Part shown: positions 1 through 64,000 of the stretch, in pieces | Position numbering within the stretch: the first letter of the stretch is position 1 | Layout of the letters: every line of letters begins with the position of its first letter | Assembly: GCA_964553245.1 (NCBI GenBank) | Contig: CAZKJM010000001.1 | Coordinates: 145,806-209,805 of the forward strand | Length of the DNA stretch: 64,000 nt | Origin: an uncultured Gammaproteobacteria bacterium | Lineage (GTDB): Bacteria; Patescibacteriota; Microgenomatia; Levybacterales; UBA12049 | Reading direction: 5' to 3' | Notes under the pieces: generated by a model | What the model was told of the DNA's origin: nothing | Database searches by the model: none | Seen by the model: the letters and a program-made list of their open reading frames with translations, nothing else | Made by a program: the position numbers and the translations under genes

Positions 1-2170
1 CATTTACTTTTGCGTTCCATCCTGGAAAATATGTATCTGACATATAAAATAATGCTTGCTCATTTGTATTTACCTTAAATTTCTGCTGATTAATGTTATT
101 GTCAATCAAAAAAGCTGAGCCAGTTCCCTCTTTAAGCAAAATAGGAAGTTTTTCGCTTAATATTATCTTTTTATTAAAATTTAATAATGGTCTGGATAAT
201 TCACTTAATGACTTATTATCGCTTAAAACTTCGTAATCATAAACAAGATAAAATCTTTTAAGCGCATTTTTATTTTTATAAACTTTATATTTAGCATCTG
301 CGTAAATCTCGTCTAAATCTTTTTGATATTTCCCGGTCAGAAAATAATCAATTGATGGATTCCCGTCTTTTCCTCCGACTATCAACTCAACACCCAGAAT
401 ATCAAGAGTATTTTTTAATTTTTCCTGTTTATTTAAATAATACTTATTTGTGCTTGGGGGCTTTTCATCTTTTTTCCCTTGCAATGACTGCAAAAGAAGA
501 GCTGTTCTTTGAAGATACAAAGGATTATATGTTTCGGTTGAATAAATATTTAAATATGTTGAAATTTCAGGATCAGATATTCCATAATTTCTTACCAAAT
601 TGTTCTTTTGGTAATCTTTAATGTAATCTATAACCTTAGTCTCAGGATATAAAAATTTATTATTTGAGAATGTTAAGAATCTATACCCTAGAACAAATAA
701 ATCTGTAAAAGTTATTAATAAAATTAAAAATATAAAAATTACATTTGAGGTCTTTATTTTTTTAAAAACTAAATAAAATGATGTAACTACAAAAAAAAGA
801 AAAGTAAATGCTAGAGTGAATTTAACATTATGTATAAATTCATTAATTAAATCGTGACTTGATAAGCTAATAATTTTCCCAATAATAATAAAAGCAAATA
901 ATAAAACAAATAATAAAATACTTATAAACAGCTTCTTTCTGTTTTTATCCTTTATAAAATTGTCAAAACCAAACCCGGCAAGAACTGATCCCGAAAATAA
1001 ACTGAGCATAAAAAGTCTTGCACCTGAGCCATTGGTTATTAAAGGTATTTTTAAATAAAACAAAATATCTCCAATGTATTTAAATGAAAATAAAGCGCTT
1101 AAAATAAAAACAAAAGTAAAGAATTTAACAAAAATATTTTTGCGAGAAAAAATTGAGGCAAAAATTGCAAAAAATAATGGGATAATTCCAAAATAACCAC
1201 TTGTTTCAATATATCCAGATGTTAAATTATTAGTACTTGGACTACCAAAAAAATCAGGCGAGAATAAACGAAACAAGCGAATGGGCGTTAATAATTCACC
1301 AGCAAATGTATTAAATTTATCAGAAAATTCCCTATGTGAATTACTAAATAATTCAAATGCAGGAATAAGGGATATTGAAGTAACCAATGCTCCAAATGCT
1401 ATTGACAAAAACAGAAAAAGGTAATCTTTTTTTCTAAGTTTCTTTAGATAACCATAGAATAATATAAACGCAATAACTAAAAGTATGCCATATGCACTAA
1501 ATTGCAAATGACCTGCAAAGATTGAAAAAGCTATAGAAACACCAAGTAAGAATAAATATGCTCCTCTTTTGTTATCTGCATATCTTTTTGCAAAAAGCAA
1601 GAAAAGTGGAATCCACAGTATTACATGTCCCTCAGATCCGAACTGTAAAAAACCCATCATTAGGGAATTTAAAGCAAACGCAAAGCTTGAAAGAATACTT
1701 GAAAAATAGGAAAGCTTAAAATCCCTTGCTAATAAATAAAAGAAAAGTAATGATAAAAATATTTGTAAAAACAACAGCATATTCCAAGATGTTATTTCAC
1801 CAAAAACAAAAAAAATATTTGTTGGATAAAAAATTAAGGGCTTTAAAGAAGCTAAAAATGGAGTTCCCATGAATTGATAAGGGTTCCAGAAGGGAATTAT
1901 TCCATTGGTTAATGACTGAAAAACTAAATGTCTCCATGGATACATTTGAATAATTGCATCTTGTGTATAATTATTTTTTATTAATATTGTCCCTGGAGAA
2001 TACCACGGAAGATAATTACTAATTAACAGGTCTAATGGAAGCAAGATTAATCCTTGAAACATCGGAAAAAGATAAACTGACGTTAAAATTAAGAAAAAAG
2101 TTACTATAGATGAAATCTCTATAATTCGTCTATATTTATTAATGAAGCATTTAACATTATTAAAATTCAT
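1..2170 (-). CDS. YfhO-like GT-C membrane protein, C-terminus beyond window edge (partial)
   Basis: My own translation of the minus strand from ATG at 2170, which overlaps the TGA of the upstream gene as ATGA. The reading frame stays open to position 1. The product carries the same motifs as the three full-length YfhO-like paralogs: 'QMYPWRHL', 'IPFWNPYQFMGTP', 'SPDFFGSPST', 'GYFGIIPLFF'. It is absent from the ORF track because it runs off the window. Confidence 0.75.
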   Translation of the reverse strand, partial: MNFNNVKCFINKYRRIIEISSIVTFFLILTSVYLFPMFQGLILLPLDLLISNYLPWYSPGTILIKNNYTQDAIIQMYPWRHLVFQSLTNGIIPFWNPYQFMGTPFLASLKPLIFYPTNIFFVFGEITSWNMLLFLQIFLSLLFFYLLARDFKLSYFSSILSSFAFALNSLMMGFLQFGSEGHVILWIPLFLLFAKRYADNKRGAYLFLLGVSIAFSIFAGHLQFSAYGILLVIAFILFYGYLKKLRKKDYLFLFLSIAFGALVTSISLIPAFELFSNSHREFSDKFNTFAGELLTPIRLFRLFSPDFFGSPSTNNLTSGYIETSGYFGIIPLFFAIFASIFSRKNIFVKFFTFVFILSALFSFKYIGDILFYLKIPLITNGSGARLFMLSLFSGSVLAGFGFDNFIKDKNRKKLFISILLFVLLFAFIIIGKIISLSSHDLINEFIHNVKFTLAFTFLFFVVTSFYLVFKKIKTSNVIFIFLILLITFTDLFVLGYRFLTFSNNKFLYPETKVIDYIKDYQKNNLVRNYGISDPEISTYLNIYSTETYNPLYLQRTALLLQSLQGKKDEKPPSTNKYYLNKQEKLKNTLDILGVELIVGGKDGNPSIDYFLTGKYQKDLDEIYADAKYKVYKNKNALKRFYLVYDYEVLSDNKSLSELSRPLLNFNKKIILSEKLPILLKEGTGSAFLIDNNINQQKFKVNTNEQALFYMSDTYFPGWNAKVN

Positions 2171-3675
2171 TTTAGGTCAGTTCGTTTTTGAACAACAATA
2201 TCTCCATTTAATTTTTTAGAAGACACAACTCTCCCATCTCCCTCTCTTGCTTCAAGCCACCACCTAGGTCTATCTGGATATCCCGGATCAGCCTCAATAA
2301 TAAAATACATTATGTCTGCTTTTTTAACAGGTAAGTATCCATATTGCTTGTTTCCATACCATTTAAATAAGTATTGATAAGTATTATCAAAAACAGGAGG
2401 AGTATATAATTCATATTTAAAATTTTGAGTATTTGCGTCTTTATAAATATAATCTACCACCTTTAATTGATTTCTATAGACCGATGCATCTCCTTCCCAT
2501 AATGGTTTTTGAAAATTATTAATAATTGAAAATGAATTAACGTTTATTAAAAAAAACATAGCTAAAATTAAAAAAATTATTATTTTAATTTTTATTCTTT
2601 TGTATGCAATAAATAAACTTATGGATACAAGAAAAATATAAAGAATTGGAAGTCCTACGAAATAATGCGGCCATAAAGCATTGGTAAATATAATGCTGCC
2701 AATATAAAAAACCAAAAGTGTAATTACTGAAGTTAAAATGAAATTTTTAATTAAAACTGACGCTTTTTTATAAAATAAGATAATTACTACTATAGAAAAA
2801 ATTAATAAAAATATTTCTAAAATATTTCTTTGCGGAAAAAATACATTACTGAATTGATCTAGATGAGTATTAAATCTATTCTCTAAAAAATGATATAAAT
2901 CTAATTTATCTTCAAGCGTATCTTTTCCAAAAAACCTAAGAAAAGCCTTGCTCATTATAAAACTATGCCTTAATTCAAAAATTATTCTTGGAAGTAAAAT
3001 AATTATTCCGCCAACAAAAAAAAATATTATATGACCGATTCTTATTTTTCTACCCAGAATGACAAGAATTGAAAAAACGATTCCAATTAAAAATAATATT
3101 CCCCATAAAATTTCAACGTCAATATTTAAAAACAAAAGAAAACCAAGAAGAAAAAAATAAATAGATTTCGATTTTTTATTTAATACATATATTCTTTCCA
3201 AAATTATAAAAGTTAAAATCACTAATAAAGGTGCTATATTAGGGTTCCAAATTTGAGAAGATAAGGAAATAAGAATTGGGGAAAATGAAATTAAGAAAGC
3301 CAATACCAAGCCCAGGAAACTTCCACTTATCTTTTTACCAAAATAATAACTTAAAATAATTGTTAAAATTCCAAATACCGCCATTGAAAAAGCAATCCCC
3401 TGAGGGTTACCGTTAAAAATAACAAAAAACGGAGTTAATATAAGGTACCACCATGGACCATAAAAAACTCCCTCAATTCCAGTAGTTGGTCCAATTAAAC
3501 TAAGTTTATGGTCATAAACCATACTCCAAAGAGAAAGCATATCTCGTCCAACGTCATATGTAAACGCAAATGAGCCAGTAAAAACCCCCTCTAGTCTTAA
3601 CACAAGCCCCAGTATCAAAATTAGACACAGAAATAAATAATCTTTTTTAAAAATTTTTTTAAAATAAAGGTTCAT
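2167..3675 (-). CDS. Putative GT-C fold membrane glycosyltransferase, PMT_2-like (paralog of 60172..61758)
   Basis: 502 aa, multi-pass membrane protein. First-loop acidic motif 'YDVGRD' and 'LIGPTTGIEGVFYGPWWY' align with 'GDEGRD' and 'LLGPTASVGGFFLGPIYYY' of the 60172 gene. Both share 'SSQIWNPN'/'SRSSWNPN'. Confidence 0.65.
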   Translation of the reverse strand: MNLYFKKIFKKDYLFLCLILILGLVLRLEGVFTGSFAFTYDVGRDMLSLWSMVYDHKLSLIGPTTGIEGVFYGPWWYLILTPFFVIFNGNPQGIAFSMAVFGILTIILSYYFGKKISGSFLGLVLAFLISFSPILISLSSQIWNPNIAPLLVILTFIILERIYVLNKKSKSIYFFLLGFLLFLNIDVEILWGILFLIGIVFSILVILGRKIRIGHIIFFFVGGIIILLPRIIFELRHSFIMSKAFLRFFGKDTLEDKLDLYHFLENRFNTHLDQFSNVFFPQRNILEIFLLIFSIVVIILFYKKASVLIKNFILTSVITLLVFYIGSIIFTNALWPHYFVGLPILYIFLVSISLFIAYKRIKIKIIIFLILAMFFLINVNSFSIINNFQKPLWEGDASVYRNQLKVVDYIYKDANTQNFKYELYTPPVFDNTYQYLFKWYGNKQYGYLPVKKADIMYFIIEADPGYPDRPRWWLEAREGDGRVVSSKKLNGDIVVQKRTDLK

Positions 3676-3679
3676 TTCT

Positions 3680-5335
3680 TCAAGTTTTTGCTACTCTTAT
3701 TGCGGGCATGCCATCTAAATTATTTATCGTCTTAAAAGCCGCGGCAGCCGGTATCTCATCTGGATTCCCAATATACAACACATCTTTATGGTTTGCGTCT
3801 TTTGACCAATCAATTGGTCTAAATTCGTATTTGCCAAAAGATTGGTGCTCTGCAAATCCTCCCGAGCTACCCATTCCTATTTCTTGATAGTCTTTAGGGG
3901 AATATTTTAAATAGAAAAGGAAAAACATATATGACTTATCCATTGGTTGCTTATCTGAGACAACAATTTTCTGATAATTTTTTTCTATTGGCTTAATCTC
4001 ATCAATTACCTGCCTATATCCATATTGCCAATCCTGTGAATAATAATAATTCTGTTGCACAAAATACTGATTTAGAAAAAATGAAAAATTAAAAAGAAAA
4101 ATCGAAGCAAAAAATACATACGAAACATAGATTATTTTTTTAAATTTTTGAATAGCTAAAACTAATGCAATAAGCCCAATTGCTGAAAAAATATGCCAAG
4201 TTGGTAAAAAGTTTAATGTTCTAACTGCATGAGGAACTCCTGTTGTAACTGATGCTGGAATAGGAGCAATTAAAAACCAAAAAAATATAATAAGTTTTGA
4301 CTTTTTATCAAATTTACCAAAAATTAATGAATAGATTCCAATTAAGATTAAAGGTAATTCAAATAAGTACAAAAGACCGACACTTGGTGCATGATGACGG
4401 GAAATATCCCCTGTCATAAACAACCAATTTAAATCAAAATGCGAAATATATCCCGAAACAATTGTCTTTGCGTAAACAATTCTTCTGTTGTCTAAGAGAA
4501 AGCCAATCTTATTACCATCTTTAATATCCCTTTCAAGTTTTTGAGTATTTGTTTTTAAAAGCTCTGTTTTGTACGAAAAAATACTAGTTCCTTTTACCCT
4601 CAAAAGAGATGAGCTATCAGTCAAAACATAAATTACCATTGGTGTTAATACTACAAGCACTAAGACCACCGCTGATATTAAATATTTTTTACTGATCGAA
4701 AAAAGTTGTTTTCTATAAATTAAGATTAGAGCAATAACTAAAAGTGGAGTAAATACCCTAGTGCTTTGATAAATATATGGAGCAAGCCCTACGAAAATTG
4801 CTGAAACATATAAAAACCAAGGCTTTTTTAAGCCTTTTAGGAAAAACAAGACAATTAAAATATTAAAAGAAGAGCCAACGTTTGCCTCAAAACCAATTCT
4901 TGAAAACTGCAAAGACCAAGGAGATACTGCTAGAAAAAAACTTGTTAAAAGCGCAAGGCAATCTCTAAATTTATAACTTACAAATAAGTCTCTTATAAGA
5001 AAAAATACTGCTATAACTGAAGCAACTCCAAAAAAAGCAGAGGGAAATCTTACAGCAAATATATTTAATCCAAACGCTAAAATTGATGGAATAGAAAGAT
5101 ATGAATAAAGCGCTGGTTTATAATCATCAAAAGACCTAAGAACAACAGGTAAAAATTTTCCAAATTCATCTCTTCCTGTTTGAATAATTGAGTATGTATT
5201 GTAACCCAAGGCAACCTCATCCCAATCAGGCGAAGGGGGAACATTTCCAAGTTGATAAAATCTCAAAAATATTGCGATTAAAATAATAACTCCAAAAACA
5301 ATCCAAATTAATTTTTTAATCATAAGTATATGCAA
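3680..5335 (-). CDS. PMT/ArnT-family (GT39/GT83-like) GT-C glycosyltransferase, tandem paralog 1 of 5
   Basis: 551 aa. N-terminal 'RFYQLGNVPPSPDWDEV' with a DE motif in the first extracytoplasmic loop, then 'GRDEFGKFLPVV...DYKPALYSYL', about 11 TM segments and a roughly 150 aa C-terminal soluble domain. Confidence 0.8.
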   Translation of the reverse strand: MHILMIKKLIWIVFGVIILIAIFLRFYQLGNVPPSPDWDEVALGYNTYSIIQTGRDEFGKFLPVVLRSFDDYKPALYSYLSIPSILAFGLNIFAVRFPSAFFGVASVIAVFFLIRDLFVSYKFRDCLALLTSFFLAVSPWSLQFSRIGFEANVGSSFNILIVLFFLKGLKKPWFLYVSAIFVGLAPYIYQSTRVFTPLLVIALILIYRKQLFSISKKYLISAVVLVLVVLTPMVIYVLTDSSSLLRVKGTSIFSYKTELLKTNTQKLERDIKDGNKIGFLLDNRRIVYAKTIVSGYISHFDLNWLFMTGDISRHHAPSVGLLYLFELPLILIGIYSLIFGKFDKKSKLIIFFWFLIAPIPASVTTGVPHAVRTLNFLPTWHIFSAIGLIALVLAIQKFKKIIYVSYVFFASIFLFNFSFFLNQYFVQQNYYYSQDWQYGYRQVIDEIKPIEKNYQKIVVSDKQPMDKSYMFFLFYLKYSPKDYQEIGMGSSGGFAEHQSFGKYEFRPIDWSKDANHKDVLYIGNPDEIPAAAAFKTINNLDGMPAIRVAKT

Positions 5336-6956
5336 CTAATACTTCTTGCCCATTTAAACGATAAAATCTTTTTAATATATTTATATTTTCCGGCAAATTA
5401 TATGGCGTATTTATGTATAACACATCATTTTTTTTACTTAATTCATAATTATACTCATCTGGAAAAAGATACTTATCATAGCCTTTAATTGTTACAAATC
5501 CAAACGGATCCCTTTGAATACTTGCTGTTTCTCTAAAAAATTTAGGATTTGTTTCTGTATAAAATAAATAATAAACATATGGTCTTCCAAGTGCGCTTGT
5601 GATCTGAATATAGTCATAGTTTTTTTCAACAGATCTTACGTATTCAATAGATTCTTTATATCCATATTGCCACTCCCCAGAGTACTCATACGGATAATGA
5701 TTAATATAATTATGTAAAAAGTAAATAATGTTTAAAAACAGCAACAAAGAAATAATAGTAATTATTGTTGCCGACACCCATCTTTTATATTTTTTTATCC
5801 AAAAAAGGAACCTTACAAAACCATAAGCTGCTAAGATTTGAAACGTTGGGAGAGTAGTTTCAATTCTTAATGCATGAGGAGTTTCTCTTGCTGTTGCCGC
5901 CGGAATGATCCCAATCAATAACCAAGCTGGTATAATCCACCAATTATCTTCTCTCTTTCTTATTAAAAGAATTATCCCACCAACAAAAAAAGCAATATCC
6001 CAGATATACATTTGTCCAACATCTTGAATTGAAAACTTAGGATTACCATCCCCTCTTATAAATAGAAAATTTGGGGCTAAATTATCAAAATAATGTCTTA
6101 TGTATTCAAGCGAATAAAAAACTCTTCTATTATGAATTATATTTGACCAAAGAGTATTATTATTATTTTTAATTTGTTGATTTGCTGTTTTTACAACATT
6201 TATATCGGAAAAGATATTTACTTCTTTAAACCTTAAACTAGCTTGAGGAGATAGTAAAAATCCGACAATAGGAATAATTATTAATACACCTGCTATAATT
6301 GCTAATCCTATCTGTTTTTTTAAATTAAGAAGTTTTTTTCTAAAAGCAAATAAAAGAAGGAGTGCTAAAATAGGCACAACCACCCTTGATGTATTAAAAG
6401 TATATAGTGATATTGCAAATAAGATTGCAGAAATTACTAAATACCATTTTTTATCCTGAATCCCTGCTAAAAATGCCCAAATACCAGTTACAATAAAAAA
6501 ACTGGCAACATTTGCCTCAAACGCTGCTCTCGATAACATTATATGCCACGGAGATATAGCTAAAAACAGTGATGAAAATAATGCGTAATAATCTTTTTGT
6601 TTCGATCTATAAAAGATTCTCTGGGCTAAAAAGTAGGTCATAAATACTGTTAAAAATCCAAAAAAAGCTGATGGTAATCTAGTTGAAAATTCATTTAAAC
6701 CAAGAAGTTTAACAGGAATAATTGTTAAATATGCGTAAACAGGAGGTTTAAAATCTCCGAAGGATTCAAGATAATCATATGGAAGAAATCTTCCAAATTC
6801 ATCTTTTCCATCAATTCCTAATGAATATGCATTATATCCCCAAGATACCTCATCCCATGTAAGACTAGGGGGATTTTGTCCTAATTGATAGAATCTAATA
6901 ATAAACGAAAGTATTAAAACTAATACTAAAAAAATTTTAGCTTTATTTTTCCACAT
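5316..6956 (-). CDS. PMT/ArnT-family GT-C glycosyltransferase, tandem paralog 2
   Basis: 546 aa, 'RFYQLGQNPPSLTWDEV', 'GKDEFGRFLP', 'FGDFKPPVYAYL'. Overlaps the neighbouring gene by 20 nt. Confidence 0.8.
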   Translation of the reverse strand: MWKNKAKIFLVLVLILSFIIRFYQLGQNPPSLTWDEVSWGYNAYSLGIDGKDEFGRFLPYDYLESFGDFKPPVYAYLTIIPVKLLGLNEFSTRLPSAFFGFLTVFMTYFLAQRIFYRSKQKDYYALFSSLFLAISPWHIMLSRAAFEANVASFFIVTGIWAFLAGIQDKKWYLVISAILFAISLYTFNTSRVVVPILALLLLFAFRKKLLNLKKQIGLAIIAGVLIIIPIVGFLLSPQASLRFKEVNIFSDINVVKTANQQIKNNNNTLWSNIIHNRRVFYSLEYIRHYFDNLAPNFLFIRGDGNPKFSIQDVGQMYIWDIAFFVGGIILLIRKREDNWWIIPAWLLIGIIPAATARETPHALRIETTLPTFQILAAYGFVRFLFWIKKYKRWVSATIITIISLLLFLNIIYFLHNYINHYPYEYSGEWQYGYKESIEYVRSVEKNYDYIQITSALGRPYVYYLFYTETNPKFFRETASIQRDPFGFVTIKGYDKYLFPDEYNYELSKKNDVLYINTPYNLPENINILKRFYRLNGQEVLVAYTYD

Positions 6957-8598
6957 AATCTAAGTTTTCCGATTCAAAAAAGTAAACAACAATATTCACA
7001 CCATCTGGGCTTCTTAATAAATAAACAGGTGTATTTTCAGAAAGATCTTTTTTAAAACCAACATATAATACCTCTTTTCCAGTTCTGCTTAACTCAAGGT
7101 ATTCCTTTTCATCACTTGGAAAATTTCCAAAATAAAGATTATCAAACTTCATTGTTTCTGTTTTTGTTATATTAAGTTGATTCTTAAATGAATTCTGAAA
7201 TACCGATGGATCTATTTTGTTATAAAAAGCATAAAGAATTGGCCAGTCTTTTCCTCCGCTTACATAGACTTTATCATATTTATCCTTATTTTCAGTTATG
7301 TATTCTAAAGCTTTTTTTTGTGGCATTTGCCACCAATCTGAAGAATAAACAGGATAATCAAAAAAATATGTAAAAAGATAGCTTGAGACAAAAATTAAAC
7401 ACGATATTACAATAACTACTGTGCTTAAAATTTTAAATTTTTTCATTTTTCTAATAAATACATCATAAAAATATACTATCCCAACAGAAGAGAGGATTAC
7501 GGGGGCTGGAATTATTAACAAATCCCTATATGCATAATAACCTGTACTTGTTAATCCACCTGGAACAGCTGCAAAAATAATCCAAAGAAGTAAAAATACA
7601 AAAGTTTTTTTATCTTTTCTAAATAAATAATAAAGTCCAAGAAAGAAAAATGGCAGTTCAAAAAGATAATACTGACCATGATTTGATACTCCCTTGTCTA
7701 AATTGCTTTCTCCATTTAGAAACATATAGTTTATAGAAAAAAATCCTGTATATGTGGTTGTGAAAAGCCTAATATAATAAATTGGCTTGTTATGAAAAAT
7801 ATTTGATAACCATAAAGGAGCGTTGCTCAAATGTCTTTCGCTATTTACAACATTAGTTGCTTTTATAGAATCAAAAATAGAAGTATCTTTTATCTTAGAA
7901 ATTCCGTCAAATAAAGTTAACTTCCATGAAAAGATATATAAAAATCCAAAGAATATTAAAAATAATAACAAATATTTTTTACTAATCTTAAACAAATCTT
8001 TTTTATAATAAAAAATTACTGGTAAAAATATTGTCAGAAAAATTTTTGGTGCATGATAAGAAAATAAAGATAATCCTAAAATTAATCCAGCAATAGGTAA
8101 TAAATAAAGCTTTCTTTTATCGACATAAAACATTAAGGTTATTCCAAAAAGAACTAGGAATAAGCAAAGAGATTCCTCAAGTCCAGTTCTTGAAAGCTGA
8201 ATGCTCCATGGATTTACTGCTAAAAGTAACGTGGAAACAATTGAAACCTTTTTATTCTTGAAAAGCTTATCTACAAAAAAATAAAACGTGACTACGGTTA
8301 ACAAACCTAAAACCGCAAAAGGAATACGCTCAACAAATGCATTAAGTCCCCAAAAATTAACAAACGGAATCAATAAGTATATTGCTAAAGGCATTCTGTG
8401 ATTATCTTGAAATTGAAGTGGTAAATAGTTCCCGTATTGATCGTTTCCAGTTTGCAATATGCTATATGCACTATAAGCAGCTTCAGCTTCGTCAACATGC
8501 ATACTAGGCGGGTTAACCCCTAAGTTCCAAACTCTTAAAAATAATGCAACCAAAATTATTAGTATAAAAATAAAGTTTTTTTTGAAAAAGTTTCTCAT
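6943..8598 (-). CDS. PMT/ArnT-family GT-C glycosyltransferase, tandem paralog 3
   Basis: 551 aa, 'LRVWNLGVNPPSMHVDEAEAAYSAYS', 'GNDQYGNYLP'. Same architecture as paralogs 1 and 2. Confidence 0.8.
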   Translation of the reverse strand: MRNFFKKNFIFILIILVALFLRVWNLGVNPPSMHVDEAEAAYSAYSILQTGNDQYGNYLPLQFQDNHRMPLAIYLLIPFVNFWGLNAFVERIPFAVLGLLTVVTFYFFVDKLFKNKKVSIVSTLLLAVNPWSIQLSRTGLEESLCLFLVLFGITLMFYVDKRKLYLLPIAGLILGLSLFSYHAPKIFLTIFLPVIFYYKKDLFKISKKYLLLFLIFFGFLYIFSWKLTLFDGISKIKDTSIFDSIKATNVVNSERHLSNAPLWLSNIFHNKPIYYIRLFTTTYTGFFSINYMFLNGESNLDKGVSNHGQYYLFELPFFFLGLYYLFRKDKKTFVFLLLWIIFAAVPGGLTSTGYYAYRDLLIIPAPVILSSVGIVYFYDVFIRKMKKFKILSTVVIVISCLIFVSSYLFTYFFDYPVYSSDWWQMPQKKALEYITENKDKYDKVYVSGGKDWPILYAFYNKIDPSVFQNSFKNQLNITKTETMKFDNLYFGNFPSDEKEYLELSRTGKEVLYVGFKKDLSENTPVYLLRSPDGVNIVVYFFESENLDYVEK

Positions 8599-9197
8599 TT
8601 AACTATAGTAAACCACATATTCATTCCCAGCTCAAAGAACCCATTTTTAATACCTTCCTCTTTAAATCCATTGTTTTTTAAAATAGACTTTATCTTTACG
8701 TTATTATGATTATGCTTATGATCTTCTATTTCCTCTTTACTAATTAAGCCAATTTTTCCCATAAAATGAAGTAAAAAATCTACCCAAGGAGCTGGTGTTG
8801 TAATTATAAATACGCCATTCTTATTCAAAACTCTTGAAACTTCTTTTAGAACAAATGAAAGTTTGTCATTATTTATATGTTCAAAAACAGCAAGCATAGT
8901 TATTACATCAAAATGGTTATCTTTAAACGGAAGTTTTTGTTTTTCAATATTTAGCTTTTTTAGAATAACTGATTTATTCTTTACTAAGTTTAAATTAACA
9001 CTTGAATCTATTCCGTATTTTTCTTCTAAATCTGAATTAATTAAAAAATATGGATAGAAACCGCAACCAATATCTAACACTCTACCTTTTTTTCCAAAAC
9101 GAGAAATAAGCTTATTTGCCATTTGCCCTCTTTTTTTTGCTAGGAATTTTTCCAGCAAACCATAACCTCTAGTAGGATTCAAAGAATTATTCATCAC
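8595..9197 (-). CDS. Class I SAM-dependent methyltransferase
   Basis: 200 aa. Motif I 'VLDIGCGFYPYF', 'FDVITMLAVFEHI' and 'NGVFIITTP' are typical of Methyltransf_11/23. It is inserted between PMT-like paralogs 3 and 4 with 4 nt and 11 nt overlaps. Confidence 0.75.
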   Translation of the reverse strand: MMNNSLNPTRGYGLLEKFLAKKRGQMANKLISRFGKKGRVLDIGCGFYPYFLINSDLEEKYGIDSSVNLNLVKNKSVILKKLNIEKQKLPFKDNHFDVITMLAVFEHINNDKLSFVLKEVSRVLNKNGVFIITTPAPWVDFLLHFMGKIGLISKEEIEDHKHNHNNVKIKSILKNNGFKEEGIKNGFFELGMNMWFTIVK

Positions 9198-10869
9198 TAT
9201 TTATTTTAGCAGACACTGTAGCATAATATTCCATTATTCTAAAGGCTGTTGTTCCATCCTTCCATTTAATTTCCTTTAGTTCCAAACTTGCTTTTGTAGG
9301 CGTCTTACAATTTCCGGAATCAATAAAAAGCATTTTCGTAGGATCATAGTTTTTAATTCCATTTAAGGCACAGTCCATAGGCACAAAATAATATTTATCA
9401 AACCCGCTATAATCAAGATCTCTTGGTGATCCTAAGGCCTGATATTTTAAAGGATCATATTTATTGTTAAATAAAATATGAATATATGGACTTCCAACAG
9501 ATTTAGAGATTACAATTTTTTCATATTTTGGATAATACATATTTAATTCTTTAACTAATTCTTTATATGCATATTCTCGATGCCATGGTTGATGTTTTTC
9601 CTGATGTACATAATACTGATGCTGAAAATAGGCTAATTCATAGACTCCAACCAAAACAAGAATTAGTATTAGGATTTTTGCCATTTTTCCTCCTATCTGT
9701 TTATAATTGAAAAATTCATAAATACCCAAGGAAATTATTATTATTATTGCTGGAAGAATTACTAATGATCTATATAGATTGGGAATTTCATCATATGTAA
9801 TTGCAGCTGGGATTAATAATAAAAACCACCATCCTAAAATTAATAAGCTAGTTAAATTCTTTTTTCTTATTAAGAAGTAAACTCCCATTAATAAAAATGG
9901 TAATTGCCAAATATAAAAAAGCCCAGCTTGATAAACGCTTACTCTTAAAGGAAAGCCTCCCTTAAGAACTAAAAAATCAAGTGTAAGGTATTTTGCATAA
10001 TTATCAATTAAGGTTCTTGAATAACTAGCTATTTTATTATGAAAAGCTCTTGTTATTAAAACAGGCGTAAATTGGTCTTCTCTTATTTGCTCCTCCATTA
10101 TTAACTTTGTTTCTGGGCTTGAAAAAATTGACACTTGATTAAATCTGTCAATGGAACCAATAAAACTATAACCAATACCAATAATCATAAAAAATAGAAT
10201 TACAAAAATAGTGCTTTTACTAAAACTAATTTTCTTCTTAATTTTTTTTAATGAATGTATGAAAAACAATCCCGCTATTAAAACAATAAAAAATCTAGAA
10301 GCTGTATAGCTTAACACTGCAAAAATACCACTGATCAAAGATATAAATATCCACCTTTTGTTATATTTTTCATTTAGTGATAATAAACCATATGACATCA
10401 GTAAAATAAAAAATAAAGAAGCTACCACCTCACTCACAACTCTACTTAAAATTAAATGCCAGGGTGAAATCGCTAAAAGAAGAGAAGATATTAACGCAAT
10501 TTTCCTATCTTTAAACAATTTAAAGCTAAAAAAATAAATTAAAATTACTGTAGCTATTCCAAAAATAGCTGAGGGTAATCTTGTAGAAAAAGTATTTAAA
10601 TCAAAAAGATATACAAAGGGAATATCTAAGTATGAATATAGTGCTGGTTTAAAATCGCCAAAAGATTTAAGGACAATTGGAAAAGCTTTGCCATATTCAT
10701 CTTTTCCGGTTTCTAAGATGGAAAACGCGTTGTAACCAAAAGCTGCCTCATCGGCTGTAAATCCCGATGGCACATCACCAAGTTGATAAATTCTTAAAAA
10801 AGAAGAAAATACCAGGATTAAAAACAGCCAAAAATATATATTTTTTGTTAATTTTCGTAAATATTCCAT
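9187..10869 (-). CDS. PMT/ArnT-family GT-C glycosyltransferase, tandem paralog 4
   Basis: 560 aa, 'LRIYQLGDVPSGFTADEAAFGYNAFS', 'GKDEYGKAFP', 'FGDFKPALYSYL'. Confidence 0.8.
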   Translation of the reverse strand: MEYLRKLTKNIYFWLFLILVFSSFLRIYQLGDVPSGFTADEAAFGYNAFSILETGKDEYGKAFPIVLKSFGDFKPALYSYLDIPFVYLFDLNTFSTRLPSAIFGIATVILIYFFSFKLFKDRKIALISSLLLAISPWHLILSRVVSEVVASLFFILLMSYGLLSLNEKYNKRWIFISLISGIFAVLSYTASRFFIVLIAGLFFIHSLKKIKKKISFSKSTIFVILFFMIIGIGYSFIGSIDRFNQVSIFSSPETKLIMEEQIREDQFTPVLITRAFHNKIASYSRTLIDNYAKYLTLDFLVLKGGFPLRVSVYQAGLFYIWQLPFLLMGVYFLIRKKNLTSLLILGWWFLLLIPAAITYDEIPNLYRSLVILPAIIIIISLGIYEFFNYKQIGGKMAKILILILVLVGVYELAYFQHQYYVHQEKHQPWHREYAYKELVKELNMYYPKYEKIVISKSVGSPYIHILFNNKYDPLKYQALGSPRDLDYSGFDKYYFVPMDCALNGIKNYDPTKMLFIDSGNCKTPTKASLELKEIKWKDGTTAFRIMEYYATVSAKINSDE

Positions 10870-12479
10870 ATTATACGTAATGGCTCTCCCCTATCTACAA
10901 TTTTAGCAGATGGAGTACTTAAATAATGACAATCTACGAAAGATGAAATATACAAGGTATTCTTGGGTAGGAATTTTTCCGTATATCCAACTCCATTATT
11001 TATACAGTTTTGATAGATTCTTAAACTTCCTATTTGTGCTGGATTTTTGCCCCAAGCGCCCTGCAAAATCCTAGGATCTGTCTTTTCATATATTCCATAG
11101 ACTAAAAGAAAATCATATCCTTGCTTACTTAAGTAGATATTAGAATACTTATCCTTGTTTCGCATTATTAAGCTTGATAAATCCCGTGAATTTGAATTTA
11201 CACCCTCTGCTCCATAGATTGGCCATCTAAAATAATATTGATATAAATAGCTTGAAAAAAGAAAAAAGTATACTATTATTATTGTCAAAAATAATGTAAG
11301 TCTATAAAACTTTTTAAATTTTAATATTTTATCCAATGACATAGAAAGCCCATAGGCAACAATGATAATAAGTACTGGAAGCAACATAATATTTCTATTT
11401 ACAAAACTTTTATCAATGGTAAAAGTAGATGGAAGTGCTCCTATTATAAGCAATGTAAAAATAAATGTTTTTAGAAATCTATTTTTATTTTTAAGTAGTA
11501 AATATAAACCAATGAGCAAAAGGGGTAATTCAATAATATATAACTCTCCCCTTTGGGATATATTATTTGATCCAGACAATGGACCTGTATCGCCATATAA
11601 AAATAAAAACTCCAGAGAAAAAGGACCAAGAAAATTTTCTCTCATAGTTTTTAAATAATGCAAAGGTTTATTACTAAATATCTGACGAAAAATTATCGGT
11701 GCATTGCTATAGGTCCTTTCTAGATTAACTTGTTTTGCTGAATAAATGTTATTAAACAAATTTACATCAACTTGTCTTGTTACGCCCTGTGATTTAATAA
11801 CAAATAAAAATGAAATAAAGAAAAATGCACAAATTATCAAAAATAATGTAACGCTTTTTATATGTTTAAATAGTTTTGCGCGAAAGAAAAACAACAATAC
11901 TGGGATTAAAAATAAAAAGTATACTTTTGTTGCGTGATAACTATAAAAAGCCAAAGCAAATGGTATTAAAGACCATAAATATTTTTTCCCAGAGGCATTA
12001 GGAATGAATATATATAACCCCGATAATAAGAAAAACAACGAAAAATTTACATCCAAAAAGCTTCCTCTTGCTACTTGAAGTGCCCAAGGAGAAATAGAAA
12101 AAAGCAGTGAGCTTAATAATGCTACACGTTTGTTTTTAAACAAAAAATCAGATATTAAAAAAATTAAATAGACAGAACAAATTCCCATCAACGAAGAAAG
12201 AATCCTACCGGAAAAAGAACTAACCCCCAAAATCCCAACAAAAGGAGAAATTAAATATACAACTACTGGAGATGCGGAAGAATAAGCATTAAAAGAAAGA
12301 GGTAAAAAATTTCCTTGAACATCTCTTCCTGTATTCCAAATGCTATAGGCATTATAAATATAATTTGCTTCATCATCAATAACTCCATAAGGAATATTAC
12401 CTAATTGATATAATCTTAAAACAGAAGCTAAAAATATTATTAAAATTAATAATATTTTCCAATTAAAAAACCTAAGCAT
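10848..12479 (-). CDS. PMT/ArnT-family GT-C glycosyltransferase, tandem paralog 5
   Basis: 543 aa, 'LRLYQLGNIPYGVIDDEANYIYNAYS', 'GRDVQGNFLP'. Confidence 0.8.
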   Translation of the reverse strand: MLRFFNWKILLILIIFLASVLRLYQLGNIPYGVIDDEANYIYNAYSIWNTGRDVQGNFLPLSFNAYSSASPVVVYLISPFVGILGVSSFSGRILSSLMGICSVYLIFLISDFLFKNKRVALLSSLLFSISPWALQVARGSFLDVNFSLFFLLSGLYIFIPNASGKKYLWSLIPFALAFYSYHATKVYFLFLIPVLLFFFRAKLFKHIKSVTLFLIICAFFFISFLFVIKSQGVTRQVDVNLFNNIYSAKQVNLERTYSNAPIIFRQIFSNKPLHYLKTMRENFLGPFSLEFLFLYGDTGPLSGSNNISQRGELYIIELPLLLIGLYLLLKNKNRFLKTFIFTLLIIGALPSTFTIDKSFVNRNIMLLPVLIIIVAYGLSMSLDKILKFKKFYRLTLFLTIIIVYFFLFSSYLYQYYFRWPIYGAEGVNSNSRDLSSLIMRNKDKYSNIYLSKQGYDFLLVYGIYEKTDPRILQGAWGKNPAQIGSLRIYQNCINNGVGYTEKFLPKNTLYISSFVDCHYLSTPSAKIVDRGEPLRIIWNIYEN

Positions 12480-12493
12480 AAGTTTCTTTATAT

Positions 12494-13213
12494 TTAATTT
12501 ATAAATCTATATTTTATAAGACTCCAAAGGGCTATGCTTCCATCTCTTATGGTATTAATCTTTTTCCCTTCATTATATCCTCTGGGACTTGCTTTAATTG
12601 GGATTTCGAGAATCTTATATCCCTTTTTAAGTAACTTCGCTGTAACCTCTGGCTCTAATTCAAAACCTCTCGCATTTAATTTGATATTATTCATAGCCTT
12701 TTTAGGAAAAAGTTTATAACAAGTTTCCATATCTGTTATCCACTGTTTGTAAAGAATGCTTGTTATAAGACTTAAAAATCTATTTCCTAAATAATGAAGT
12801 AAGAACTGAGATGTTTTTTCCTCATCTTTTAAATTAGGAGCCCTTTTAATTCTCGTACCGTAAACTACTTTTGCTTTATTTTCTAAAATTGGCTTTACTA
12901 AATCTTTTATATATTTTGGATGATACTCTAAATCAGCATCTTGAATTAAAATGTAATCTCCGGTTGCTTTTTTAATACCTGTTTTTACAGCACTACCCTT
13001 GCCTGAGTTCTTATCATGTTTTAAAAGCTTTATGCTTTTGTTAGTTTTTATGTATTTCTGTAAAAGAGTAGGCGTACTATCAATTGAACCATCATCAACA
13101 ACTATAATTTCTTTTTTTATATTTGGGGTGTTTTCTTTTTTAAGACGATCCAATAATTTAATAACCGTATTTTCCTCGTTATAAACGGGAATTATTATGG
13201 AAAGTTTCATCAT
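12494..13213 (-). CDS. GT2 polyprenol-phosphate sugar synthase (DPM1/ArnC/GtrB-like)
   Basis: 239 aa, 'LSIIIPVYNEE', 'VVDDGSIDST', 'GKGSAV', 'DADLEYHP'. The DxD motif arrangement matches dolichol-P-mannose synthase-like GT2 enzymes. Confidence 0.75.
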   Translation of the reverse strand: MMKLSIIIPVYNEENTVIKLLDRLKKENTPNIKKEIIVVDDGSIDSTPTLLQKYIKTNKSIKLLKHDKNSGKGSAVKTGIKKATGDYILIQDADLEYHPKYIKDLVKPILENKAKVVYGTRIKRAPNLKDEEKTSQFLLHYLGNRFLSLITSILYKQWITDMETCYKLFPKKAMNNIKLNARGFELEPEVTAKLLKKGYKILEIPIKASPRGYNEGKKINTIRDGSIALWSLIKYRFIN

Positions 13214-14154
13214 TTAATAAATTCAGCAAAGATTTCTTTGTCCTTTTTAACAAATAATTTTTCAGCTTTAAATTTAGATTTTATAATTTCCGGAAGTAAA
13301 AATAAAGCCTTAAAAAAACCTAAAAAACAAGCTAAATCTAAACCAATAATTTGTTTTGCTAAATAATATGGTAAAAAGAGAATATGGTTTAAGATTAAAT
13401 CCTTATCAGTAATGTTTTTCCAAACAAAAATAAACTGATTCTTATAAGCAATCTTTTTTATATCAAAACTTGAATACCTACTTTTTATTGCTCCTTTTTC
13501 ATGTTCATGCAAAACTACGCTTTTATTTTCAAATAATATTTGATACCCAGATTTTAAAGCTCTATATGACAAATCAATATCCTCCCAATAAAATGGGTCA
13601 TATAATGAATCTAGTCCTTCAAGTTTTTCCCAAATTGATTTTCTAAACGCACCACTTCCTCCACTTACCCAAAGAGTGTTTGACGCATCAACCTTTCCTT
13701 TTGAATGAATTAAAAATCCTTTTTTAAATACTCCGACTCCTCTTCCTCTTAAAGTAATTTTTTCTCCATCTACGCTTTTATCCATACAACCTACTGCAAA
13801 AATATTTTTGTCTTTAAAATGATTAATTAAGGGCTTAAGAAAATCTTTTTCAGGAATAATATCTGTATTTAAAAGAATTAATATTTCCCCAGTAGATTTA
13901 CTAACTCCAATATTTACATTGGATGAAAAACCTTTATTTTTTTTATTTTCAATAATCTTAGATGAAAAATTATTATTATTTACTTTTCCTAAAACTTCTT
14001 TTGCAACTTCTAAAGAATTATCTTCGGATCCATCATCTGTTAAAATAAATTCTATTTCGTATCCTTTATCAATTACTGATTCAATAACCTTAGGCAGATT
14101 TTTTTTGAGTAAATTTTCTCCGTTATAATTTGGAATAACAATGCTTATTTTCAT
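13210..14154 (-). CDS. GT2 family glycosyltransferase
   Basis: 314 aa, 'ISIVIPNYNGENLL', 'TDDGSEDNS', 'DPFYWEDIDLSYRALKSGY'. Confidence 0.75.
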   Translation of the reverse strand: MKISIVIPNYNGENLLKKNLPKVIESVIDKGYEIEFILTDDGSEDNSLEVAKEVLGKVNNNNFSSKIIENKKNKGFSSNVNIGVSKSTGEILILLNTDIIPEKDFLKPLINHFKDKNIFAVGCMDKSVDGEKITLRGRGVGVFKKGFLIHSKGKVDASNTLWVSGGSGAFRKSIWEKLEGLDSLYDPFYWEDIDLSYRALKSGYQILFENKSVVLHEHEKGAIKSRYSSFDIKKIAYKNQFIFVWKNITDKDLILNHILFLPYYLAKQIIGLDLACFLGFFKALFLLPEIIKSKFKAEKLFVKKDKEIFAEFIK

Positions 14155-14157
14155 AAA

Positions 14158-16428
14158 TTAAAAAAGTGAATTTTTAAATTCAATTTTATGATTTCCTTTT
14201 GGAACAATTATACCTCTAAAACTGTAATCTGTTATATAGATTTCTGTATTTTTTCCATCTATTGTTGCGCTCCAAGTTGGATAATAACTATCAGTTAAAA
14301 CCAAAAATCCATCTCCTTGACATTGAGTGTTTAAAATAATTTTGTTTTCTTGATAACTTTTAATCTCTATTTTCCCAAGATCCCAATTAGATTTAAAAAA
14401 GCTTTTATCTTTAACCCCTTCTACAATTGCAGTTTTTTCAAGAGGATTATCTATATTAAACATCTCATTAATTGCCTCTTGTTTTGATTCAACTAATTTT
14501 GTATTTACTACAAAAAAAACTTTTGGGTATGCGTTATTATTTTCATAAACTATAATCTTTCCATTTCTATAAACTTCACTAAGCTTACTTTCAGTTAGTT
14601 CATTAAAGCTTAAAACATACTTAACACCTAATAAATCCATGATCCTTGATGAAACATTTTGAGGAGTTATTATTCGATTAAACCCAAAAGGAGGTAAGAT
14701 GTCTGGCTTTCCCCTTCCAACAGCTGCCATTAATTCTCCATATCTTTGAAGATATAAAGGATCATAACCATCAAGTGTTTGAATTTTATACATTATAGAA
14801 AAGTTTGGTGGAAAAATGCTTGGATCAGTTGACATAACTCTAAAATATCCATTTTGCTCTTTTAGAAATTCAGTTACTGCAGTATTTGGAAATAAATATT
14901 CTTTTTTAGAAAATGTTTCAAACTTTAAGCCAAATCTAAAAAGATCAAAAACCGTAATAGCTATTAAAACAATTAAAAAGTAGTTTAAAATCTTTTTATT
15001 TTTATAAAAAACTAATATTAAAAATAAAATTAAAGATGTTAGAAATATAATACATGGAAGTATTAAGTTTTGTCTTGCAACTGATAGATTTTCAAGAGAT
15101 ATTACTTGCCCATTTGAAAAAAGCACAAACCCCCAAAGAGAAATAAAGAATAATGAGATAACCAAAAGAATATATAAAATATTCTTTTTATTTTTTACTC
15201 TTATAAAATAATCTAATCCAAGCGCAGCTAAAATACTTAATGAAAAATCGGTTAAAAATAAAAGTCTTGTTGGCTGAGATGTTGAAATTAACGGAATTTC
15301 TAATTTATATGGAATCTTTGAAATAACGCTTGGGAAAGCAAATATTAAGGACACAAAGAAAAAGCTTCCAAAAAACATTGTTTTTTTATCTTTTCTAAAA
15401 AAGAGTGCAAGAAATGCGAGAACAAGTGGAATAATTCCAACATATCCAATAAACTCTGTATAATTCCAAATACCATAATAATTAAGCGTTGCAGGATTAC
15501 CGAAAAAATCTGGAGCTAAAAATTGAATCATGTTTTGCCAAGGAATGAACCACCCTTCAGCTTGCCAACCAATTACATCTAAACTTCTTGCAGACATTGA
15601 TATAAACTTTAAAGTTGGAAACCATTGAGGAATTGAAATAATAACAAAAAACGCAAAAAGAAATGTAAAAAAAGCTGTTTTTTTAACCTTCTCTTTTCTG
15701 CAAATTAATTTAGAAAGCATATAGAAAAATAGAAGTACTATTAAATAGAAAAAAGTTTGTAAATGTCCTGCAAAAAAGGAAAAAGCTAAAGAAAGTACAA
15801 AAACAATCGACCAAATAGAAATATTTTTATTTAATAAATTTTCTTTTTCAAAAAGAGTAAATAGTTTGTCTACTGACAATAAAGCCAGCGGTAACCAAAG
15901 AACAGTATTTAATATTGTTCCCCATTCAAGCCAAGCGATCGAGAAGCCTGAGAAAGAAAATGCAATAGCTCCTAACAAAGACGAGAACTTTTTTAATTTT
16001 AAATTGTTTAAATAAAAATAAAGAAAAAACCCAGCTAAAACAGGTTGCAGGAAAATAAAAAGACTCCAAGAAATTTCAAAAGGTGCAAGAAAAAATAAGA
16101 AATTAAGCGGATAAAAAACAGATGATTGAAAATTTGCAAGAAGCAAAGTGCCTGAAAAATTATATGGATTCCATGTTGGTAAAATATTATTTTTCTTTTG
16201 CTCTATTGATAAATACTTCCATGGATATTGCTGTCTAACAGGATCTGTAATTAAGAAATTTTTAAATGGAATTCCGTTTGGATTTGTTTTAGCATAAATA
16301 TCTCTAAATGGATAATATAACCCAACAATCGTATCGGATGGAATTGGAAGTAAACCTTTTAAAAAAAATTGCCAAAAGAAAATAACAACCAGCAAAAAAT
16401 ATATTATTGGTAAAAATAATTTCTTCAC
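14158..16428 (-). CDS. YfhO-like GT-C membrane protein
   Basis: 756 aa, many TM segments. Carries 'QQYPWKY', 'WNPYNFSGT', 'FLAPDFFGNP' and 'GYVGIIPLVLAF', the motifs of the bacterial YfhO family. Confidence 0.8.
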   Translation of the reverse strand: MKKLFLPIIYFLLVVIFFWQFFLKGLLPIPSDTIVGLYYPFRDIYAKTNPNGIPFKNFLITDPVRQQYPWKYLSIEQKKNNILPTWNPYNFSGTLLLANFQSSVFYPLNFLFFLAPFEISWSLFIFLQPVLAGFFLYFYLNNLKLKKFSSLLGAIAFSFSGFSIAWLEWGTILNTVLWLPLALLSVDKLFTLFEKENLLNKNISIWSIVFVLSLAFSFFAGHLQTFFYLIVLLFFYMLSKLICRKEKVKKTAFFTFLFAFFVIISIPQWFPTLKFISMSARSLDVIGWQAEGWFIPWQNMIQFLAPDFFGNPATLNYYGIWNYTEFIGYVGIIPLVLAFLALFFRKDKKTMFFGSFFFVSLIFAFPSVISKIPYKLEIPLISTSQPTRLLFLTDFSLSILAALGLDYFIRVKNKKNILYILLVISLFFISLWGFVLFSNGQVISLENLSVARQNLILPCIIFLTSLILFLILVFYKNKKILNYFLIVLIAITVFDLFRFGLKFETFSKKEYLFPNTAVTEFLKEQNGYFRVMSTDPSIFPPNFSIMYKIQTLDGYDPLYLQRYGELMAAVGRGKPDILPPFGFNRIITPQNVSSRIMDLLGVKYVLSFNELTESKLSEVYRNGKIIVYENNNAYPKVFFVVNTKLVESKQEAINEMFNIDNPLEKTAIVEGVKDKSFFKSNWDLGKIEIKSYQENKIILNTQCQGDGFLVLTDSYYPTWSATIDGKNTEIYITDYSFRGIIVPKGNHKIEFKNSLF

Positions 16429-17495
16429 TTTTTAAATATTTCTCTTATTTTTTTACAAAATTTTTCGTTACTAAAATTTATTGCCTTTTTATTTGCTTCT
16501 ATAGAAAGCTTTTTTCTTAAATTTTCATCATTAACTATTGATAAAGTTTTATCTATCAAGTCCTTCTCTGTTTCCCATAAAAATCCATTCTTGCCGACAT
16601 CTACAATTTCCTTTTGCCCACCTGCGTTAATAACGATCGGGACAACTTTTGCAGACATTGCTTCAACTGTTGATATACCAAAATGCTCAGCTCTTTCAGG
16701 ATTTTTCTTTAGATCTTCTCCAAAACCTGATGCGTGCCAATAAATTTTTGATTTAAGATAGATTTTTGACAAATCCTCCCAACTTGAATTTTCAACAAAT
16801 TCAATTGGGTATTTAAACGCTTGGCTTTTTAATCTATCTAGTTCTTCTTTATATTTTTCAATATAACTTATAACTATTACTAATTTCCAATCTTTAAAAC
16901 CTCCATCTACCATTTTTTTAAAAACCTTAATCATAAAATCTTGTTTTTTAAAATATCCGCCATCCGGAAGCAAACCAAATCTACCGACGGTTAAAATTAT
17001 ATTTTCTTTTGTTATTTTTGAGTTCTTAAAAAGGACACTTGATGGGGGATACAAAACAATGCTTTTTGTACCTAGCTTTTTGTCCACAAAGTCCTTTGTA
17101 AAAGTACTGTTGCAAATAACCTTGTGTATTCTTTTAAGTTTCGTATTTTGCCAAAAACCATTGGAATTTACCCATTCTATTGGAAACTGTAAATGAATAA
17201 ACAACTTGCAACTAATAAAGGGGATGCTTCCATCGCTTAAAAAGAGTATCGCATCAAATTTTTTTGATTGCAAAAATCTCTTACAGAAATTTTTGTGCTT
17301 AAAAATGTTTTCAAATAAGCTTACTTTTTTAAGATTAATCGAAAATCTTTTCTCCGCCTTTCTCAAAATATTTTTATCCTTATCCCATAAAACAAAAACC
17401 TGATGGTCCATAGCAAGACAAGAAGCGGCTGTAAGCATATATTTTTCTCCACCACCTAAGGTGTCTAAATATGGATCAAATATTCCTATCTTCAT
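16425..17495 (-). CDS. GT4 (group 1) glycosyltransferase
   Basis: 356 aa. N-terminal 'KIGIFDPYLDTLGGGEKY', and the C-terminal 'EHFGISTVEAMSAKVVPIV' matches the EX7E motif region of GT4 enzymes. Confidence 0.75.
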   Translation of the reverse strand: MKIGIFDPYLDTLGGGEKYMLTAASCLAMDHQVFVLWDKDKNILRKAEKRFSINLKKVSLFENIFKHKNFCKRFLQSKKFDAILFLSDGSIPFISCKLFIHLQFPIEWVNSNGFWQNTKLKRIHKVICNSTFTKDFVDKKLGTKSIVLYPPSSVLFKNSKITKENIILTVGRFGLLPDGGYFKKQDFMIKVFKKMVDGGFKDWKLVIVISYIEKYKEELDRLKSQAFKYPIEFVENSSWEDLSKIYLKSKIYWHASGFGEDLKKNPERAEHFGISTVEAMSAKVVPIVINAGGQKEIVDVGKNGFLWETEKDLIDKTLSIVNDENLRKKLSIEANKKAINFSNEKFCKKIREIFKK

Positions 17496-17565
17496 AATCT
17501 TATTTTATCAAGTTTATAAACCTATTGCATTCTCATAAAATAAAATAATATAATCTAGTAAGAAT

Positions 17566-17808
17566 ATGAACAGTTCATTTCCAGGTTTACCATTTCCTCA
17601 ATATTTAATATATATAATAATGGTTTGGTCTATAGCCTGGAAAGGTTTAGCATTATGGCATTCGGCAAGAAATAATCAAAAAAACTGGTTTTTAGTAATG
17701 CTCGTAATAAATACTATAGGGATTATGGAAATTGTTTATTTATTTGGTTTCTCAAAGAAAAAATTAGCCCTCAAAGATCTTGCGTTTTGGAAAACTAAAG
17801 AAAAATAA
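17566..17808 (+). CDS. Small two-TM membrane protein, PLDc_N-like (cardiolipin-synthase N-terminal domain family)
   Basis: 80 aa. 'WSIAWKGLALWHSARNNQKNWFLVMLVINTIGIMEIVYLFGF' fits the conserved W..LW.A.RN...W...NT.GI...YL pattern. It is the only plus-strand gene in the 34 kb array and has its own upstream TTGCAT-N18-TATAAT promoter. Its 3' end overlaps the 3' end of the convergent YfhO gene by 45 nt. Confidence 0.6.
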   Translation: MNSSFPGLPFPQYLIYIIMVWSIAWKGLALWHSARNNQKNWFLVMLVINTIGIMEIVYLFGFSKKKLALKDLAFWKTKEK

Positions 17809-20091
17809 CCCAAAAAACCCAAATAATAATGCGCCTATACCATAAATAAAACTATCTGGAATGTATTCAAATTCAACCAAATGGCGTCCCTTTTTAACTT
17901 GAACCGCTTTAAAAGCATAATCTGCTCTATAAATTTTTTGACCTTTTCCATCAATTTTTACTTTCCAACCAGAATGATAAGAGTCAGATAAAAATAAAAG
18001 CGAATCAGTATTTGCATTTACAATAAGCTCTATGTTGTTTGAATTATATTTTTGTATATTTACGGTTCCAGCGCTACCGCTTGATTGTCTTAATCCAATA
18101 TTTTCTTCTAAAATAACTTTTTTGGAAAAATCAAATTTATCAGAAAACAAAGTATCCAGGATTATTTTTTTGTCATTTATAACCTCATATTGATTAACTA
18201 AATAAGCGCGGGATAACACATTATTATTTTCGTAAATTTGATATTTATCATCCTCATAAATTAGACTAAAGCTTCCATTCTTATATTCCCAATATGGAAA
18301 AGCCCAGATTGCTTGACCATCTGCTTTTTTATGAATTATGTATTTTATCCCAAATAAATTAATCGCTTCTTTTGTAAATTCTCCTCTTTTTGAAAGCTTA
18401 ACTATTGATCTTTCAGGAGTTTTCAATCTTCCTTCATTTACATAACTTACTAACTCTCCATACCTTTTAATATAAACTGCATCATATCCTTCAATTGAAG
18501 GAAGGTTATAATAAACAAAAACCTCTCCCCCTAAATTACCATAATATCTATCTATTGAAGATAAGTTTTTAAGATAAGTTAAAGTTTTAGTTTGTTTAAA
18601 AACTAAACTTTTTGGATCAAAAGGCATCCACTTAGTTGAAAATCTTAAAAGATCAAAAGAAATAATAACCAAAAAGGCAATTGCTAAAACAATATATATT
18701 TTTTTATTTTTTCTAAGTAAAACTGTAATTAAGGTAGTAAATGAAAATACTATAAAAATTATTGATGGTAATATTAAATTTTGCCTTGCAATTATTGTTT
18801 TTTCCATAGGTAAAACTTCTAGAAGAACAATTAACCAAAGAATGATATAAATAATAAAAAAAGAAAATATTAAAAAAATTATTTTTCTAAGTTTTCCTTT
18901 TTTTAAATCTTCTAAAAGTTGATCGTAGCCAAAAGACGCAAAAAGAGAAAAAAGAAAGCTAAAGACTACAATAATTCTACTCGCTGCACTAGTTGATAAG
19001 ACTGGTACTTTTAAAGCTACGAAAAAACTCAATAATGGTGTATCAAAAGCTAAAAAAAGAACTAAAATACTAAATATGAACAAATAAAATACTTGTTTAT
19101 TTTTTTTATTCAAAATTGCATAAATACTGAGTATTAATGGGATTATACCAATGTATGCATTCCACTCCGCATAGTGACCAAACCAATCATTTCTAGTTAC
19201 GGGATTACCGAAAAAATCTGGAGCTAAAAAAGTTGGTAAGTAGTTAATTGGGATTGCTTCAATTTTCTGGAAAAGAACGCTCCTTAAAGAATCTGAATAA
19301 AGCTCAATTGAAGGTAAAATTTGAGGCATTGATATAAATAATCCCAGAATTACATAAATAATAGACCATAAGCTTTTCTTTTTATCTTTGGTTATTAAAT
19401 ACTTTATAAGAATATAGGTAAATACGGTAATTAAGAAATATAAGCTAATTTGAAAATGACCGCTAAAAAAAGACATTGGAACCGTTAGCGAGGAAAGGAC
19501 TAAGTATCTCTTTTTTTCTTTTTGAAAAAAATTTTCCAAACCATATATGCATAAAGGTAAAAAGAGAATCGCAAACCCTAGCGTTGCATATCCCATCCAT
19601 GTCACGATAAATCCACAGAACATAAAAGCGATTGACGAAATAAGCCCTGCAATTTCTGATCTATCTAAGCTTCTAGTTAATAAATACATAAATATTCCAG
19701 CAAGTAATGGTTGCAACAATACCAACAAGCTCCACGCATCAATAAAGGGAAAAATAAGGAATAAAAAATTAAACGGAGAAAGTACTGCTGATTGATAATT
19801 AGCTAAATGCGGTGTTCCTGAAAAACTATATGGATTCCAAAGGGGAATTTGACCCGATAGGTAAGTTTGTATTGTTAAATATTTCCAAGGATAAATTTGG
19901 CCAATAATATCAGGCATCGCATTATTTTTAACAGGACTTGCTAGTTCTGAATAAGTACTCCAAGGAGCAAAAAAATTTACCTGGTATGTAGATGGATAAG
20001 GCACATTCCCCTTTATTAAGTAAGGTGATGCAAAAATAAACCAAATTAAAAATATTAATAAATACGTCCAGTATTTTTTAATTATTTTCAT
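17764..20091 (-). CDS. YfhO-like GT-C membrane protein
   Basis: 775 aa, 'GQIYPWKY', 'WNPYSFSGTP', 'FLAPDFFGNP', 'GIIPLILSIYA'. Confidence 0.8.
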   Translation of the reverse strand: MKIIKKYWTYLLIFLIWFIFASPYLIKGNVPYPSTYQVNFFAPWSTYSELASPVKNNAMPDIIGQIYPWKYLTIQTYLSGQIPLWNPYSFSGTPHLANYQSAVLSPFNFLFLIFPFIDAWSLLVLLQPLLAGIFMYLLTRSLDRSEIAGLISSIAFMFCGFIVTWMGYATLGFAILFLPLCIYGLENFFQKEKKRYLVLSSLTVPMSFFSGHFQISLYFLITVFTYILIKYLITKDKKKSLWSIIYVILGLFISMPQILPSIELYSDSLRSVLFQKIEAIPINYLPTFLAPDFFGNPVTRNDWFGHYAEWNAYIGIIPLILSIYAILNKKNKQVFYLFIFSILVLFLAFDTPLLSFFVALKVPVLSTSAASRIIVVFSFLFSLFASFGYDQLLEDLKKGKLRKIIFLIFSFFIIYIILWLIVLLEVLPMEKTIIARQNLILPSIIFIVFSFTTLITVLLRKNKKIYIVLAIAFLVIISFDLLRFSTKWMPFDPKSLVFKQTKTLTYLKNLSSIDRYYGNLGGEVFVYYNLPSIEGYDAVYIKRYGELVSYVNEGRLKTPERSIVKLSKRGEFTKEAINLFGIKYIIHKKADGQAIWAFPYWEYKNGSFSLIYEDDKYQIYENNNVLSRAYLVNQYEVINDKKIILDTLFSDKFDFSKKVILEENIGLRQSSGSAGTVNIQKYNSNNIELIVNANTDSLLFLSDSYHSGWKVKIDGKGQKIYRADYAFKAVQVKKGRHLVEFEYIPDSFIYGIGALLFGFFGLFFFSFPKRKIFEG

Positions 20092-20854
20092 TATTTTCTA
20101 TTTCTTTATCATATCTATTTTGTAATTCCCAAAGCCTTGCGTAAGTAATAAAAATACTAAAGGCCTGATAAACACTTTCTACTATCCCAGCTGTTCCTGC
20201 TTTATAGCCCTTTTGCGTAATATATGAATTAAAAAAAGCTGTTAGCATTACTCTTGGAAATCTCCACCATGTCATCCTTGGATGATTTGTCTTATATCTT
20301 AAATTTGCCTCAATCTTTGACCACTCAATTGTTTTACTAAGCATAGATGAAAGATCTCTATGTGTATAATGCAATAGATAACCTTCGATGTCCCCAATTT
20401 TTCCTTCAATTAATGGACTTTCGTGAAGCTGTCCTATCCATTTTTTTAAGGCTCTTCTCCTAAACAACCGTTCAATTTTTTCAATATTCGGCCATTCTTC
20501 ATTGCCAAAATAAAAATTTTTTCTTTGTAATTTATAAGCTGAAAATTCATTTTCTTCTTTTAACAATAAATTTTTAATATTCTTCGCTAGTTCTTTCGAA
20601 ATTCTTTCGTCTACGTCAACATATAAAACCCACTCTGAAGTTGCCTTTAATAAACCAAAATTTCTAAGTTTTGCAAAATCTTTAGAATCATATTCAAAAA
20701 CTTTTGCACTCATTCTTTTAGCAATCTCTTCAGTTCTGTCTTTTGAATCGTTATCGATCACAATAATTTCGTCACAGAAAAAAAGCGAATCAATACAATC
20801 CGCAATTAAATCTTCTCCATCTTTTACAATAATTACTGCAGAAATTTTTGTCAT
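20078..20854 (-). CDS. GT2 family glycosyltransferase
   Basis: 258 aa, 'ISAVIIVKDGEDLIADCIDSL...DEIIVIDNDSKDRTEEIA', 'YVDVDERIS'. Confidence 0.7.
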   Translation of the reverse strand: MTKISAVIIVKDGEDLIADCIDSLFFCDEIIVIDNDSKDRTEEIAKRMSAKVFEYDSKDFAKLRNFGLLKATSEWVLYVDVDERISKELAKNIKNLLLKEENEFSAYKLQRKNFYFGNEEWPNIEKIERLFRRRALKKWIGQLHESPLIEGKIGDIEGYLLHYTHRDLSSMLSKTIEWSKIEANLRYKTNHPRMTWWRFPRVMLTAFFNSYITQKGYKAGTAGIVESVYQAFSIFITYARLWELQNRYDKEIENNENN

Positions 20855-21768
20855 GGATTAAAGCTTCCTTTTCCAAATTTTTTAATATAAAAGTCGATAA
20901 TCGCCTTTTTTTGCCAATTTCTTCCTTTTGTTAAAATTTTTGCGCTTTCTTTTATCAATGCAAATTTGGCTCTTAATGGAGCGTATTTTAGCCCAAACAT
21001 CATTCTGTTTCTGGTTATATAATAATCTTGAAGATTCGATCCCGAGCCACCCGAAGAAGAAGCATTATTATGGTAAACAATAGCATTTGGTTCATAAATA
21101 ATTTTATATCCGCATCTTTTTATTCTTAAGCTCAAATCGCCGTCTTCATAATAAAGAAAGTATTTTTCGTCAAATAAACCGGATTTTTTTAAAGCTTCTG
21201 TTTTTAACAACATACAACATCCGGTTGCATAATCTGTTTCTTCTCTTTTATTATATTGACCAATGTCTACCTCATCTACTCCCCTATGTAGTCCCACAAT
21301 ATTATTCCAATCGAATTTTCCACCCGCATACCAAAATACCCTACCGATTTCATCTCTTACGTATCTATCTTTATGATATTCAAAGCCAGGGGAAAAGTAA
21401 ATTTTAGGAACAACTATTCCGATATCACTATCTGATTTAATCGCCGAGACCATTTCTTTTAGAAAATTTATGTTTAGTTCAACATCATTATTTAATATTA
21501 AAATATAATCAAAGTTATTTTTAATTGCATACTTAAAGCTAATATTGTGACCACCTGCAAAGCCTAAATTAGAAATGTTTTCAATTAATTTAAGCGGAAT
21601 TGGATTAATAAAATCTTCTTTAATGGTTAGTTTTTCTTTAGATCCGTTATTAATTAACAAAACACTGATTTTAAAATTTTCGGTTTTTATTTTTTTAATT
21701 GAGTTTAAGCAATTAAAAGTTTCTTTTCTGCTATTAAAATTAAGTATGGAAATTAAAATATTTTTCAT
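20851..21768 (-). CDS. GT2 family glycosyltransferase
   Basis: 305 aa, 'ILISILNFNSRKETFNCLNSI', 'LLINNGS', 'YEDGDLSLRIKRCGYKIIYEP'. Confidence 0.7.
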   Translation of the reverse strand: MKNILISILNFNSRKETFNCLNSIKKIKTENFKISVLLINNGSKEKLTIKEDFINPIPLKLIENISNLGFAGGHNISFKYAIKNNFDYILILNNDVELNINFLKEMVSAIKSDSDIGIVVPKIYFSPGFEYHKDRYVRDEIGRVFWYAGGKFDWNNIVGLHRGVDEVDIGQYNKREETDYATGCCMLLKTEALKKSGLFDEKYFLYYEDGDLSLRIKRCGYKIIYEPNAIVYHNNASSSGGSGSNLQDYYITRNRMMFGLKYAPLRAKFALIKESAKILTKGRNWQKKAIIDFYIKKFGKGSFNP

Positions 21769-21770
21769 TT

Positions 21771-22469
21771 TTAATAAGTTGTTATATGTATTCTTGCTTG
21801 TTCTAAATTAGAAATATAACCCAAGCTGGTTTTCATTTGAACTTGATATAATTTATTTCCCTGGTCTAGGTTAATATTTTGAGAAAAAAGAAGCTTTTGC
21901 AATCCGCCATCCATTGAAACTTCCGAATACCATACTGGGTGTTTGTCGGTAGCATTATACAACCTTATCCAGACTGTTTGATTTCCGGTTGGAATAAAAA
22001 CAGATGGTTCAAAAACTACAGTTTTTATTTCTCCGTACATTGAGCTATCTACGTATGCCTGAGCACCCGATACGTCAGACCAGTCTTTTGAGGCACCGGC
22101 TCCGGATCCAAGCGGGATAAAAAACTCTTTTGTAGAATTAATTGATGAATTTTTTAAACCAGAAGAAGCTCCTGATGATTCTGAAGATAATTTTTTTAAA
22201 GAAACGGACTCATCAATTTTTTGCAAGCAACTTTTGGGACACTCTTCGCTTGTAGTTTTATTATCCTCAAACTGATTGCTTAAAATATCATTTTTACTAC
22301 TATCCTGAGATATTTTTAAAGCTGTTTCTTTTTTTATTGTGTCTTCTTTTGTAACATTACTTATTTTAATTAAATAGTAATCCAGAACGAATAAATTAAT
22401 TATTATTGCATAAAATACAATTAAAAAAAGATTCTTGTTAAATTTTTGTGTATTAAACCTGTCTCGCAT
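21771..22469 (-). CDS. Hypothetical membrane-anchored Ser-rich protein
   Basis: 232 aa. One N-terminal TM segment, a Ser/Thr-rich low-complexity linker ('SSESSGASSGLKNSSINSTKE', 'GSGAGASKDWSDVSGAQAY') and a C-terminal Tyr/Trp-containing domain. Tightly packed between two GT2 genes. Confidence 0.55.
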   Translation of the reverse strand: MRDRFNTQKFNKNLFLIVFYAIIINLFVLDYYLIKISNVTKEDTIKKETALKISQDSSKNDILSNQFEDNKTTSEECPKSCLQKIDESVSLKKLSSESSGASSGLKNSSINSTKEFFIPLGSGAGASKDWSDVSGAQAYVDSSMYGEIKTVVFEPSVFIPTGNQTVWIRLYNATDKHPVWYSEVSMDGGLQKLLFSQNINLDQGNKLYQVQMKTSLGYISNLEQARIHITTY

Positions 22470-22472
22470 AGA

Positions 22473-23378
22473 CTATAAAAATTTTCTCTTTAATTTTAGG
22501 AGCATCTTTTTTGAGTAGTTTTTAGTTGTTTTAATTTTTATACTTAAAAACCAATATGAAATATCTTTATAAACTTTTCCAAACTCAATCTTGATGTTTC
22601 GAATAAAATCTTCGCCTTCGACCTGAGCATAGTTATTTTCTTCCCAAATGTAGACAAAAATTAAAAAGTGATAAAAAGCCATAAGAAGAGAGAGTATTAA
22701 TCCGTAGAATCCATCCTTGTATCCTTCTCTTGCAAAAAATCTGTTTAAAAATTCGTTAAGTGGAAATCTTATCGCATCTGTGTATGAGAATTTATAACCT
22801 CTTTTAAGAAATTCATTTGCTTCGTTTGGTACATAAATTAACATTTTTTGAATGAATTGAGTAATGTTTTCATAATTTTTATGAAGAATGTGATTGCTTA
22901 AAACTCCCGTTTTCCCATCGATTTTTAGGTGCTCGTGAACATGTTCAGATTGATATTTTCCTTTTCCTTTCTTAAACAATCTTAACTGATTATCGGGATA
23001 CCAACCTGTATGTTCAATCCATTTACCAAAAATAATATTTTTTCTAGGAATCCAATAACCATTTACTTCTTCATTTTTATTAATGGTTTTTTTTATCTCT
23101 TCGGCCAGATCTCCATCTATCCTTTCGTCTGCGTCAAGGCTTAATATCCAATCACCAGTTGCTTTTCCAAATCCAAAGTTTTTTTGGATATCTATTTCTT
23201 TAGGATTATTTGAATGATTAAAAACTTTTTTTGTGTATTTTAAGGCGATTTCTTCTGTTTTATCTGTTGAAGAATTATTAACAACAATTATTTCTTCTGC
23301 AAAACTAACTGATTTTAAACATTCTTCAATCTTTTCTTGTTCATTATAAGCAGAAATTACTACTGATAATTTTTTCAT
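22473..23378 (-). CDS. GT2 family glycosyltransferase
   Basis: 301 aa, 'LSVVISAYNEQEKIEECLKSV', 'IIVVNNSSTDKTEEIA', 'SLDADERID'. Confidence 0.75.
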   Translation of the reverse strand: MKKLSVVISAYNEQEKIEECLKSVSFAEEIIVVNNSSTDKTEEIALKYTKKVFNHSNNPKEIDIQKNFGFGKATGDWILSLDADERIDGDLAEEIKKTINKNEEVNGYWIPRKNIIFGKWIEHTGWYPDNQLRLFKKGKGKYQSEHVHEHLKIDGKTGVLSNHILHKNYENITQFIQKMLIYVPNEANEFLKRGYKFSYTDAIRFPLNEFLNRFFAREGYKDGFYGLILSLLMAFYHFLIFVYIWEENNYAQVEGEDFIRNIKIEFGKVYKDISYWFLSIKIKTTKNYSKKMLLKLKRKFL

Positions 23379-23379
23379 A

Positions 23380-24834
23380 TTATTTTTTTAGATTGTTTAT
23401 TATAATTTTTAGGTTTGAGATCAGTTGTTCCTTGGATAAGGTTACCATTGATAAAAAGTATAACATAGCTGCTAATACCGCTGTAAACACTAAGCCAAAT
23501 ATGTTCACTACAGTTATCGAAGATATAAAATAAAGAAAAATACTCATTAGAATTGTAGAAAACAATGGATTTTTAATTGAACCAAAAACATCTACATTAA
23601 TCTGTCTTTTTACTATATAAACAACAATTAATCCGGATGGACCAATTATTGCTGACGCTAAAGCTGCTCCCGAAAACCCATAAACTGCTATTAGCAAAGG
23701 AGTCAATATCCACGTAGCAATTGTCCATCCAATCATTAAATATAACGTTATTTTTATTTTTCCGGTTGCGTTTAAAAAATTTGTTAATGGAGTTGAAACA
23801 GCAGCAAACATGGCATTTAAAGAAAATAATCCGAGTACTAAAAGCGCCGGCTCCCATTTCGTATATTTTGGAATAATATTAATTAAATAAGGCGCCAAAA
23901 TTACCATTCCGGCAAGACAAGGAAAAATAATAAAACAAGCTGCAAAAATTGATTTCTCTACTGCAATTTTTAAATGACCTCTGTCTTCCTGAAGTCTTGA
24001 GAATGAAGGAAAGGTAATCCTAATTACGTTATCCATAATTAGCCGTAACGGTAAAAATGCCCATTTTTGCGCAAAACCTAAATAGCCAACTTGAGCTATG
24101 GGCAAAGCTTTTCCTAAATATACTATTAATAAATCATCTTTTATTAATGCTAAGAGACTATTCAGTTGAAATGGCACGCCAAAAGACAAAAGCTTAGATG
24201 CTGACTTTTTTGAATATCCAAGTCTTATTTTCCACGGAGAAATAATATAAATTGTAATTAAACCCGACAATCCTCTTGCTAAAACCGCGTAAGTAAAAGA
24301 TGATACTCCGTAACCGTTAATCGCGAGAACTACCGCTATTATGTTAAAAAATAAAGTTTCAATAATTTGAGGTATTACCAGTTTTTCAAAATGAAGATTA
24401 CGTTCAAGTATTATTGATGGAATAGTTTTTAAAGATGAAAGGAAAAACGATATAACAAGCGCCTGTAGTAAGAAAAGGCTATCCGAATCAAGATTGTAAA
24501 AGCTTCCGATTTTAGGAGAGAAAATCAGCGCTAACAAAACTAACGTAATTACCAATGCTTGTTGGATCGTAAAGGTTGTTTTTAAATCATCTTCTTCTAT
24601 TTTTTCCTTTTTTTGTATTAAAGCGGCAGCAAGACCAATATCGGAAAAATAAGTAAGAAAAGCTATTATTGCGGAAACGACAAAATATACTCCGAATACT
24701 TGAGGGGATAGAAAAATAGTTAAAAGTAAGTTTGCAATAAAAGTTATTGCTTGCATTATAAAAGTTCTTGAAACCAATGCAAAAATTCCCCTTATTGATC
24801 TTTTTTTAACTGCGGCAATGTCAATTTCTTCCAC
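23380..24834 (-). CDS. Wzx-like oligosaccharide flippase (MOP/PST family)
   Basis: 484 aa, about 12 to 14 TM segments. N-terminal 'KKRSIRGIFALVSRTFIMQAITFIANLLLTIFLSPQVFGVYFVVSAIIAFLTYFSDIGLAAALIQ' is typical of polysaccharide biosynthesis protein/flippases. Confidence 0.75.
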   Translation of the reverse strand: MEEIDIAAVKKRSIRGIFALVSRTFIMQAITFIANLLLTIFLSPQVFGVYFVVSAIIAFLTYFSDIGLAAALIQKKEKIEEDDLKTTFTIQQALVITLVLLALIFSPKIGSFYNLDSDSLFLLQALVISFFLSSLKTIPSIILERNLHFEKLVIPQIIETLFFNIIAVVLAINGYGVSSFTYAVLARGLSGLITIYIISPWKIRLGYSKKSASKLLSFGVPFQLNSLLALIKDDLLIVYLGKALPIAQVGYLGFAQKWAFLPLRLIMDNVIRITFPSFSRLQEDRGHLKIAVEKSIFAACFIIFPCLAGMVILAPYLINIIPKYTKWEPALLVLGLFSLNAMFAAVSTPLTNFLNATGKIKITLYLMIGWTIATWILTPLLIAVYGFSGAALASAIIGPSGLIVVYIVKRQINVDVFGSIKNPLFSTILMSIFLYFISSITVVNIFGLVFTAVLAAMLYFLSMVTLSKEQLISNLKIIINNLKK

Positions 24835-25534
24835 AATTTAAATCCTTCCAAAGAGAAAAGCTTTCTTTTATAGCTCTTATTATTACTCGCAGATTTCCTC
24901 CGCTTTGATCACCATATTTTCTTGGGTAATGAGATACTTCTACTTGATCTATACTTAATCTTGCTTTCCTAGCTTTTGCTAAAATTTCCGTAGTAATCAT
25001 TGCTCCTTCTGATTTGAATGGCATAATTTTTTTTAATGCATCTTTTTTAAATAATTTAAATCCGCAGTCAATATCCTTATAATAAAATCCAAAGAAAAAT
25101 AAATCCCAAATTTTTAATAAAGTCATTAAAAGATGTCTAAAGGGATGATCGTTTCTTTTTTTTCTAAATCCAATAACTATATCAACCTTTCTTATTTTCT
25201 CCAAAAATTTCGGAAGTTCATTAAAATTAAATTGATTATCTCCATCAGTAAAAACAATCAATTTATATTTAGCATTATTAAAACCATCTTTTAAAGAAGC
25301 TCCATATCCTCTGTTTGGCATATGAGAAATTACCTTGAGATTATTGTTTTTACTAGCAAGTTCTTTGGCAATTTTTAAAGTATTATCAGATGATCCATCA
25401 TCTATCATTAAGATCTCCCATCTTTGAACAAATTTATCCGCTACTGGAATGGCATTGTTTACAACTTTTTCCAAATTTTTTTCTTCATTCCAAAAAGGAA
25501 AAAAGATTGATAATTCGGGTACTTTTTTAATCAT
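24821..25534 (-). CDS. GT2 polyprenol-phosphate sugar synthase (DPM1/ArnC-like)
   Basis: 237 aa, 'LSIFFPFWNEEKNL', 'LMIDDGSSDNT', 'NRGYGASLKDGF', 'TDGDNQF'. Confidence 0.75.
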   Translation of the reverse strand: MIKKVPELSIFFPFWNEEKNLEKVVNNAIPVADKFVQRWEILMIDDGSSDNTLKIAKELASKNNNLKVISHMPNRGYGASLKDGFNNAKYKLIVFTDGDNQFNFNELPKFLEKIRKVDIVIGFRKKRNDHPFRHLLMTLLKIWDLFFFGFYYKDIDCGFKLFKKDALKKIMPFKSEGAMITTEILAKARKARLSIDQVEVSHYPRKYGDQSGGNLRVIIRAIKESFSLWKDLNCGRN

Positions 25535-27033
25535 TTATTTTTTTTCTTTCTAGTAAAAATTATACCAAGAACAACTATTAATATACCAGCTAGGGAAATA
25601 CTATTTCCGATTTTTTCTATAGGAGTGTCTATAAACACAAAAATTGGTTTGTTTTTTAATGCTTCTTCTGCATTTTTAGGTTTCTTAACATTTTTAGGGA
25701 GGTATTCATCGGAAATTTTTGAAGTTGTCCACCTTAAACTATAGTCATTAATATAGTCATTCGCTGTTTTATTTAATATTTCTCGTGGATGAAAAAATTT
25801 AAAATTTACCAAAACAATCAAAAGAATTGTTATTAAAAATTCTACAAAAATTATATTTTTATTTTTTATAAATTGTCTCGAAAATACAATAATTGAACCC
25901 CCTAAGAATGCGCTAAAAAATCCAACCATATTTAAATAACGCCATGGGTATTGAAAATATTTCATTGGAGAAATTAACTCCCAAATAATTTTAGATTGAG
26001 AAAGCATCAGGAAAATGGAAAATATTAATCCAGAAAACAAAACTATACACAAATATTTTGTTTTTTTATCAATTTCTTTTCCGAGCATCAAACTAATTAT
26101 TAAAAAAATCATAGAGAAAACAACGATTAAAATGTTTAATTTTCCTAACATAAACGACAATCCATCGCTACATGTTTTTGTAGATCCACCAAAACCCCAA
26201 TAGCTATACCAAAGTTGATCTAAGCATACGAAATGATCTTTGAAATCAGCTCCGCCACCGATTGTTGAAGAAACATTCGTATTGCCCATTTCCAAAATAG
26301 CCGGAAGCCAGTAAAATGCAGAAATTAATATGCTAAGAAAAAATGCAGAAATTAAATAAAACGTATTCTTGTTCTTTTTATGCTTTAAATTTAAGATTCC
26401 TAAAATTATAAGTAAAACTATCAAAAAAGGAGTAATCATCATTGCTGTTAAATTATGAGAAAGAATTACCCCGGAAAATCCGATTACAGAAATAATCACG
26501 TAAATGTATTTATTATTTTTAAATAATTTATAAAATCCAAAAAATGCTAAAGGAATAAAAGCATATGCCCACAGCTCGGAAATTGCTCCTCTGACATAAA
26601 TATTTACAGCATGATATGGAAAAAACACATATAAAAGAGCTGATATTATCCCTCCTTTTTTACCCCAAAATTCCCTGGCCAATAAATACATTGAAAAACT
26701 CGATAATAAAACCCCAAATATAATCATAATTTTTGTTGAAACTAAAGCGTCAAACCCTAATAAAACAAACTTTGCACCAAAATAATATGCAAGCGGCGCA
26801 TAGAAGTTAAAAATTGGATAACCAAGCCCGTAACCAAGGTCAGCTACCCATCTAACTGGAAACATCCCCATTTTGAGCGATTTTGCCATTTCATAAACTC
26901 TTTGCACTTGTGTATCATCGTGCATTGGGAAAAAACCGGAGTGAAAAAAAGACAAAATGCTAAAAGATGATAATAAAATTACCAAAATATATGGAATTAA
27001 TTTTTTGAATAAAGCCATACCTGTATTATACAA
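25531..27033 (-). CDS. Unclassified polytopic membrane protein, GT-C-like (paralog of 27061..28581)
   Basis: 500 aa, about 12 TM segments. First-loop 'SGFFPMHDDTQ...MFPVRWVADLGYGLGYPIFNFYAPL' is paralogous to 'TGFFTTDDGNW...QFPVRFLPRLNNDFGYPVANFLYPL' of the next gene. I cannot place the family by eye. Confidence 0.55.
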   Translation of the reverse strand: MYNTGMALFKKLIPYILVILLSSFSILSFFHSGFFPMHDDTQVQRVYEMAKSLKMGMFPVRWVADLGYGLGYPIFNFYAPLAYYFGAKFVLLGFDALVSTKIMIIFGVLLSSFSMYLLAREFWGKKGGIISALLYVFFPYHAVNIYVRGAISELWAYAFIPLAFFGFYKLFKNNKYIYVIISVIGFSGVILSHNLTAMMITPFLIVLLIILGILNLKHKKNKNTFYLISAFFLSILISAFYWLPAILEMGNTNVSSTIGGGADFKDHFVCLDQLWYSYWGFGGSTKTCSDGLSFMLGKLNILIVVFSMIFLIISLMLGKEIDKKTKYLCIVLFSGLIFSIFLMLSQSKIIWELISPMKYFQYPWRYLNMVGFFSAFLGGSIIVFSRQFIKNKNIIFVEFLITILLIVLVNFKFFHPREILNKTANDYINDYSLRWTTSKISDEYLPKNVKKPKNAEEALKNKPIFVFIDTPIEKIGNSISLAGILIVVLGIIFTRKKKNK

Positions 27034-27060
27034 AGATCAGGTTTAAATTGAAAGAAATTA

Positions 27061-28581
27061 TTATTCGATTTTATATCTGAAAAAGCTAATTAAACATAAA
27101 ATTAGAAGAGAAATTAGCGAAAAAATATCTGCAAACAACCTAATTTGTGTCTCCGTGAAATAAACCTGGACAAAATGGCTTCCTGAATTTAGGTTAAATT
27201 GAATTAATCCACCTTCGTTGTTATGGTTAATCATAGCTTTTTCCCTATTAACCACAACCATCCATCCGGGGTAATAAATGGTATTGATAGAGATCAGTGA
27301 TTTTTCTTTTATATCTGCTGTAAAACTGATCTTGCTCCCTTTATTTATTAAATTTTTAATCTCTCCTTTTCCTTTGATAATTTGAACTTTTTCTAAAGAA
27401 TTAGATATGGGTAATTTATTGACCCAATTAGGAATATATTCATTTTTTACTGTAGTTGTATCTTGATTGGTCGAGTAAAAAGCATCGGGATAATTAGTAA
27501 ATTCTTTTGGATAAATAAAATCTTTTGCTCCAAAAACCAAAAAAACCAAATAAATTCCCAACAGAATTATTTTTTGCTTTCCTTTAATAAGAGATAGTTG
27601 ATAAGCTATCAAAAAAGTTGTAGTTAAAACCAAGATTGAAATAAACCTAAAAGGAAATTGAATATAAGACGAAATAACCTGCCAAATAAAATCGGAGATT
27701 GGAAAAAGTAAAAACAAAACAATTACCGAAGATGCAAAAAATAACCAATAACTTCTATCCTTTATCTTTTTTACAAAAACAAAAGTAAATAGAAATGAGA
27801 TCAAAAACACCAAACCAATTAAATTTAAATCATGGAAATTTATAAAATAATTAGAATAGTCAGAGACCAAAACTCTATCAAAAACCACAAATCTTCTTTC
27901 ATAAATTGCAGGAAACCAAAAAAAACAAGATATCCCTAATCCAAAAATTAAAGATGTTAATATTTTTTTAATTTTCTTTTGGGAGAAATAATAGTAAAAA
28001 ATAATTATTGGAAAAAATAATAATGCCAATGTGTTATGTGATAAAACTAAAGCTGCAATACCAATGGATACAAAAAATAAACTATTTCTTTCTATCTGCC
28101 AAAAAATAAACGGGATAATTGATAATGCCAAAACTTCCCCAACTGATCCTCTTTTATAAACATCCCATAAATGATATGGAAAATATAAATAAACCAAAGA
28201 CCCAATCATAGAGGATAGGTTGTCAAACTTTTTTCTAAGCCACATAAAGGAAAAAAATGCTGAAGAAATTAAGCTTAAGCCAAAAATTATTTTTATTGTA
28301 TTTACAAAACTAAAACCTAATAAGTGGATTGGCACACCGATATACATAAATAACGGATATAAAAAATTAGCAACCGGATAACCAAAGTCATTATTTAATC
28401 TTGGTAAAAATCTAACAGGAAACTGACCATTTTTTAAGGCTTCGTAGAAAGCAGAGAATCTTATTATCATCCAGTTGCCATCATCTGTTGTAAAAAATCC
28501 AGTTTTGAAAAGCGTAAAAAATGAAGGAATAGACAAAATTAAAATTATTATTAAATACTTTATTAATAATTTATCTTTCAT
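27061..28581 (-). CDS. Unclassified polytopic membrane protein, GT-C-like (paralog of 25531..27033)
   Basis: 506 aa. See the paralog entry. It has a C-terminal extracytoplasmic segment and a final TM anchor. Confidence 0.55.
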   Translation of the reverse strand: MKDKLLIKYLIIILILSIPSFFTLFKTGFFTTDDGNWMIIRFSAFYEALKNGQFPVRFLPRLNNDFGYPVANFLYPLFMYIGVPIHLLGFSFVNTIKIIFGLSLISSAFFSFMWLRKKFDNLSSMIGSLVYLYFPYHLWDVYKRGSVGEVLALSIIPFIFWQIERNSLFFVSIGIAALVLSHNTLALLFFPIIIFYYYFSQKKIKKILTSLIFGLGISCFFWFPAIYERRFVVFDRVLVSDYSNYFINFHDLNLIGLVFLISFLFTFVFVKKIKDRSYWLFFASSVIVLFLLFPISDFIWQVISSYIQFPFRFISILVLTTTFLIAYQLSLIKGKQKIILLGIYLVFLVFGAKDFIYPKEFTNYPDAFYSTNQDTTTVKNEYIPNWVNKLPISNSLEKVQIIKGKGEIKNLINKGSKISFTADIKEKSLISINTIYYPGWMVVVNREKAMINHNNEGGLIQFNLNSGSHFVQVYFTETQIRLFADIFSLISLLILCLISFFRYKIE

Positions 28582-30946
28582 AAATTCTTTTAAATAAAAT
28601 CAAGTAAATGATTAATAAGAATACTCCGATTATTGATATCTTAAGCCCCGTAATAAATGATTCTGGAAAATAATACATTTCTAGCCTATGCTCACCTTGT
28701 TTTATGGGAATCGCTCTAAAGCTGTAATTTGCTCTGTAAATTTCTTTTTCTTTTCCATCAATTAAAGCTTTCCATCCGGGAAAATAATTGTCTGATATAA
28801 AAAATAAACTGTCTGCATCTGTCTTTATTTTAAAATTTAATTTATTTGGTGTATAGTCAACTATTTCAATATTACTTTTGGAGATTTTTCCAAGGGTAAT
28901 TTTTGGATCTTTTTCTAAAATTAAGGTTTCCTGCAAGTTTACTTTATCGTCATATATTTTTGAAATTATCTTATCTTTTCCATTACTGATTTCATAATTA
29001 TCCGCTAAATAAAATCTTGGGAAAACATTTTTGTTTTCATAAATTTGCCAGGGATTTTTTTGCCAAATAAGTTTATATGAATCTTGCGGAAAGGTAACGT
29101 AATCCGGATTAAATGACCCAGACATTAATTCATCTTTATGTAAAACATATTTTATCCCTAACAGATTAAGGATTCTTTGCCTATATGGGTTACTTTTTAA
29201 ATCCATATTGCCAAAACCCGGAGCAATATTTGCATCCGGACGCGGTAAGATATTAGGTAATTCACCATATTTCGAAGAAGCTAATAACTCTCCATATGAA
29301 GAAATATGTAATGGGTCGTTTCCCTCCGGTGAATAAGTACCATCTACGCTTTGGTAATTCGATTGAATATAACCCGAGCCATATCCCCAGAAGCGATTGA
29401 TTCCGGCGTTTTCTTGCAAATAGTTCATAACCGGAGTATTGGGGTAAGTAAAACTGTATGGCGAAAAAGGTGTAATCTTATTAAAAAAATATAATAAATC
29501 AAAAATTATTAATAACAGCACAAAAACTAAACTTATGTTTTTAAATTTATTCTTTAGATAAAAAATAATTAACGTTGCCAGTGTTAAAAACGACGGCAAC
29601 AACATATTTCGAATGCTAATTTTAAAATTATTGTCCGTGATGTAACCTGCTTTATAAATTAAAAAAGCAGCTGAAGAAAACAAAAGTATTGCAAGAATAA
29701 AAAACAACGGGTATTTGCTTTTTAAATTTTTTTCTTCTATCCAATAATTAATCCCCATCGCACCAAGAACTATTATTGAAAAAATGAAAATGCATAATTC
29801 TCTGGTCGGAATTGTTGTTGAAATTACCGGAATCGGCAATAAGTAAAAATACTTAATAAACGGTATATTTGTCGCAATGATTAAAGACAACGCTGCAATA
29901 ATTCCAAAAAATTTTTTTTCCGGTTTTTTTACTTTTAAAATTGCATAAACTGCGAAGAAAAAAATAACAACTCCCGGATACATTACTCTTTCTATATATG
30001 TTCCGTCAATCCAGTAATTCCTTGATGCGGGATTGCCAAAAAAATCAGGAAAAATTATTGTTATCCAATAATAAATCGGGGATAAAGTTTTGGAAAATTG
30101 TTCCAGTGCATATGATCCACGTGTTGAATTTTTAAAAATCTCAAGAGTCGGTAAAAATTGAAAAGCGGATAAAATGAATGGAAAAAATAAAATACTTAAA
30201 AAAATTATTGTTTTTTTTATCTTAGCCTTAACTTTTTGCGAGAACAACAAAAATAAAAAATATAACAAACAAATACTGTAAGCATAAAAAACTCCCTGGA
30301 TATATCCCGCCAATAAACTTAACGTAAAAATAATAATTAACGATAAAACATTTTTATAATTTTGTTGTTCTGTAAGCTTATTTATCAAAAAAAGAGCAAG
30401 AGGCAGCCAAAGAAACGTAGAACCAATATTGCCGTATTCTATCCAAACTACCATATATGAAGAAAACGCAAAGGCAATTCCGCCTATAACCGAAACAGTT
30501 TTTTGAAGCCGTAATCCTTTGTTTAAATAAATAAACATAAAGATTGCGGCAAAAAACGGTTGAGACATGATAAATAATGTCCAAGCAAAATTAAAAGGTA
30601 AAAATAAATAAAAAAGATTTAACGGATAAAAAACTGCTGTTTGAAAATTTGCCATCTGAGGGTTTCCGGAAAAATTATGAGGATTCCAAAAAGGAATTTG
30701 CCCGTTTTTCAGCTGCTCTATGGAAAAATACTTCCAAGGATATATTTCGTTTATTACATCTGGACCTTGTGCTTTATCTGGATAACTTCCCGGAGAATAT
30801 CCCAAAAACGATTCGCTTCTGTAGGGATTTTGGTTAATCAATAAGTCTCCGGGGAAAGGAATTTGTCCGTTAAAAATCGGTTTAAAAAAAATAAGTACAA
30901 TAAAAAGAATCAACAGATACGGATAAGTCCTTTTTAAAATTTTCAT
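28571..30946 (-). CDS. YfhO-like GT-C membrane protein
   Basis: 791 aa, 'NEIYPWKY', 'WNPHNFSGNP', 'IFPDFFGNPASRNYW', 'YPGVVIFFFAVYA'. Confidence 0.8.
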   Translation of the reverse strand: MKILKRTYPYLLILFIVLIFFKPIFNGQIPFPGDLLINQNPYRSESFLGYSPGSYPDKAQGPDVINEIYPWKYFSIEQLKNGQIPFWNPHNFSGNPQMANFQTAVFYPLNLFYLFLPFNFAWTLFIMSQPFFAAIFMFIYLNKGLRLQKTVSVIGGIAFAFSSYMVVWIEYGNIGSTFLWLPLALFLINKLTEQQNYKNVLSLIIIFTLSLLAGYIQGVFYAYSICLLYFLFLLFSQKVKAKIKKTIIFLSILFFPFILSAFQFLPTLEIFKNSTRGSYALEQFSKTLSPIYYWITIIFPDFFGNPASRNYWIDGTYIERVMYPGVVIFFFAVYAILKVKKPEKKFFGIIAALSLIIATNIPFIKYFYLLPIPVISTTIPTRELCIFIFSIIVLGAMGINYWIEEKNLKSKYPLFFILAILLFSSAAFLIYKAGYITDNNFKISIRNMLLPSFLTLATLIIFYLKNKFKNISLVFVLLLIIFDLLYFFNKITPFSPYSFTYPNTPVMNYLQENAGINRFWGYGSGYIQSNYQSVDGTYSPEGNDPLHISSYGELLASSKYGELPNILPRPDANIAPGFGNMDLKSNPYRQRILNLLGIKYVLHKDELMSGSFNPDYVTFPQDSYKLIWQKNPWQIYENKNVFPRFYLADNYEISNGKDKIISKIYDDKVNLQETLILEKDPKITLGKISKSNIEIVDYTPNKLNFKIKTDADSLFFISDNYFPGWKALIDGKEKEIYRANYSFRAIPIKQGEHRLEMYYFPESFITGLKISIIGVFLLIIYLILFKRIYER

Positions 30947-32532
30947 TATTCTTTAGGCGGAATAATTTTATAAACCCTGTAAAAATAATCGCTGTTTCCT
31001 GACCTTACCTGAAAAACTAATTCAAGCGGGTAGTCTTGATTAATAATTTGATTATTAGGTTGATAAAATACAAAGTATGAAGGCATTTTCTTGGAGTATT
31101 CAATTGTTTCTTTAGCGAGGCTGTGCTCAACCGGCCAATAACCTTTTATCGTAATATTTTTGTTATTTATTAAATATAACTCTAGAGCTTCAGGCATTAA
31201 ACCAAATGTTCCTTCGGTTGCAATAAATATCTTCTTGTTTTTTGCTTCTTTTTTAAAAAATTCAACACTTTCATTAACTCCCCAACCAGCCGCCCAGCTG
31301 TTTACGTACTGTCTACTATCACTTCTTACAATTGGTGCATTAATCGGGTCACTGGCAACTTTAAAACTTACAAATCCTGGATAAGCAACGAAAATAACTG
31401 TTACTACAATATAAACAACAGTTGATAAAATATTTTTTTTCTTTTTATTAAGTCTTTTATCTACAAAACCAATAATTTCGTTTAACCCCCAACCGGCAAG
31501 AGGAAGCAAGAAACAACTCATAAAAAAAATAAATCTCGGAAAAATTACTTTTCCAAAAAGAGCAAGCGCCGTAAATGGCAAGAGAAAATAAATTATCAGT
31601 AATATTTTTTCTTTTGTAAATTTATTTATAAAAATTAAGGATAAAATAACTAATAACACATATGGTAATTTTAAATATTGAATTAACCAGTCAAAAAGAC
31701 CATATAGATTCCCCACGAAAAATGTAAAAGGGTGATTGACCCACTCGGAAAAAGGATAAACAAAAGTCGCATTTTTAGCTTGAACCATTTGAAATAAGGG
31801 AGAGAGTCTTAGGGTGTTGTAAATAATTTGCGCAATAAAAATTGATATTAAAGCAAAAACTACCCATTTTAAAAGTCTTCTTAGAGTGTTTTTCCTTGAA
31901 AAATCAAAAAGTAAAATCGTAAAAGGTAAAAGATACTGACTGAAAAAATTTGAACTTTTTGTTAAAGCTCCTAATCCCATAACTACGCCTAATGTGTAAA
32001 CAAAATCAAACCTTGTTTTCTTAATAAGTTTTATAGAAAAATAAAAAGCCCAAATAGAAAAAGTTGCAACCATACTGTCCATTAATGCCATTCTGTCATT
32101 TATTTGTGCGAACGGATAAAAAACATAAAGAATTGAACTTAAATAAGCAATTTTTTTATTTTTAAAAAGCTCAATAGTTAGAAACCAAACCCCAATCATT
32201 GTGAGAAATCCTGTGCTTACAGAGACTACTCTTCCGGCAATTAGCGGATCGCTTATGAATTTCATGAAAATCATCGCTGTCCAAACAAATAAAGGCTGTT
32301 TACCATCTGTTAGGGAAATATACCTCCAACTTGCATCATTCAAAGCAATTTGTGCCCACCTAACATAAATTGCTTCGTCGGTAAAAATAGGCATAGAATC
32401 CAAATATAAAAGCCTAAAGAAGAAATATAAAAAGCCTACAAAAATCGCAAAAATAATTTCAATTTTGTTTTTTTTCAAAAACATCATACTTTGATTATAC
32501 AGAACCAATACGCTTAAGGTAAATAAGTACAA
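30946..32532 (-). CDS. PMT/ArnT-family (GT39/GT83-like) GT-C glycosyltransferase
   Basis: 528 aa. DE motif at 'MPIFTDEAIYVRWAQ', then 'DGKQPLFVWTAMIFMKF', about 11 TM segments and a C-terminal soluble domain. Confidence 0.75.
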   Translation of the reverse strand: MYLFTLSVLVLYNQSMMFLKKNKIEIIFAIFVGFLYFFFRLLYLDSMPIFTDEAIYVRWAQIALNDASWRYISLTDGKQPLFVWTAMIFMKFISDPLIAGRVVSVSTGFLTMIGVWFLTIELFKNKKIAYLSSILYVFYPFAQINDRMALMDSMVATFSIWAFYFSIKLIKKTRFDFVYTLGVVMGLGALTKSSNFFSQYLLPFTILLFDFSRKNTLRRLLKWVVFALISIFIAQIIYNTLRLSPLFQMVQAKNATFVYPFSEWVNHPFTFFVGNLYGLFDWLIQYLKLPYVLLVILSLIFINKFTKEKILLIIYFLLPFTALALFGKVIFPRFIFFMSCFLLPLAGWGLNEIIGFVDKRLNKKKKNILSTVVYIVVTVIFVAYPGFVSFKVASDPINAPIVRSDSRQYVNSWAAGWGVNESVEFFKKEAKNKKIFIATEGTFGLMPEALELYLINNKNITIKGYWPVEHSLAKETIEYSKKMPSYFVFYQPNNQIINQDYPLELVFQVRSGNSDYFYRVYKIIPPKE

Positions 32533-33701
32533 TTTTTAAAAACTTTTTTGAGGATATATAAAAAGGTAAACAATAAAATAATTATCAAACCTGTAATTTC
32601 AATATTTAGAACTACAAAAGGATAACTTTTATCATAGTCGCTTAAATAAACATAGGGAATATAAATCGCTGTCCCGAAGAATGACAATATAAAACTGGAA
32701 ATAAATATATATTGCTTCTTAGAAACTAATGCCGCGAAGGGCAAAACATATAGTAAATACCAAGGCTGAAACGTTGTTCTAGTAGAGGCAATTATTACTG
32801 CAATTAAGGATAAAAAAATACTTAATGTAAATATTTTTTCCCAATTAATTTCTTTTTTTGTTTTCTTTAAATAAAAAACAACCGGAAAAACAGGCAGTAA
32901 AACAATATTGGCATATTTTATTCCTACCGAAAATAAATAAACAACAGCTGAAGAGATATTTCTATTTTTTATCAATAAATAAAATGAAAACAGTGTAAGG
33001 AAAATCATTGGAATATCATTATGGGAAGAAACTAATCCTTCTATTATTACCAAAGGATTTAATCCCCAAAATATTAAGTTAAAGATTAAATTTTTTGGAA
33101 AGACCGCTTCTGAAATTTTATAAATAAAATAGCTTGTTCCTAAAAAACAAGCTGCTATCAACAACTTAAATAAGACCATTGTAGGCAAAAAATAATTCAT
33201 TCCAATATAAGACAATGGAACAGTTAAAAAAAGCCAACTTGGACCATATGGATACAATCTGTGTGTCCAGCGCATAAAATTAAGCATTGGATCAGCTGGA
33301 AAATCAAGAGGTTTATACAAAAAAGGGTTTTTATTATAGAAGGTCAATATTTTTGCATCGAAAATATAATTAAAAAGATCGTAAGAAAAAGCATTGTAGG
33401 ACAAGGCAAGAATTATTACCGTTCCAAATATTAATATCAATGCTTGTTTTTTAGTTATTTTGTTTTTATTGGCAAAATAAAGAAAACGAGAATAAAATAA
33501 AAACATTAAAAATAAAATTATGGAAAAGACCAAAGCTGACGTTGGGCGCTGAAAAAAACCTAAATATTGAAAGTTTTTTTGAATAGACTGCCAAAAAGAT
33601 GCTCTTGATAAAGTCAAACTTAAATCAACTTGCGTAAAAGAATATAAGAAAAGACCAACTATTGTCGTAAAATAACCAAATGCAAGAATTTTAAATTTCA
33701 T
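32514..33701 (-). CDS. Polytopic membrane protein, possibly GT87/DUF2029-like mannosyltransferase
   Basis: 395 aa and highly hydrophobic. 'RLYPYGPSWLF' and 'IIEGLVSSHNDIPMIF' resemble DUF2029-type GT-C proteins. The assignment is tentative. Confidence 0.45.
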   Translation of the reverse strand: MKFKILAFGYFTTIVGLFLYSFTQVDLSLTLSRASFWQSIQKNFQYLGFFQRPTSALVFSIILFLMFLFYSRFLYFANKNKITKKQALILIFGTVIILALSYNAFSYDLFNYIFDAKILTFYNKNPFLYKPLDFPADPMLNFMRWTHRLYPYGPSWLFLTVPLSYIGMNYFLPTMVLFKLLIAACFLGTSYFIYKISEAVFPKNLIFNLIFWGLNPLVIIEGLVSSHNDIPMIFLTLFSFYLLIKNRNISSAVVYLFSVGIKYANIVLLPVFPVVFYLKKTKKEINWEKIFTLSIFLSLIAVIIASTRTTFQPWYLLYVLPFAALVSKKQYIFISSFILSFFGTAIYIPYVYLSDYDKSYPFVVLNIEITGLIIILLFTFLYILKKVFKNCTYLP

Positions 33702-33707
33702 TGAGGT

Positions 33708-34478
33708 TTATTTATACTTTCCCTTAACACTGTTAATCTTTATTAAAAACAAATCTATTAAACCATTAATGGAATCTTTTATAGGGTTTACTCTTCTTGT
33801 TTCCACATATAGCCATTTAATTGGAACTTCTTTAATTCTATAGCCCATTTTTTGAGCTATATGTAAAAGCTCTACATCAAACCCCGCTGTAACAGAAGAT
33901 CCTGATATTGTTTTAAATCCATTATGTAATTTTAATATTTTTGTAAAAAGTTTATTGGAAGAATCTTTCGTAAATGTTTTGAAACCACATTGAGTATCGC
34001 TTATCCCTCTTACGCCAACGATTAGAGTTCTTAACAATATCATTCCTTTTGCCATTACTGCTCTTGTCCAAGGAGCACCTTTTCTGGTTGAATTTCTACT
34101 TCCAATAATTATGTCGTAATTTTCTTTAAAATAAGGCAATAACTTATCTAACTCTTCTATGGGAGCAGCCTGATCCATATCTGTAAAAAGCTGATAATCA
34201 CCTTTTGCTGCTAACATTCCCGTTGTTACGGCACCGGCTTTTCCGGTATGTGAATTTTTAATCAATCTAAAATTATTGTGTAGTTTTACAAAATCTTCTA
34301 TAAAAGCAATTCCATCATCATCGGATCCATCGTCTACAATTAAAACTTCGTAATTAAACTTTTTTTTACTCAGGAAGCTTTCAATCTTATCAAGGACTCC
34401 TTTTTGAAGATTTGCCATTTCGTTATAACAAGGTATTACAACAGAGAGGAAAATTTTATTCATAAAAGAATTATACAA
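33708..34478 (-). CDS. GT2 polyprenol-phosphate sugar synthase (DPM1-like)
   Basis: 256 aa, 'LSVVIPCYNEMANL', 'LIVDDGSDDDGIAFI', 'GKAGAVTTGMLAAKGDY', 'TDMDQAAP'. First gene of the minus-strand array. Upstream on the minus strand lies TTGTTT-N17-TATAAT. Confidence 0.75.
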   Translation of the reverse strand: MYNSFMNKIFLSVVIPCYNEMANLQKGVLDKIESFLSKKKFNYEVLIVDDGSDDDGIAFIEDFVKLHNNFRLIKNSHTGKAGAVTTGMLAAKGDYQLFTDMDQAAPIEELDKLLPYFKENYDIIIGSRNSTRKGAPWTRAVMAKGMILLRTLIVGVRGISDTQCGFKTFTKDSSNKLFTKILKLHNGFKTISGSSVTAGFDVELLHIAQKMGYRIKEVPIKWLYVETRRVNPIKDSINGLIDLFLIKINSVKGKYK

Positions 34479-34543
34479 GAAAAAAAATAACTAAACAATT
34501 TTTGTTGTTTATGGGATAATTTTAAGGTAAAATACTAGCTAAT

Positions 34544-34617
34544 GCCGCGTTCGTCTAGTGGCCTAGGACGTCACGTTCTCAACGTGAAGATCAGGGGTTC
34601 GACTCCCCTACGCGGTA
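34544..34617 (+). tRNA. tRNA-Glu (anticodon CUC)
   Basis: Hand-folded cloverleaf. Acceptor GCCGCGT/ACGCGGT, D-arm 'TCGTCTAGTGGCCTAGGAC' (classic tRNA-Glu), anticodon stem TCACG/CGTGA with loop TTCTCAA, T-arm AGGGG-TTCGACT-CCCCT, discriminator A. CCA is not encoded. Confidence 0.85.
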
Positions 34618-34756
34618 CACAAAGCCATATTAATTATTACATTAGTCTAAGTATAGATCGACTAAAACCTGTCTTTGATTATCAATCTAAAACGACATTT
34701 TTAAAACAAAATAATTACTTGACAAGGGATTTAATATATTATTTAATGCAGACACT

Positions 34757-35110
34757 ATGTTTAAAAAAGTAATATTATCCCTATTGTTTACAATTTTCAT
34801 ATTATTTTTCGTTTTTGTATCTAAAAAGTCAGTTTTAGCTGGATCTTCTTATCTCTATAACCAAAAAAGTTCTTATGTTCCAACAAGCACATCCTGCGCT
34901 TCACCAAATTGTCCAATGAATTTATGGTATCCAAATGGTTCAAAAATTAATATGATGTGCTACTTGGATAGTCAATGGTATACGGGAAATTATAAAAGCA
35001 ATAGATGGTTTAAGGGATTAGCTTATAAATCCTGGAACTCTCCTGGAACTGTAACTTGGGTACACTCAAGTTATGTCTATTATCAAACATCTGTTCGAAG
35101 ATGTTGGTAA
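34757..35110 (+). CDS. Small secreted Cys/Trp/Tyr-rich protein (hypothetical)
   Basis: 117 aa. N-terminal signal-like segment 'ILSLLFTIFILFFVFVSKKSVLA|GS', then a mature region of about 85 aa with 4 Cys (C-x4-C...C...C) and many W/Y. TTGACA-N17-TTTAAT lies upstream, 9 nt before the ATG. Confidence 0.55.
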   Translation: MFKKVILSLLFTIFILFFVFVSKKSVLAGSSYLYNQKSSYVPTSTSCASPNCPMNLWYPNGSKINMMCYLDSQWYTGNYKSNRWFKGLAYKSWNSPGTVTWVHSSYVYYQTSVRRCW

Positions 35111-35162
35111 AAAAACACGACAACTAATTTATATAAAACCTATAATTAATTTTTGAGCTTAG

Positions 35163-35186
35163 CAGGTTCGGATCCTACTAGCGGTA
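35163..35186 (+). repeat. Degenerate direct repeat of the tRNA-Glu 3' end (T-arm/acceptor-like)
   Basis: 'CAGGTTCGGATCCTACTAGCGGTA' compared with the tRNA 3' segment 'CAGGGGTTCGACTCCCCTACGCGGTA'. Shared blocks are CAGG, TTCG, TCC, TAC and GCGGTA. The T-stem is shortened symmetrically by 2 bp. No 5' tRNA half lies upstream of it. Confidence 0.35.
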
Positions 35187-35198
35187 GCTAAACCAAAG

Positions 35199-36626
35199 TT
35201 AGTAGTTAATTTTATATATATAAGCATCATTAATATTTTTATACTTTATTATTTTCCCCTTTTCCTCCATGTTTTTAACTGCAGAATAAAAATTTTCATT
35301 TGATTCCAACAACTGAGTTGCCCATTGATTAGGACGTAAATCTACTATTAAATACTCTGGATTCCCTGCAAAATCAAGCCACCAGCATCCCTTACACACA
35401 GAGTCTTTTATCCTTGGGTAAATAAGATAAATTTCTTTTCTATGCGACAAATGAGGCACTAGATTTTGAGATGAGGCTATAGATGCATTCACTGGCACCT
35501 CTAAAAAAATCTTATTATTATCATCCATCCATGATTCATTTTGCCAGTAAATTACCTTTGATAATTTATTAAGAGGATAATGAAAAATAAACTGCTGAGT
35601 TAAAGAACTTATAACCATAATTATTGCTAAGATGCTTATGTTTATTTTTTTTCTTAAAAAGAATAAAACATCAAGTAATCCCAATAGAAGGAATGGAGCT
35701 AAGATAGCCCTATGATGAAGATAAGGCGTTACCATATGCCCAAATTCTTTTTGAGGAACAAAATATTGAGCAAGGTCTAGAAAAACAGCTAGAATAGCTC
35801 CTGGAGAAAAAATAGGAAGAAAAGAAAACCAGCCAAATGAATATAGCCAAACCAATATTTTTTCATTATTGTCAAAAAATTTATAAATTAAAGCAATTGG
35901 ATTTAAATCAAGTGACGGCCAGTATTGATACCCAACCGAAGACATTAAGCTAACAACCTTTACAAAAATTAAGCTTAACGCTAATCCACCAACAAAAAAC
36001 ATAATTCCTTGTTTTCTATATTGCTTTTTGAATAGATAAATTAATCCAACCCCCGCTAATGCAATTCCCATATTTTCTTGTGTTAAAAGCATTAAAACTA
36101 AAGTTATCCAAAACAATTTTTTCTTTTTCGCTTCAAAGAAATAGACAAACCATGATAGAAGAGCAACTCCAAGAACTATTGGATGAAAATCAAAATAAAC
36201 AGCAAATTGAATGCCAAAGAAAAGGCTATAAATAAAACCTAGGCATAAAGAAACAAAAGGAGAAAACCCTCTAATTTTTGCTAATTTATAAATTGGGATT
36301 GTAGAAAAAGCTATAAAGATAGCTTGAAAAATAAGTATTATTCTCACGTCTTCCCAAATCCAAAATAAGGGAGCAAGAAGAGGAAGCGTGAGAGTTAAAT
36401 GATCACCAAGAATAAATTTTTCTTTAATTGTGTTTATCGGAGATAAAAAATGAGCATATTGCCAAACTGTCTGATCAAATATTCCTAAATCAAATGCACC
36501 TGACTGAAAATGAACATGTCTTAGAACTGAGAGAAAAGAATAAAGTACGGAAAGTATAAATACCCATAGCAACATCAGCCAAAAACAATTCTTGTCTTTT
36601 ACTAATATTTCTTTAAAATATTTCAC
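35199..36626 (-). CDS. DUF2079-family polytopic membrane protein (putative GT-C-like)
   Basis: 475 aa. 'HFQSGAFDLGIFDQTVWQ' matches the DUF2079 signature. Many TM segments and a C-terminal soluble region. Confidence 0.65.
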   Translation of the reverse strand: MKYFKEILVKDKNCFWLMLLWVFILSVLYSFLSVLRHVHFQSGAFDLGIFDQTVWQYAHFLSPINTIKEKFILGDHLTLTLPLLAPLFWIWEDVRIILIFQAIFIAFSTIPIYKLAKIRGFSPFVSLCLGFIYSLFFGIQFAVYFDFHPIVLGVALLSWFVYFFEAKKKKLFWITLVLMLLTQENMGIALAGVGLIYLFKKQYRKQGIMFFVGGLALSLIFVKVVSLMSSVGYQYWPSLDLNPIALIYKFFDNNEKILVWLYSFGWFSFLPIFSPGAILAVFLDLAQYFVPQKEFGHMVTPYLHHRAILAPFLLLGLLDVLFFLRKKINISILAIIMVISSLTQQFIFHYPLNKLSKVIYWQNESWMDDNNKIFLEVPVNASIASSQNLVPHLSHRKEIYLIYPRIKDSVCKGCWWLDFAGNPEYLIVDLRPNQWATQLLESNENFYSAVKNMEEKGKIIKYKNINDAYIYKINY

Positions 36627-36680
36627 TTATGCACTAATTATAACAATTAATAATTTCAATAAAAAATTCAAGGCTTTAAA

Positions 36681-39056
36681 TTAATCAACCTTTTTTGGCG
36701 TTTGGGCATGAAGGATTTGAGGATGAAAAGCTTCAACTTTAGTTTTTGTTTTTGGTAGCTGTTTTGTTAATGCGATATCTAATACTTCATCCATATGGGT
36801 TACAAATTTAAAATTAAGATCTTTTAACACCTCTTTTGGTACATCTTCCAAGTCTTTTTTGTTTTCTTTTGGCAAAATTATGGTTTTAAGACCAGCTCTA
36901 TGAGCTGCGATTACTTTTTCCTTAACTCCGCCGATTTCCAAAACTCTTCCCCTTAAAGTTATTTCTCCTGTCATTCCAACCCTTCTATTTACCGGAATCC
37001 TGGTTAAAGCAGAAGATATTGCGGTTGTAATAGCTGTTCCGGCAGATGGACCGTCTTTTGGAACAGCGCCCTCGGGAACATGAACATGCACATCCAGTTT
37101 TTGATAGAACTTATCAGACAAGCCGAGTTTACCCGCGCGCGCTCTAATATAAGACATTGCTGCAGTGCAAGATTCTTTCATAACGTCTCCCAATTGTCCC
37201 GTTAAAATCAGATTTCCTTTTCCCGGCATCAATGCGACTTCTATAAACAATATATCTCCGCCTGCTTCTGTCCATGCAAGCCCTGTGGACATTCCAATTT
37301 CATCTTTTTTCTCTACCATTGTCGCATTGAACCTAACCGGACCTAAAAATTTTGGCACCACTTTTTCGTTAACAATAACTTTCTTCTTTTTGCCTTCTGC
37401 TATTAGTTTTGCTACTTTTCTAAAAATTGCAGATATCTGCCTTTCCAAACTTCTAACACCTGCTTCTCTTGTATAATGATGAATTATGAATTTAATTGCG
37501 CCATCTGTTAACTCAATCATTTTATCTGTTAAACCATGGTTTTCCATCTGTTTTTTAAACAAAAAGTCTTTCGTAATTCTAAATTTTTCATCGTGGGTAT
37601 AACCGGTAAATTGAATAATTTCAAGCCTGTCTCTTAACGCCGGGGGAATTGTTTCTAAAACATTTGCCGTTGTAATAAACATTACATCCGAAAGATCGAA
37701 AGAAACCTCTAGGTAATGATCGGAAAACATATAATTTTGCTCCGGATCTAGGGCTTCTAAAAGCGCAGACGAAGGATCGCCTCTAAAATCCGCACCGACT
37801 TTATCTATTTCATCTAGCATAAAAACCGGGTTTTTTGCTCCTGCATCTTTTATTCCTTGAATTATTCTCCCCGGCATTGCTCCTACATAAGTTCTTCTGT
37901 GGCCTCTAATTTCTGCCTCATCTCTTATTCCTCCTAAAGAAAGCTTTACAAATTTTCTACCCAAAGCCCTGGCGATAGATTTTCCAATTGAGGTTTTTCC
38001 AACTCCCGGTGGGCCAGCAAAACAAAGAATTGGTCCTTTCATTTTTCCGGCTAATTTATTTACAGCTAAATATTCTACTATTCTTTCTTTGACTTTTTTT
38101 AAACCGAAATGATCTTCATTTAACATCTTCTCCGCTTGTTTAATATTAACATTGCTTTTTGTTTCAACCGACCAGGGAAGACTTAACACCCAATCGAGAT
38201 AATTTCTAATATATCCTGCTTCCGGATTAAACTGATTCATTTGAGATAACTTTTTTATCTCTTTTTTTACCTTTGCCTCAATATCCTCAGGCATTTTTGC
38301 TTTCCTAAGTCTTTCCAATAATTCTCTAACCTCACTATCTTCTTCGCCCTCTCCTAATTCTTTTTCTATTGTTTTTAATCGCTCTCTAAGAAGAGCCTCT
38401 TTTGCACCTTTCTCAAATCTTTCCTGCGTTTTTGAAGCAATCTTTTTTTCTAACTCCAATACTTTTATTTCTTTTGATAAATAATCGTTTAATCTCTCTA
38501 GCTTTTTCTTAACGTCTGTTTCTTCCAAAAGAGCTTGTCTCTCCGAAGGCTTCAAATCCAAAACGGAAGATACTAAATTAGCTAGTTGAGAAGGGGTATT
38601 TTCTGACATTACATTCATAAAAACCAAAAAATCTACAAATTTACCAAGATTCATGGCTTTTCTAAATTCGTTTGTTAAATGATTACATAAGGCCTTGATT
38701 TCAGGAGAATCCTCTGAAACATCTGGGACTTCTATTACTTTTGCCAAAAGAAAAGGCGCTTTTTGATCGTAAGAAACTATTTTAATTCTGGAGATCCCTT
38801 TTACCTGTGCGTTTATTTCCTGATCTGTTTTTATCATTCTTTCTATTCGAGAAAGCGTTCCTATTTCGTAAAGGTCGGAGATATCCGGTTCATTTAGCTT
38901 TGGATTTTTCTGTGCAACAAATCCAACAATTCTTTCTTGTGAAAATGCAGCTTCTAAGGCAGCTAAGCTCTTGGGTCTACCAAATGTTAAAACTGAATCA
39001 GTATCGGGGAAAATTATGCCATCTCTTATTGGGATTATTGGGATTATTTTTTCCAT
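36681..39056 (-). CDS. lon: ATP-dependent Lon protease
   Basis: Walker A 'GPPGVGKTSIGKSIARAL', a LonA N-terminal domain, and proteolytic Ser in 'PKDGPSAGTAITTAI'. The ORF track extends to a TTG at 39104. I place the start at the ATG at 39056, giving 'MEKIIPIIPIRDGIIFP', the conserved Lon N-terminus. Confidence 0.9.
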   Translation of the reverse strand: MEKIIPIIPIRDGIIFPDTDSVLTFGRPKSLAALEAAFSQERIVGFVAQKNPKLNEPDISDLYEIGTLSRIERMIKTDQEINAQVKGISRIKIVSYDQKAPFLLAKVIEVPDVSEDSPEIKALCNHLTNEFRKAMNLGKFVDFLVFMNVMSENTPSQLANLVSSVLDLKPSERQALLEETDVKKKLERLNDYLSKEIKVLELEKKIASKTQERFEKGAKEALLRERLKTIEKELGEGEEDSEVRELLERLRKAKMPEDIEAKVKKEIKKLSQMNQFNPEAGYIRNYLDWVLSLPWSVETKSNVNIKQAEKMLNEDHFGLKKVKERIVEYLAVNKLAGKMKGPILCFAGPPGVGKTSIGKSIARALGRKFVKLSLGGIRDEAEIRGHRRTYVGAMPGRIIQGIKDAGAKNPVFMLDEIDKVGADFRGDPSSALLEALDPEQNYMFSDHYLEVSFDLSDVMFITTANVLETIPPALRDRLEIIQFTGYTHDEKFRITKDFLFKKQMENHGLTDKMIELTDGAIKFIIHHYTREAGVRSLERQISAIFRKVAKLIAEGKKKKVIVNEKVVPKFLGPVRFNATMVEKKDEIGMSTGLAWTEAGGDILFIEVALMPGKGNLILTGQLGDVMKESCTAAMSYIRARAGKLGLSDKFYQKLDVHVHVPEGAVPKDGPSAGTAITTAISSALTRIPVNRRVGMTGEITLRGRVLEIGGVKEKVIAAHRAGLKTIILPKENKKDLEDVPKEVLKDLNFKFVTHMDEVLDIALTKQLPKTKTKVEAFHPQILHAQTPKKVD

Positions 39057-39070
39057 ATTTAAGTTCGATA

Positions 39071-39097
39071 TTAGCACTCTATCATAATGTCTGCTAG
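39071..39097. promoter_or_regulatory. CIRCE-like imperfect inverted repeat (putative HrcA operator) in the lon leader
   Basis: 'TTAGCACTC' is a perfect CIRCE left half, followed by a 9 nt spacer, then 'GTCTGCTAG', which matches the 'GAGTGCTAA' consensus at 6 of 9 positions. It lies between a TTGACA at 39099..39104 (minus strand) and the lon ATG. Confidence 0.4.
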
Positions 39098-39180
39098 TTG
39101 TCAAGAAGTTTATTATAATTTATTGTCTCCGCAATGTTTTTAAGGGTTGACAAATATATTATGAGGTCTACAATTTAAAT

Positions 39181-39702
39181 ATGGAAGCTAAAAATCCTAA
39201 ATCAAAAATTGCCCACAAGGCTGCAAAACAAATAAAGGTATTAAAACAACTTCATTCTGTAGAGGGAAAAATTGCCGAAATACTATCTGATTTTGCAGGA
39301 AGTATGGGGTTTGTTTATTTTCACGCTGTCTGGTTTACTTTTTGGATTTTAGGCGGTCAAGGACTGCTTATGCCATATATTCAGCCCTTTGATCCCTTTC
39401 CTTACGGACTACTGACAATGATCGTCTCTTTAGAGGCGATTTTTCTTGCCACGTTTATTATGATAAACCAAAACAGACAAGCCTTGGTTGAAGAATACAA
39501 AGAATTAGAAGAAGAAAAAGAAGCAATCGAAGAAGAACAGGAACAACAAGAGTTAGAAGAAGAGGTCGAAGATATTCAAAAAGATCTTGATGATATTAAG
39601 CAGGCAATTTCATTTATTCAACAAAAAGTAACATTAGTGGAAAAAGCAAAGCAAGCAAATGGAAATGGTAACGGCAATCCACCTCAATCACCAATTAAAT
39701 AA
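39181..39702 (+). CDS. DUF1003-family membrane protein with acidic coiled-coil tail
   Basis: 173 aa. 'FAGSMGFVYFHAVWFTFWI...FDPFPYGLLTMIVSLEAIFLATFIMINQNRQ' matches DUF1003. The C-terminus is E/Q-rich and ends 'QANGNGNGNPPQSPIK'. TTGACA-N16-TACAAT lies upstream with an almost leaderless ATG. Confidence 0.7.
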   Translation: MEAKNPKSKIAHKAAKQIKVLKQLHSVEGKIAEILSDFAGSMGFVYFHAVWFTFWILGGQGLLMPYIQPFDPFPYGLLTMIVSLEAIFLATFIMINQNRQALVEEYKELEEEKEAIEEEQEQQELEEEVEDIQKDLDDIKQAISFIQQKVTLVEKAKQANGNGNGNPPQSPIK

Positions 39703-39729
39703 TAATCTAGTGATATAATCAAAAAAAAT

Positions 39730-40941
39730 TTATTGGTATGTGTTTATTGTGCTCGTTAGTAATTTATGAAAATTTGTAAATTGTTTTTTAGAAGAAAAAT
39801 TCTTCTGAACTGTTTTTATTCCCGCTTTTACAAATTTATCTCTTAGTGCTTCGTCGTTAATAAGTTTTTCTATTCGTTGAGCAAGAATACTCGCATCATC
39901 GGGCTGGACTAGATAGCCATTGTAAGAATCGCTTATTATTTCTGGTATTCCACCAACTTTTGTTCCTATGACCGGAATTCCGCAACTCATTGCCTCAATA
40001 AATACTTGTCCAAAAGTTTCATTTTCAGAAGGTAATACGAATAAATCAACTTCTTTATAAACACCAGACATTTCTTTAAGCTTAAAAGTTTTTACAATTG
40101 TTTGTTTTTCAATTCCATGAAGTTTTATATACCCCATAAGCATTTCATACGATCCTTCAAACTCCTTCTTTAAAATTTCAGGAGGAACACCTACTGCAAT
40201 CAATAAATATAAATTCGGGTATCTTGTATGGATTTTTGAGAATGTCCTAATTAAATTAACGACTCCTTTTTCGCAAAGTATATTTTTGGTACCTCTTATA
40301 ATTCTTGTTGCGGTCAAAATAATTTTAGAATTATCGGGTATTCCTATTTGTTTTCTTAGCTTGCGTTCAAAATTTAAGCTATTATTAAACTCATGCATAT
40401 TAACTCCTAAATAATGTGTGTCTAAAACATTTACGTCTGTTCCTTTTTGAAAACAATCGCCTGCAACGCTTTGACTAACACAGCTAACTCTACTCCACGT
40501 AAGTTGATTAATAAGCTCTACTTGAAGATCGGATATTGCAAAAGAATGAAGTCTTAGCACTAAAGGAATCTTGTGTGATGCTGCAATCATATTTAAAAAC
40601 AAACTATACACTGCAGGAGGTCCAAACATAATATTTTCCGCACAAATAACATTAATTTTTTGTTCTTTAATAATTTTTTCTACCAGCCCTGCGAATTTTT
40701 CAAATTTTTCGGACATCTCCGTTCGGTGATGAATAATATCGCGCGGTATTGAAAGACTATTGTCAAACAAAATGGTTATCCTTCCGATTTTTTTTGTTTT
40801 ATTTTTACCGATTGTTGGGATCAATAAAAAAATATCAGAATCTAATCGTTCCTTATAATAATTTATAAGATTTGTTATGTATCTTTCGATTCCCCCTACA
40901 CTTTCATACGGAGAATTAGGGCTAATAAATAAAATGTTCAT
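39730..40941 (-). CDS. GT4 (group 1) glycosyltransferase
   Basis: 403 aa, 'FVLPSENETFGQVFIEAMSCGIPVIGTKVGGIPEII' (EX7E region). Confidence 0.75.
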   Translation of the reverse strand: MNILFISPNSPYESVGGIERYITNLINYYKERLDSDIFLLIPTIGKNKTKKIGRITILFDNSLSIPRDIIHHRTEMSEKFEKFAGLVEKIIKEQKINVICAENIMFGPPAVYSLFLNMIAASHKIPLVLRLHSFAISDLQVELINQLTWSRVSCVSQSVAGDCFQKGTDVNVLDTHYLGVNMHEFNNSLNFERKLRKQIGIPDNSKIILTATRIIRGTKNILCEKGVVNLIRTFSKIHTRYPNLYLLIAVGVPPEILKKEFEGSYEMLMGYIKLHGIEKQTIVKTFKLKEMSGVYKEVDLFVLPSENETFGQVFIEAMSCGIPVIGTKVGGIPEIISDSYNGYLVQPDDASILAQRIEKLINDEALRDKFVKAGIKTVQKNFSSKKQFTNFHKLLTSTINTYQ

Positions 40942-40942
40942 G

Positions 40943-42136
40943 TTATTCTAAAAAGGTTAAGGCTACGCCTTTTTTTCCCGCTCTACCGGTTCTTCCAATC
41001 CTATGAATATAGTCATCGTAAGATTCCGGAGCGTCGTAATTTATTACATGAGTTACGTTTTCTATATCAAGGCCTCGTGAGGCAACATCCGTTGCTATCA
41101 ATATTTGTACCTCATTATTTTTAAACATCTGCAAAGCCCGCTGCCTTTGATTCTGTGTTTTATTACCGTGAATTGCAACAGCTCTAAAACCTCGTTCAAC
41201 TAAAGAATGAGATAACTTCTCCGCTCCCCATTTTGTTCTTCCAAAAATTAAAACCTTATTATAATTTGCTTGTGCTAAGAGATTATGTAAAACGTCTATT
41301 TTAGATTTTTTATTAGCTATCTTTATTACATCCTGTTCTATGTTGTCTGCGGTTTCCTGTTGTTTTACGCTAACAGTTACCGGATTTGAAACAAAGTTTT
41401 GTAAAATTTCTCTTGTTTTAACATCAACCGTTGCTGAAAAAAATAATGATTGCCTATTTTTTGGAAGGAGAGAAACTATATGCTTTATATCATGTATAAA
41501 TCCTATATCAACCATTCTGTCTACCTCATCTAGCACGATGTTTTGGAAAAGCATTAAGTTTAACGATCTTCTTTCTATTAAATCTTTAAGTCTTCCCGGA
41601 GTGCCAATAACAAAATGGGGATTATGTTTTAATCCGTATGTTTGTCTTTTTATATCTGTTCCACCAATCACTGCAACCGCTTCGAGATTCATTCCTTTTG
41701 CAAAAATTTTAAACTCATCTTTAATTTGAATTGCCAATTCTCTTGTCGGAACAATTATTAAAACTCTTTGATTTCGATCAAGATACGACTTATTGATAAG
41801 CGTAATAAGAAAAGCTGCTGTTTTTCCCGTACCTGTATTGGCAATACCTATAACATCTTTCCCTTCCAGTATTTGCGGTATTACTTTTTCTTGAATAGAA
41901 GTAGGATTTACATATCCATGATCTATAATGTTACGTTTTATTTTATCCACAACGTTATAGTCGGAAAATTTTATTCCTGATGACATTTTCTCTATCTGAG
42001 AGTTTTCCTTTTTTGCTTTCCTAATAAAAAAGCTTGGATCAATCTTTTTTATTCTTCTTCGAGGCCTTGAAGAAAAAGCATGATAATTCTTGCCATTTCT
42101 TCCATGGTTATAATTTTTACGTATTTGATTGTACAT
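40943..42136 (-). CDS. DEAD-box ATP-dependent RNA helicase
   Basis: Q-motif 'PTSIQ', motif I 'ANTGTGKTAAF', motif II 'VLDEVDRM', 'SAT', motif VI 'HRIGRTGRAG'. Basic N-terminal extension. The start lies 2 nt after the RRM gene stop. Confidence 0.9.
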   Translation of the reverse strand: MYNQIRKNYNHGRNGKNYHAFSSRPRRRIKKIDPSFFIRKAKKENSQIEKMSSGIKFSDYNVVDKIKRNIIDHGYVNPTSIQEKVIPQILEGKDVIGIANTGTGKTAAFLITLINKSYLDRNQRVLIIVPTRELAIQIKDEFKIFAKGMNLEAVAVIGGTDIKRQTYGLKHNPHFVIGTPGRLKDLIERRSLNLMLFQNIVLDEVDRMVDIGFIHDIKHIVSLLPKNRQSLFFSATVDVKTREILQNFVSNPVTVSVKQQETADNIEQDVIKIANKKSKIDVLHNLLAQANYNKVLIFGRTKWGAEKLSHSLVERGFRAVAIHGNKTQNQRQRALQMFKNNEVQILIATDVASRGLDIENVTHVINYDAPESYDDYIHRIGRTGRAGKKGVALTFLE

Positions 42137-42138
42137 AT

Positions 42139-42396
42139 TTACCTTTCTACTTGAGGTTTTGCCTCTTTTACCGCAATTGAACGACCATTAAGCTCTGAGT
42201 TATTTAATTTATCCATTGCTGTTTTAGCCTCTTGTGGTGTTGTCATTTCAACAAAACCAAAACCTTTTCCAACGCCGGTTGTCCTATCTATAATTACTTT
42301 TGCCGATAAAACTTTACCAATCTTAGAAAAATGTTCTTCAAGCTGCGCGTCTGTTGTTGTGTAATCAAGGCTTCCTATAAATAATTTATTTGTCAT
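42139..42396 (-). CDS. RRM-type RNA-binding protein
   Basis: 85 aa. RNP-2 'LFIGSL', RNP-1 'KGFGFVEM'. Strong Shine-Dalgarno sequence 'AAAGGAGGAAAAC' before the ATG. Confidence 0.9.
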   Translation of the reverse strand: MTNKLFIGSLDYTTTDAQLEEHFSKIGKVLSAKVIIDRTTGVGKGFGFVEMTTPQEAKTAMDKLNNSELNGRSIAVKEAKPQVER

Positions 42397-42582
42397 TTGA
42401 GTTTTCCTCCTTTCGTTAATTTATTAATGATACGAAAGTAACTCTGCTCAAATGTGAAGTGGTTTTAGGTTTAAGATAGATACGTGTGGAAATGTTGAAA
42501 TATCTTTATCTTTATTTAAAAACTAAATCAGTATATAAGCAGATGTACCTTCGTACGATCTGCAACCCTTTGTATTATACCA
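42397..42582 (-). promoter_or_regulatory. Extended -10 promoter (TGgTATAAT) plus a roughly 170 nt structured 5' leader of the RRM/helicase operon
   Basis: Minus-strand 'TGGTATAAT' at 42574..42582. The leader contains the hairpin 'GCAGATCGTACGAAGGTACATCTGC' (42539..42563) near the predicted 5' end. Confidence 0.5.
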
Positions 42583-42780
42583 CGAATATCCCAATTTACC
42601 TAATTATCCAAATCTCGTGCTAAGTATTCTTAATTATCTCTAAGCTTGCAAATGAAACTAAAAAACACTAAGTTTATCGAAGTTGCTGGCATTAGTTGAT
42701 GATTTCCGAACTTTTGAATGGAAATATCCCGAGTTGATTAATCAAAAAACAGAACAATACTTACATTTGTTTAATTAAAT

Positions 42781-43326
42781 TCATTGTCCTCTTAAGAAAA
42801 TTGTTCCTTTTGTATTTTCTGATACTTCATAATCTAAAATCTTCTTAATTTTTTCTATATATTCTTGTGGTTTATCAATGTTATTAAGATATATTTTGTC
42901 TTCCAAAGCAGGACTATATAGAGTTAAAGTGCCATAGTTAAAAATTCTACCTATAAATCCTTGGTCTAAGTCAATTGTTTGAATATGCTGACACGTATAA
43001 GTATTCTCTTTTCTAATAAGAATTCCTCTTTTATGAATTATTTGTCCAGGTGAAACCTCATAATACTCATTTACCCAAGTAAGAGTAATTATTAAAACAA
43101 CAAGAACTTCAAAGAAAATTAACAGTAAAACTATAATTGTGTTTATCGTATAAAGTTGTGTAAATAAATTTTGATTTAAATCTAAGTAAAGTAATGGAAA
43201 TCTTATGAGTATTCTGATTGTTGAAAAAATGAGTATACTAACCACTAGTTTTGATACAAAAGTAAAAACACTACCTCGCAGGAGGATTAGTAATTGTGGG
43301 TAAGATTTTTGTGGGTCCGTCTCCAT
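42781..43326 (-). CDS. Bacterial PH-domain (bPH_2/YdbS-like) membrane protein
   Basis: 181 aa. Two N-terminal TM segments, then 'EYYEVSPGQIIHKRGILIRKENTYTCQHIQTIDLDQGFIGRIFNYGTLTLY'. Upstream on the minus strand: TTGACA-N17-TGTATAAT followed by AGGAG. Confidence 0.7.
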   Translation of the reverse strand: METDPQKSYPQLLILLRGSVFTFVSKLVVSILIFSTIRILIRFPLLYLDLNQNLFTQLYTINTIIVLLLIFFEVLVVLIITLTWVNEYYEVSPGQIIHKRGILIRKENTYTCQHIQTIDLDQGFIGRIFNYGTLTLYSPALEDKIYLNNIDKPQEYIEKIKKILDYEVSENTKGTIFLRGQ

Positions 43327-43388
43327 ACATACTCCTTATCCATAATTATACATCGTAATTTATATTAATTGTCAATACGAAGCTGGCA

Positions 43389-43421
43389 ATAGTTGATTCC
43401 GATTAAATCGGAATTAACTAT
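43389..43421. terminator. Near-perfect 14 to 16 bp hairpin downstream of the GNAT gene
   Basis: 'ATAGTTGATTCCGATT'..'AATCGGAATTAACTAT' are reverse complements with one mismatch. The hairpin lies between the GNAT stop and the PH-domain gene promoter. Confidence 0.5.
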
Positions 43422-43432
43422 GTGGAAACTTT

Positions 43433-43915
43433 TTATAACAATTTCCTATACCAAACAACTTCAAATGAATTATTGCCACCCTCAATGTAATATTCTTTTT
43501 CTGTCTCCATTTTTTTATACCCATTTTTCTCATAAAAGCTCTGTGCCATTTTTTGTTGCGTAGATGTCTTTAGCCGCAGTTCCTTTATTTTGCTTTGTTT
43601 TGCTACTTCTTCTAATCTAGACATTATTTTTTGAGCGTAACCTTTTCTTCTATGATTAGGGTGAGTTCTCATTCTTCTTATCTGCCCTATGCCATCTGAT
43701 ATTTTTTTAAATCCTCCAATTGCTACAATTTCATCGTTTACTACTCCAACCAGAAACTCTCCTTCATTAAAATATGTTCCTTTTATGTCTTCAAAATCTT
43801 TTTCCCACGGTCCACTTCTATATCCTATCTCTGAATGGACAGATGCTAATTCATAGAGTTTCTTAACTCCCTCTTTGTCTGAAGTTTTGTATCTTCTTAT
43901 TGTAAAATCGCTCAC
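43433..43915 (-). CDS. GNAT family N-acetyltransferase
   Basis: 160 aa. Motif A 'IRRMRTHPNHRRKGYAQKIMSRLEE'. Confidence 0.8.
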   Translation of the reverse strand: MSDFTIRRYKTSDKEGVKKLYELASVHSEIGYRSGPWEKDFEDIKGTYFNEGEFLVGVVNDEIVAIGGFKKISDGIGQIRRMRTHPNHRRKGYAQKIMSRLEEVAKQSKIKELRLKTSTQQKMAQSFYEKNGYKKMETEKEYYIEGGNNSFEVVWYRKLL

Positions 43916-43950
43916 TGGTGAAATTATATCATTTTGAGGCTAATCCGAAG

Positions 43951-44021
43951 CTGCGGGACTTGGATTCGAACCAAGATAAACGGATTCAGAGTCCGTTGTA
44001 CTACCATTATACGATCCCGCA
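43951..44021 (-). tRNA. tRNA-Gln (anticodon CUG)
   Basis: Hand-folded from the reverse complement. Acceptor TGCGGGA/TCCCGCA with U1-A72 and discriminator G73 (tRNA-Gln identity elements). Anticodon stem ACGGA/TCCGT with loop CTCTGAA. T-arm CTTGG-TTCGAAT-CCAAG. Confidence 0.8.
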
Positions 44022-44057
44022 AAGTAAGCTAATTTTACTAAAATTGAAGATAAAAAG

Positions 44058-44426
44058 CTATCTAAACAGTTTTAAAATGTAAGGGGTAAAAATTAGAATC
44101 CCAACAACCACTGAACCGATTGCTGTTACCAAAACCATTCCTGCGGAAACATCTTTGGCAATTTTTGCTTCCAACCTATGTTCGTTTGTAATTAAGTTTG
44201 TCATTTCTTCTAATGCCGTATTTATCATTTCCGAAGAAATCACTAGAAGAATCATTACTCCTAGAATCCCCATTTCAAATGCGTTAACATGGAAATAAAT
44301 AGAAGTAATAATTACCAAAATTGCTGCTACGAAATGAATTCTTAAATTCTGATTACGTTTAAGTGCATAATATATACCTTCGAATGCAAATACAAATGAT
44401 TGAATTAATTTTCTGTTGTTAATCAT
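44058..44426 (-). CDS. dgkA: Diacylglycerol/undecaprenol kinase, DgkA family
   Basis: 122 aa, 3 TM segments. 'SSEMINTALEEMTNLIT' and 'AKDVSAGMVLVTAIG' match prokaryotic DgkA. Confidence 0.8.
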   Translation of the reverse strand: MINNRKLIQSFVFAFEGIYYALKRNQNLRIHFVAAILVIITSIYFHVNAFEMGILGVMILLVISSEMINTALEEMTNLITNEHRLEAKIAKDVSAGMVLVTAIGSVVVGILIFTPYILKLFR

Positions 44427-45034
44427 ATATACGTACCGTACTCTATTATTTTAGCTGCCATTAAAAAAGTTGCAAGCGTTACTAATGTCCCAAGAATGCT
44501 ACCAAAAACTAGTTCTTTTTTTGTATGTCTTTTAAGGCATAACCTTGACCAAGAAACTAAAGGAACTATCCAAAAAGTTAACCAAAAATAATTTATCCCA
44601 AATAAAATGGTTATCGTAACAATAAAAGCGCACAAAGATGCTAGATGAATACTTGCCTTAATATATTTATTTACAAATGTAAATATAATTATTGCCAAAA
44701 ATATTCCAAGACCAACAATTGAAAGATAGAAAAAAATACCCTTAAAAAACAAGGAAATGGTAAGATAAAAAAATGAAAGCACTAATGCAAAATAGTAGAA
44801 TTCTTCACGTTCTTTCTTTTGCGATAAATCACAATCTGAAAAAATCCCCCTTCTAATCCCTAAATAAATTATTAAAAGACCCACGATGACAAAAAATCCG
44901 GAAAAAAATTGCCACTTCAATGCATAAGAAATGTTTTCTGTTTGTTTATAAACGACAATAAATGGAAGAGAAAATAAAAAGATTACGGGGTTAAAAACAA
45001 GCGATACTATTTTTGCAAATAATTTTTTGTTCAT
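44423..45034 (-). CDS. Integral membrane protein, weak PAP2-superfamily-like (putative lipid phosphatase)
   Basis: 203 aa, 5 to 6 TM segments. 'KASIHLAS' and 'SWSRLCLKRHTKKE' loosely resemble PAP2 motifs 2 and 3. The assignment is tentative. Confidence 0.4.
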   Translation of the reverse strand: MNKKLFAKIVSLVFNPVIFLFSLPFIVVYKQTENISYALKWQFFSGFFVIVGLLIIYLGIRRGIFSDCDLSQKKEREEFYYFALVLSFFYLTISLFFKGIFFYLSIVGLGIFLAIIIFTFVNKYIKASIHLASLCAFIVTITILFGINYFWLTFWIVPLVSWSRLCLKRHTKKELVFGSILGTLVTLATFLMAAKIIEYGTYI

Positions 45035-46308
45035 TCTAGAGCGTTTTTTATTATCTCTAATGTTTTTTCTCTTCCCAATATCTCTATTGATTCATTTAAT
45101 GGCGGTGTTATTTTTTTACCAGAAACAGCAACTCTTAAAATCATAAAAAATTCGCTGTTTTTAATCCCTAAACTTTTGGCAAGATTCTGCATTTCTTCTC
45201 CAATAACATTCGCTTTCCATTCTTTAATTTTTTTAAGAGCATCAATGATGGACAAAAGTAGATTTTTATATTTTTCTAAATCAATTTCGTAATTTTTAGA
45301 ACTAGTAAAGAAAAATTCACAAATAGGATAATAATCGGAAAGTTTTTTAATCCTTTCTTGAATTAACGGCGTAGTTTTTTCAATAATTTCCTTATCTAAC
45401 TTGTTTTTATAAAATTCATTAATTCTTGCCGATAAATGAGAAACGTCCATTAATCTTATGTATTCCCCATTCATCCAATCAAGTTTTACTTGATCAAATT
45501 TTGGATTTGCAGTATTAATATCCTTTATTTCAAAAAACTTAATCATCTCTTCCAAAGAAATGATTTCTTTGTTATTTTCCGGTGTCCATCCTAAGGTTGC
45601 TATAAAATTAATAATTGCCTCTTTTAAATATCCCTCGGACTTATAATCCAGCGCTGATTTTGCACCATGTCTTTTGGAAAGTTTTCCTTTATCCGGTCCT
45701 AAAATCACCGGTTGATGCGCAAAATCGGGAATCTTCCAACCAAAACTCTGATAAAGAAAAATGTGTTTTGGGACAGAAGAAATCCATTCTTCCCCTCTTA
45801 TTACATTCGTTATTTCCATTAAATGATCGTCTACTACGTTTGCTAAATGGTAAGTTGGAAAACCATCCTGCTTTAGAATTACAAAGTCTTCTACATTTTC
45901 CCCACTAAATTCAATTTTTTTATTACCTACTAAATCTGTCCATATAAAAATTTTTTCGTCTGGAATTTTTACCCAAATAGCGCCATCTTTTTCATAAGCT
46001 ATTTTTTTATTTAGAAGTATTTGCACATGCTCTTTGTAAATTTCCAACCTTTCTGATTGATGAATAATTTCGCCAACCCAATCCAACCCAAGCCATTCAA
46101 GTGAATCTATAATTGCTTTCTCTGCGTCTTTAACCAGTCGCTTCTGATCTGTATCTTCAATTCTCAGCAAAAATTGACCGTTGTTGTGTTTCGCGAAAAG
46201 ATAATTATAAAGCGCTGTTCTTATCGAGCCGATATGCGGAATTCCAGTCGGGCTTGGCGCAAAACGTGTTTTTACCATATTAAATAGCTTTCTTGCATTG
46301 TACCCCAA
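45031..46308 (-). CDS. gltX: Glutamyl-tRNA synthetase (short form)
   Basis: HIGH motif 'PSPTGIPHIGSIRTALYNY', KMSKS motif 'KLSKRHG'. At 425 aa it is shorter than typical bacterial GluRS. Confidence 0.9.
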   Translation of the reverse strand: MGYNARKLFNMVKTRFAPSPTGIPHIGSIRTALYNYLFAKHNNGQFLLRIEDTDQKRLVKDAEKAIIDSLEWLGLDWVGEIIHQSERLEIYKEHVQILLNKKIAYEKDGAIWVKIPDEKIFIWTDLVGNKKIEFSGENVEDFVILKQDGFPTYHLANVVDDHLMEITNVIRGEEWISSVPKHIFLYQSFGWKIPDFAHQPVILGPDKGKLSKRHGAKSALDYKSEGYLKEAIINFIATLGWTPENNKEIISLEEMIKFFEIKDINTANPKFDQVKLDWMNGEYIRLMDVSHLSARINEFYKNKLDKEIIEKTTPLIQERIKKLSDYYPICEFFFTSSKNYEIDLEKYKNLLLSIIDALKKIKEWKANVIGEEMQNLAKSLGIKNSEFFMILRVAVSGKKITPPLNESIEILGREKTLEIIKNALE

Positions 46309-46332
46309 ATTTAATTTATACTCAATATAAAT

Positions 46333-47379
46333 ATGCCTACGCTAAGCCAAACAACAAAAGAAACGAAATTAATTGCAAGATGGGGAATTATAAGCTTAGT
46401 TTTAATTTTAATTTTATTCTTTGGTATAAAGATTGCCGGTTTTATTAAAGAAGCTTTGTTTCCCACTCCACCCGCTCCTCCAACTGTCAGTTTTGGAAAA
46501 CTAACTCCAATTACTTTCCCGGAAAATAAGAGTATTAAAAGTTTTAGTTATTCTGTAGACACTGTAACCGGAAAATTGCCAAATTTTCCAGACAGAGCAA
46601 AGGTTTTTAAAATGGTAAAGAAAAAATCCGATCTTTTAGCTTTTCAGAGAACAAAAGAAAAAGCCCAAAAATTAGGATTTACAAAAGATCCAATAATGCT
46701 TTCCGAAACAACTTATAAGTGGTCCGATGAAAGTAAACTTCAAAGAATTTTAAACTTAAATACTGTTTCTATGGAATTATCTTTAGATTCGAATTTTTAT
46801 AACGATGAGCAAATCTTATTAGGAAAAAATCTCCCAACGGAAGAAGAAGCAAGGAAAATTTCCGAAGATTTTTTAAATGAAGTTTCTATGCTTCCAGAGG
46901 ATATTGATTTAGAAAAAACAAAAACTACGCTTTTCACATTAAAAAATTATGCATTAATCCCGGCAACAAGTTACGCTGAATCAAGGGTTATTCAAGTGAA
47001 TTTTTTCCAAAAGAACATTGACGAAAAACCTGTTTTTTATAAAAGTCCATACACGCCAAATATTTCGGTTTATATTACGGGAGGAGAAAGAAATAAAGAA
47101 GTTGCAAAAGCCAACTATTTTTATCAGGAAATTTCTAATGAATCAGCAACTTATCCTATTAAAACGGCTAAAGAAGCCCTAGAAGAATTAAAAAATGGAA
47201 AAGGATATTTTGTACAAATTCCACTAGATAAACAAGAAATTAATATAAAAGAAGTTATACTAGGATACTATCTTGAAGATAAGAATCAAGATTATTTAAT
47301 GCCAATAATTATTTTTAAGGGAGATAATGAATTTTACGCGTACGTATCTGCCGTCAGGGACGAATGGCTAAATAATTAA
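46333..47379 (+). CDS. Hypothetical membrane-anchored protein
   Basis: 348 aa. N-terminal TM 'WGIISLVLILILFFGIKIAGFI', then Pro-rich 'PTPPAPPTV'. No motifs recognised. Its 3' end overlaps the convergent dacA-like gene. Confidence 0.5.
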   Translation: MPTLSQTTKETKLIARWGIISLVLILILFFGIKIAGFIKEALFPTPPAPPTVSFGKLTPITFPENKSIKSFSYSVDTVTGKLPNFPDRAKVFKMVKKKSDLLAFQRTKEKAQKLGFTKDPIMLSETTYKWSDESKLQRILNLNTVSMELSLDSNFYNDEQILLGKNLPTEEEARKISEDFLNEVSMLPEDIDLEKTKTTLFTLKNYALIPATSYAESRVIQVNFFQKNIDEKPVFYKSPYTPNISVYITGGERNKEVAKANYFYQEISNESATYPIKTAKEALEELKNGKGYFVQIPLDKQEINIKEVILGYYLEDKNQDYLMPIIIFKGDNEFYAYVSAVRDEWLNN

Positions 47380-48319
47380 CATTTCCCGAAATAAGATTTG
47401 CAATTCTTAATGTATCGTCAAACCTATCCTTGCTGTCCATAACTACCATTATAATTTTTTTTTGTTTTTCACCATTATAAGCAAAAACTGGTTCTAATTT
47501 TGAACTTACCAAAACCTGACCGGCACCGTTCGTAAAACCTGTTTTAACTCCGTTTATTCCATTTACTCCCAAAAGCTTGTTTAAATTATCTACATAATAG
47601 GCGTATTGCCCATCAATACTTGTAAATACTTTACTTTTAGTTGAAACAATCTTTGCTAAAATAGGATTATCCAAGGCAATTATTGCCAGCCTTGCCAATT
47701 CTTTTGGAGTTGTATAGTCACCTTCATCAATAAGTCCGGCAGGATCAACAAAATGAGTATTTTGTAAATTCCATTTTTGGGCATTTTTGTTCATTTTTTC
47801 AATAAATTTATCCTGACCTCCTTCGTAATTTTGCGCTATCGTTAATGCTGCATCGTTTCCCGAAGGAAGAAGCATTGCATACAAAAGACTCTCGAATGTA
47901 ATTTTCTCTCCGACAGTTAAACCTATTAGCGCTCCTTCATCCGTTGCTGTTTTCACAGTCAAAATATCGTTTAAATCGTAAATTTCAAGCGCGGTTAATG
48001 CAGTCATTATTTTTGCCGTGGATGCTGTGGAAAAACGAAGATTTGAATTTTTTTCATATAAAATTACTCCTGAATCGGCATCCATTACCAATGCTCCTCT
48101 TGCGCTAATACCTGGATCATAAAAATATTTAAATTCAGGATAAGAAGAAATATTTATCTTTCCTACTGGATTTTTAAAAGGTTTTATTTTGTGTATTTCA
48201 ATTGCTAAATAAGAATTAGTAATTAGTAACGCTAAAAAAACTGCTATTGAAACTGAAGTTAAAGTAATTTTAAAAACCTTAGGCGAAACTTTATTTTTTA
48301 AGTTTTGAAAACCTTTCAT
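47354..48319 (-). CDS. D-alanyl-D-alanine carboxypeptidase (S11 peptidase, PBP5-like)
   Basis: SxxK 'STASTAKIMT', SxN 'LPSGNDAA', KTG 'GVKTGFT'. N-terminal signal/TM segment. Confidence 0.85.
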   Translation of the reverse strand: MKGFQNLKNKVSPKVFKITLTSVSIAVFLALLITNSYLAIEIHKIKPFKNPVGKINISSYPEFKYFYDPGISARGALVMDADSGVILYEKNSNLRFSTASTAKIMTALTALEIYDLNDILTVKTATDEGALIGLTVGEKITFESLLYAMLLPSGNDAALTIAQNYEGGQDKFIEKMNKNAQKWNLQNTHFVDPAGLIDEGDYTTPKELARLAIIALDNPILAKIVSTKSKVFTSIDGQYAYYVDNLNKLLGVNGINGVKTGFTNGAGQVLVSSKLEPVFAYNGEKQKKIIMVVMDSKDRFDDTLRIANLISGNVNYLAIRP

Positions 48320-49649
48320 CTATTCTTTCCATATCTCTTGGGAAAAGACTTGCTTCCCTAACGTTTGATAAGCCAATAATATCCTTTGTAACTCTTTCTA
48401 GTCCGATTGCAAATCCTCCTTCTTTTGGCATTCCGTACTTAAAAGCCTGAAGGTAAAGTTCAAAATTTTCCTTTTTGTATCCCTTATCCTGAATTTTTTC
48501 TAAAAGCATTTTATAATCGTTAATTCTTTGACCTCCAGTTACCCATTCTTCACTAAAACCAAGTAAATCAAAACTTAATGTATATTCAGGATCGTCTGGA
48601 TCAGGCATTGTATAAAAAGGTCTTTTTTTTGTTGGATAATGTGTTATAAAAACAAAAGGCGCTCCTGTTTCTTCCTTCGCCCATTTACATAATTCTTTTT
48701 CATCAATCGGATCTAAATCGGATGCTTTTCTATGATCTTCTTTTGTTCTTTTAAAAGCAATTTCCTGAGCTTCTCTAAGCTTAATTCTTGGAAATGGTTT
48801 TGAAATATTAGGCAATTCTATTCCCAAAAGAGTTAACTCGTTTTTGTTTTTTTCATTAATTTCTTTAAGCATGTTTATTATAACCTTTTCTGCCATATCC
48901 ATTACCTCTGTCCATGATTCAATAAAACCCATTTCCGCATCCAAACTAATATACTCCGATAAATGCCTCGTAGTTATAGAAGGCTCTGCCCTGTAGGCAT
49001 GGGCTACTGTAAAAACACGCTCAAAAACCCCAACCATTATCTGCTTATAGAGCTGTGGAGACTGACCCAAATATGCCCTATGACTATAATAATCTATGGG
49101 GAAAACCTCTGCTCCTCCTTCGGTTGCCACAGGTACAATTGTAGGAGGAAATATTTCAATAAACTCTTCTTTAGATAAAGTATCTCTAAAAGACGATACT
49201 ATTGTTTTCTGAATTTTAAACAAAGCAGAAATCTTTGGACTACGTAAAGTCAGAGCTCTATGATCAAGTAAAGTTGGCAATTCAAGATTTAATTCATTCG
49301 AGCCCATATCAAAAGGTAGGGTTTCTGCTTTAGCTATAATCCTAATTTCTTTAGCTTCGAGCTCAAAGCCACCTGAAACTAACTGTTTATTTGCTGATCC
49401 AGAAGGTCTTTTATTGACTTTTCCGGCTATCTCTACAACATATTCCGGTTTTAACTCACAGGCGACATTGTACGCCGTTTCCGATACCTTCGGATTAACC
49501 ACGACCTGAATAATGCCACTTCTGTCCCTAATATCTAAAAAGATCAGCTTCCCATGGTCTCTTCTTAGCCTCACGAAACCCTGAAGACTTATTTGCTGGT
49601 TTACATATTCTGAAGCTAAAGACGCAAGAACTCTTTTTATATTATTCAT
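48291..49649 (-). CDS. aspS: Aspartyl-tRNA synthetase, archaeal/eukaryotic-type (class IIb, short form)
   Basis: 452 aa. N-terminal OB anticodon-binding domain, class II motif 2 'FRAEPSITTRHLSEYISLDAEM', motif 3 'GGFAIGLERV'. It lacks the bacterial-type insertion domain. Confidence 0.85.
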   Translation of the reverse strand: MNNIKRVLASLASEYVNQQISLQGFVRLRRDHGKLIFLDIRDRSGIIQVVVNPKVSETAYNVACELKPEYVVEIAGKVNKRPSGSANKQLVSGGFELEAKEIRIIAKAETLPFDMGSNELNLELPTLLDHRALTLRSPKISALFKIQKTIVSSFRDTLSKEEFIEIFPPTIVPVATEGGAEVFPIDYYSHRAYLGQSPQLYKQIMVGVFERVFTVAHAYRAEPSITTRHLSEYISLDAEMGFIESWTEVMDMAEKVIINMLKEINEKNKNELTLLGIELPNISKPFPRIKLREAQEIAFKRTKEDHRKASDLDPIDEKELCKWAKEETGAPFVFITHYPTKKRPFYTMPDPDDPEYTLSFDLLGFSEEWVTGGQRINDYKMLLEKIQDKGYKKENFELYLQAFKYGMPKEGGFAIGLERVTKDIIGLSNVREASLFPRDMERIDERFSKLKK

Positions 49650-49683
49650 ATTAATAAAGATATCATAGCGTAATTTTCCCTAC

Positions 49684-49712
49684 TTGACAAGCAATTTTAA
49701 TAGTGCTATATT
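49684..49712 (+). promoter_or_regulatory. Sigma70-like promoter TTGACA-N17-TATATT
   Basis: Consensus -35 hexamer at 49684..49689 and a -10 hexamer at 49707..49712, reading toward the 49804/49852 gene. Confidence 0.5.
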
Positions 49713-49803
49713 TAGCTTATATCCTATAATATGAAATTAGCTTTGAATTTATTTAATTTTTATTGGACACGGGCTTCCCTTATTTAAAGGGGGCGGATAC
49801 TTT

Positions 49804-50253
49804 TTGTATTGCGCCTTTTCCTTTAAAAACAGGAAGCTTTTTTTATTGAAAATGAGAGAATTTGAACATAAAATTGGCGGAAGAATTGATATTAATGACG
49901 TGGGCAGAAGTGCTACGGAAGTTGCTACACGCTTTAGAATTGAACCCTATAAGGATAATGATGTTTATACAGGAAGAATATTACCGTTGAATACAAGAGC
50001 AGAAAAACCAAAATCTTTTTTAGTAGATCAATCCTTAATCGATACTGTTAAAGAAGTGTATGGCGCAATTGGCGCTGAAGATACGGCAAAATGTATAATT
50101 AATGCACTATTTAGCCCAGATACAAGCCGAAAAGAAAGACAACGTTTAATTGAACATATCCAAGAGTTAAGATGTGATCCTTCATCTCCAGAGGATGCGC
50201 TAGCTAAGCTTATAAAAGAAACACAAAATGGCAATGGAAATGGTAAAAAATAA
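49804..50253 (+). CDS. Hypothetical protein (start is either TTG 49804 with an AAGGGGG SD, or ATG 49852)
   Basis: 149 aa from the TTG. No recognised domain. C-terminus 'KETQNGNGNGKK'. Coding-like composition and a dedicated promoter. Confidence 0.5.
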   Translation: MYCAFSFKNRKLFLLKMREFEHKIGGRIDINDVGRSATEVATRFRIEPYKDNDVYTGRILPLNTRAEKPKSFLVDQSLIDTVKEVYGAIGAEDTAKCIINALFSPDTSRKERQRLIEHIQELRCDPSSPEDALAKLIKETQNGNGNGKK

Positions 50254-50266
50254 ATTTTTATTTAAA

Positions 50267-51922
50267 TTAAGTAATTTTTACACTTTTAATTTTTAACTCT
50301 ATACTAGAATTTCCGTTCCATACATTCTCGCTCAAAATATACGCTACATCAACTTTATCTCCAACAACTAATTTTAAGTCATTACCGGGGTTAAACCATA
50401 TTCCATTGATTTGGAAACTCGATTCACTATCAACTGGCGAATAACCTTTAAACCTGAATTTAAGGTGCTTATTGCCATTTCCAACCCATCTTAAATCCTT
50501 AATTATTAATCCTTTACTTACAAACACGGGTTGAGGATTTCCCATACCGAAGGGCTCTAGTCTTTTGATTTCATTAAATAGCTCATTATTTAATAAACTA
50601 AATGGCAATTCACAATCGATTTTTAAGATCTTCGTAAGCCTTTCTTTGTCCAATAATTTTTCTGCTAATCCCTCTAGTTTTTCTTTTATTTTTTCCAAAT
50701 CTTCTGTTTTGACTGTAAAACCGGCAGCCATGGGATGACCACCTGCGTCAATTAAGAAATCGGAAGCCTGTCTTATAAATTCAATAATATTAAAACCGCT
50801 TATTGATCTCGCTGAAGCCTTAGTGTATTTTTCTCCCTTGGATAAAACAATTGCAGGAAGATAATATTCTTCTACTAATTTTCCTGCTACTAAACCAATA
50901 ACTCCTTGTTCATAAATTTCATCATAAATAAAAATCAATTTCTTTTTATCTTGAGTGGCCAATTTTGCTTTTGCATTAAGCAAAGATTCTTCTGTTATTT
51001 TTTGTCGTTTTTTATTGGTTCTACCAAGTTTTTCCGCTAGTAATCTTGCTGCATTTTTGTCTTTTGTACATAAAAGCCTTAATGAATCCATTGCTTTTTC
51101 TATTCTTCCGGAGGCATTTATTCTTGGAGAAATAATATAACTTATTTCATAAACTCCAATATTTTCCTTAGCCAACCCCGCTTCTTTAATAATTTCCAAA
51201 AGCCCCGTATTTTTTGTATTTTTAATTTCTTTAATCCCTTGTTTTACAATTGCCCTATTGATTCCAACTAACGGCATTAGGTCTGCAATTGTTGCTAACG
51301 CGACTAAAACTAACTGATCATCATTTGTTTTTTTATTTAATTCACTACACAATACCCAGGAAACCCCTGCTCCGCATACCTTAGTTGAATGAATAATAGA
51401 AAATGCCTTGGGGAGTTTTTCCGAAGGAACATGATGATCGGTAATAATTACATCTATTCCTTCTTTGTTAGCAAATTCGACTGCTTCATTAGCAATGATC
51501 CCATTATCTACGGTAATTATCAATTCAACTTTTGGTATTTTATTTTTGATATTTGATATTCCTGTAACCGAAAGACCATATCCTTCATCTACTCTGTGCG
51601 GTATATATGGTAGGACTTTAGCACCATGATTATTTAAAGTTTCCCATAAAATTGTCGTTGCGCAAATTCCATCTACATCGTAATCTCCAAATACCACAAT
51701 CTGTTCTTTATTTTTAATCGCTAATTTAATCCTATTTACAGCTTTTTTTAAATTGTTTTTATCAATACTTACTAATTGGGAAATATTTTTTTTTAACTTT
51801 GGATCTAAAAATTCCTCAATTTGTTGCCTAGTTTTTATTCCCCTGTTTTCCAAAAGTATTTTTATAACATCTTTTATTTTAAATTTTTGGTTTTTGGATT
51901 TATTGATTGTTTGCCATTTCAT
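50267..51922 (-). CDS. recJ: Single-stranded-DNA-specific exonuclease RecJ
   Basis: DHH motifs 'VVFGDYDVDGICAT' and 'ITDHH'. DHHA1 region 'GGHPMAAGF'. Confidence 0.9.
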   Translation of the reverse strand: MKWQTINKSKNQKFKIKDVIKILLENRGIKTRQQIEEFLDPKLKKNISQLVSIDKNNLKKAVNRIKLAIKNKEQIVVFGDYDVDGICATTILWETLNNHGAKVLPYIPHRVDEGYGLSVTGISNIKNKIPKVELIITVDNGIIANEAVEFANKEGIDVIITDHHVPSEKLPKAFSIIHSTKVCGAGVSWVLCSELNKKTNDDQLVLVALATIADLMPLVGINRAIVKQGIKEIKNTKNTGLLEIIKEAGLAKENIGVYEISYIISPRINASGRIEKAMDSLRLLCTKDKNAARLLAEKLGRTNKKRQKITEESLLNAKAKLATQDKKKLIFIYDEIYEQGVIGLVAGKLVEEYYLPAIVLSKGEKYTKASARSISGFNIIEFIRQASDFLIDAGGHPMAAGFTVKTEDLEKIKEKLEGLAEKLLDKERLTKILKIDCELPFSLLNNELFNEIKRLEPFGMGNPQPVFVSKGLIIKDLRWVGNGNKHLKFRFKGYSPVDSESSFQINGIWFNPGNDLKLVVGDKVDVAYILSENVWNGNSSIELKIKSVKIT

Positions 51923-52025
51923 TTTTATTTTTGCTTGTCCTTTGCAATTTTAACAAAGGAAAAAATTTTGATTTTTGAACTTCTGTTGCTATACTATAAC
52001 AAATTCCTTATCTATTTAACAATTT

Positions 52026-53399
52026 ATGCAAAATTTTATTCCAAAAGAGGTTTTAAAAATTTATAAAAAAATAGAAGATTCCGGTCGCAAGGTATATTTT
52101 GTTGGAGGATGCGTTAGAGATATTTTTCTACAAAGAGCTACAAAAGACTGGGATATGGCAACTTCGGCAACTCCTGAGGAAATTTTAAAGCTTTTTAAAG
52201 AAGGGTTTTACGACAATAAATTCGGCACTGTCGGAATACCGATTAAACCGAATAATCAATTAGCAGACAAGGAAAAAGAAATCATAGAGATAACTACCTT
52301 TCGGACAGAACACGGCTACGCTGATAAAAGACATCCGAAAATTGTTAAGTGGGGAAAAACTATAGAAGAAGATTTATCAAGAAGAGATTTTACAATAAAT
52401 GCAATTGCCGTAATGTTTGATAAAGAAAAGACTATTATTATTGATCCATTTGGAGGACAAAAGGATATTGATAAAAAAATTATCAGGGCAGTTGGAAATC
52501 CCAAGGAAAGATTCAAAGAAGACGCGCTAAGATTAATACGGGCCGTTAGACTTGCAACAGAGCTTTCTTTTAACGTAGAAGAAGATACTCTTAATGAAAT
52601 TAAAAACGACTCCAATCTTATTAAAGAAATTTCATTTGAAAGAATTAGGGATGAGTTAATAAAAATTTTAGCAAGCGATTCTTCTTACGAAGGAATTATG
52701 CTTCTTAAAGAATGCGGATTATTGGGTTATATTATTCCAGAAATCTTAGAGGGCGTTGATGTTTCGCAGGAAAGACCGGGCAGACATCATACAACAGATG
52801 TTTTCACCCATAATGTACTTTCTTTAAAATTTTGCCCATCAAAAGATCCAGTTGTTAAATTTGCTGCTTTAATCCACGATATTGGGAAACCACAAGTTGC
52901 TACAAAAGACGAAAAAGGATATGTTGTTTTTCATAATCACGAATTATCAGGGACAAAAATTGCATACGAAATATGTAAAAGACTCAGGTTTTCTAAAAAA
53001 GTTAGAGAAAGAATAATTAATTTAATAAGATGGCATATGTTTACTGTTGATGAAAAAATTACAGATGCGGCCATTAGAAGATTTATACGAAAAGTTGGAA
53101 TAGAAAACGTAAAGGACATTATTGACTTAAGAATTGGGGACAGGCTTGGAGGAGGAACTCAAACAGCCGAGAGTTGGAGACTAAAACTTTTTAAAAAAAG
53201 AATTGAGGAACAATTAAAACCAAAACCTTTTTCGATTGACGACATGGTAATTGATGGAAATGATGTAATGAAAATTTTAAAAATTGAACCGAGTAAAAAA
53301 GTTGGTGAAATTTTACAAAAATTGTTTGAGGAAGTAGATGAAGATTTATCAAAAAATAATAAGAAATATCTATTAAAAAGGGTACAAAAACTATCTTAA
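52026..53399 (+). CDS. cca: tRNA nucleotidyltransferase (CCA-adding/poly(A) polymerase family) with HD domain
   Basis: Head domain 'VYFVGGCVRDIFL...DWDMAT' and 'RRDFTINAIA'. HD domain 'ALIHDIGKP'. Shared upstream 'TGCTATACT' extended -10-like element. Confidence 0.85.
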   Translation: MQNFIPKEVLKIYKKIEDSGRKVYFVGGCVRDIFLQRATKDWDMATSATPEEILKLFKEGFYDNKFGTVGIPIKPNNQLADKEKEIIEITTFRTEHGYADKRHPKIVKWGKTIEEDLSRRDFTINAIAVMFDKEKTIIIDPFGGQKDIDKKIIRAVGNPKERFKEDALRLIRAVRLATELSFNVEEDTLNEIKNDSNLIKEISFERIRDELIKILASDSSYEGIMLLKECGLLGYIIPEILEGVDVSQERPGRHHTTDVFTHNVLSLKFCPSKDPVVKFAALIHDIGKPQVATKDEKGYVVFHNHELSGTKIAYEICKRLRFSKKVRERIINLIRWHMFTVDEKITDAAIRRFIRKVGIENVKDIIDLRIGDRLGGGTQTAESWRLKLFKKRIEEQLKPKPFSIDDMVIDGNDVMKILKIEPSKKVGEILQKLFEEVDEDLSKNNKKYLLKRVQKLS

Positions 53400-53435
53400 T
53401 TTTTTTTAAAATTTCTGCTATACTCTTATCTTGTC

Positions 53436-54587
53436 GTGAAAAAATATTTTACCTCCGAATCAGTCACCGAAGGACACCCGGATAAAATATGTGACCAAAT
53501 TGCAGATGCAGTTTTGGATGTTGTTTTAAAAGATGATCCAAATGCTGCTTGCTGCTGTGAAGTTTTTACAACAACAGGGATGGTTGTAATAGGTGGAGAA
53601 ATTACTACAAAAACCTATGTTGATGTTCAAAAGATCGCAAGAGAGGTTTTAAAAGATATTGGCTATACAAATGCCGACTACGGAATTGATTACAAATCCT
53701 GCTCGATAATAAACGTTATTCACGAACAAAGTTTGGATATTGCCCAAGGAGAAGATCCAAAAAAAGCGCTTCATAAAGCGCAAGGAGCAGGAGATCAAGG
53801 AATGATGGTTGGATACGCAAGTAATGAAACAAAAGAATTAATGCCTCTTCCAATTACGCTTGCACACGGTTTAACAAAACGTTTAGCAGAAGTCAGAAAA
53901 AAGAAAATAATTCCCTATCTTCGTCCGGACGGAAAAGCCCAGGTTACGATTGAATATGAAAACAACAAGCCAATCGGTATAGAAACCGTTGTTGTTGCTG
54001 CACAACACGATGACAAAATTCCTTATAAAAAAATTAGGGCAGATATTATTAATAAAGTTATTAAACCTGTTTGCAAAAAATTGTTAAACGGAAAAGCAAA
54101 AATTTATATTAACGAAACAGGAAAATTTGTAACAGGTGGTCCTCAAGGAGATACGGGGGTAACGGGAAGAAAAATAATTGTTGATACATATGGTGGAATG
54201 GCAAGACACGGCGGAGGAGCTTTTAGTGGTAAAGTGCCAAATAAACAAGACCGAAGTGGAGCTTATATGGCACGCTATATTGCAAAAAATGTCGTAGCAG
54301 CAGGCTTTGCAGATAAATGTGAAATTCAACTTGCTTATGCAATCGGATATCCTGAACCGGTTTCTGTCCATGTAGAAACATTCGAAACAGGTAAAATAGA
54401 CGAAGACAAAATTGAAAAAGCAATTAGGGAAGTGTTTGATATGAGCCCTTCGGGAATAATTAATACTCTTAATTTAAGAAGACCAATTTACCGAAAAACC
54501 GCAACTTATGGACACTTTGGCCGACCGGAATTCCCTTGGGAGAAAACCGATAAAGTGACAGCTCTTAGGAAATTTGCTAAACTTTAG
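53436..54587 (+). CDS. metK: S-adenosylmethionine synthetase
   Basis: GTG start giving '[23 protein letters not shown]'. 'GGGAFSGK' P-loop. Canonical MetK throughout. Confidence 0.9.
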
Positions 54588-54589
54588 TT

Positions 54590-55045
54590 ATGACAAAACA
54601 AGCTCTTCGCGATGAACTTAAAAATTCAATGCTTGCTAAGGACGAAATAAAAACTTCTGTCCTTCGAATGCTTCTTTCCGCAATTAATTATTACGAAATT
54701 CAAAAAGGCGGAGCTGGATACGAAGCGAGTGAAGAAGATGTTCTTTCTGTAATTCAAAAAGAAGTAAAACAACACAATGATTCAATTGAGCAATTTAAAA
54801 ATGCAGGAAGACAAGATTTAGTAGATAAAGAAACAAAAGAACTTGAAATATTAAAAAAATATATGCCGGAACAAATGAACGAAGAAGAAGTAAAAAAAAT
54901 TGTCATAGAAACAATAAATGAAATAAAACCAGCCGGAATACAAGATATGGGAAAGATTATGGGCGCATTAATGCCAAAATTCAAAGGCAAAGCTGACGGA
55001 AATTTAGTCAGCAAAATCGTTAAAGAATCTTTGTCTACCTCTTAA
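54590..55045 (+). CDS. GatB/YqeY domain protein
   Basis: 151 aa. 'LRDELKNSMLAKDEIKTSVLRMLLSAI' and 'MGKIMGALMPKFKGKADGNLVSKIVKE' are typical of YqeY. Confidence 0.8.
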   Translation: MTKQALRDELKNSMLAKDEIKTSVLRMLLSAINYYEIQKGGAGYEASEEDVLSVIQKEVKQHNDSIEQFKNAGRQDLVDKETKELEILKKYMPEQMNEEEVKKIVIETINEIKPAGIQDMGKIMGALMPKFKGKADGNLVSKIVKESLSTS

Positions 55046-55943
55046 GCTTTTTTCTTTTTTCCGACCATTCCTGCCACACCACTAATAGAGGCGCAGCGTT
55101 AAATATGGAAGAATATGTCCCACTAACAATACCTATTAACAAAGCGACAACAAACCAACGGATTGATTCTCCTCCAAACAAAAGAAGCGCCAGTAAAACC
55201 AACACTACCGTCAATGATGTATTTAATGACCTGTCTAATGTTTGTAATATTGAATCGTTAACGATTTTTTCAAAAGGAGAACCCATCATTCTTTTTAAGT
55301 TTTCTCTTACTCTATCAAATACAACAATTGTGTCATGAACGGAAAATCCGATTATAGTCAATACTGCTGTTACAAATAAACTATCAATTTCTACATCAAA
55401 AAAGCGTCCGAAGATTGCAAAAATCCCGACAATAACCAATACGTCATGAATTAATGCCAAAACCGCGCAAACTCCAAACCTAAAGCTACTTGCAGGTTTT
55501 GGAACTTGTCTAAAAGACCATGTTATATATAAAACGATCAGCAATGACGCTACTAATATTGCTTTAATAGCGTTTGAAGTTGTTTCTGAACCGATTGATG
55601 GTCCTATTGTTTCGAAATCTCCTTGTTTAATTCCGTTTATTTTATTACCAAGACTCCAAATTATTTTATTGTTTTTATTCTGATCAATGGCTTGAGTTCT
55701 TAACGAAACTGTTTTATCCGACAACTCTATCGTTGCAATTTTTATGTTATTTTCTTCAAAAACGGATTTAATTATTTTTACGTTTTTATTATTAGCCTTT
55801 TCCGGTAAAAAGAAAGTCATTCTAGATCCACCAGTAAAATCAATAGACAGGTTAAGCCCGTATAAAAACAGAGCAATTGTTCCGGGAATAATAATAATTA
55901 AAGAAATTAAAAAGTATAAATATTTTTTTCCGATTATATTCAT
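55035..55943 (-). CDS. secF: Protein translocase subunit SecF
   Basis: 302 aa. 'LSIDFTGGSRMTF' and six C-terminal TM segments. Lies 1 nt downstream of secD. Confidence 0.9.
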   Translation of the reverse strand: MNIIGKKYLYFLISLIIIIPGTIALFLYGLNLSIDFTGGSRMTFFLPEKANNKNVKIIKSVFEENNIKIATIELSDKTVSLRTQAIDQNKNNKIIWSLGNKINGIKQGDFETIGPSIGSETTSNAIKAILVASLLIVLYITWSFRQVPKPASSFRFGVCAVLALIHDVLVIVGIFAIFGRFFDVEIDSLFVTAVLTIIGFSVHDTIVVFDRVRENLKRMMGSPFEKIVNDSILQTLDRSLNTSLTVVLVLLALLLFGGESIRWFVVALLIGIVSGTYSSIFNAAPLLVVWQEWSEKRKKLKR

Positions 55944-55944
55944 A

Positions 55945-57285
55945 TTATTTATAAACTGATCTTAAAAAAGTTCTAGTTACAACAATTGCCGAAAACATAG
56001 ATGTTAAAACCCCAATCGCCAAAATTAAGGCAAATCCCTTAACCATTCCTGTACCAAAATTGTACAGAACCATACAGGTTATTAAGGTAGAAACATTTGA
56101 ATCTCTAATTGAAGTCCAGGCCCTAGAAAAACCAGTTTCTATAGCTGACTGTTCACTTTTGCCAAGGCGTTTTTCTTCTTTAGTTCTTTCAAAAATTAAA
56201 ATATTTGCATCAACTGCCATACCTATAGATAAAATGAAGCCAGCGATTCCGGAAAGAGTTAAGGTTATTCCATAGGGAGTTAAAGAACTAATTTTAAAAA
56301 TTGCTAAATTAAATAATGTGTAAAGAAGCAAAGCAATACTTGCTATAAAACCAAGTTTTCCATATAAAACAATCATAAAAATTATTATTATAAGAAGTCC
56401 TATTGCTCCTGCAAAAAAACTTTTCTGAAGCGACGAAATACCAAGAGTCGGGCTAATCATTTTTTCCGAAAGAGATGTTAATGGAACAGGCAAAGCACCT
56501 GCATTTAATTGCGTACTTAAATTATTGGCGGTTTCTATATTAAAGGATCCGTTTATTACAGCATTTCCTGTTAAGATTGGTTCATTAACCTTTGGCGCCT
56601 CTATTAAAATATTATCGAGAACTATTGCGAGCACTTTGTTTACATTTCTTTTTGTAATTTCTCCAAATTTATTACTTCCTTCGCTTGTAAAAACTAATTG
56701 CACTTGCGGTTTGCCGGTATTCTGGTCAAAGGTTACATTTGTATTCTGTAGGTCTTTCCCGGAGAGATTAGTTTTTCTAAAATTTGAGTTTAACCCCAAT
56801 GGATAACCGGAGGTAGTTGCTGTTTTTGCTGATTCTGTTGCAATTTCTTCCCAAAAAGTAAGTTCTGCCGTTGTGCCGATTATATTTCTTGCCTGAGCAA
56901 TGTCTATTCCAGGTAATTCAACTATTATCCTCGATTCGTTACTAACAATGGAGGTTTGAACAATGGGTTCGGAAACACCGAATAAATTTACTCGTCTTTC
57001 TATTATGTTTCTTGCTGCCTCCAATGCCGCGCTCTTCTGCGAAGAGGCAATATTTGACATATCTGCTTTATAAGCGATCTCCGTTCCGCCCTCCAGGTCC
57101 AAACCTTTCCTAAACTTAAGCTCTTTTTTTATACCTATGGAACTCAGTGTCTTATTGGTATCTATGTTAATTTTTTTATTGACCAGTGGTATATTTAAAT
57201 TTTCTATTTTGGGTAAAATAATAAAAACCGATGAGACAGTTAAAAAAATAATAAACCAAAAAAGAAAACGTGGATTTTTTCTCAT
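55945..57285 (-). CDS. secD: Protein translocase subunit SecD
   Basis: 446 aa. 'GLDLEGGTEIAYKADMS' and a C-terminal six-TM domain. Confidence 0.9.
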   Translation of the reverse strand: MRKNPRFLFWFIIFLTVSSVFIILPKIENLNIPLVNKKINIDTNKTLSSIGIKKELKFRKGLDLEGGTEIAYKADMSNIASSQKSAALEAARNIIERRVNLFGVSEPIVQTSIVSNESRIIVELPGIDIAQARNIIGTTAELTFWEEIATESAKTATTSGYPLGLNSNFRKTNLSGKDLQNTNVTFDQNTGKPQVQLVFTSEGSNKFGEITKRNVNKVLAIVLDNILIEAPKVNEPILTGNAVINGSFNIETANNLSTQLNAGALPVPLTSLSEKMISPTLGISSLQKSFFAGAIGLLIIIIFMIVLYGKLGFIASIALLLYTLFNLAIFKISSLTPYGITLTLSGIAGFILSIGMAVDANILIFERTKEEKRLGKSEQSAIETGFSRAWTSIRDSNVSTLITCMVLYNFGTGMVKGFALILAIGVLTSMFSAIVVTRTFLRSVYK

Positions 57286-57857
57286 GAAAGCATTGACTCC
57301 TCATCTCCAATTAACATTACCCTTGAAACCGATAAAATAGAAGTTATAAAGGGGTCTCTCTTTTTCCTTCTAAACTCAAATTCTTCTTCTGTCATAACAG
57401 TATAGTTTATTTCTGTATTTAGCCTTTTTTCTTCATTTCTAACCAAAAGAGCCAATTCCGGTAAAACTACTGTTCCTACCAAAAGTAAATCTACCTGATC
57501 CGGTTCGTCTTTTAGTTTTCTTACAAATTTACCGGAAAACATTGCGTATTTTATTTTTCCAAGTTTGACTCTATTTTTAAGAATATCTGCGCCCAATCCC
57601 ATACTTTTTGCTCCAATTTTTAATAGATCATAATAAAAAGGGTATGTCCTAGATAATGAATAATAAACTCTATTTGCCCTTGGTTCTTTATTTAATATTC
57701 CTTTTTTTTCTAAAAATGCTAATTCTCTTCTAACAGCATTAATTTCATCACCGGTTTTTCTAACCAATTCTCTAACATGATACATTTCCCCTGGTGAGGT
57801 TAAAAAAACATTGAGTAATTTTACTCTTGCCTTAGATGTTATTAAATCAAAAAACAT
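57282..57857 (-). CDS. Winged-helix transcriptional regulator with uncharacterized C-terminal domain
   Basis: 191 aa. N-terminal 'KARVKLLNVFLTSPGEMYHVRELVRKTGDEINAVRRELAFLEKKGIL' is ArsR/wHTH-like. The C-terminal half ('VDLLLVG') is unassigned. Confidence 0.55.
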   Translation of the reverse strand: MFFDLITSKARVKLLNVFLTSPGEMYHVRELVRKTGDEINAVRRELAFLEKKGILNKEPRANRVYYSLSRTYPFYYDLLKIGAKSMGLGADILKNRVKLGKIKYAMFSGKFVRKLKDEPDQVDLLLVGTVVLPELALLVRNEEKRLNTEINYTVMTEEEFEFRRKKRDPFITSILSVSRVMLIGDEESMLS

Positions 57858-57870
57858 AATCCTCGCCCTC

Positions 57871-59052
57871 CTACTTAATATTGGCTACTCCATCTGTGGG
57901 CAGGATCTCAAACCAAATATTTCCGCGGTTGAATTCAATCTTTTTTCCATTTGCATCAAAAAGCTGTGTCCTCCCAACGCGCTTATCCTTTTTCCATGTT
58001 CCGTTTGTCTTTTTTCCATCCATTAAAATCGTTGCCTTACCCGTTCCTTTAGTTTTGTACAGTAAATGTAAATTATTTTCATATCCGTCATTAGCGCTGC
58101 TTTCTTGCATAAATAAAATAGCAATGTTTTTTGCTGTTATCTGCTTATTTGTATTTCTGTCTATATGAGGTTGCCCTCCATTATTCCTTTTGTAAACATT
58201 TAGAGTCGAATCATATATCCAGTCTACATAATAATTTGCATTTCCGTCCCAAAATTCTAGATGTGCCGTTTGAGTACTACCTCTTTCGGAAGAAGAAGCA
58301 TCATCTTTAAAACTATATTCTACAAAATCCTCATCCCAGGATTTTCCGTCTTCGTTTACATTTGATAATTTTCTGTTTTCTTTTCCATATTTCCATAACT
58401 TTTCTGTTGTGGAGTACATTGTATGCTCGGTATCGGTATCATGTCCTAGTCTTCCATAATCTCTCCAAAAAACAGGAAAGCCTATTGAAAATTGGTTTAG
58501 GTCATTGTAGCCTGTCCAACCGTAATCAGATATTTGAGATATTGCATCTGCAGGACCGGGTTGATTGGCTCCTCCAACGTGAGCATAAAGCGGAAAATCA
58601 CCGTATTCTGATGCAAAATCAAGAAAGTAAGTCCTCGCAGACCTAATCGGTCCAACTTGTCCTGCATCCTGACAATAATATAATGCCAAAAATCTTGTTA
58701 TTCCACCTTCTGCTACTGCTTCATAAACAACATCTGCATAAGATAAACCTGACTGTGGTCTTGCATTTTCGTGATTTTCTATCATTACACCAAGGGGTCT
58801 GTGTTTTTCCCACCAGCTTTTTTGTTGTTTTGAATATTTTACGCCATTTAATGGACAAGCTTCTGTTTTAGGTAATTTATCATCAAAAACTGTTTGTCCA
58901 TCCGCATTTTTAGTTGGAGAAGCAGTTGTGATTAATTCATCACCCGCTACGCCTCTTGAGAATAATAAATAAGATACACCTGTAGATGCAATATAAACTA
59001 AAATTATTAAAATTAATGTTAAGGTTTTATTATTTCCCATTTTATTTTGCAA
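57871..59052 (-). CDS. DUF3048-family (YerB-like) secreted/anchored protein
   Basis: 393 aa. N-terminal TM segment. 'ENHENARPQSGLSYADVVYEAVAEGGITRFLALY' matches DUF3048. Confidence 0.7.
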   Translation of the reverse strand: MQNKMGNNKTLTLILIILVYIASTGVSYLLFSRGVAGDELITTASPTKNADGQTVFDDKLPKTEACPLNGVKYSKQQKSWWEKHRPLGVMIENHENARPQSGLSYADVVYEAVAEGGITRFLALYYCQDAGQVGPIRSARTYFLDFASEYGDFPLYAHVGGANQPGPADAISQISDYGWTGYNDLNQFSIGFPVFWRDYGRLGHDTDTEHTMYSTTEKLWKYGKENRKLSNVNEDGKSWDEDFVEYSFKDDASSSERGSTQTAHLEFWDGNANYYVDWIYDSTLNVYKRNNGGQPHIDRNTNKQITAKNIAILFMQESSANDGYENNLHLLYKTKGTGKATILMDGKKTNGTWKKDKRVGRTQLFDANGKKIEFNRGNIWFEILPTDGVANIK

Positions 59053-59506
59053 CTCTTGCTTCCTTTATTGATTTTTTTTCTTCTTCAGACAAATCATGAT
59101 CCAGTCCTTTTCCGTTTTCTACTTTTTTTGCATACCATCTTGTCCCTGATCTGGAATAAAGGCCAGATATTACTACTCCCGTATCGTTACTGTCTAATAA
59201 AGAAAGAATAAAGCTCTGATCTCCACCTGTGTCTTTAAATGGATTAAAACGAATTAATCCTAGTTTCTGAACATGTAATTTTCCCTCTTTATCAATTTTA
59301 GCTGTGTAATCCTTAAGATTCTTTATTTCATTTTCCTGGAATCTAACATCTTTTAATAAATTTTCCAGTACTGTTTTTAAACTTTTTTCACTTATGCCTT
59401 TTGTTAATTTATTATAGTGAGAAATCGATCTCCATGAAAAAAATGTTATTAACAAAAGCCAAATCAAAACAAAAACAAACAATCCCAAAATTAAATTGGA
59501 TACCAT
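59042..59506 (-). CDS. DUF4446-family protein
   Basis: 154 aa. N-terminal TM segment. 'LGLIRFNPFKDTGGDQSFILSLLDSNDTGVVISGLYSRSGTRWYAK' matches DUF4446. Confidence 0.7.
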   Translation of the reverse strand: MVSNLILGLFVFVLIWLLLITFFSWRSISHYNKLTKGISEKSLKTVLENLLKDVRFQENEIKNLKDYTAKIDKEGKLHVQKLGLIRFNPFKDTGGDQSFILSLLDSNDTGVVISGLYSRSGTRWYAKKVENGKGLDHDLSEEEKKSIKEARVAK

Positions 59507-59519
59507 AGATACTCATATT

Positions 59520-59559
59520 ATATTAGCCTCTTGACAGCCTCGTGTCAATAGTGTAATCT
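59520..59559. promoter_or_regulatory. Face-to-face divergent promoter pair built on a palindromic -35 pair (TTGACA-N6-TGTCAA)
   Basis: Plus strand: TTGACA(59531..59536)-N17-TAATCT(59554..59559), leading to the ATG at 59571. Minus strand: TTGACA (plus coordinates 59543..59548)-N17-TAATAT (59520..59525), leading to the ATG at 59506. Both have short, SD-less leaders. Confidence 0.45.
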
Positions 59560-59570
59560 AGGCTTCTAGC

Positions 59571-59879
59571 ATGGCTAAGAAGAAAAAAACTAGACAACAG
59601 AAAATAATTGCAGATTTAAGAAAACAATTATTAAAAGATAATCTTAGTAGCCAAAGGCTTCAAGAACAAAGCTTTGATAATTCATTTGAAAAAAAGCTGG
59701 ATAAAGACACCATAACCCTCAACGCTACCAAACAAAACAATCAGTTAGTTAATTTTAATTATTTAATCCATGACCTTAAAAAAACCGCAATCCTCACGTC
59801 ATCTGTTATTGTCTTGCAAATTATTCTGTACATACTTTTAACAAACCGTTTATTAATTTTGCCTGGATTAACTTATTGA
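59571..59879 (+). CDS. Hypothetical protein with C-terminal TM anchor
   Basis: 102 aa. Lys-rich N-terminus and C-terminal 'AILTSSVIVLQIILYILLTNRLLIL'. Confidence 0.5.
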   Translation: MAKKKKTRQQKIIADLRKQLLKDNLSSQRLQEQSFDNSFEKKLDKDTITLNATKQNNQLVNFNYLIHDLKKTAILTSSVIVLQIILYILLTNRLLILPGLTY

Positions 59880-59899
59880 TTGAAAGGGGGTGATTTTAA

Positions 59900-60043
59900 A
59901 TGGCATCAATGTATTGTGTTAAATGTCGCGCAAAAAGAGAAGATCCTAATGCGGAAAAAGTAACCATGAAAAATGGCAAACCGGCACTTAAAGGAAAATG
60001 CCCAGTTTGTGGTACAGGAATGTACAAAATTGGCGCAGCCTAG
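59900..60043 (+). CDS. Small zinc-ribbon protein (DUF5679-like), missed by the ORF track
   Basis: 47 aa, 'MASMYCVKCRAKREDPNAEKVTMKNGKPALKGKCPVCGTGMYKIGAA'. Two CxxC pairs. Strong SD 'AAAGGGGGTGA' 7 nt upstream. Intrinsic terminator downstream. Confidence 0.75.
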   Translation: MASMYCVKCRAKREDPNAEKVTMKNGKPALKGKCPVCGTGMYKIGAA

Positions 60044-60097
60044 TCTCTTGAAGCTCCTATCGATAGGAAAATGATATCCTTCAAGAGCTAATAAAAA

Positions 60098-60126
60098 AAC
60101 CTCACTTAAAAAGTGGGGTTTTTTAT
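60098..60126. terminator. Bidirectional rho-independent terminator between convergent genes
   Basis: 'AAAAAAACCTCACTTAAAAAGTGGGGTTTTTTATTT': a GC-containing stem flanked by an A-run and a T-run. A larger nested palindrome precedes it (60044..60089). Confidence 0.7.
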
Positions 60127-60171
60127 TTCAAATAAATTTAAAGAATTATAATTTTGTGGAGGAATCGGTTA

Positions 60172-61758
60172 TTAATTTCCTTTATAATGGACTAATTTAT
60201 ATACCTTAACCACAGACACATCCCAACTGCCGGCAATCTCTGCTCTACCAAATCCCGCGATTTCCCAAAGAGAATTACCTAGGGGCTCACAGGGTACGCT
60301 TTCACAAACTATAAATAATTGCTCTGTAACTGTATTTCTTTGCGGATCATGAGCACTGTCTTGAATTATTACCGGAGGGTGATTCCAGATTGTAAAAAAA
60401 TATCTATAAGCATGGTCTGAATTACCTCCTGTAATTATGGCAAAATTAAATGGTTTTGCGTCTGTTTTAGTCATTATAAAATCGGCTATTGTCTTCATTT
60501 GATTTAATTGCCTGTTTGGCGGATGTCTAAATGGGATTCCATTTAAGTTTAATAGTATTAAAAATACTATTACTAAAGCTGTTATAAATTTAAATATCTT
60601 TTGCTTACTAAGAAAAAATTCTGCTGTAAAACCAATTAGGAAAAATGGCAAAGGAAATAAAAACTGAAAATAGTAGTCATAAATTGGTTTTTTATAAAAA
60701 CCGAAAAAGAATATGCCCAATATTAACCAGGTGTTAATTAAAAGATAGGGCATTAATTTTTCGTCTCTTTTTTTAATTGATTCATACATTCTAAATAAAA
60801 AATAACCAAAACTAATTAGTGATATTAAAAGAATAAATGCTGACCAACCAAATAATATGTTTTTACTGAATGATTCAATTCGCTCCGGAGGAGGAAATCC
60901 CATAACCAGCCTCGCAAAAAGTCTAAAAAAAACGTTACCGATAATTAAAAATAAATTTGAACCACCGCCTACTTCCGGAGAATTAAAAATAAATTTAATT
61001 AAGCTCGCTGTGTTTGGGAAACCATGTCTTGCTTCAAAGGCCAGATAAGGTGAAAAACCTACAAGAAAACCAAAAAAAATCATCAAATAAGGCTTTATTA
61101 CGCTTGAAAATATTTTTTTTTGCTTGTTTTTTAAAGCCCAAGAGATAAAAACATAGACAATAATTATTACTCCAACAAAAACCTCAATATAGTGAAGCTG
61201 CATTAAGATTCCATATAAAATCCCTGTGATAAAAAAGAATAAGGGCTTATTTTTATTAACCCCTTTATATAAAATATAAAGAGTAAGAAGAGTAAAGGGA
61301 GGCATTAGATTTGGATTCCAAGAAGAACGCGAATAAGCAACTACAATCGGAGAAATTGCATATAAAAAACTTGCAATTACGCCCGCTTTTCGACCAAAAA
61401 ATTCTGTTCCAATTTTATAAACTAACCAAACTGTAAATATTCCAAATAATGCAATCATTACTGCGGGACCGGCAGGATTGTAATTAAAAAACCATAAAAA
61501 CGGTGTTATGAAATAATAGTAAATCGGACCCAAAAAAAATCCTCCGACAGATGCTGTAGGACCAAGCAAAGTTAATTTACCATGAAGAATATCGTAAGCT
61601 ACTAAAACATCTCTTCCCTCGTCTCCTAAAAAAGTCATATAGTCAGAAATTCTATATAACCTTAAAAAAGCAGCAAGGGAAAGGATAAAAATAATTACCC
61701 AGTTCTTTAATATTGCGTCCGCCATCCGGCGGATAATTTTAAAAATTTGTTTCTTCAC
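60172..61758 (-). CDS. Putative GT-C fold membrane glycosyltransferase, PMT_2-like (paralog of 2167..3675)
   Basis: 528 aa. 'FLRLYRISDYMTFLGDEGRDVLVAYDILHGKLTLLGPTASVGGFFLGPIYYY'. 13 to 14 TM segments. Confidence 0.65.
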   Translation of the reverse strand: MKKQIFKIIRRMADAILKNWVIIFILSLAAFLRLYRISDYMTFLGDEGRDVLVAYDILHGKLTLLGPTASVGGFFLGPIYYYFITPFLWFFNYNPAGPAVMIALFGIFTVWLVYKIGTEFFGRKAGVIASFLYAISPIVVAYSRSSWNPNLMPPFTLLTLYILYKGVNKNKPLFFFITGILYGILMQLHYIEVFVGVIIIVYVFISWALKNKQKKIFSSVIKPYLMIFFGFLVGFSPYLAFEARHGFPNTASLIKFIFNSPEVGGGSNLFLIIGNVFFRLFARLVMGFPPPERIESFSKNILFGWSAFILLISLISFGYFLFRMYESIKKRDEKLMPYLLINTWLILGIFFFGFYKKPIYDYYFQFLFPLPFFLIGFTAEFFLSKQKIFKFITALVIVFLILLNLNGIPFRHPPNRQLNQMKTIADFIMTKTDAKPFNFAIITGGNSDHAYRYFFTIWNHPPVIIQDSAHDPQRNTVTEQLFIVCESVPCEPLGNSLWEIAGFGRAEIAGSWDVSVVKVYKLVHYKGN

Positions 61759-62894
61759 TTATGAGGTTTTTTTCGCCAGATTACAAATCTATACATAGAA
61801 AAGTTATAAATTAGAAGAACCGCTGTTGCTAATACAAAATAAACATATGGCAGTGGATATTCTCTGCCAAACATTATTTCACCAAGCTGAATTAACCCAG
61901 ACTGAATAATTATTACCCCAATATTAGAACTTGCAAAAAAACCCAACATTTTAATTAAATATGTTTTTCCGTCTTTCGTACCTTCATGTTTGAATGTCCA
62001 AATATTGTTTAAATTGTAATTGGAAAATATTGCGAGCTGAGCGGATAAAAGATTTACAACACCCAAAGGCAAAGTGGTTAAACCAATCAAAATCCTATAC
62101 GCTATTAGTTGAATTAAGAATCCAGTTCCTCCAACAACTAAAAATTTACCAAAAGTTCCATAAATTAATTCCTGTATCCTCACTTTTATTACAAAAATCA
62201 GGGTCTTAATAATAGTTTCTATACCCGGAATTTTAGACTTCCCAAGAGTACGATCCTTAGCATGAAATGGCACTTCGGAAACACTAAATCCATCTTTTAC
62301 AGCATTGTATAAAAATCCGACTTGGAATGTGTATCCTGTAAATTTACCAAGTTTATCCTTTTCTTTTATAAATACTTCCTTTTTAATAGCTCTATATCCC
62401 CCTGTCCAATCATTTATTCCCTTTCTTCCAAAAAGAATTCTTATAAACATATTTCCCCAAACAGATAAAAACTTTCTATGCATTCCCCAATCTTTTGGAA
62501 TTGATCCTCCTTTACTATAACGAGTTCCTATAACAAAATCGTTTCCTTTTACAATCTCTTCTATGAAATCTGAAATTTTTGTAGGATCATGAAAAAAATC
62601 AGCATCCATTTCAAACATAACATCTGCATTCAATTTTTCTATCGCATACGTCATTCCTCTAATATAAGCTGCTCCCAATCCCTCTTTTTTACCTACTATT
62701 AAATCTAAATTCTTGTATTTAGTCATTAATTCCCTAACTATATCTGCTGTTCCATCAGGAGATGTGTCATCTGCTACTAAAATTTTTAATTGATGATCTT
62801 TAATCTTAGGAAAAACGTTTTCTTCTAATATCGTTATTAATCTTTCTATATTTCCTTTTTCGTTATATGTAGGAATAATTATTACTGCATTCAT
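61755..62894 (-). CDS. GT2 polyprenol-phosphate sugar synthase fused to a GtrA-like four-TM domain
   Basis: 379 aa. 'VIIIPTYNEKGNI', 'LVADDTSPDGT', 'GLGAAYIRG', 'EMDADFFHDP'. The C-terminal 'GKFLVVGGTGFLIQLIAYRIL...' matches GtrA. Confidence 0.8.
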   Translation of the reverse strand: MNAVIIIPTYNEKGNIERLITILEENVFPKIKDHQLKILVADDTSPDGTADIVRELMTKYKNLDLIVGKKEGLGAAYIRGMTYAIEKLNADVMFEMDADFFHDPTKISDFIEEIVKGNDFVIGTRYSKGGSIPKDWGMHRKFLSVWGNMFIRILFGRKGINDWTGGYRAIKKEVFIKEKDKLGKFTGYTFQVGFLYNAVKDGFSVSEVPFHAKDRTLGKSKIPGIETIIKTLIFVIKVRIQELIYGTFGKFLVVGGTGFLIQLIAYRILIGLTTLPLGVVNLLSAQLAIFSNYNLNNIWTFKHEGTKDGKTYLIKMLGFFASSNIGVIIIQSGLIQLGEIMFGREYPLPYVYFVLATAVLLIYNFSMYRFVIWRKKPHK

Positions 62895-63859
62895 TAAACT
62901 AATTCTCCCTTAAAATATTCTACAGTCTTTTTGATTCCTTCTTCAATACTTATTTTCGGCTCCCAGTTTAATATTTTTTTTGCTCTTGAAATATCCGGTT
63001 TCCTTAAAAAAGGATCGTCTTCAGGCATATTTTCAAATATGATTTCAGAAGACGAATCGGTAATTTTTTTAACGATCTCTGCTAAGTCGAAAATGCTTCT
63101 CTCATCGGGATTACCTAAATTTATTACCTTACCTATGGCTTCTTTAGAAAATATTGCACTATTTAATCCATTAATCATATCGTCTATATAACAAAAACTT
63201 CTGGTTTGCTTTCCTTCTCCATATACAGTAATTGGTTCATTTCTAATTGCCTGATTAATGAAATTAGAAACAACTCTACCGTCGTCTTTTTGCATAAATG
63301 GACCGTAAGTATTAAATATTCTGATAATTCTTACTCTTAAATTAAATTTTCTGTAGTAGGTCATTACCATCGCCTCACCGAATCTTTTTCCCTCGTCGTA
63401 AACAGACCTTATTCCGTTTGGGTTAACATTTCCAAAATAATCTTCGTTCTGAGGACTAACTGTAGGATTTCCATAAACTTCCGATGTAGAAGTATAAAGA
63501 TATTCTGCATTCATTTTTTTTGCAATCTCTAATAAATTATATTGACCAAATGAATTAGCTAGCAGCGTTTCCATAGGGTAATTAATGTAGCTCTTTGGAC
63601 TTTTTTTATTTGGAGAGGCAGGCGAAGCAAGGTTAAAAATATGCGTAACATTTTTTATTTCTTTCTCTATTTCCCGAAGAGATTTTGAAACATCGTGCTT
63701 AATAAATTTAAAATTTGGATTATTAATTAACAACTTTATGTTTTTATCATCGCCTGTTATTAAATTATCCAAGCAAATAATTTTATTTTCTTTAATTAGT
63801 TCTTTACAGAGGTGGGAGCCAATAAAACCTGCTCCTCCGGCAACAAGAATGGTGTGCAT
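62894..63859 (-). CDS. UDP-glucuronate decarboxylase (UDP-xylose synthase)-like SDR, ArnA-decarboxylase-related
   Basis: 321 aa. Rossmann 'ILVAGGAGFIGSHLC', catalytic 'YDEGKRFGEAM' (the UXS-type YxxxK context), 'NTYGPFM'. Confidence 0.7.
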   Translation of the reverse strand: MHTILVAGGAGFIGSHLCKELIKENKIICLDNLITGDDKNIKLLINNPNFKFIKHDVSKSLREIEKEIKNVTHIFNLASPASPNKKSPKSYINYPMETLLANSFGQYNLLEIAKKMNAEYLYTSTSEVYGNPTVSPQNEDYFGNVNPNGIRSVYDEGKRFGEAMVMTYYRKFNLRVRIIRIFNTYGPFMQKDDGRVVSNFINQAIRNEPITVYGEGKQTRSFCYIDDMINGLNSAIFSKEAIGKVINLGNPDERSIFDLAEIVKKITDSSSEIIFENMPEDDPFLRKPDISRAKKILNWEPKISIEEGIKKTVEYFKGELV

Positions 63860-63866
63860 AAATAAA

Positions 63867-64000
63867 TTATTTGGTGTTTTTTTCGCGCTCTATGTCGGCT
63901 TTAACCATTATTTCTACTAATTGTTTAAAACTGGTTTTTGGTTTCCAATCTAAAACTTTTCTCGCTTTACTGGCATCTCCAATTAAATAATCTACTTCTG
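63867..64000 (-). CDS. gmd: GDP-mannose 4,6-dehydratase-like C-terminus (gene start beyond window edge)
   Basis: My translation of the minus strand gives '...[37 protein letters not shown]', resembling the GMD C-terminal 'GDxxKAxxxLGWKP...LVxxMVxxDLE'. The TAA stop is the reverse complement of 63867..63869. A dTDP-glucose dehydratase-like SDR cannot be excluded. Confidence 0.5.

Follow-up and report, generated by a model that had tools for sequence, protein, structure and literature searches.

In the lactococcal PSP pathway (PMC10821137) and the Haloferax Agl pathway (PMC3871713), priming takes place on polyprenol monophosphate without a phosphoglycosyltransferase (PGT), flipping is of the Wzx type, and transfer is by GT-C enzymes; the Haloferax pathway also includes a SAM methyltransferase. 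The lactococcal WpsA/WpsB proteins and Haloferax AglJ are precedents for GT2 priming on polyprenol monophosphate, while mycobacterial PIM/lipomannan synthesis offers a parallel for GT4 priming of a glycerolipid. By analogy, these three pathways appear closest to the locus described here, which we analyzed within a 64,000-nucleotide stretch of DNA (the window). The host belongs to the Levybacteria, in the candidate phyla radiation (CPR). Its genome is small, as the initial annotation of this DNA had supposed.

Within positions 1-34478 the locus comprises 25 abutting minus-strand ORFs (the initial annotation counted 26 protein genes, but its own list sums to 25), numbered here, together with one plus-strand gene, as g01 to g26. 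The plus-strand gene, g13 (17566-17808), encodes a small DUF5652 membrane protein (PF18893, E = 3e-25) and was overlooked when all genes were assigned to the minus strand; it fills the only sizeable intergenic gap, and its 3' end overlaps that of g14 by 45 nt. All other coordinates refer to the minus strand unless marked. Positions 2-34478 are about 100% coding. The 24 junctions between the minus-strand ORFs consist of 15 overlaps of 1-22 nt, 8 gaps of at most 27 nt and one gap of 268 nt, much as first described, and such tight packing suggests transcription in a few long units. Outside the locus, the window holds 21 minus-strand and 8 plus-strand ORFs; against this background, the single-strand orientation of the locus is only a moderate excess.

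To the left, the locus continues for at least 7.8 kb beyond the window edge and gains about four GT-C genes, for a total length of at least 42 kb composed mostly of membrane sugar-transferase genes. On the right it is bounded by a tRNA-Glu(CTC) gene (34544-34618, plus strand; ARAGORN), beyond which lies, as noted earlier, the gene for a DUF2079 membrane protein (35199-36626; PF09852, E = 3.4e-50). A link between the DUF2079 protein and the locus is possible; in relatives, where the interval from Lon to g26 varies, the equivalent position yielded no homolog. A three-gene module apart from the locus (60172-63859) encodes a PMT_2 GT-C (60172-61758; PMT_2 E = 1e-15), a GT2 fused to GtrA (61755-62894; Glycos_transf_2 E = 5e-25, GtrA_DPMS_TM E = 6e-14) and an NAD epimerase (62894-63859; Epimerase E = 4e-44).

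The GT-C identity proposed for the membrane transferases was borne out by Pfam and by AlphaFold/Foldseek. Four of them are YfhO-like, the number originally given. Three match PF09586 directly: g11 (14158-16428; E = 2.9e-28, 99 bits against a cut-off of 28.5), g14 (17764-20091; E = 1.2e-32) and g23 (28571-30946; E = 2.4e-34). The fourth, g01 (2-2170), runs off the left edge, and the window covers its N-terminal 723 of 779 aa, with about 10 transmembrane (TM) segments. A Pfam scan of this fragment gave no match; the full-length copy in a public contig contains PF09586, and g01 is 30-31% identical to g11, g14 and g23 over more than 700 aa (E = 1e-70 to 1e-81). The C-terminal region of g14 resembles PgfM2/PgfM1, and a sequence search of the PDB with g14 returned no match.

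Six proteins earlier called PMT/ArnT-like exceed the gathering threshold for PMT_2/PMT (26.1 bits for PMT_2). Three form a tandem array: g03 (3680-5335; PMT_2 35.0 bits), g04 (5316-6956; PMT_2 49.4 bits, PMT 50.9 bits) and g05 (6943-8598; PMT_2 29.5 bits). They are 28-37% identical to one another and carry a D-E motif after TM1; the top PDB sequence match of g04 is ArnT (5ezm, E = 0.014). The pair g07 (9187-10869) and g08 (10848-12479) scores 43.0 bits for PMT and 40.2 and 40.9 bits for PMT_2, with a D-E motif in loop 1 and about 11 TM segments in each protein. The sixth, g24 (30946-32532; PMT_2 E = 2.2e-12, PMT E = 3.5e-6), stands apart from the array. A divergent PMT_2-like paralog, g02 (2167-3675; about 10 TM segments), falls below the Pfam cut-off (PMT_2 E = 0.005), and its assignment rests on hhalign against the PMT paralog profile (96.7% probability, E = 3e-10); a further paralog, 25% identical to g02, lies just outside the window. 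Because distant relatives hold orthologs of g03, g04 and g08 at 54-69% identity, these paralogs must be old and individually retained.

The two proteins that had been left unclassified apart from their HDD and TDD motifs, g21 (25531-27033) and g22 (27061-28581), are paralogs (28% identity) of the PTPS_related family (Pfam E = 5e-9), with weak matches to YfhO and PMT_2. The AlphaFold model of g21 (pLDDT 88.6, pTM 0.91) was searched with Foldseek, and its best 26 matches were all GT-C enzymes, among them STT3, PglB and AglB (E = 8e-6 and up), AftA, ArnT, AftD and Pmt4. In hhalign the pair matches the YfhO paralogs at 99% probability, and D39 is invariant across 41 sequences; no WWDxG motif was present in either protein. 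A compact GT-C, g25 (32514-33701), has ALG3, ALG6, PIG-M and PimE as its nearest structural neighbors, enzymes that extend lipid-linked glycans with polyprenol-phosphate sugars.

Three GT2 enzymes, each 237-256 aa long and without TM segments, find their best PDB relatives in DPMS, GtrB or ArnC across the whole catalytic domain, in agreement with the DPM1/ArnC-like synthases of the initial annotation. The first, g09 (12494-13213; Glycos_transf_2 E = 4e-39), carries the motif DADLE; its top NCBIfam match is AglJ (E = 5.5e-34, full length, below cut-off) and its top PDB match is Pyrococcus furiosus DPMS (5mlz, E = 2.8e-18, residues 2-222), with GtrB and ArnC ranking next. For g20 (24821-25534; Glycos_transf_2 E = 1e-27) the best matches are to ArnC (NCBIfam E = 1e-22; PDB E = 5e-18, residues 5-218), with an exact DxDxQ motif (DGDNQ at 97). 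The first gene of the locus, g26 (33708-34478; Glycos_transf_2 E = 8e-26), encodes the third synthase, closest in the PDB to DPMS (E = 1.8e-14) and GtrB (E = 8e-14). Judged from sequence, these enzymes very probably feed polyprenol-phosphate-monosaccharide donors to the GT-C transferases. Since every synthase gene lies directly next to a GT-C gene (g26 with g25, g20 with g21, and g09 with g08), the pairs may constitute donor-specific modules.

The remaining genes, whose assignments were upheld by Pfam together with TM and composition analysis, include a GT4, four further GT2 enzymes, a methyltransferase and a flippase. The cytoplasmic GT4 (GT-B) g12 (16425-17495; Glycos_transf_1 E = 3.4e-23, ALG11_N below threshold) can be aligned end to end with PglH (E = 5e-9); its homologs exceed 5000 in number, and those close to it are from Levybacteria. 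The GT2 enzymes are g10 (13210-14154; Glycos_transf_2 E = 7e-27; a single C-terminal TM segment at 269-287; weak EpsD/PgaC-like matches; orthologs in relatives 58-67% identical), the cytoplasmic g15 (20078-20854; E = 3e-15; 34% identical to g18) and g16 (20851-21768; E = 2e-11; a weak match, E = 1e-18, to rhamnosyltransferase model TIGR01556), and g18 (22473-23378; E = 1.6e-22). The top PDB match of g18 is Listeria GmaR (E = 6e-19), and a 765-aa protein encoded just outside the window joins a member of its family to a PMT_2-like domain. The cytoplasmic SAM-dependent methyltransferase g06 (8595-9197; Methyltransf_11 E = 1.5e-12; no TM segments) has orthologs at 56-67% identity, directly after the g09 ortholog in two related loci (L026 and L027). 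The Wzx-type MOP flippase g19 (23380-24834; Polysacc_synt_3 E = 4.4e-53) matches the NCBIfam MOP flippase model PRK10459 (E = 2.8e-40), an O-glycosylation flippase model (E = 3.9e-36) and TuaB, all below the equivalog cut-offs; matches to the specific models AglJ, ArnC, MptA, PglH and WzxC are likewise far below theirs. Finally, g17 (21771-22469) is a TM-anchored protein (TM segment 16-34) with a Ser-rich linker (13% Ser overall; 44% Ser/Thr in the 25-aa window at residues 88-112). It has no Pfam or NCBIfam match, and its family comprises 859 cluster representatives. No homolog was found in 25 loci from other genomes, and it is missing between the g18 and g16 orthologs; g17 is thus an insertion specific to the present genome.

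Among the 55 ORFs scanned in the window there was no Pfam match to WecA/MraY-type, WbaP-type, Wzy/O-antigen-ligase or Wzz families, and Pfam records of the genes predicted across the 7.8 kb extension include no PGT, Wzy, Wzz or ligase. Over this stretch, as first argued, the locus departs from the classical Wzx/Wzy layout of O-antigen or capsule loci, and no activator of the GacJ/WpsB type could be recognised. The genome measures at least 560 kb, of which these searches spanned about 72 kb, and a PGT, LCP ligase or ABC exporter could be encoded elsewhere in it.

We give an even chance to a Levybacteria-wide, two-compartment pathway for a complex envelope glycoconjugate. At the cytoplasmic face, the GT4 g12 and the GT2 enzymes g10, g15, g16 and g18 would build a short glycan linked to a carrier lipid, with methylation by g06 at this stage. 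Priming would proceed without a classical PGT: either a TM-less DPMS/AglJ-like GT2 (g09, g20 or g26) loads the first sugar onto polyprenol monophosphate, or a glycerolipid is primed by the GT4. The three synthases would also provide up to three different polyprenol-phosphate monosaccharides. The flippase g19 would move lipid-linked intermediates outward. A flippase of the Wzx type can have polyprenol-phosphate monosaccharides as its only cargo, as has been proposed for GacK, and the presence of g19 is therefore no proof of an oligosaccharide intermediate. In the two-compartment pathway, elongation and branching of the glycan and its final transfer would then take place outside the membrane, carried out by at least 14 GT-C enzymes of four families (YfhO, PMT_2, PTPS_related and ALG3/PimE-like). 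Families and folds, gene order and cross-genome conservation were observed, whereas substrates, reaction order, priming mode and final acceptor are what we infer by homology; the acceptor may be a protein, a wall polymer or a lipid.

Other Levybacteria keep the genes from g26 to g09 in the same order, the opposite-strand DUF5652 gene among them, at about 50-80% identity, and 17 of these genes (g26 to g09 without g17) form a core with the same order and orientation. The run g26-g25-g24-(g23)-g22-g21-g20-g19-g18 was found in 22 GTDB Levybacteria loci; g26 and g25 are adjacent in 21 of 21 relative loci, and the g24 ortholog follows that of g25 in all 19 that extend far enough. Three genomes hold the run from g22 to g09 with the methyltransferase and the DUF5652 gene (49-82% identity), and in L025, L026 and L027 the g13 orthologs (50-72%) keep both their place and their orientation. 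Mosaicism between genomes is confined to the PMT_2 array (g02-g08) and to some cassettes that have been inserted between g24 and g22. The initial annotation had envisaged many separate decorating reactions and surface diversification; diversification applies to the mosaic parts, and this emphasis is a poor fit for most of the locus. Conserved synteny is also compatible with conserved yet independent decorating enzymes. Pure decoration does not explain why the core includes five cytoplasmic Leloir transferases and a Wzx flippase. The conserved core, taken with these enzymes, points to a single pathway with a defined product, in which the core would specify an invariant structure and the mosaic PMT_2 array strain-variable outer decorations. 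Because most of the gene order is conserved across Levybacteria, the locus probably makes a major cell-surface glycan of these organisms.

The locus, whose genes are numbered g01 to g26 from left to right, contains 25 minus-strand open reading frames (ORFs) between positions 2 and 34478, as determined from the ORF listing and a translation of the left edge. Packing is tight and operon-like: the coding fraction of the 25-gene region is essentially 100%, and of its 24 junctions, 15 are overlaps of 1-22 nt, 8 are gaps of at most 27 nt, and a single gap is longer, at 268 nt (17496-17763). The initial annotation had described 26 genes, all on the minus strand. Its own list of proteins also totals 25, and the strand claim stands for these; the exception is g13, a plus-strand gene (17566-17808) inside the 268-nt gap that encodes an 80-aa DUF5652 small membrane protein (Pfam, E 3e-25) and runs tail to tail into g14, the two 3' ends sharing 45 nt. 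The strand bias is above background without being dramatic, the other 29.5 kb of the window having 21 minus-strand and 8 plus-strand ORFs. A tRNA-Glu gene (34544-34618) bounds the locus on the right, and promoter and terminator scans at 17300-18000 and 34300-35300 gave nothing better than shuffled sequence.

The locus does not end at the left edge of the window. A 77,989-bp Logan contig with exact protein matches shows that it runs at least 7.8 kb further, through the remainder of g01, an opposite-strand paralog of g02, a paralog of g21/g22, a 765-aa g18-like GT2/PMT_2-like fusion, an epimerase and a further PMT_2 protein, in that order. This brings the length to at least 42 kb and the number of genes for GT-C enzymes (membrane sugar transferases) to approximately 18, with a DUF2079 gene, and a PMT_2 gene at the right end of the window, counted separately; 14 GT-C genes lie in positions 1-34478, two more elsewhere in the window, and about four beyond the left edge. 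The sequence inspected comes to approximately 72 kb of the genome, and a 561,761-bp contig likewise carries the locus proteins. Their closest relatives are in Candidatus Levybacteria/Levyibacteriota (Microgenomates group, Patescibacteria).

Outside the locus, the window holds housekeeping genes, namely those for Lon, GluRS, a class II aminoacyl-tRNA synthetase, RecJ, the CCA-adding enzyme, MetK, SecDF and a D-Ala-D-Ala carboxypeptidase. Among these lies an orphan minus-strand GT4 gene (39730-40941; Glycos_transf_1, E 5.5e-32), flanked by genes for a DUF1003 protein and a DEAD-box helicase. A minus-strand pair at 44058-45034 consists of a DgkA-type diacylglycerol kinase family gene (122 aa) and a 203-aa ORF with no Pfam match, overlapping by 4 nt. 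Some DgkA-type kinases are undecaprenol kinases in Gram-positive bacteria, and this one could be relevant to the supply of lipid carrier. A putative plus-strand gene of 117 aa (34757-35110), with no family match and a moderately Ser/Thr-rich stretch, is situated between the tRNA-Glu and DUF2079 genes, and there is a terminator-like hairpin at 35050-35075.

The initial annotation had proposed 14 GT-C enzymes in the locus, and family searches, paralogy and fold comparison support all 14 as predicted members of the superfamily; no search assigned them to a family other than glycosyltransferases. The YfhO model PF09586 (cut-off 28.5 bits) matched g11, g14 and g23 at 99, 114 and 119 bits, respectively. 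The truncated g01 has no Pfam match, but it is 30-31% identical to these three over more than 700 residues, and a full-length public copy (779 aa) carries PF09586. No PDB sequence relative was found for the YfhO paralog g14. Six genes (g03, g04, g05, g07, g08 and g24) scored above the PMT_2 threshold, and three of these also passed the PMT model PF02366 (cut-off 22.7 bits): g04 at 50.9, g07 at 43.0 and g24 at 27.2 bits. For g02 the PMT_2 match is sub-threshold (E 0.005), but in hhalign it is matched by the PMT paralog profile with 96.7% probability (E 3e-10). The architecture of the PMT paralogs is closer to ArnT/PMT_2 (GT83-like), and the best PDB sequence match, obtained with g04, is ArnT; at E values up to 0.01, Pfam reported no PMT_4TMC or MIR domain in any of them.

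Each of the 14 candidates has 6-12 predicted transmembrane (TM) segments. Acidic motifs occur in the first extracytoplasmic loop, as D-E in g03, g04, g05, g07, g08 and g24, as HDD in g21 and as TDD in g22, and D35 and E36 are invariant in the alignment of the PMT paralogs. The rigorous part of this check of acidic residues covered these six PMT_2-type genes, g21 and g22.

The paralogs g21 and g22, 28% identical to each other, had gone unclassified and give only weak PTPS_related, YfhO and PMT_2 matches. In g21, Asp39 of the HDD motif, which follows the first TM segment, is invariant in an alignment of 41 sequences of the family. The AlphaFold model of g21 (pLDDT 88.6, pTM 0.91) was compared by Foldseek, and the top 26 consecutive matches were all GT-C enzymes, beginning with STT3, PglB and AglB from E 8e-6 and also including AftA, ArnT, AftD, Pmt4, DPY19 and Emb. 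Profile-profile comparison links the N-terminal modules of the families, at 99% probability for the g21 family against YfhO and 97.7% for PMT against the g21 family. We considered whether g21 and g22 could be oligosaccharyltransferases and rejected this identity because the WWDxG motif and a large C-terminal domain are missing: neither WWD nor W[WYF]DxG occurs in any of the GT-C candidates, and the extracytoplasmic C-terminal part of g21 is only about 60-80 residues long.

The identity originally given to g25, a DUF2029-like protein, found no support in the profile searches. Pfam reported no DUF2029 (GT87) match at E values up to 0.01, and the MptA model TIGR03459 scored 38 bits against a cut-off of 439. 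The fold of g25 is nearest to those of ALG3, ALG6, PIG-M and PimE. Public annotation gives PF26314 to every one of its homologues (P0001-P0120 in our set), a family that our local copy of Pfam did not report for g25.

The cytoplasmic side of the locus includes three predicted synthases, g09, g20 and g26 (237-256 aa), none of which has a predicted TM segment. Their closest solved relatives are polyprenol-phosphate glycosyltransferases over the whole catalytic domain: for g09 the Pyrococcus furiosus dolichol-phosphate mannose synthase (DPMS) 5mlz (E 2.8e-18, residues 2-222), followed by GtrB and ArnC; for g20 ArnC (E 5e-18, residues 5-218); and for g26 DPMS (E 1.8e-14) and GtrB (E 8e-14). The best NCBIfam models are AglJ, ArnC and PgfS, with g09 matching AglJ at E 5.5e-34. 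However, against the equivalog models AglJ, ArnC, PgfS and PpgS the synthases score 38-118 bits where the cut-offs are 325-529, and the similarity is therefore of subfamily level only and the donor sugars cannot be named. The DxDxQ motif, stressed as the extended metal and nucleotide-binding motif of this class of polyprenol-phosphate synthases (PMC10821137), is exact in g20 (DGDNQ) and variant in g09 (DADLE, Q to E) and g26 (DMDQA, register shifted).

Four further GT2 enzymes (g10, g15, g16, which is weakly rhamnosyltransferase-like, and g18, whose best PDB match is Listeria GmaR), a GT4 enzyme (g12) and a SAM methyltransferase (g06) make up the remaining cytoplasmic enzymes. The flippase g19 is of the Wzx-type MOP family (Polysacc_synt_3, E 4.4e-53; PRK10459, E 2.8e-40) and also matches an 'O-glycosylation flippase' model. 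Synthase and GT-C genes abut in three pairs, g26-g25, g20-g21 and g09-g08, which suggests donor-specific modules. The 765-aa protein of the left extension (contig L002, 17104-19401, approximately 5.6-7.9 kb left of the window) carries two domains, a GT2 with 38% identity to g18 and a GT-C of PMT_2-like type; such a fusion hints that GT2 enzymes of the g15/g18 type may act directly with GT-C partners. The DUF5652 gene g13 has a counterpart at the same site, on the opposite strand to its neighbors, in three further Levybacteria genomes, and its product may be an anchor or activator of the TM-less synthases.

A search of GTDB genomes anchored on g25 recovered 22 Levybacteria loci, with most orthologs 45-73% identical to the window proteins. 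Genes g26 and g25 sit side by side wherever both could be compared (21 of 21 loci), and a g24 ortholog follows in all 19 that are long enough. Homologues of g22 and then g21 are present in every locus that reaches them, followed by g20, g19 and g18 where the sequence allows. A second comparison, anchored on g12, covered three genomes in which g12 is 77%, 53% and 54% identical, and in all three the order g22-g21-g20-g19-g18-g16-g15-g14-[DUF5652, opposite strand]-g12-g11-g10-g09 is the same. The methyltransferase gene directly follows g09 in two of the three and lies two genes further downstream in the other (L025). Gene order is thus deeply conserved across the group.

Two parts of the locus depart from this order. 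The interval between g24 and g22 is a rearrangement hotspot in an otherwise fixed arrangement, the g23-type YfhO gene being at times accompanied or replaced by extra PMT_2 genes. In three loci (L003, L013 and L014) the co-directional g23-type gene gives way to a PMT-YfhO-PMT cassette in inverted orientation, and in other genomes the interval holds between one and three additional PMT_2 genes. The second is the PMT_2 array, which is mosaic: the closest genome, L025, has no clear orthologs of g03-g05 (best 36-39%), whereas more distant genomes retain orthologs of g03, g04 or g08 at 54-69% identity. The locus is, in other words, a conserved core with a variable periphery.

We rejected a recent horizontal acquisition of the locus. 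Its GC content is 27-30%, against 31-35% in the flank, but the difference arises from amino-acid composition and is mostly a first-codon-position effect (GC at position 1 is 0.347 in the locus and 0.431 in the flank), while GC3 is nearly equal (0.213 versus 0.239) and the position near Lon is conserved in relatives. Some irregularities in the comparison genomes deserve mention. In L027 the YfhO ortholog of g11 is split into ORFs of 301 and 475 aa (11065-13327), a split that a frameshift, pseudogene formation or misassembly could explain. Six loci (L005, L008, L010, L013, L014 and L015) come from records titled 'uncultured Gammaproteobacteria bacterium' and yet are of Levybacteria type, with g25 54-60% identical; in some GTDB records with this title Lon is 79-80% identical. 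These titles look like mislabelled taxonomy.

By eye, the locus had seemed to lack an initiating phosphoglycosyltransferase (PGT), a Wzy polymerase, Wzz and a ligase, and profile searches agree. Pfam found no PGT of the WecA/MraY type (PF00953) or the WbaP type (PF02397) in the 55 window ORFs, and no match to Wzy_C/O-antigen ligase, EpsG or Wzz in the window ORFs scanned. The Pfam records of the genes called in the 7.8-kb left extension likewise contain no PGT, Wzy_C, EpsG or Wzz, and no PGT, Wzy or Wzz was found beside the locus in relatives. Of the features of a classical Wzx/Wzy locus, we recovered the Wzx flippase g19 and the GT2 and GT4 glycosyltransferases. Upstream of the g26 ortholog in relatives, ORFs of approximately 369, 212 and 510 aa recur. 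The idea that they form a module for sugar modification or a PGT module was weighed and rejected: their N-termini resemble secreted, membrane-fusion and MFS proteins, and together they look like an efflux system.

Pathways with a similar list of parts are known. In Lactococcus, GlcNAc-P-C55 is the product of WpsA, a TM-less DPMS-like GT2 enzyme that has the small membrane protein WpsB as its activator; cytoplasmic glycosyltransferases extend this primer, a Wzx-like flippase exports it, and GT-C enzymes polymerize and transfer it (PMC10821137). The lactococcal PSP pathway (WpsA/B, C-F, G, H/I and J) and the streptococcal GacI/J/K/L proteins share with the scheme that we propose for the locus a TM-less DPMS-like GT2 on undecaprenyl monophosphate, cytoplasmic extension, Wzx-type export and GT-C steps outside, in a branch that needs no PGT (PMC10821137; PMC8035078); the DxDxQ motif is shared by g20, while g09 and g26 carry the variants DADLE and DMDQA. 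The differences are that no GacJ/WpsB homologue was recognized in the locus, where the 80-aa DUF5652 protein is the only small membrane protein, that the locus has three synthases and at least 14 GT-C enzymes where the known systems have a single synthase and no more than two or three GT-C enzymes, and that no rhamnan, TagO or ABC-exporter branch is visible.

A second precedent is archaeal. In Haloferax volcanii, AglJ starts the glycan on dolichol phosphate, which is then built up by glycosyltransferases and modified by AglP, a SAM methyltransferase. Dol-P-Man is moved outward by AglR, described in that study as being, or helping, the Dol-P-mannose flippase, and the GT-C enzyme AglS adds the last sugar outside (PMC3871713). 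The Agl system and the eukaryotic ALG and GPI pathways for lipid-linked oligosaccharides resemble the locus in their list of parts, with AglJ/DPM1-like initiator or donor synthases, GT2/GT4 extenders, a SAM methyltransferase (AglP), clustered genes (PMC3871713), a Wzx/RFT1-like flippase (AglR) and GT-C enzymes using Dol-P-sugars (AglS, ALG3/6/9/12, PIG-M), and ALG3, ALG6 and PIG-M are the best structural matches of g25. They differ in that the present organism is a bacterium with no oligosaccharyltransferase of the STT3/AglB type, as judged by the WWDxG motif, and with far more GT-C paralogs, and the sequence similarity is of superfamily level only. By analogy, the Lactococcus and Haloferax pathways show that such a list of parts can work without a PGT.

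The mycobacterial set for PIM/lipomannan/LAM and arabinogalactan (PimA/B, Ppm1, PimE, MptA-C, Emb and Aft) offers a third comparison. Lipomannan and LAM are primed on a lipid by cytoplasmic GT4 enzymes, the DPM1-like Ppm1 supplies the donor, outside the membrane many GT-C enzymes lengthen a glycan bound to lipid or wall, and the lipoglycan branch needs no PGT. Further points of likeness are the weak MptA and structural PimE matches of g25, and those of g21 to AftA, AftD and Emb. Unlike the present locus, which occupies one stretch of at least 42 kb in a genome of probably less than 1 Mb, the mycobacterial genes are scattered over 4.4 Mb and do not include YfhO or PTPS_related proteins, and the sequence matches are far below equivalog thresholds.

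How the parts cooperate we infer from these identities and from gene order, and all functional statements about the locus rest on homology. The model we favor, giving it about an even chance of being correct, is that the locus encodes a two-compartment assembly line for one conserved, complex envelope glycoconjugate, to which the PMT_2 array would add a variable outer decoration.

The initial annotation had suggested instead many separate reactions dependent on polyprenol-phosphate monosaccharides and acting on proteins or wall polymers. Spelled out, this would be a number of independent multi-component transmembrane glycosylation systems, in each of which a GT-A synthase and a GT-C enzyme work with a flippase to add single sugars to acceptors made elsewhere, with g19 as a shared flippase for polyprenol-phosphate sugars. 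We regard this as the main rival, legitimate but less likely. The abutting synthase and GT-C genes resemble csbB-yfhO, csdAB and ykcBC, and YfhO and PMT_2 proteins are the GT-C components of known systems that decorate teichoic acids and rhamnan; indeed CsbB-GtcA-YfhO, GtlA/B, CsdAB/CD/EF and ArnC-ArnE/F-ArnT all combine a GT2 synthase and a YfhO or PMT_2 GT-C enzyme from adjacent genes. One flippase can serve several donors, and flippases of the Wzx type have been proposed for such systems, for C55-P monosaccharides. The mosaic make-up of the PMT_2 array also speaks for this reading, and the organism does use such units: separate from the supercluster, a self-contained minus-strand module at 60172-63859 encodes an NAD epimerase, a fusion of GT2 and a GtrA flippase domain, and a PMT_2 GT-C enzyme, in the style of a textbook three-component system. 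Compared with the described systems, the synthases of the locus are without the C-terminal TM helices of CsbB, GtrB and ArnC, and no GtrA-type flippase is present within it. Independent decoration leaves no role for the five conserved cytoplasmic Leloir enzymes, whose genes are embedded in the core, and for the methyltransferase. At least 14 GT-C enzymes for three donors (approximately 5:1) is far above the 1:1 of described systems, the strict order of 17 genes is more typical of a single pathway, and lipid-linked glycans are the substrates of the enzymes structurally closest to g25.

A general O- or N-linked protein glycosylation system, like archaeal Agl, actinobacterial Pmt or streptococcal Pgf/GtrB-PgtC2, differs from the assembly-line model mainly in the acceptor: the targets would be S-layer, pilin or Ser/Thr-rich membrane-anchored proteins, and one of the GT-C families would be the transferase. 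Three proteins (g04, g07 and g24) pass the PMT threshold and have the loop-1 D-E motif, the best fold matches of g21 are to the oligosaccharyltransferases STT3, PglB and AglB, g09 is closest to AglJ, and g19 matches the 'O-glycosylation flippase' model; the parts list mirrors the Haloferax Agl cluster down to the SAM methyltransferase. Against this, no GT-C enzyme has WWDxG or the large C-terminal domain of oligosaccharyltransferases, and Pfam reports no PMT_4TMC or MIR domain. A candidate for an acceptor is the product of g17 (21771-22469, minus strand), which is anchored by an N-terminal TM segment. Its Ser-rich linker is extracytoplasmic and resembles those that are glycosylated in streptococci (PMC12041528), and its C-terminal domain is from an unannotated family with 859 cluster representatives. 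Yet this genome and its near-identical copies are the only ones with g17 between g18 and g16; it is missing between the orthologs of these two genes in the three relatives compared around g12, and has no homologue in the 25 loci examined from other genomes. It is an insertion in this genome, and we rejected it as a conserved acceptor; apart from g17, Ser/Thr-rich stretches in the window are limited to a single further ORF. We consider protein glycosylation quite unlikely.

Although Wzx/Wzy loci are typically built around a Wzx flippase plus GT2 and GT4 enzymes, and although only approximately 72 kb of genome was inspected, an ordinary exopolysaccharide or O-antigen-like locus, with its PGT, polymerase and chain-length regulator elsewhere or too divergent, is very improbable, since no PGT, Wzy_C, EpsG, Wzz/PCP or ligase was detected in the regions searched, such loci are normally strain-variable rather than conserved in order across a phylum-level group, and the 14 GT-C genes that dominate here have no place in them.

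Returning to the assembly line, we offer a bolder and rather unlikely extension of it, in which Levybacteria, and perhaps Microgenomates more widely, would have a bacterial counterpart of the archaeal Agl/eukaryotic ALG logic with PGT-free priming assisted by DUF5652. A TM-less DPM1/AglJ-like synthase would prime the glycan on polyprenol monophosphate without a PGT, tethered or activated by the DUF5652 mini-protein in the manner of DPM3, GacJ or WpsB. Cytoplasmic GT2 and GT4 enzymes would extend the glycan, which would also be methylated, the RFT1/Wzx-like protein would flip it, and some 20 GT-C enzymes would complete it and transfer it to an S-layer, pili or the wall. If this is true, an estimated 4-8% of the genome would be devoted to the locus, which would define the main surface shown to a host.

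Every enzyme family in the locus is known, and its logic resembles that of known systems. The locus fails the tests for a classical Wzx/Wzy system and for an oligosaccharyltransferase, and it falls short of each specific equivalog model that was applied. It is the combination that appears to be undescribed: at least 42 contiguous kb with about 18 GT-C enzymes of four families, three TM-less synthases and an embedded, conserved DUF5652 gene, conserved throughout a lineage with tiny genomes. A limited literature search on glycosyltransferases of CPR/Patescibacteria/Levybacteria and on DUF5652 found no description of it.

To our knowledge, almost nothing is known about the chemistry of the CPR/Patescibacteria cell envelope, and the episymbiotic lifestyle predicted for CPR makes the cell surface central to their biology. 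The favored model predicts three polyprenol-phosphate-sugar donors, PGT-free priming, and a product with a conserved core and a variable outer part. As a resource, the locus brings together in little space a natural collection of divergent GT-C enzymes of the YfhO, PMT_2 and PTPS_related families. Given its length, its number of GT-C genes and the 561,761-bp contig on which its proteins are recorded, it would be among the largest genomic investments of the organism, and the conservation of its core across Levybacteria speaks for an essential surface polymer that defines the lineage and against an accessory capsule.

Follow-up and report, generated by a model that had tools for sequence, protein, structure and literature searches.

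Five tandem PMT/ArnT-like GT-C glycosyltransferase paralogs in a glycan locus of a Levybacteria bacterium

A tiny-genome bacterium of the Levybacteria (Candidate Phyla Radiation, CPR; contig of about 0.56 Mb) carries, at positions 3680 to 12479 of the 64,000-nucleotide stretch of DNA analyzed here (the window), an array of five homologous membrane protein genes, P1 to P5, with a methyltransferase gene among them. The most likely role of the encoded enzymes is to decorate the cell surface with sugars delivered on lipid carriers. On balance, we favor the explanation that they are specialized paralogs belonging to a Patescibacteria-specific subfamily of PMT/ArnT-like (“GT39”) integral membrane GT-C glycosyltransferases and that they carry out polyprenyl-phosphate-sugar-dependent glycosylation outside the membrane. 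The array is real, but it falls within a well-known kind of enzyme and is no new system; because its enzymology should conform to the established GT-C paradigm, it adds to this class without changing it.

All six genes lie on the minus strand, a point absent from the preliminary description of this DNA, so that the gene order is P5 (10848 to 12479; 543 amino acids), P4 (9187 to 10869; 560 amino acids), the methyltransferase gene (8595 to 9197; 200 amino acids), P3 (6943 to 8598; 551 amino acids), P2 (5316 to 6956; 546 amino acids), and P1 (3680 to 5335; 551 amino acids in its longest open reading frame). These coordinates and lengths agree exactly with those first reported, as do the overlaps at the gene junctions, which measure 22, 11, 4, 14, and 20 nt when the longest open reading frames are used. 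For P1, the more likely start is the ATG at 5323, four codons downstream, since database protein P0001 is 547 amino acids long, and P1 would then probably have the same length. The methyltransferase gene more likely starts at an ATG one codon downstream (199 amino acids), and the overlap becomes 8 nt in both cases. No internal stops were found when the array was checked for frameshifts and premature stops, and no copy is decayed. Scans for promoters and terminators gave results at or below shuffled expectation, and the operon structure is therefore drawn solely from the gene overlaps. The methyltransferase gene had been called co-translated with its neighbors; the correct wording is co-transcribed and possibly translationally coupled.

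Each of the five proteins exceeds the gathering threshold of the Pfam family PMT_2 (PF13231; 26.1 bits), scoring 35.0 bits (E = 2e-8) for P1, 49.4 bits (7.8e-13) for P2, 29.5 bits (1e-6) for P3, 40.2 bits (5.4e-10) for P4, and 40.9 bits (3.2e-10) for P5, and their similarity is thus far beyond chance, at pairwise identities of 26 to 36%. The related Pfam family PMT (PF02366, GT39) has a gathering cut-off of 22.7 bits, which is exceeded by P2 (50.9 bits, 2.1e-13) and P4 (43.0 bits, 5.3e-11) but not by P5 (17.4 bits), while P1 and P3 are without a match. An AF2 model of P1 (pLDDT 89.4, pTM 0.90) was matched by Foldseek with a probability of 1.00 to STT3 (1.1e-7), ArnT (2.4e-7; TM-score 0.54 to 0.55), AglB, PglB, and Pmt4. 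ALG9 and EmbC were also among the fold matches, EmbC and PimE being weaker (E = 3e-3 to 0.5), and identity to the characterized enzymes in these matches was low, at 12 to 15%. ArnT, STT3, AglB, PglB, Pmt4, ALG9, and EmbC are all GT-C enzymes that depend on lipid-linked sugars. When a profile of the paralogs was compared with solved structures, the best sequence match was yeast Pmt1 (2e-4), with the Asp-Glu (DE) motif of the paralogs aligned to VFDEVHFG of Pmt1, and the match to ArnT in the PDB was not significant (E = 0.7). Pfam, profile, and fold matches therefore agree that the five genes are true PMT/ArnT-kind (GT-C) paralogs, as had been proposed.

Three N-terminal residues, D39, E40, and R25, are invariant over all 60 aligned family members, and the DE pair is likewise invariant in the window copies, the divergent P5 among them. 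R146 shows no variation among the five paralogs of the window, and K216 is conserved almost throughout the larger set. The N-terminal signature noted in the preliminary description is real, although it needs two corrections: it reads R-[FVIL]-[YW]-[QN]-L-G-x2-P-x5-D-E, with five residues, not six, before DE, and P4 has I at its second position. In P1 the D39-E40 codons occupy 5216 to 5221 (minus strand), and the motif, a putative catalytic site, follows the first transmembrane (TM) helix in a loop predicted, from helix order and the positive-inside pattern, to lie outside. The earlier count of about 11 TM helices agrees with the helices in the AlphaFold model as well as with the positive-inside pattern. 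P1 as modeled has the helix arrangement of the GT-C_A class (STT3/PglB/AglB, ArnT, and PMT), and all five proteins carry an acidic motif in what is predicted to be the first extracytoplasmic loop, as enzymes of this class do.

The copies in the array are old. We compared the window with 23 related loci (including L001 to L004, L007, L010 to L013, L018, and L023), and neighbor-joining analysis placed the copies in at least six old orthogroups (bootstrap 98 to 100), five of which are represented in the window; all five window copies have orthologs in other Levybacteria. Copy number differs between relatives, ranging from two to five, and arrays elsewhere consist of a constant P2-P1 pair plus zero to three accessory copies, so that arrays differ in which accessory orthogroups (P3, P4, P5, and Q) are present. 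In 20 of the 23 loci the gene immediately upstream of P1 is a P2 ortholog (55 to 76% identity), and the remaining three contigs begin at P1. The P2 clade has a bootstrap value of 100 and the P4 clade one of 98; P5, the most divergent window copy, groups with copies from L018, L004, and L003 (bootstrap 100), and the sole close ortholog of P3 is in L001 (66%). Tandem duplication followed by divergence, as originally suggested, stands insofar as the genes are paralogs with homologous C-terminal domains, but the process was neither lineage specific nor recent, the tree ruling out recent tandem duplication. Two other genes in the window were rejected as additional paralogs, because hhalign aligns their N-terminal 140 columns alone: X502 (2167 to 3675, minus strand; probability 46%), a distant GT-C-like membrane protein with a weak PMT_2 match (0.0052), and a PMT_2 gene at 30946 to 32532 (probability 90%). 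Orthologs of X502 (47 to 69%) follow P1 in 14 of the 23 loci. A literature search for GT39 or PMT arrays in CPR bacteria or Levybacteria returned only passing mentions, of multicopy Dol-P mannosyltransferases in other CPR genomes.

Each protein ends in a domain that in P1 spans residues 432 to 551 (3683 to 4042, minus strand) and is predicted to be an extracytoplasmic alpha/beta domain; its equivalents, also on the minus strand, are at 5319-5684 (P2), 6946-7344 (P3), 9190-9591 (P4), and 10851-11213 (P5). The domain measures about 120 to 135 amino acids, shorter than the 150 or so first estimated. The domains are related, as claimed, with hhalign probabilities of 85 to 99.8% between clade profiles (P5 being the weakest), and they are strongly diverged, at 13 to 34% identity across copies; that of P5 can barely be aligned with the others (13 to 18%). 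Between copies, no region has diverged more than the C-terminal domain, its mean identity being 22%, compared with 41% for the first 120 residues. Such divergence is not special to this domain, however, since an external loop at residues 251 to 320, short and helical in the P1 model, is at least as paralog specific: it is conserved better than any other region within most orthogroups (64 to 78%), though not in P5, and is among the least conserved between them (17 to 32%). Identity within clades is 33 to 62% for the C-terminal domain and 38 to 78% for the loop, whereas between clades it is 15 to 28% and 17 to 32%, respectively, and inside a given orthogroup, conservation of the C-terminal domain is about equal to that of the membrane core. 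In ortholog pairs of P1, P2, Q, and P3, dN/dS is 0.02 to 0.24 in every region and 0.03 to 0.22 in the C-terminal domain, showing purifying selection there as in the rest of the protein. Intact reading frames and these ratios rule out pseudogenization, and the clades, the contrast between within- and between-clade identity, and dN/dS together suggest that the copies have specialized rather than decayed. The loop and the C-terminal domain are likely determinants of acceptor specificity. Modeled in isolation (pLDDT 90.3), the C-terminal domain retrieved nothing significant in a fold search of the PDB (best E = 0.36, TM-score at most 0.37), the periplasmic domain of ArnT not being retrieved either, so a binding role for the domain is a guess. 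A profile of the domain matched 2,693 cluster representatives, and in the best 150 of these 2,693 matches it lies at the protein C terminus.

The methyltransferase is a class I S-adenosylmethionine (SAM)-dependent enzyme (Methyltransf_11, 1.5e-12) with a VLDIGCG SAM motif, and it should be cytoplasmic, since it is without a TM segment. Searches of NCBIfam and the PDB gave generic methyltransferase matches only and no specific family. Its gene had been described as splitting the array, but the two are not tied: orthologs (53 to 67% identity) occur in 11 of the 23 related loci at variable positions, the gene coming right after the GT2 genes in L002, L004, L007, and L010 to L013, and the arrays of L011 to L013, which also have the gene, contain just two copies. 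In six loci, the 10 kb of upstream sequence retrieved contained no methyltransferase gene. The substrate of the enzyme is probably a sugar, or else a lipid-linked intermediate, of the glycosylation pathway proposed for the array.

The array sits inside a continuous minus-strand glycan locus that occupies window positions 1 to 34478 (34 kb) and includes seven GT2 genes, one GT4 gene, a wzx gene, and several GT-C genes of the YfhO type; counted over the whole 64-kb window, GT-C-type genes number at least 15. Directly upstream of P5 are two GT-A glycosyltransferase genes on the same strand, GT2a (12494 to 13213; 239 amino acids) and GT2b (13210 to 14154; 314 amino acids, with a hydrophobic C terminus; Glycos_transf_2, 7e-27). 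The two are always paired, and the pair precedes the array in 14 related loci as well as in the window. GT2a, a candidate polyprenyl-phosphate-sugar synthase that could supply the donor, has as its best PDB match the Dol-P-Man synthase of Pyrococcus furiosus (5mlz; 2.8e-18 over residues 2 to 222), followed by GtrB and ArnC; its NCBIfam matches to AglJ, PgfS, and PpgS are weak, all far below the equivalog cut-offs. For GT2b, the matches to Dol-P-Man synthase (DPMS) and ArnC are confined to the N-terminal half. The sole flippase candidate seen is a Wzx-type protein (23380 to 24834, minus strand; Polysacc_synt_3, 4.4e-53), which might carry the lipid-linked sugar but may instead serve an Und-PP-oligosaccharide pathway; no GtrA-type flippase was seen in the locus.

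These features suggest a pathway in which GT2a, and possibly GT2b, would use a nucleotide sugar to charge polyprenyl phosphate with a hexose at the cytoplasmic face of the membrane, and the lipid-linked sugar would then be flipped, perhaps by the Wzx-type protein. At the outer face, each paralog would rely on the Asp-Glu motif of external loop 1 and pass the sugar to its own acceptor site, or form its own linkage, on a cell envelope glycopolymer or a surface protein. The predicted topology, with 11 TM helices and the N terminus inside, would place the DE loop, loop 251-320, and the C-terminal domain outside. P2 and P1 would form the constant core pair, with P3, P4, and P5 as accessory enzymes from a pool of old orthogroups, whose presence or absence may vary the surface glycan between Levybacteria lineages.

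Multicomponent glycosylation by a GT-A enzyme, a flippase, and a GT-C enzyme is established for wall polysaccharides (PMC9574508) and for streptococcal surface proteins (10.1101/2024.05.05.592596). Systems of this kind (GtrA/B/C of enterobacterial phages, CsbB/GtcA/YfhO, lactococcal CsdA/CsdB, and streptococcal GacI/J/K/L, GtrB/PgtC2, and PgfS/PgfM1) resemble the array in combining a conserved GT-A enzyme that makes the polyprenyl-phosphate sugar with a variable, acceptor-specific GT-C enzyme acting outside the membrane, and in placing the GT-A gene beside the GT-C gene. Their GT-C components diverge because the acceptors differ, and Wzx-type flippases serve streptococcal examples (PMC9574508). 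YfhO-type GT-C genes, and a Wzx-type protein that may act as the flippase, are also present in the array locus. However, they normally pair one GT-A with one GT-C enzyme, whereas up to five homologous GT-C enzymes accompany a single GT2 pair in the array, and these are PMT_2 proteins with their own C-terminal domain, not YfhO or GtrC. The mycobacterial and corynebacterial sets (EmbA/B/C, AftA-D, MptA-C, and PimE) likewise comprise several polyprenyl-phosphate-sugar enzymes, each making a different linkage of one wall glycan, and some are hetero-oligomers with C-terminal external domains. Unlike the array, they are spread over different CAZy families rather than being close tandem paralogs, their C-terminal domains are large carbohydrate-binding modules, and their fold matches to the P1 model are much weaker than those of the enzymes above.

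P1 to P5 could instead be bacterial Pmt-type protein O-mannosyltransferases that draw polyprenyl-phosphate-mannose from a Ppm1-like GT2a, with each copy having its own secreted or surface protein targets; an obligate heterodimer of P2 and P1, like yeast Pmt1-Pmt2, might then be formed. We regard this as possible, but no better than a tentative alternative. The PMT family (GT39; yeast Pmt1, Pmt2, and Pmt4; actinobacterial Pmt with Ppm1) shares with the array the GT-C fold, the aligned DE motif, and about 11 TM helices, and the presence of several paralogs of different specificity in one genome; Pmt1 is the best sequence match among solved structures, P2 and P4 pass the Pfam PMT cut-off, and the likely donor synthase resembles a Dol-P-Man synthase in both. 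P2 and P1 are adjacent wherever both could be seen, and overlap, and surface proteins of monoderm bacteria are O-glycosylated by GT-C enzymes. Against this, P1, P3, and P5 fall short of the PMT model, the top fold scores are to STT3 and ArnT and not to PMTs, with identity in the fold matches of just 13 to 20%, and none of the five proteins has a match to MIR, the domain of the large luminal loop of eukaryotic PMTs, or to PMT_4TMC, their C-terminal four-TM region (Pfam, E ≤ 0.01), although actinobacterial Pmt is not known to have MIR either. The array proteins have an additional C-terminal domain, their gene neighborhood, with Wzx and numerous GT2 enzymes, is of the polysaccharide type, and a scan of the window found no Ser/Thr-rich candidate acceptor. 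PMTs transfer mannose to protein Ser/Thr residues; for the array, a protein acceptor is putative.

That the enzymes are ArnT-type and modify lipid, adding an aminoarabinose-like sugar to a membrane glycolipid and so changing surface charge, seems very unlikely. ArnT (GT83; 5ezm/5f15), the undecaprenyl-phosphate-L-Ara4N:lipid A transferase, gives the highest TM-scores, is of similar length, and likewise has an external soluble domain C-terminal to its membrane core; many homologs are named “ArnT-like” by JGI, P2 and P5 have weak NCBIfam ArnT matches, and the upstream GT2 resembles ArnC as well as DPMS and GtrB. Yet sequence similarity to ArnT is not significant, those NCBIfam matches (NF009784) reach about 18 to 20 bits against a cut-off of 567, ArnT has 13 TM helices where 11 are predicted here, and no arnA/B/D-type genes were among the window open reading frames scanned. 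CPR bacteria are not known to synthesize lipid A, none is expected in this host, and one lipid target would hardly explain five specialized copies. Least probable of all is that the genes are redundant or decaying duplicates, or noncatalytic subunits, without separate functions. Accessory copies are freely gained and lost between genomes and the C-terminal domain of P5 is barely alignable, as such a reading would have it, but all five intact reading frames retain the invariant DE, R, and K residues, every copy has orthologs, and the low dN/dS and the conservation of the C-terminal domain within clades argue against it. In one related locus (L023), the P1 ortholog is split into two open reading frames, which could be taken as decay.

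Specialized GT-C paralogs acting on lipid-linked sugars thus remain our preferred explanation. A bolder version, which we consider unlikely, is that P2 and P1 form a heteromeric core glycosyltransferase and that P3, P4, P5, and Q, being interchangeable, serve as a modular kit whose makeup differs by lineage and which remodels the surface glycan of these episymbiotic bacteria with reduced genomes. The C-terminal domain, which is specific to the family and matches no solved structure significantly, would combine with loop 251-320 into a new acceptor recognition module. How these cells decorate their envelope becomes testable within the comparative framework obtained here, which comprises an enzyme pair that is constant, an accessory set that varies, a donor synthase linked to both, and two regions that are candidates for specificity. 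Despite the tiny genomes of CPR/Patescibacteria, more than 30 kb is given here to building surface glycan, and decoration of the envelope probably matters for host attachment and phage resistance. If the modular kit were true, surface variation of this sort could control how CPR bacteria attach to hosts or evade phages.

The array comprises five tandem PMT/ArnT-like paralogs of the GT-C class, P1 to P5, and a SAM-dependent methyltransferase gene, MT, all on the minus strand in the order P5-P4-MT-P3-P2-P1. P1 lies at 3680-5335 (551 aa), P2 at 5316-6956 (546 aa), P3 at 6943-8598 (551 aa), MT at 8595-9197 (200 aa), P4 at 9187-10869 (560 aa) and P5 at 10848-12479 (543 aa), exactly as placed in the preliminary description, and none of the six open reading frames contains an internal stop. 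The longest open reading frames overlap by 22, 11, 4, 14 and 20 nt at successive junctions. Because the database copy of P1 (P0001) is 547 aa, P1 probably starts at an ATG four codons in, and MT probably starts at an ATG one codon in; both shifted starts result in ATGA-type overlaps of 8 nt. The paralogs show 26-36% pairwise identity and share the signature R-[FVIL]-[YW]-[QN]-L-G-x2-P-x5-D-E, which had been recognized earlier, but with six rather than five residues before the DE pair. In Pfam, each of the five scores above the threshold for PMT_2, as do P2 and P4 for PMT. Homologs of the five belong to Candidatus Levybacteria and other Patescibacteria, the public annotation being "glycosyltransferase family 39" or "ArnT-like," and the G+C content of the window is about 28%.

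Among solved structures, a profile of the five paralogs matched yeast Pmt1 (E = 2e-4), whose catalytic FDEVHFG motif aligns with the N-terminal signature, and the match to ArnT was not significant (E = 0.7). An AlphaFold2 model of P1, made from a 60-sequence alignment, was confident (pLDDT 89.4, pTM 0.90), and in Foldseek it matched STT3, ArnT, AglB, PglB, Pmt4, ALG9 and EmbC with a probability of 1.00 at 10-15% identity, ArnT giving the best TM score (0.54-0.55). These are GT-C enzymes that depend on lipid-linked sugars. The helix order of the model, together with short loops rich in Lys and Arg, indicates 11 transmembrane (TM) helices with the N terminus inside, in keeping with the roughly 11 segments proposed before, and in this predicted topology the C-terminal domain would lie outside the membrane together with two loops, the one that carries DE and a long, helical one at residues about 240-325. 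D39-E40 and R25 are invariant in all copies; the five paralogs of the window further retain R146 and K216.

We mapped the open reading frames of 23 related loci (L001 to L023) onto the window proteins. The conserved backbone runs YfhO, GT2b, GT2a, optionally MT, zero to three accessory GT39 copies, P2, P1 and X502, where GT2a and GT2b are GT-A glycosyltransferases and X502 (2167-3675) is a distant GT-C-like protein. P1 orthologs (53-78% identity) anchor all 23 loci. In 20 of them a P2 ortholog (55-76%) is the gene immediately upstream of P1, and the remaining three contigs begin at P1. There are two copies in L011, L012, L013, L017, L020 and L022, three in L002, L007, L008, L010 and L018, four in L001, L004, L006, L009 and L015, five in the window and about five in L003, so that copy number does vary among related genomes, from 2 to 5. 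A neighbor-joining tree of 69 proteins contained at least six orthogroups (P1, P2, P4, P3, P5 and Q; bootstrap 98-100 of 100), and each of the five window paralogs has orthologs elsewhere; the duplications are therefore older than the divergence of these genomes. The preliminary description had read the array as tandem duplication followed by divergence. The genes are indeed true, diverged paralogs, but the event was not recent, and the orthogroups common to other genomes rule out recent tandem expansion as the cause of the differences between arrays, which instead reflect gain or loss of accessory orthogroups. Orthogroup Q (bootstrap 100), which has no member in the window, lies immediately upstream of P2 in L002, L003 (6650-8365), L004, L006, L007, L009 and L023, a position taken in the window by P3. 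In L023, two separate open reading frames of 285 and 147 aa (about 3200-4700) correspond to the P1 ortholog (74-78% identity), and the break reflects either an error of assembly or a frameshift that made the gene a pseudogene. The array contigs of L003, L006, L008, L009, L012, L013, L019, L020, L023 and L016 are titled "uncultured Gammaproteobacteria bacterium" (TPA) or, in one case, "Candidatus Pacearchaeota archaeon"; on Levybacteria-type arrays these titles are probably placeholders or the product of mis-binning.

No region differs more between the five paralogs of the window than the C-terminal domain (120-135 aa), whose mean identity is 22%, and only 13-18% between P5 and the other copies. 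Profile-profile comparison of clade-specific alignments nevertheless gave homology probabilities of 85-99.8% for every clade pair, P5 being the weakest, showing that the domains are related though diverged, as had been proposed. Identities within the P1 clade, within the P2 clade and between clades were 61%, 66% and 29-43% for residues 1-250; 64%, 72% and 17-32% for loop 251-320 (P1 numbering); 58%, 59% and 19-32% for residues 321-425; and 56%, 57% and 15-28% for the C-terminal domain, which is thus constrained inside each orthogroup and different between orthogroups. Loop 251-320, a region absent from the preliminary description, shows this pattern no less strongly. This external loop between TM7 and TM8 (in P1, about 4376-4585, minus strand; pLDDT 60-78, lower, in the P1 model) has the highest identity of all regions inside most orthogroups (64-78%; 38% in P5, the exception) and ranks with the least conserved in comparisons between orthogroups. 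Nei-Gojobori dN/dS in eleven orthologous pairs was 0.02-0.24 across all four regions, rough values given that dS was often above 1, and was not raised in the C-terminal domain. Divergence is not peculiar to this domain, and on the alignments loop 251-320 is no weaker a candidate for determining specificity. Decay or redundancy of the copies is unlikely, and we reject the decay reading, since dN/dS is low and all copies retain D39-E40 and R25.

Modeled alone, the C-terminal domain is a small alpha/beta unit (pLDDT 90.3, confident), and Foldseek against the PDB gave no significant match to it (best E = 0.36, TM ≤ 0.37). Its profile, searched against 1.84 billion representatives, matched 2693 clusters at E ≤ 1e-3 and 1090 at E ≤ 1e-10. 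The match was at the extreme C terminus in 150 of the 150 best matches listed, in proteins of 530-600 aa or shorter, the shorter ones probably being contig-edge fragments; at least among these 150, the domain is therefore exclusive to this architecture. The domain starts with a WQYGY motif (P1 residues 436-440) that hardly varies across the P1 and P2 orthogroups; the accessory copies have degenerate versions of it (WQMPQ in P3, REYAY in P4 and VNSNS in P5).

MT is a generic class I SAM enzyme (Methyltransf_11, 1.5e-12; VLDIGCG motif) without a membrane segment, and NCBIfam and PDB searches assigned it to no specific family. Eleven of the 23 related loci carry an ortholog (53-67% identity); in L008, L009, L015, L017, L020 and L022, the 10 kb upstream of P1 covered by the analysis contained none. 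MT directly follows GT2a in L002, L004, L007 and L010 to L013; in the window and in L001, L003 and L006 it comes after a P4-type copy. As its position varies and the two-copy arrays L011 to L013 also carry it, MT belongs to the locus and not to one paralog. Methylation of a sugar, as suggested before, or of a lipid-linked intermediate is plausible.

The array sits in a gap-poor minus-strand glycan locus extending from the window start to 34478 and bounded upstream by tRNA-Glu(CTC) on the opposite strand (34544-34618, plus). The locus contains seven GT2 genes, one GT4 gene, a Wzx-type flippase gene, three full-length YfhO genes and a fourth running off the left window edge (1-2170), two YfhO/PTPS-related genes and another PMT_2 gene. 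Just past the tRNA is a DUF2079 gene (35199-36626), a further GT4 gene (39730-40941) and tRNA-Gln(CTG) (43950-44021) lie outside the locus, and the remainder of the window consists of housekeeping genes. The sole sizeable intergenic gap in the locus (268 bp, 17496-17763), between a YfhO gene (17764-20091) and the GT4 gene (16425-17495), is a possible site for an internal promoter driving the genes downstream, the array among them; consensus scans were uninformative. Two minus-strand open reading frames, 21771-22469 (232 aa) and 32514-33701 (395 aa), have no Pfam match, and the 395-aa protein has homologs in L008, L009 and L014. GT2a (12494-13213; 239 aa, no TM segment) matches Pyrococcus Dol-P-Man synthase over the whole catalytic domain (2.8e-18), followed by GtrB and ArnC; NCBIfam matches to AglJ, PgfS and PpgS were all subthreshold. 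In GT2b, the N-terminal half alone matches the same set (Dol-P-Man synthase, ArnC). It is chiefly the conserved linkage of the GT2b-GT2a pair, found directly before the array in 14 related loci, that suggests GT2a as the supplier of a polyprenyl-phosphate-sugar donor.

Overall, the best-supported reading, which we consider probable, is a multicomponent transmembrane glycosylation pathway. GT2a would load polyprenyl phosphate with a hexose, the lipid-linked sugar would be flipped across the membrane, and outside it each GT-C paralog would use its DE motif to transfer the sugar to its own acceptor site, with specificity set by loop 251-320 and the C-terminal domain. Such a pathway follows the principle established for the Gtr, CsbB/YfhO, Csd and Gac systems, whose GT-C components diverge with their acceptors (PMC9574508), and also that of the streptococcal protein O-glycosylation systems GtrB/PgtC2 and PgfS/PgfM1 (10.1101/2024.05.05.592596).

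As to the acceptor, we tentatively favor a glycopolymer of the wall or membrane. Modification of protein, as by Pmt enzymes, is a less probable but still credible alternative. A lipid acceptor of the ArnT type is improbable, since the sequence similarity is not significant and Ara4N genes are absent from the window, and we likewise give little weight to some other acceptor.

The literature searched contained no description of the Levybacteria arrays and, for other CPR genomes, only passing mentions of multicopy Dol-P mannosyltransferase annotations. Modestly new are the family-specific C-terminal domain without a solved structural relative, the organization as a constant pair with variable accessory members, and the sheer GT-C gene density for a genome of about 0.56 Mb. 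In the proposed glycosylation pathway, P2-P1 would form the constant core, and P3, P4 and P5 would be accessory members varying the surface glycan. On this contig of about 0.56 Mb, at least 15 genes for GT-C-type membrane proteins lie in 64 kb (1-36626 and 60172-61758), namely P1 to P5, X502, four YfhO, two YfhO/PTPS-related, two further PMT_2 and one DUF2079, an unusually large investment in extracytoplasmic glycosylation.

Follow-up and report, generated by a model that had tools for sequence, protein, structure and literature searches.

Two genes on the minus strand, here called gene A and gene B, together fill positions 25531-28581 of the window, the whole 64,000-nucleotide stretch of DNA that was analyzed (Table 1). 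The open reading frame of gene A can be extended to a TTG at 27033 (25531-27033, 500 aa). Its database twin, P0001, is a 495-aa protein, which places the start at the ATG at 27018. Both proteins contain approximately a dozen transmembrane (TM) segments by a crude hydropathy count, which is too noisy to give an exact number of helices.

Table 1. Features of the A/B locus, in window coordinates.
Feature	Coordinates	Strand	Basis
Wzx-type flippase (Polysacc_synt_3), 484 aa, second gene downstream of A	23380..24834	minus	Pfam, synteny
GT2, 237 aa, no TM segment, polyprenyl-phosphate sugar synthase type	24821..25534	minus	similarity, synteny
Gene A, PF10131 (PTPS_related) GT-C protein, short form, 495 aa	25531..27018	minus	Pfam, AlphaFold2, Foldseek
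A H33-D34-D35 codons (H38-D39-D40 in the 500-aa ORF)	26914..26922	minus	translation, conservation
Gene B, divergent PF10131/YfhO-like GT-C paralog, 506 aa	27061..28581	minus	BLASTP, AlphaFold2, Foldseek, orthologs
B extracytoplasmic beta-sandwich, residues 399-475, ahead of the last TM helix	27157..27387	minus	YfhO profile, model
B D33-D34 codons, both invariant in the B family	28480..28485	minus	translation, conservation
YfhO-family GT-C gene, 791 aa	28571..30946	minus	Pfam

An adjacent paralogous pair and its conserved neighborhood

A and B share 28% identity over 432 columns by BLASTP (E = 4e-37), and profile-profile comparison by hhalign aligns them with a probability of 100% (E = 1e-93). 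Their relationship as adjacent paralogs, proposed in an earlier note made from this sequence, is thus far beyond chance. Every motif quoted in that note was located in the two translations: A carries GFFPMHDD, FPVRW and GYPIFNFYAPL where B has GFFTTDD, FPVRF and GYPVANFLYPL, with one residue rather than two separating GFFT from DD in B, and FPYH occurs in both.

The pair had also been described as lying between a DPM1-like synthase and a YfhO gene, and this agrees with the GT2 and YfhO-family genes listed in Table 1. The genes are tightly packed, with 11 nt shared between the end of the YfhO gene and the start of B, and the stop codon of A overlapping the start ATG of the GT2 gene as ATGA. The solved proteins nearest to the GT2 are ArnC (5e-18), DPMS (5mlz) and GtrB (5ekp). 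Co-occurrence with DPM1-like genes, suggested earlier as a check, was borne out: in 73 of 75 loci the gene immediately downstream of the A ortholog encodes a GT2. A Wzx-type flippase gene follows the GT2 in all 69 of 69 loci. Immediately upstream of the A ortholog, 55 of 68 loci have a PF10131 paralog and the remaining 13 have none. Across 81 Levybacteria-type genomes the order of B-like paralog, A, GT2 of ~240 residues and Wzx-type flippase is conserved, and GT-C, GT2 and flippase are encoded together in the window and in at least 69 other genomes.

One database sequence, P0241, is a continuous 1116-aa B-A fusion ORF on a 76-kb contig. A gene-calling artefact was rejected as its origin because the ORF is continuous in its contig, while an assembly error is possible. 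P0242 is a second two-copy ORF. Later in the cluster of the window there are several further GT2 genes and one GT4 gene. Pfam scans of window ORFs of at least 120 aa, a few short ones excepted, returned no priming phosphoglycosyltransferase family, and no GtrA-type small flippase was found near the A/B pair. The window's only GtrA domain forms part of a GT2 fusion protein encoded at 61755-62894, in a separate module.

Family membership and predicted fold

The earlier note regarded A and B as unclassified and as a possible new GT-C family, a view that must be set aside. A matches PF10131 (PTPS_related) with 35.6 bits (E = 5e-9), above the Pfam gathering score of 26.4 bits, and PF10131 has already been placed in the GT-C clan CL0111 as a family of unknown function (PMC7801869). 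B scores 15.2 bits against the same profile and lies below every Pfam cut-off. The matches are confined to roughly the first 300 positions of the profile, which has 621. Among B-family orthologs, 17 of 31 match PF10131 at E ≤ 1e-3 (best, 1.9e-13), and most A orthologs have precomputed PF10131 matches. Some orthologs are named "6-pyruvoyl-tetrahydropterin synthase-related protein" or "YfhO family protein" by NCBI. A belongs, and B very probably belongs, to an already catalogued polytopic GT-C family, and they do not represent a new kind of enzyme. The family is very large, with 8,100 clusters at 50% identity (E ≤ 1e-30), and its Levybacteria proteins are short, at about 500-580 aa.

Against YfhO (PF09586, gathering score 28.5 bits), A scores 27.3 bits and B 18.8 bits, the latter in the C-terminal domain only, so that both fall short of the gathering score; hhalign gives probabilities of 98.2% for A and 99.6% for B. 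Judged from these profiles, A and B are homologous to YfhO yet a separate family. They share its membrane core, but they are approximately 300 residues shorter than the YfhO proteins of the window (756-791 aa) and have neither the large extracytoplasmic region nor the long insertion in the first loop. Against PMT_2, A reaches 23.3 bits (gathering score 26.1) and B has no match in the Pfam scan. By hhalign, A aligns with PMT_2 over its first ~200 residues at 98.1%, and no profile comparison of A or B with YfhO or PMT_2 falls below 97.7%. The Pfam scan found no STT3 domain (PF02516) in either protein, NCBIfam has no family for A or B, the only STT3 match there having an E value of 0.57, and sequence searches of the PDB with A and B returned nothing meaningful.

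AlphaFold2 models of both proteins were of high quality (pLDDT 89.3 for A and 93.2 for B; pTM 0.92 for each). The GT-C class of glycosyltransferases includes STT3, ArnT, PMT and Aft enzymes. When the models were compared with the PDB by Foldseek, A had 18 and B 13 matches at E ≤ 1e-3, all of them GT-C enzymes, including STT3, PglB, AglB, AftA, AftD and ArnT; Pmt4 was also among the structural matches. TM-scores normalized to the query were 0.39-0.54, that is, only about 0.5. The best matches were the oligosaccharyltransferases STT3, PglB and AglB and not monosaccharide transferases. No confident homology to a transporter emerged, with such matches having a probability of ~0.16 or less and TM-scores below 0.2. 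A predicted GT-C fold for A and B, as the earlier note had proposed from the polytopic architecture, is well supported by these models.

Invariant residues and the C-terminal beta-sandwich

The first-loop DD motif on which the earlier note relied is conserved in part. A single Asp is invariant across homologs, corresponding to D34 of A in 495-aa numbering (D39 in the 500-aa ORF) and D34 of B, and was present in each of 65 sequences and each of 142 diverse representatives. In the A family the invariant Asp is preceded by His and followed by Asp (27) or Asn (7), and in the B family the preceding residue, D33, is itself invariant. The conserved Asp is located 8-10 residues past the first helix in both models. 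In A, D34 and D35 line up with the D and E of the catalytic DE motif in the PMT_2 paralogs of the window, and D34 is the presumed catalytic residue of A. Other invariant or nearly invariant residues are R40, PVR56, GYP68, K96, R143-G144, E148, H188, QxPxR360 and E438. Since all of these are retained in both families, neither A nor B looks inactive.

The two proteins differ at their C-termini. B has an extracytoplasmic beta-sandwich of eight strands (pLDDT above 90 in the AlphaFold2 model) that corresponds to positions 756-828 of the YfhO Pfam profile, at its C-terminal end. This domain is missing from A, which has lost ~70 aa relative to long orthologs and ends ~80 residues past the TM core; no sizeable soluble C-terminal domain is found in A or B. 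A beta-sandwich of their own is retained in 55 of 81 A orthologs, and among A-ortholog loci its loss from A shows no correlation with the presence of B.

A proposed role in glycosylation outside the membrane

We consider it likely that A and B are paralogous PF10131 GT-C glycosyltransferases that use a lipid-linked sugar. The donor, the role of the flippase, the catalytic competence of both proteins and the acceptor are what we infer in the following scheme. The soluble GT2 encoded downstream of A would move a sugar from a nucleotide sugar to polyprenyl phosphate at the cytoplasmic face, and the adjacent Wzx-type protein would flip the resulting lipid-phosphate-sugar across the membrane. A and B would then each transfer the sugar to an acceptor outside the membrane, possibly a cell-envelope glycan or protein. 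For this step they would rely on the invariant Asp, located where the first extracytoplasmic loop begins, and on the invariant Arg, Lys, His and Glu residues. A candidate acceptor is a Ser-rich anchored protein of 232 aa encoded at 21771-22469. Several points speak against the proposal: this GT2 lacks the TM helices of GtrB and ArnC, the module contains no GtrA-type flippase, and the usual cargo of Wzx proteins is diphosphate-linked oligosaccharides. The sub-threshold Pfam scores of B, TM-scores of only about 0.5 and the fact that the best structural matches are oligosaccharyltransferases weigh against it as well.

Systems of similar composition have been described. CsbB/GtcA/YfhO is a precedent for a GT-A, flippase and GT-C system (PMC8035078). 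YfhO and GtlB act in lipoteichoic acid glycosylation, and PgfM1 and PgtC2 in O-glycosylation of Ser/Thr-rich regions; like A and B, the YfhO family has a GT-A polyprenyl-phosphate sugar synthase as its partner (PMC8035078, PMC12041528). The side-chain glycosylation system of S. pyogenes, with GacI (GT-A), GacK (Wzx-type flippase) and GacL (GT-C) (PMC8035078), resembles the window module in layout, as a GT-C protein is encoded along with a small GT-A synthase and a flippase, which in both is of the Wzx rather than the GtrA type. The window module differs in having two GT-C paralogs instead of one and no recognized GacJ-like helper. In Haloferax volcanii, the GT2 AglD loads dolichol phosphate, the Wzx-like AglR is involved in translocation and, on the outer side of the membrane, the polytopic AglS attaches the sugar (PMC3871713). 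The logic of the components is alike, but this archaeal pathway is a finishing step in N-glycan assembly. The likeness to PMT_2 enzymes of the GT39-GT83 type (PMT, ArnT) is confined to the N-terminal module, which is the only part that aligns.

Given that oligosaccharyltransferases head the Foldseek results, that a Wzx-type flippase gene is always found two genes downstream of A, and that the cluster holds additional GT2 genes and a GT4 gene, A and/or B could instead be an en-bloc oligosaccharyltransferase, ligase or polymerase, with a diphosphate-linked oligosaccharide built by cytoplasmic GT2/GT4 enzymes and flipped by Wzx as its substrate. We regard this as unlikely. Such a protein would be at odds with the absence of a soluble C-terminal catalytic domain, B having only its small beta-sandwich, and with the lack of STT3 Pfam matches in A and B and of a priming phosphoglycosyltransferase among the scanned window ORFs. 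A is most tightly coupled to a GT2 of the polyprenyl-phosphate synthase type, and GacK and AglR provide precedent for Wzx-type flipping of monophosphate-linked sugars (PMC8035078, PMC3871713). A reading in which A and B have no glycosyltransferase role and serve as polytopic transporters or as structural proteins of the membrane is already disfavored and seems very improbable. In its favor, we found no experimentally characterized member in the PF10131/PTPS_related literature, which yielded only the clan listing and an unrelated transcriptome paper. Literature searches on GT-C proteins together with Patescibacteria or with DUF2079 returned nothing. Against this reading stand the confident structural matches, all to GT-C enzymes, the profile homology to YfhO and PMT_2, and the alignment of the invariant Asp with the DE motif.

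A and B may alternatively be subunits of one obligate heteromer, comparable to Pmt1-Pmt2 or EmbA-EmbB, in which B supplies an acceptor-binding beta-sandwich and one subunit is perhaps catalytically silent. The adjacency kept in most loci, the fused P0241 and two-copy P0242 ORFs, and the presence of the beta-sandwich in B but not in the A of this genome are consistent with this arrangement, and it has been speculated in a review that acceptor binding by small GT-C enzymes may require a partner (PMC8035078). It nevertheless appears doubtful: the invariant residues are fully kept in both families, 13 loci have no PF10131 paralog directly upstream, most A orthologs have a beta-sandwich of their own, and its loss from A does not follow the presence of B. 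A more specific form of this idea, which we think improbable as well, would make B and A an obligate heterodimer particular to Levybacteria-type Patescibacteria, with a docked soluble GT2 and a Wzx-type flippase for monophosphate-linked sugars, building an essential envelope glycan or glycoprotein of these wall-reduced episymbionts. This, if true, would be the first function assigned to PF10131 and would show catalysis and acceptor binding to be split between two subunits.

For the preferred reading, in which A and B are each lipid-linked sugar-dependent transferases, the conserved gene order (B-like paralog, A, GT2, Wzx-type flippase) and the invariant residues define a construct with which PF10131 could first be assigned a biochemical function. 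The family lies at the center of a strongly conserved glycosylation supercluster in Levybacteria-type genomes. With this conservation and the 14 GT-C genes found within 34 kb of the window, these bacteria, whose genomes are small, probably invest heavily in envelope glycosylation.

Family assignment of the paralogous pair

An earlier note had described two adjacent genes at 25531-28581, here called A and B, as unclassified paralogs with a first-loop DD motif and as a possible new GT-C family. The paralogy is borne out, as A and B share 28% identity over 432 columns by BLASTP (E 4e-37) and their ortholog-built profiles align at a probability of 100% (E 1e-93) in profile-profile comparison. All of the motifs quoted for the pair were found in both proteins, with the spacing from GFFT to DD in B being one residue rather than two. 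The A ORF opens with a TTG start, and the identical database protein P0001 begins five codons inside it, at the ATG at 27018; residue numbers of A follow the resulting 495-aa form. The genes are closely packed: the end of the upstream YfhO gene extends 11 nt into B, 42 nt separate B from A, and the stop codon of A and the ATG start of a 237-aa GT2 gene share an ATGA junction. The G+C content of the window is ~29%, and close homologs of A and B are all from Patescibacteria, mostly Candidatus Levybacteria (Levyibacteriota).

A scores 35.6 bits against Pfam PF10131 (PTPS_related), above the gathering score of 26.4, with sub-threshold matches to YfhO (27.3 against 28.5) and PMT_2 (23.3 against 26.1). 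B is under every Pfam cut-off (PF10131, 15.2 bits; YfhO, 18.8 bits, in the C-terminal domain only); PF10131 is matched by 17/31 B-family orthologs (best E 1.9e-13) and YfhO by 14/31. Orthologs already carry the names "6-pyruvoyl-tetrahydropterin synthase-related protein", "YfhO family protein" and "glycosyltransferase family 39 protein", and a joint profile of both subfamilies, run against 1.84 billion cluster representatives, recovered 8,100 proteins at E <= 1e-30 and 21,887 at E <= 1e-3. Since PF10131, a family of unknown function, is already a member of the Pfam GT-C clan CL0111 (PMC7801869), this match, the existing names and the 8,100-protein family show the pair to be neither unclassified nor the founders of a new family. 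By hhalign, A and B appear roughly equidistant from the other GT-C families of the window, YfhO (98.2%, E 4e-14 for A; 99.6%, E 1e-24 for B) and PMT_2 (98.1%, E 8e-14 for A; 97.7%, E 2e-12 for B). No characterised member of PF10131 was found in the literature, and the modest significance of the pair rests on this.

Predicted fold and invariant residues

AlphaFold2 models built from a 65-sequence alignment had a pLDDT of 89.3 for A and 93.2 for B, each with a pTM of 0.92. Sequence searches of the PDB with A and B gave no match. Foldseek matches to the PDB at E <= 1e-3 were exclusively GT-C enzymes, including yeast and human STT3, PglB, AglB, AftA, AftD and ArnT, in support of the GT-C reading. 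DPY19, Pmt4, Emb, AftB and ALG12 followed at weaker E-values, and query-normalised TM-scores to the GT-C enzymes were 0.39-0.54. Transporters first appeared at E > 0.03 with a probability of ~0.16 or less, and a non-glycosyltransferase function has essentially no support.

A single first-loop Asp (D34 of A, D34 of B) is invariant in the 65-sequence alignment, within the motif H-D-[D27/N7]-T-Q in the A family and D-D-G-N-W-M, with both Asp invariant, in the B family. Among 144 single-domain representatives of <50% pairwise identity, none of the 142 that span this column lacks it; it is preceded by His (114) or Asp (28) and followed mostly by Asp (76), Asn (34) or Glu (16). In the models this Asp lies 8-10 residues past the first helix, directly before a short helix. 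In PMT and ArnT-type enzymes, D-E is the catalytic first-loop motif, and D34-D35 of A fall on the D-E of "PIFTDEA" in the PMT_2 paralogs of the window by profile alignment. Also invariant in both subfamilies are R40, P54-V55-R56, G66-Y67-P68, K96, R143-G144, E148, H188, P239, W346, Q356-x-P358-x-R360 and E438. Neither paralog looks like a dead copy, as both retain all of these residues.

Residues 399-475 of B are modeled as an eight-stranded beta-sandwich followed by the last transmembrane helix, the stretch that matches YfhO profile positions 756-828. This sandwich is kept in 55/81 A-family orthologs (550-610 aa); the A protein of the window belongs to the short lineage (26/81), in which ~70 residues are cleanly deleted.

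Gene order and proposed pathway

Gene order was examined at 80 loci from species-representative genomes, with ORFs classified against the proteins of the window; one extra genome brought the loci with an A ortholog to 81. A ~240-aa GT2 gene lies directly downstream of A in 73/75 loci with enough sequence, usually overlapping the A stop, and a Wzx gene comes next in 69/69. A PF10131 paralog is directly upstream of A in 55/68; these paralogs comprise genuine B orthologs and more divergent B-like copies. The GT2 is of the window's type in 49/73 loci and of a different type in 24/73 (L009, L011, L013, L015, L017 and others), the latter with 24-31% identity to its best window match, a 256-aa GT2. 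This variation suggests that the donor sugar differs among lineages. Many cluster-bearing records (L004, L006, L013 and L014 among them) bear the title "uncultured Gammaproteobacteria bacterium", which looks like a placeholder or a mislabel and not the real taxonomy.

Among solved proteins, the 237-aa GT2 is closest to ArnC (E 5e-18), Pyrococcus dolichol-phosphate mannose synthase (5mlz) and GtrB (5ekp), whose membrane helices it lacks; its best partial NCBIfam matches are ArnC, PgfS, AglJ and dolichyl-phosphate hexose transferase. [quoted passage not shown] Because the GT2, Wzx and A/B layout fits such systems, and Wzx-type flippases have precedents in GacK of S. pyogenes GacI/J/K/L (PMC8035078) and AglR of Haloferax (PMC3871713), we consider it likely that A and B act as extracytoplasmic transferases, with the GT2 as synthase of the lipid-phosphate-sugar donor and Wzx as its flippase. 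This layout and the ArnC/GtrB-like GT2 give contextual support to the lipid-phosphate-sugar dependence proposed previously. The acceptor could plausibly be a glycan or a protein, since YfhO-type relatives glycosylate lipoteichoic acid (PMC8035078) or disordered, Ser/Thr-rich stretches in membrane proteins (PMC12041528).

The top structural matches and the presence of Wzx would also suit en-bloc transfer of an oligosaccharide by A and B. However, both proteins lack an oligosaccharyltransferase-type soluble domain, families of priming phosphoglycosyltransferases are absent from the window ORFs scanned, and A is tightly coupled to a GT2 of the monophosphate-synthase type. An obligate A-B heteromer would be consistent with gene adjacency, with the sandwich missing from A, and with P0241, a database protein from a high-GC relative in which B and then A are fused in a continuous 1116-aa ORF. 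Against this, both proteins retain all invariant residues, and sandwich loss in A is uncorrelated with the presence of B. P0241 lies on a 76-kb contig with PMT_2 genes upstream and Wzx and GT2 downstream, and is the sole multi-copy ORF checked at the DNA level (locus L084, 6001-9351). Other multi-copy PF10131 ORFs are P0245 (3329 aa, 5 matched stretches), P0254 (1670 aa, 4) and P0242 (1093 aa, 2).

The surrounding glycosylation cluster

Features of the cluster and of a second module in the window
Feature	Position	Strand	Content
Block, GT-C genes	2167-36626	minus	14: seven PMT_2, three YfhO, A and B (PF10131), one MptA/B-like, one DUF2079
Block, other genes	2167-36626	minus	seven GT2, one GT4, one methyltransferase, one Wzx-type flippase (Polysacc_synt_3)
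232-aa protein	21771-22469	minus	no Pfam match; among GT2 genes
A ORF	25531-27033	minus	500 aa from TTG start
B ORF	27061-28581	minus	506 aa
tRNA-Glu (CTC)	34544-34618	plus
117-aa ORF	34757-35110	plus	Cys-rich; N-terminal hydrophobic segment
Second module	60172-63859	minus	NAD-dependent epimerase/dehydratase; 379-aa GT2 fused to GtrA/DPMS transmembrane domain; PMT_2 GT-C gene

A and B are enclosed in a single-strand block of ~34 kb, an exceptionally dense glycosylation supercluster whose gene order is largely kept across Levybacteria-type genomes. It is broken ahead of the DUF2079 gene by two features on the opposite strand (34544-35110). The second, classical module lies elsewhere in the window. 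By its sequence, the 232-aa protein has a membrane anchor at its N-terminus, followed by a Ser-rich linker (SSESSGASSGLKNSSINS) and then a C-terminal domain, and is a possible glycosylation acceptor; its orthologs occupy the same place in six homologous loci (L030, L034, L042, L047, L065 and L075).
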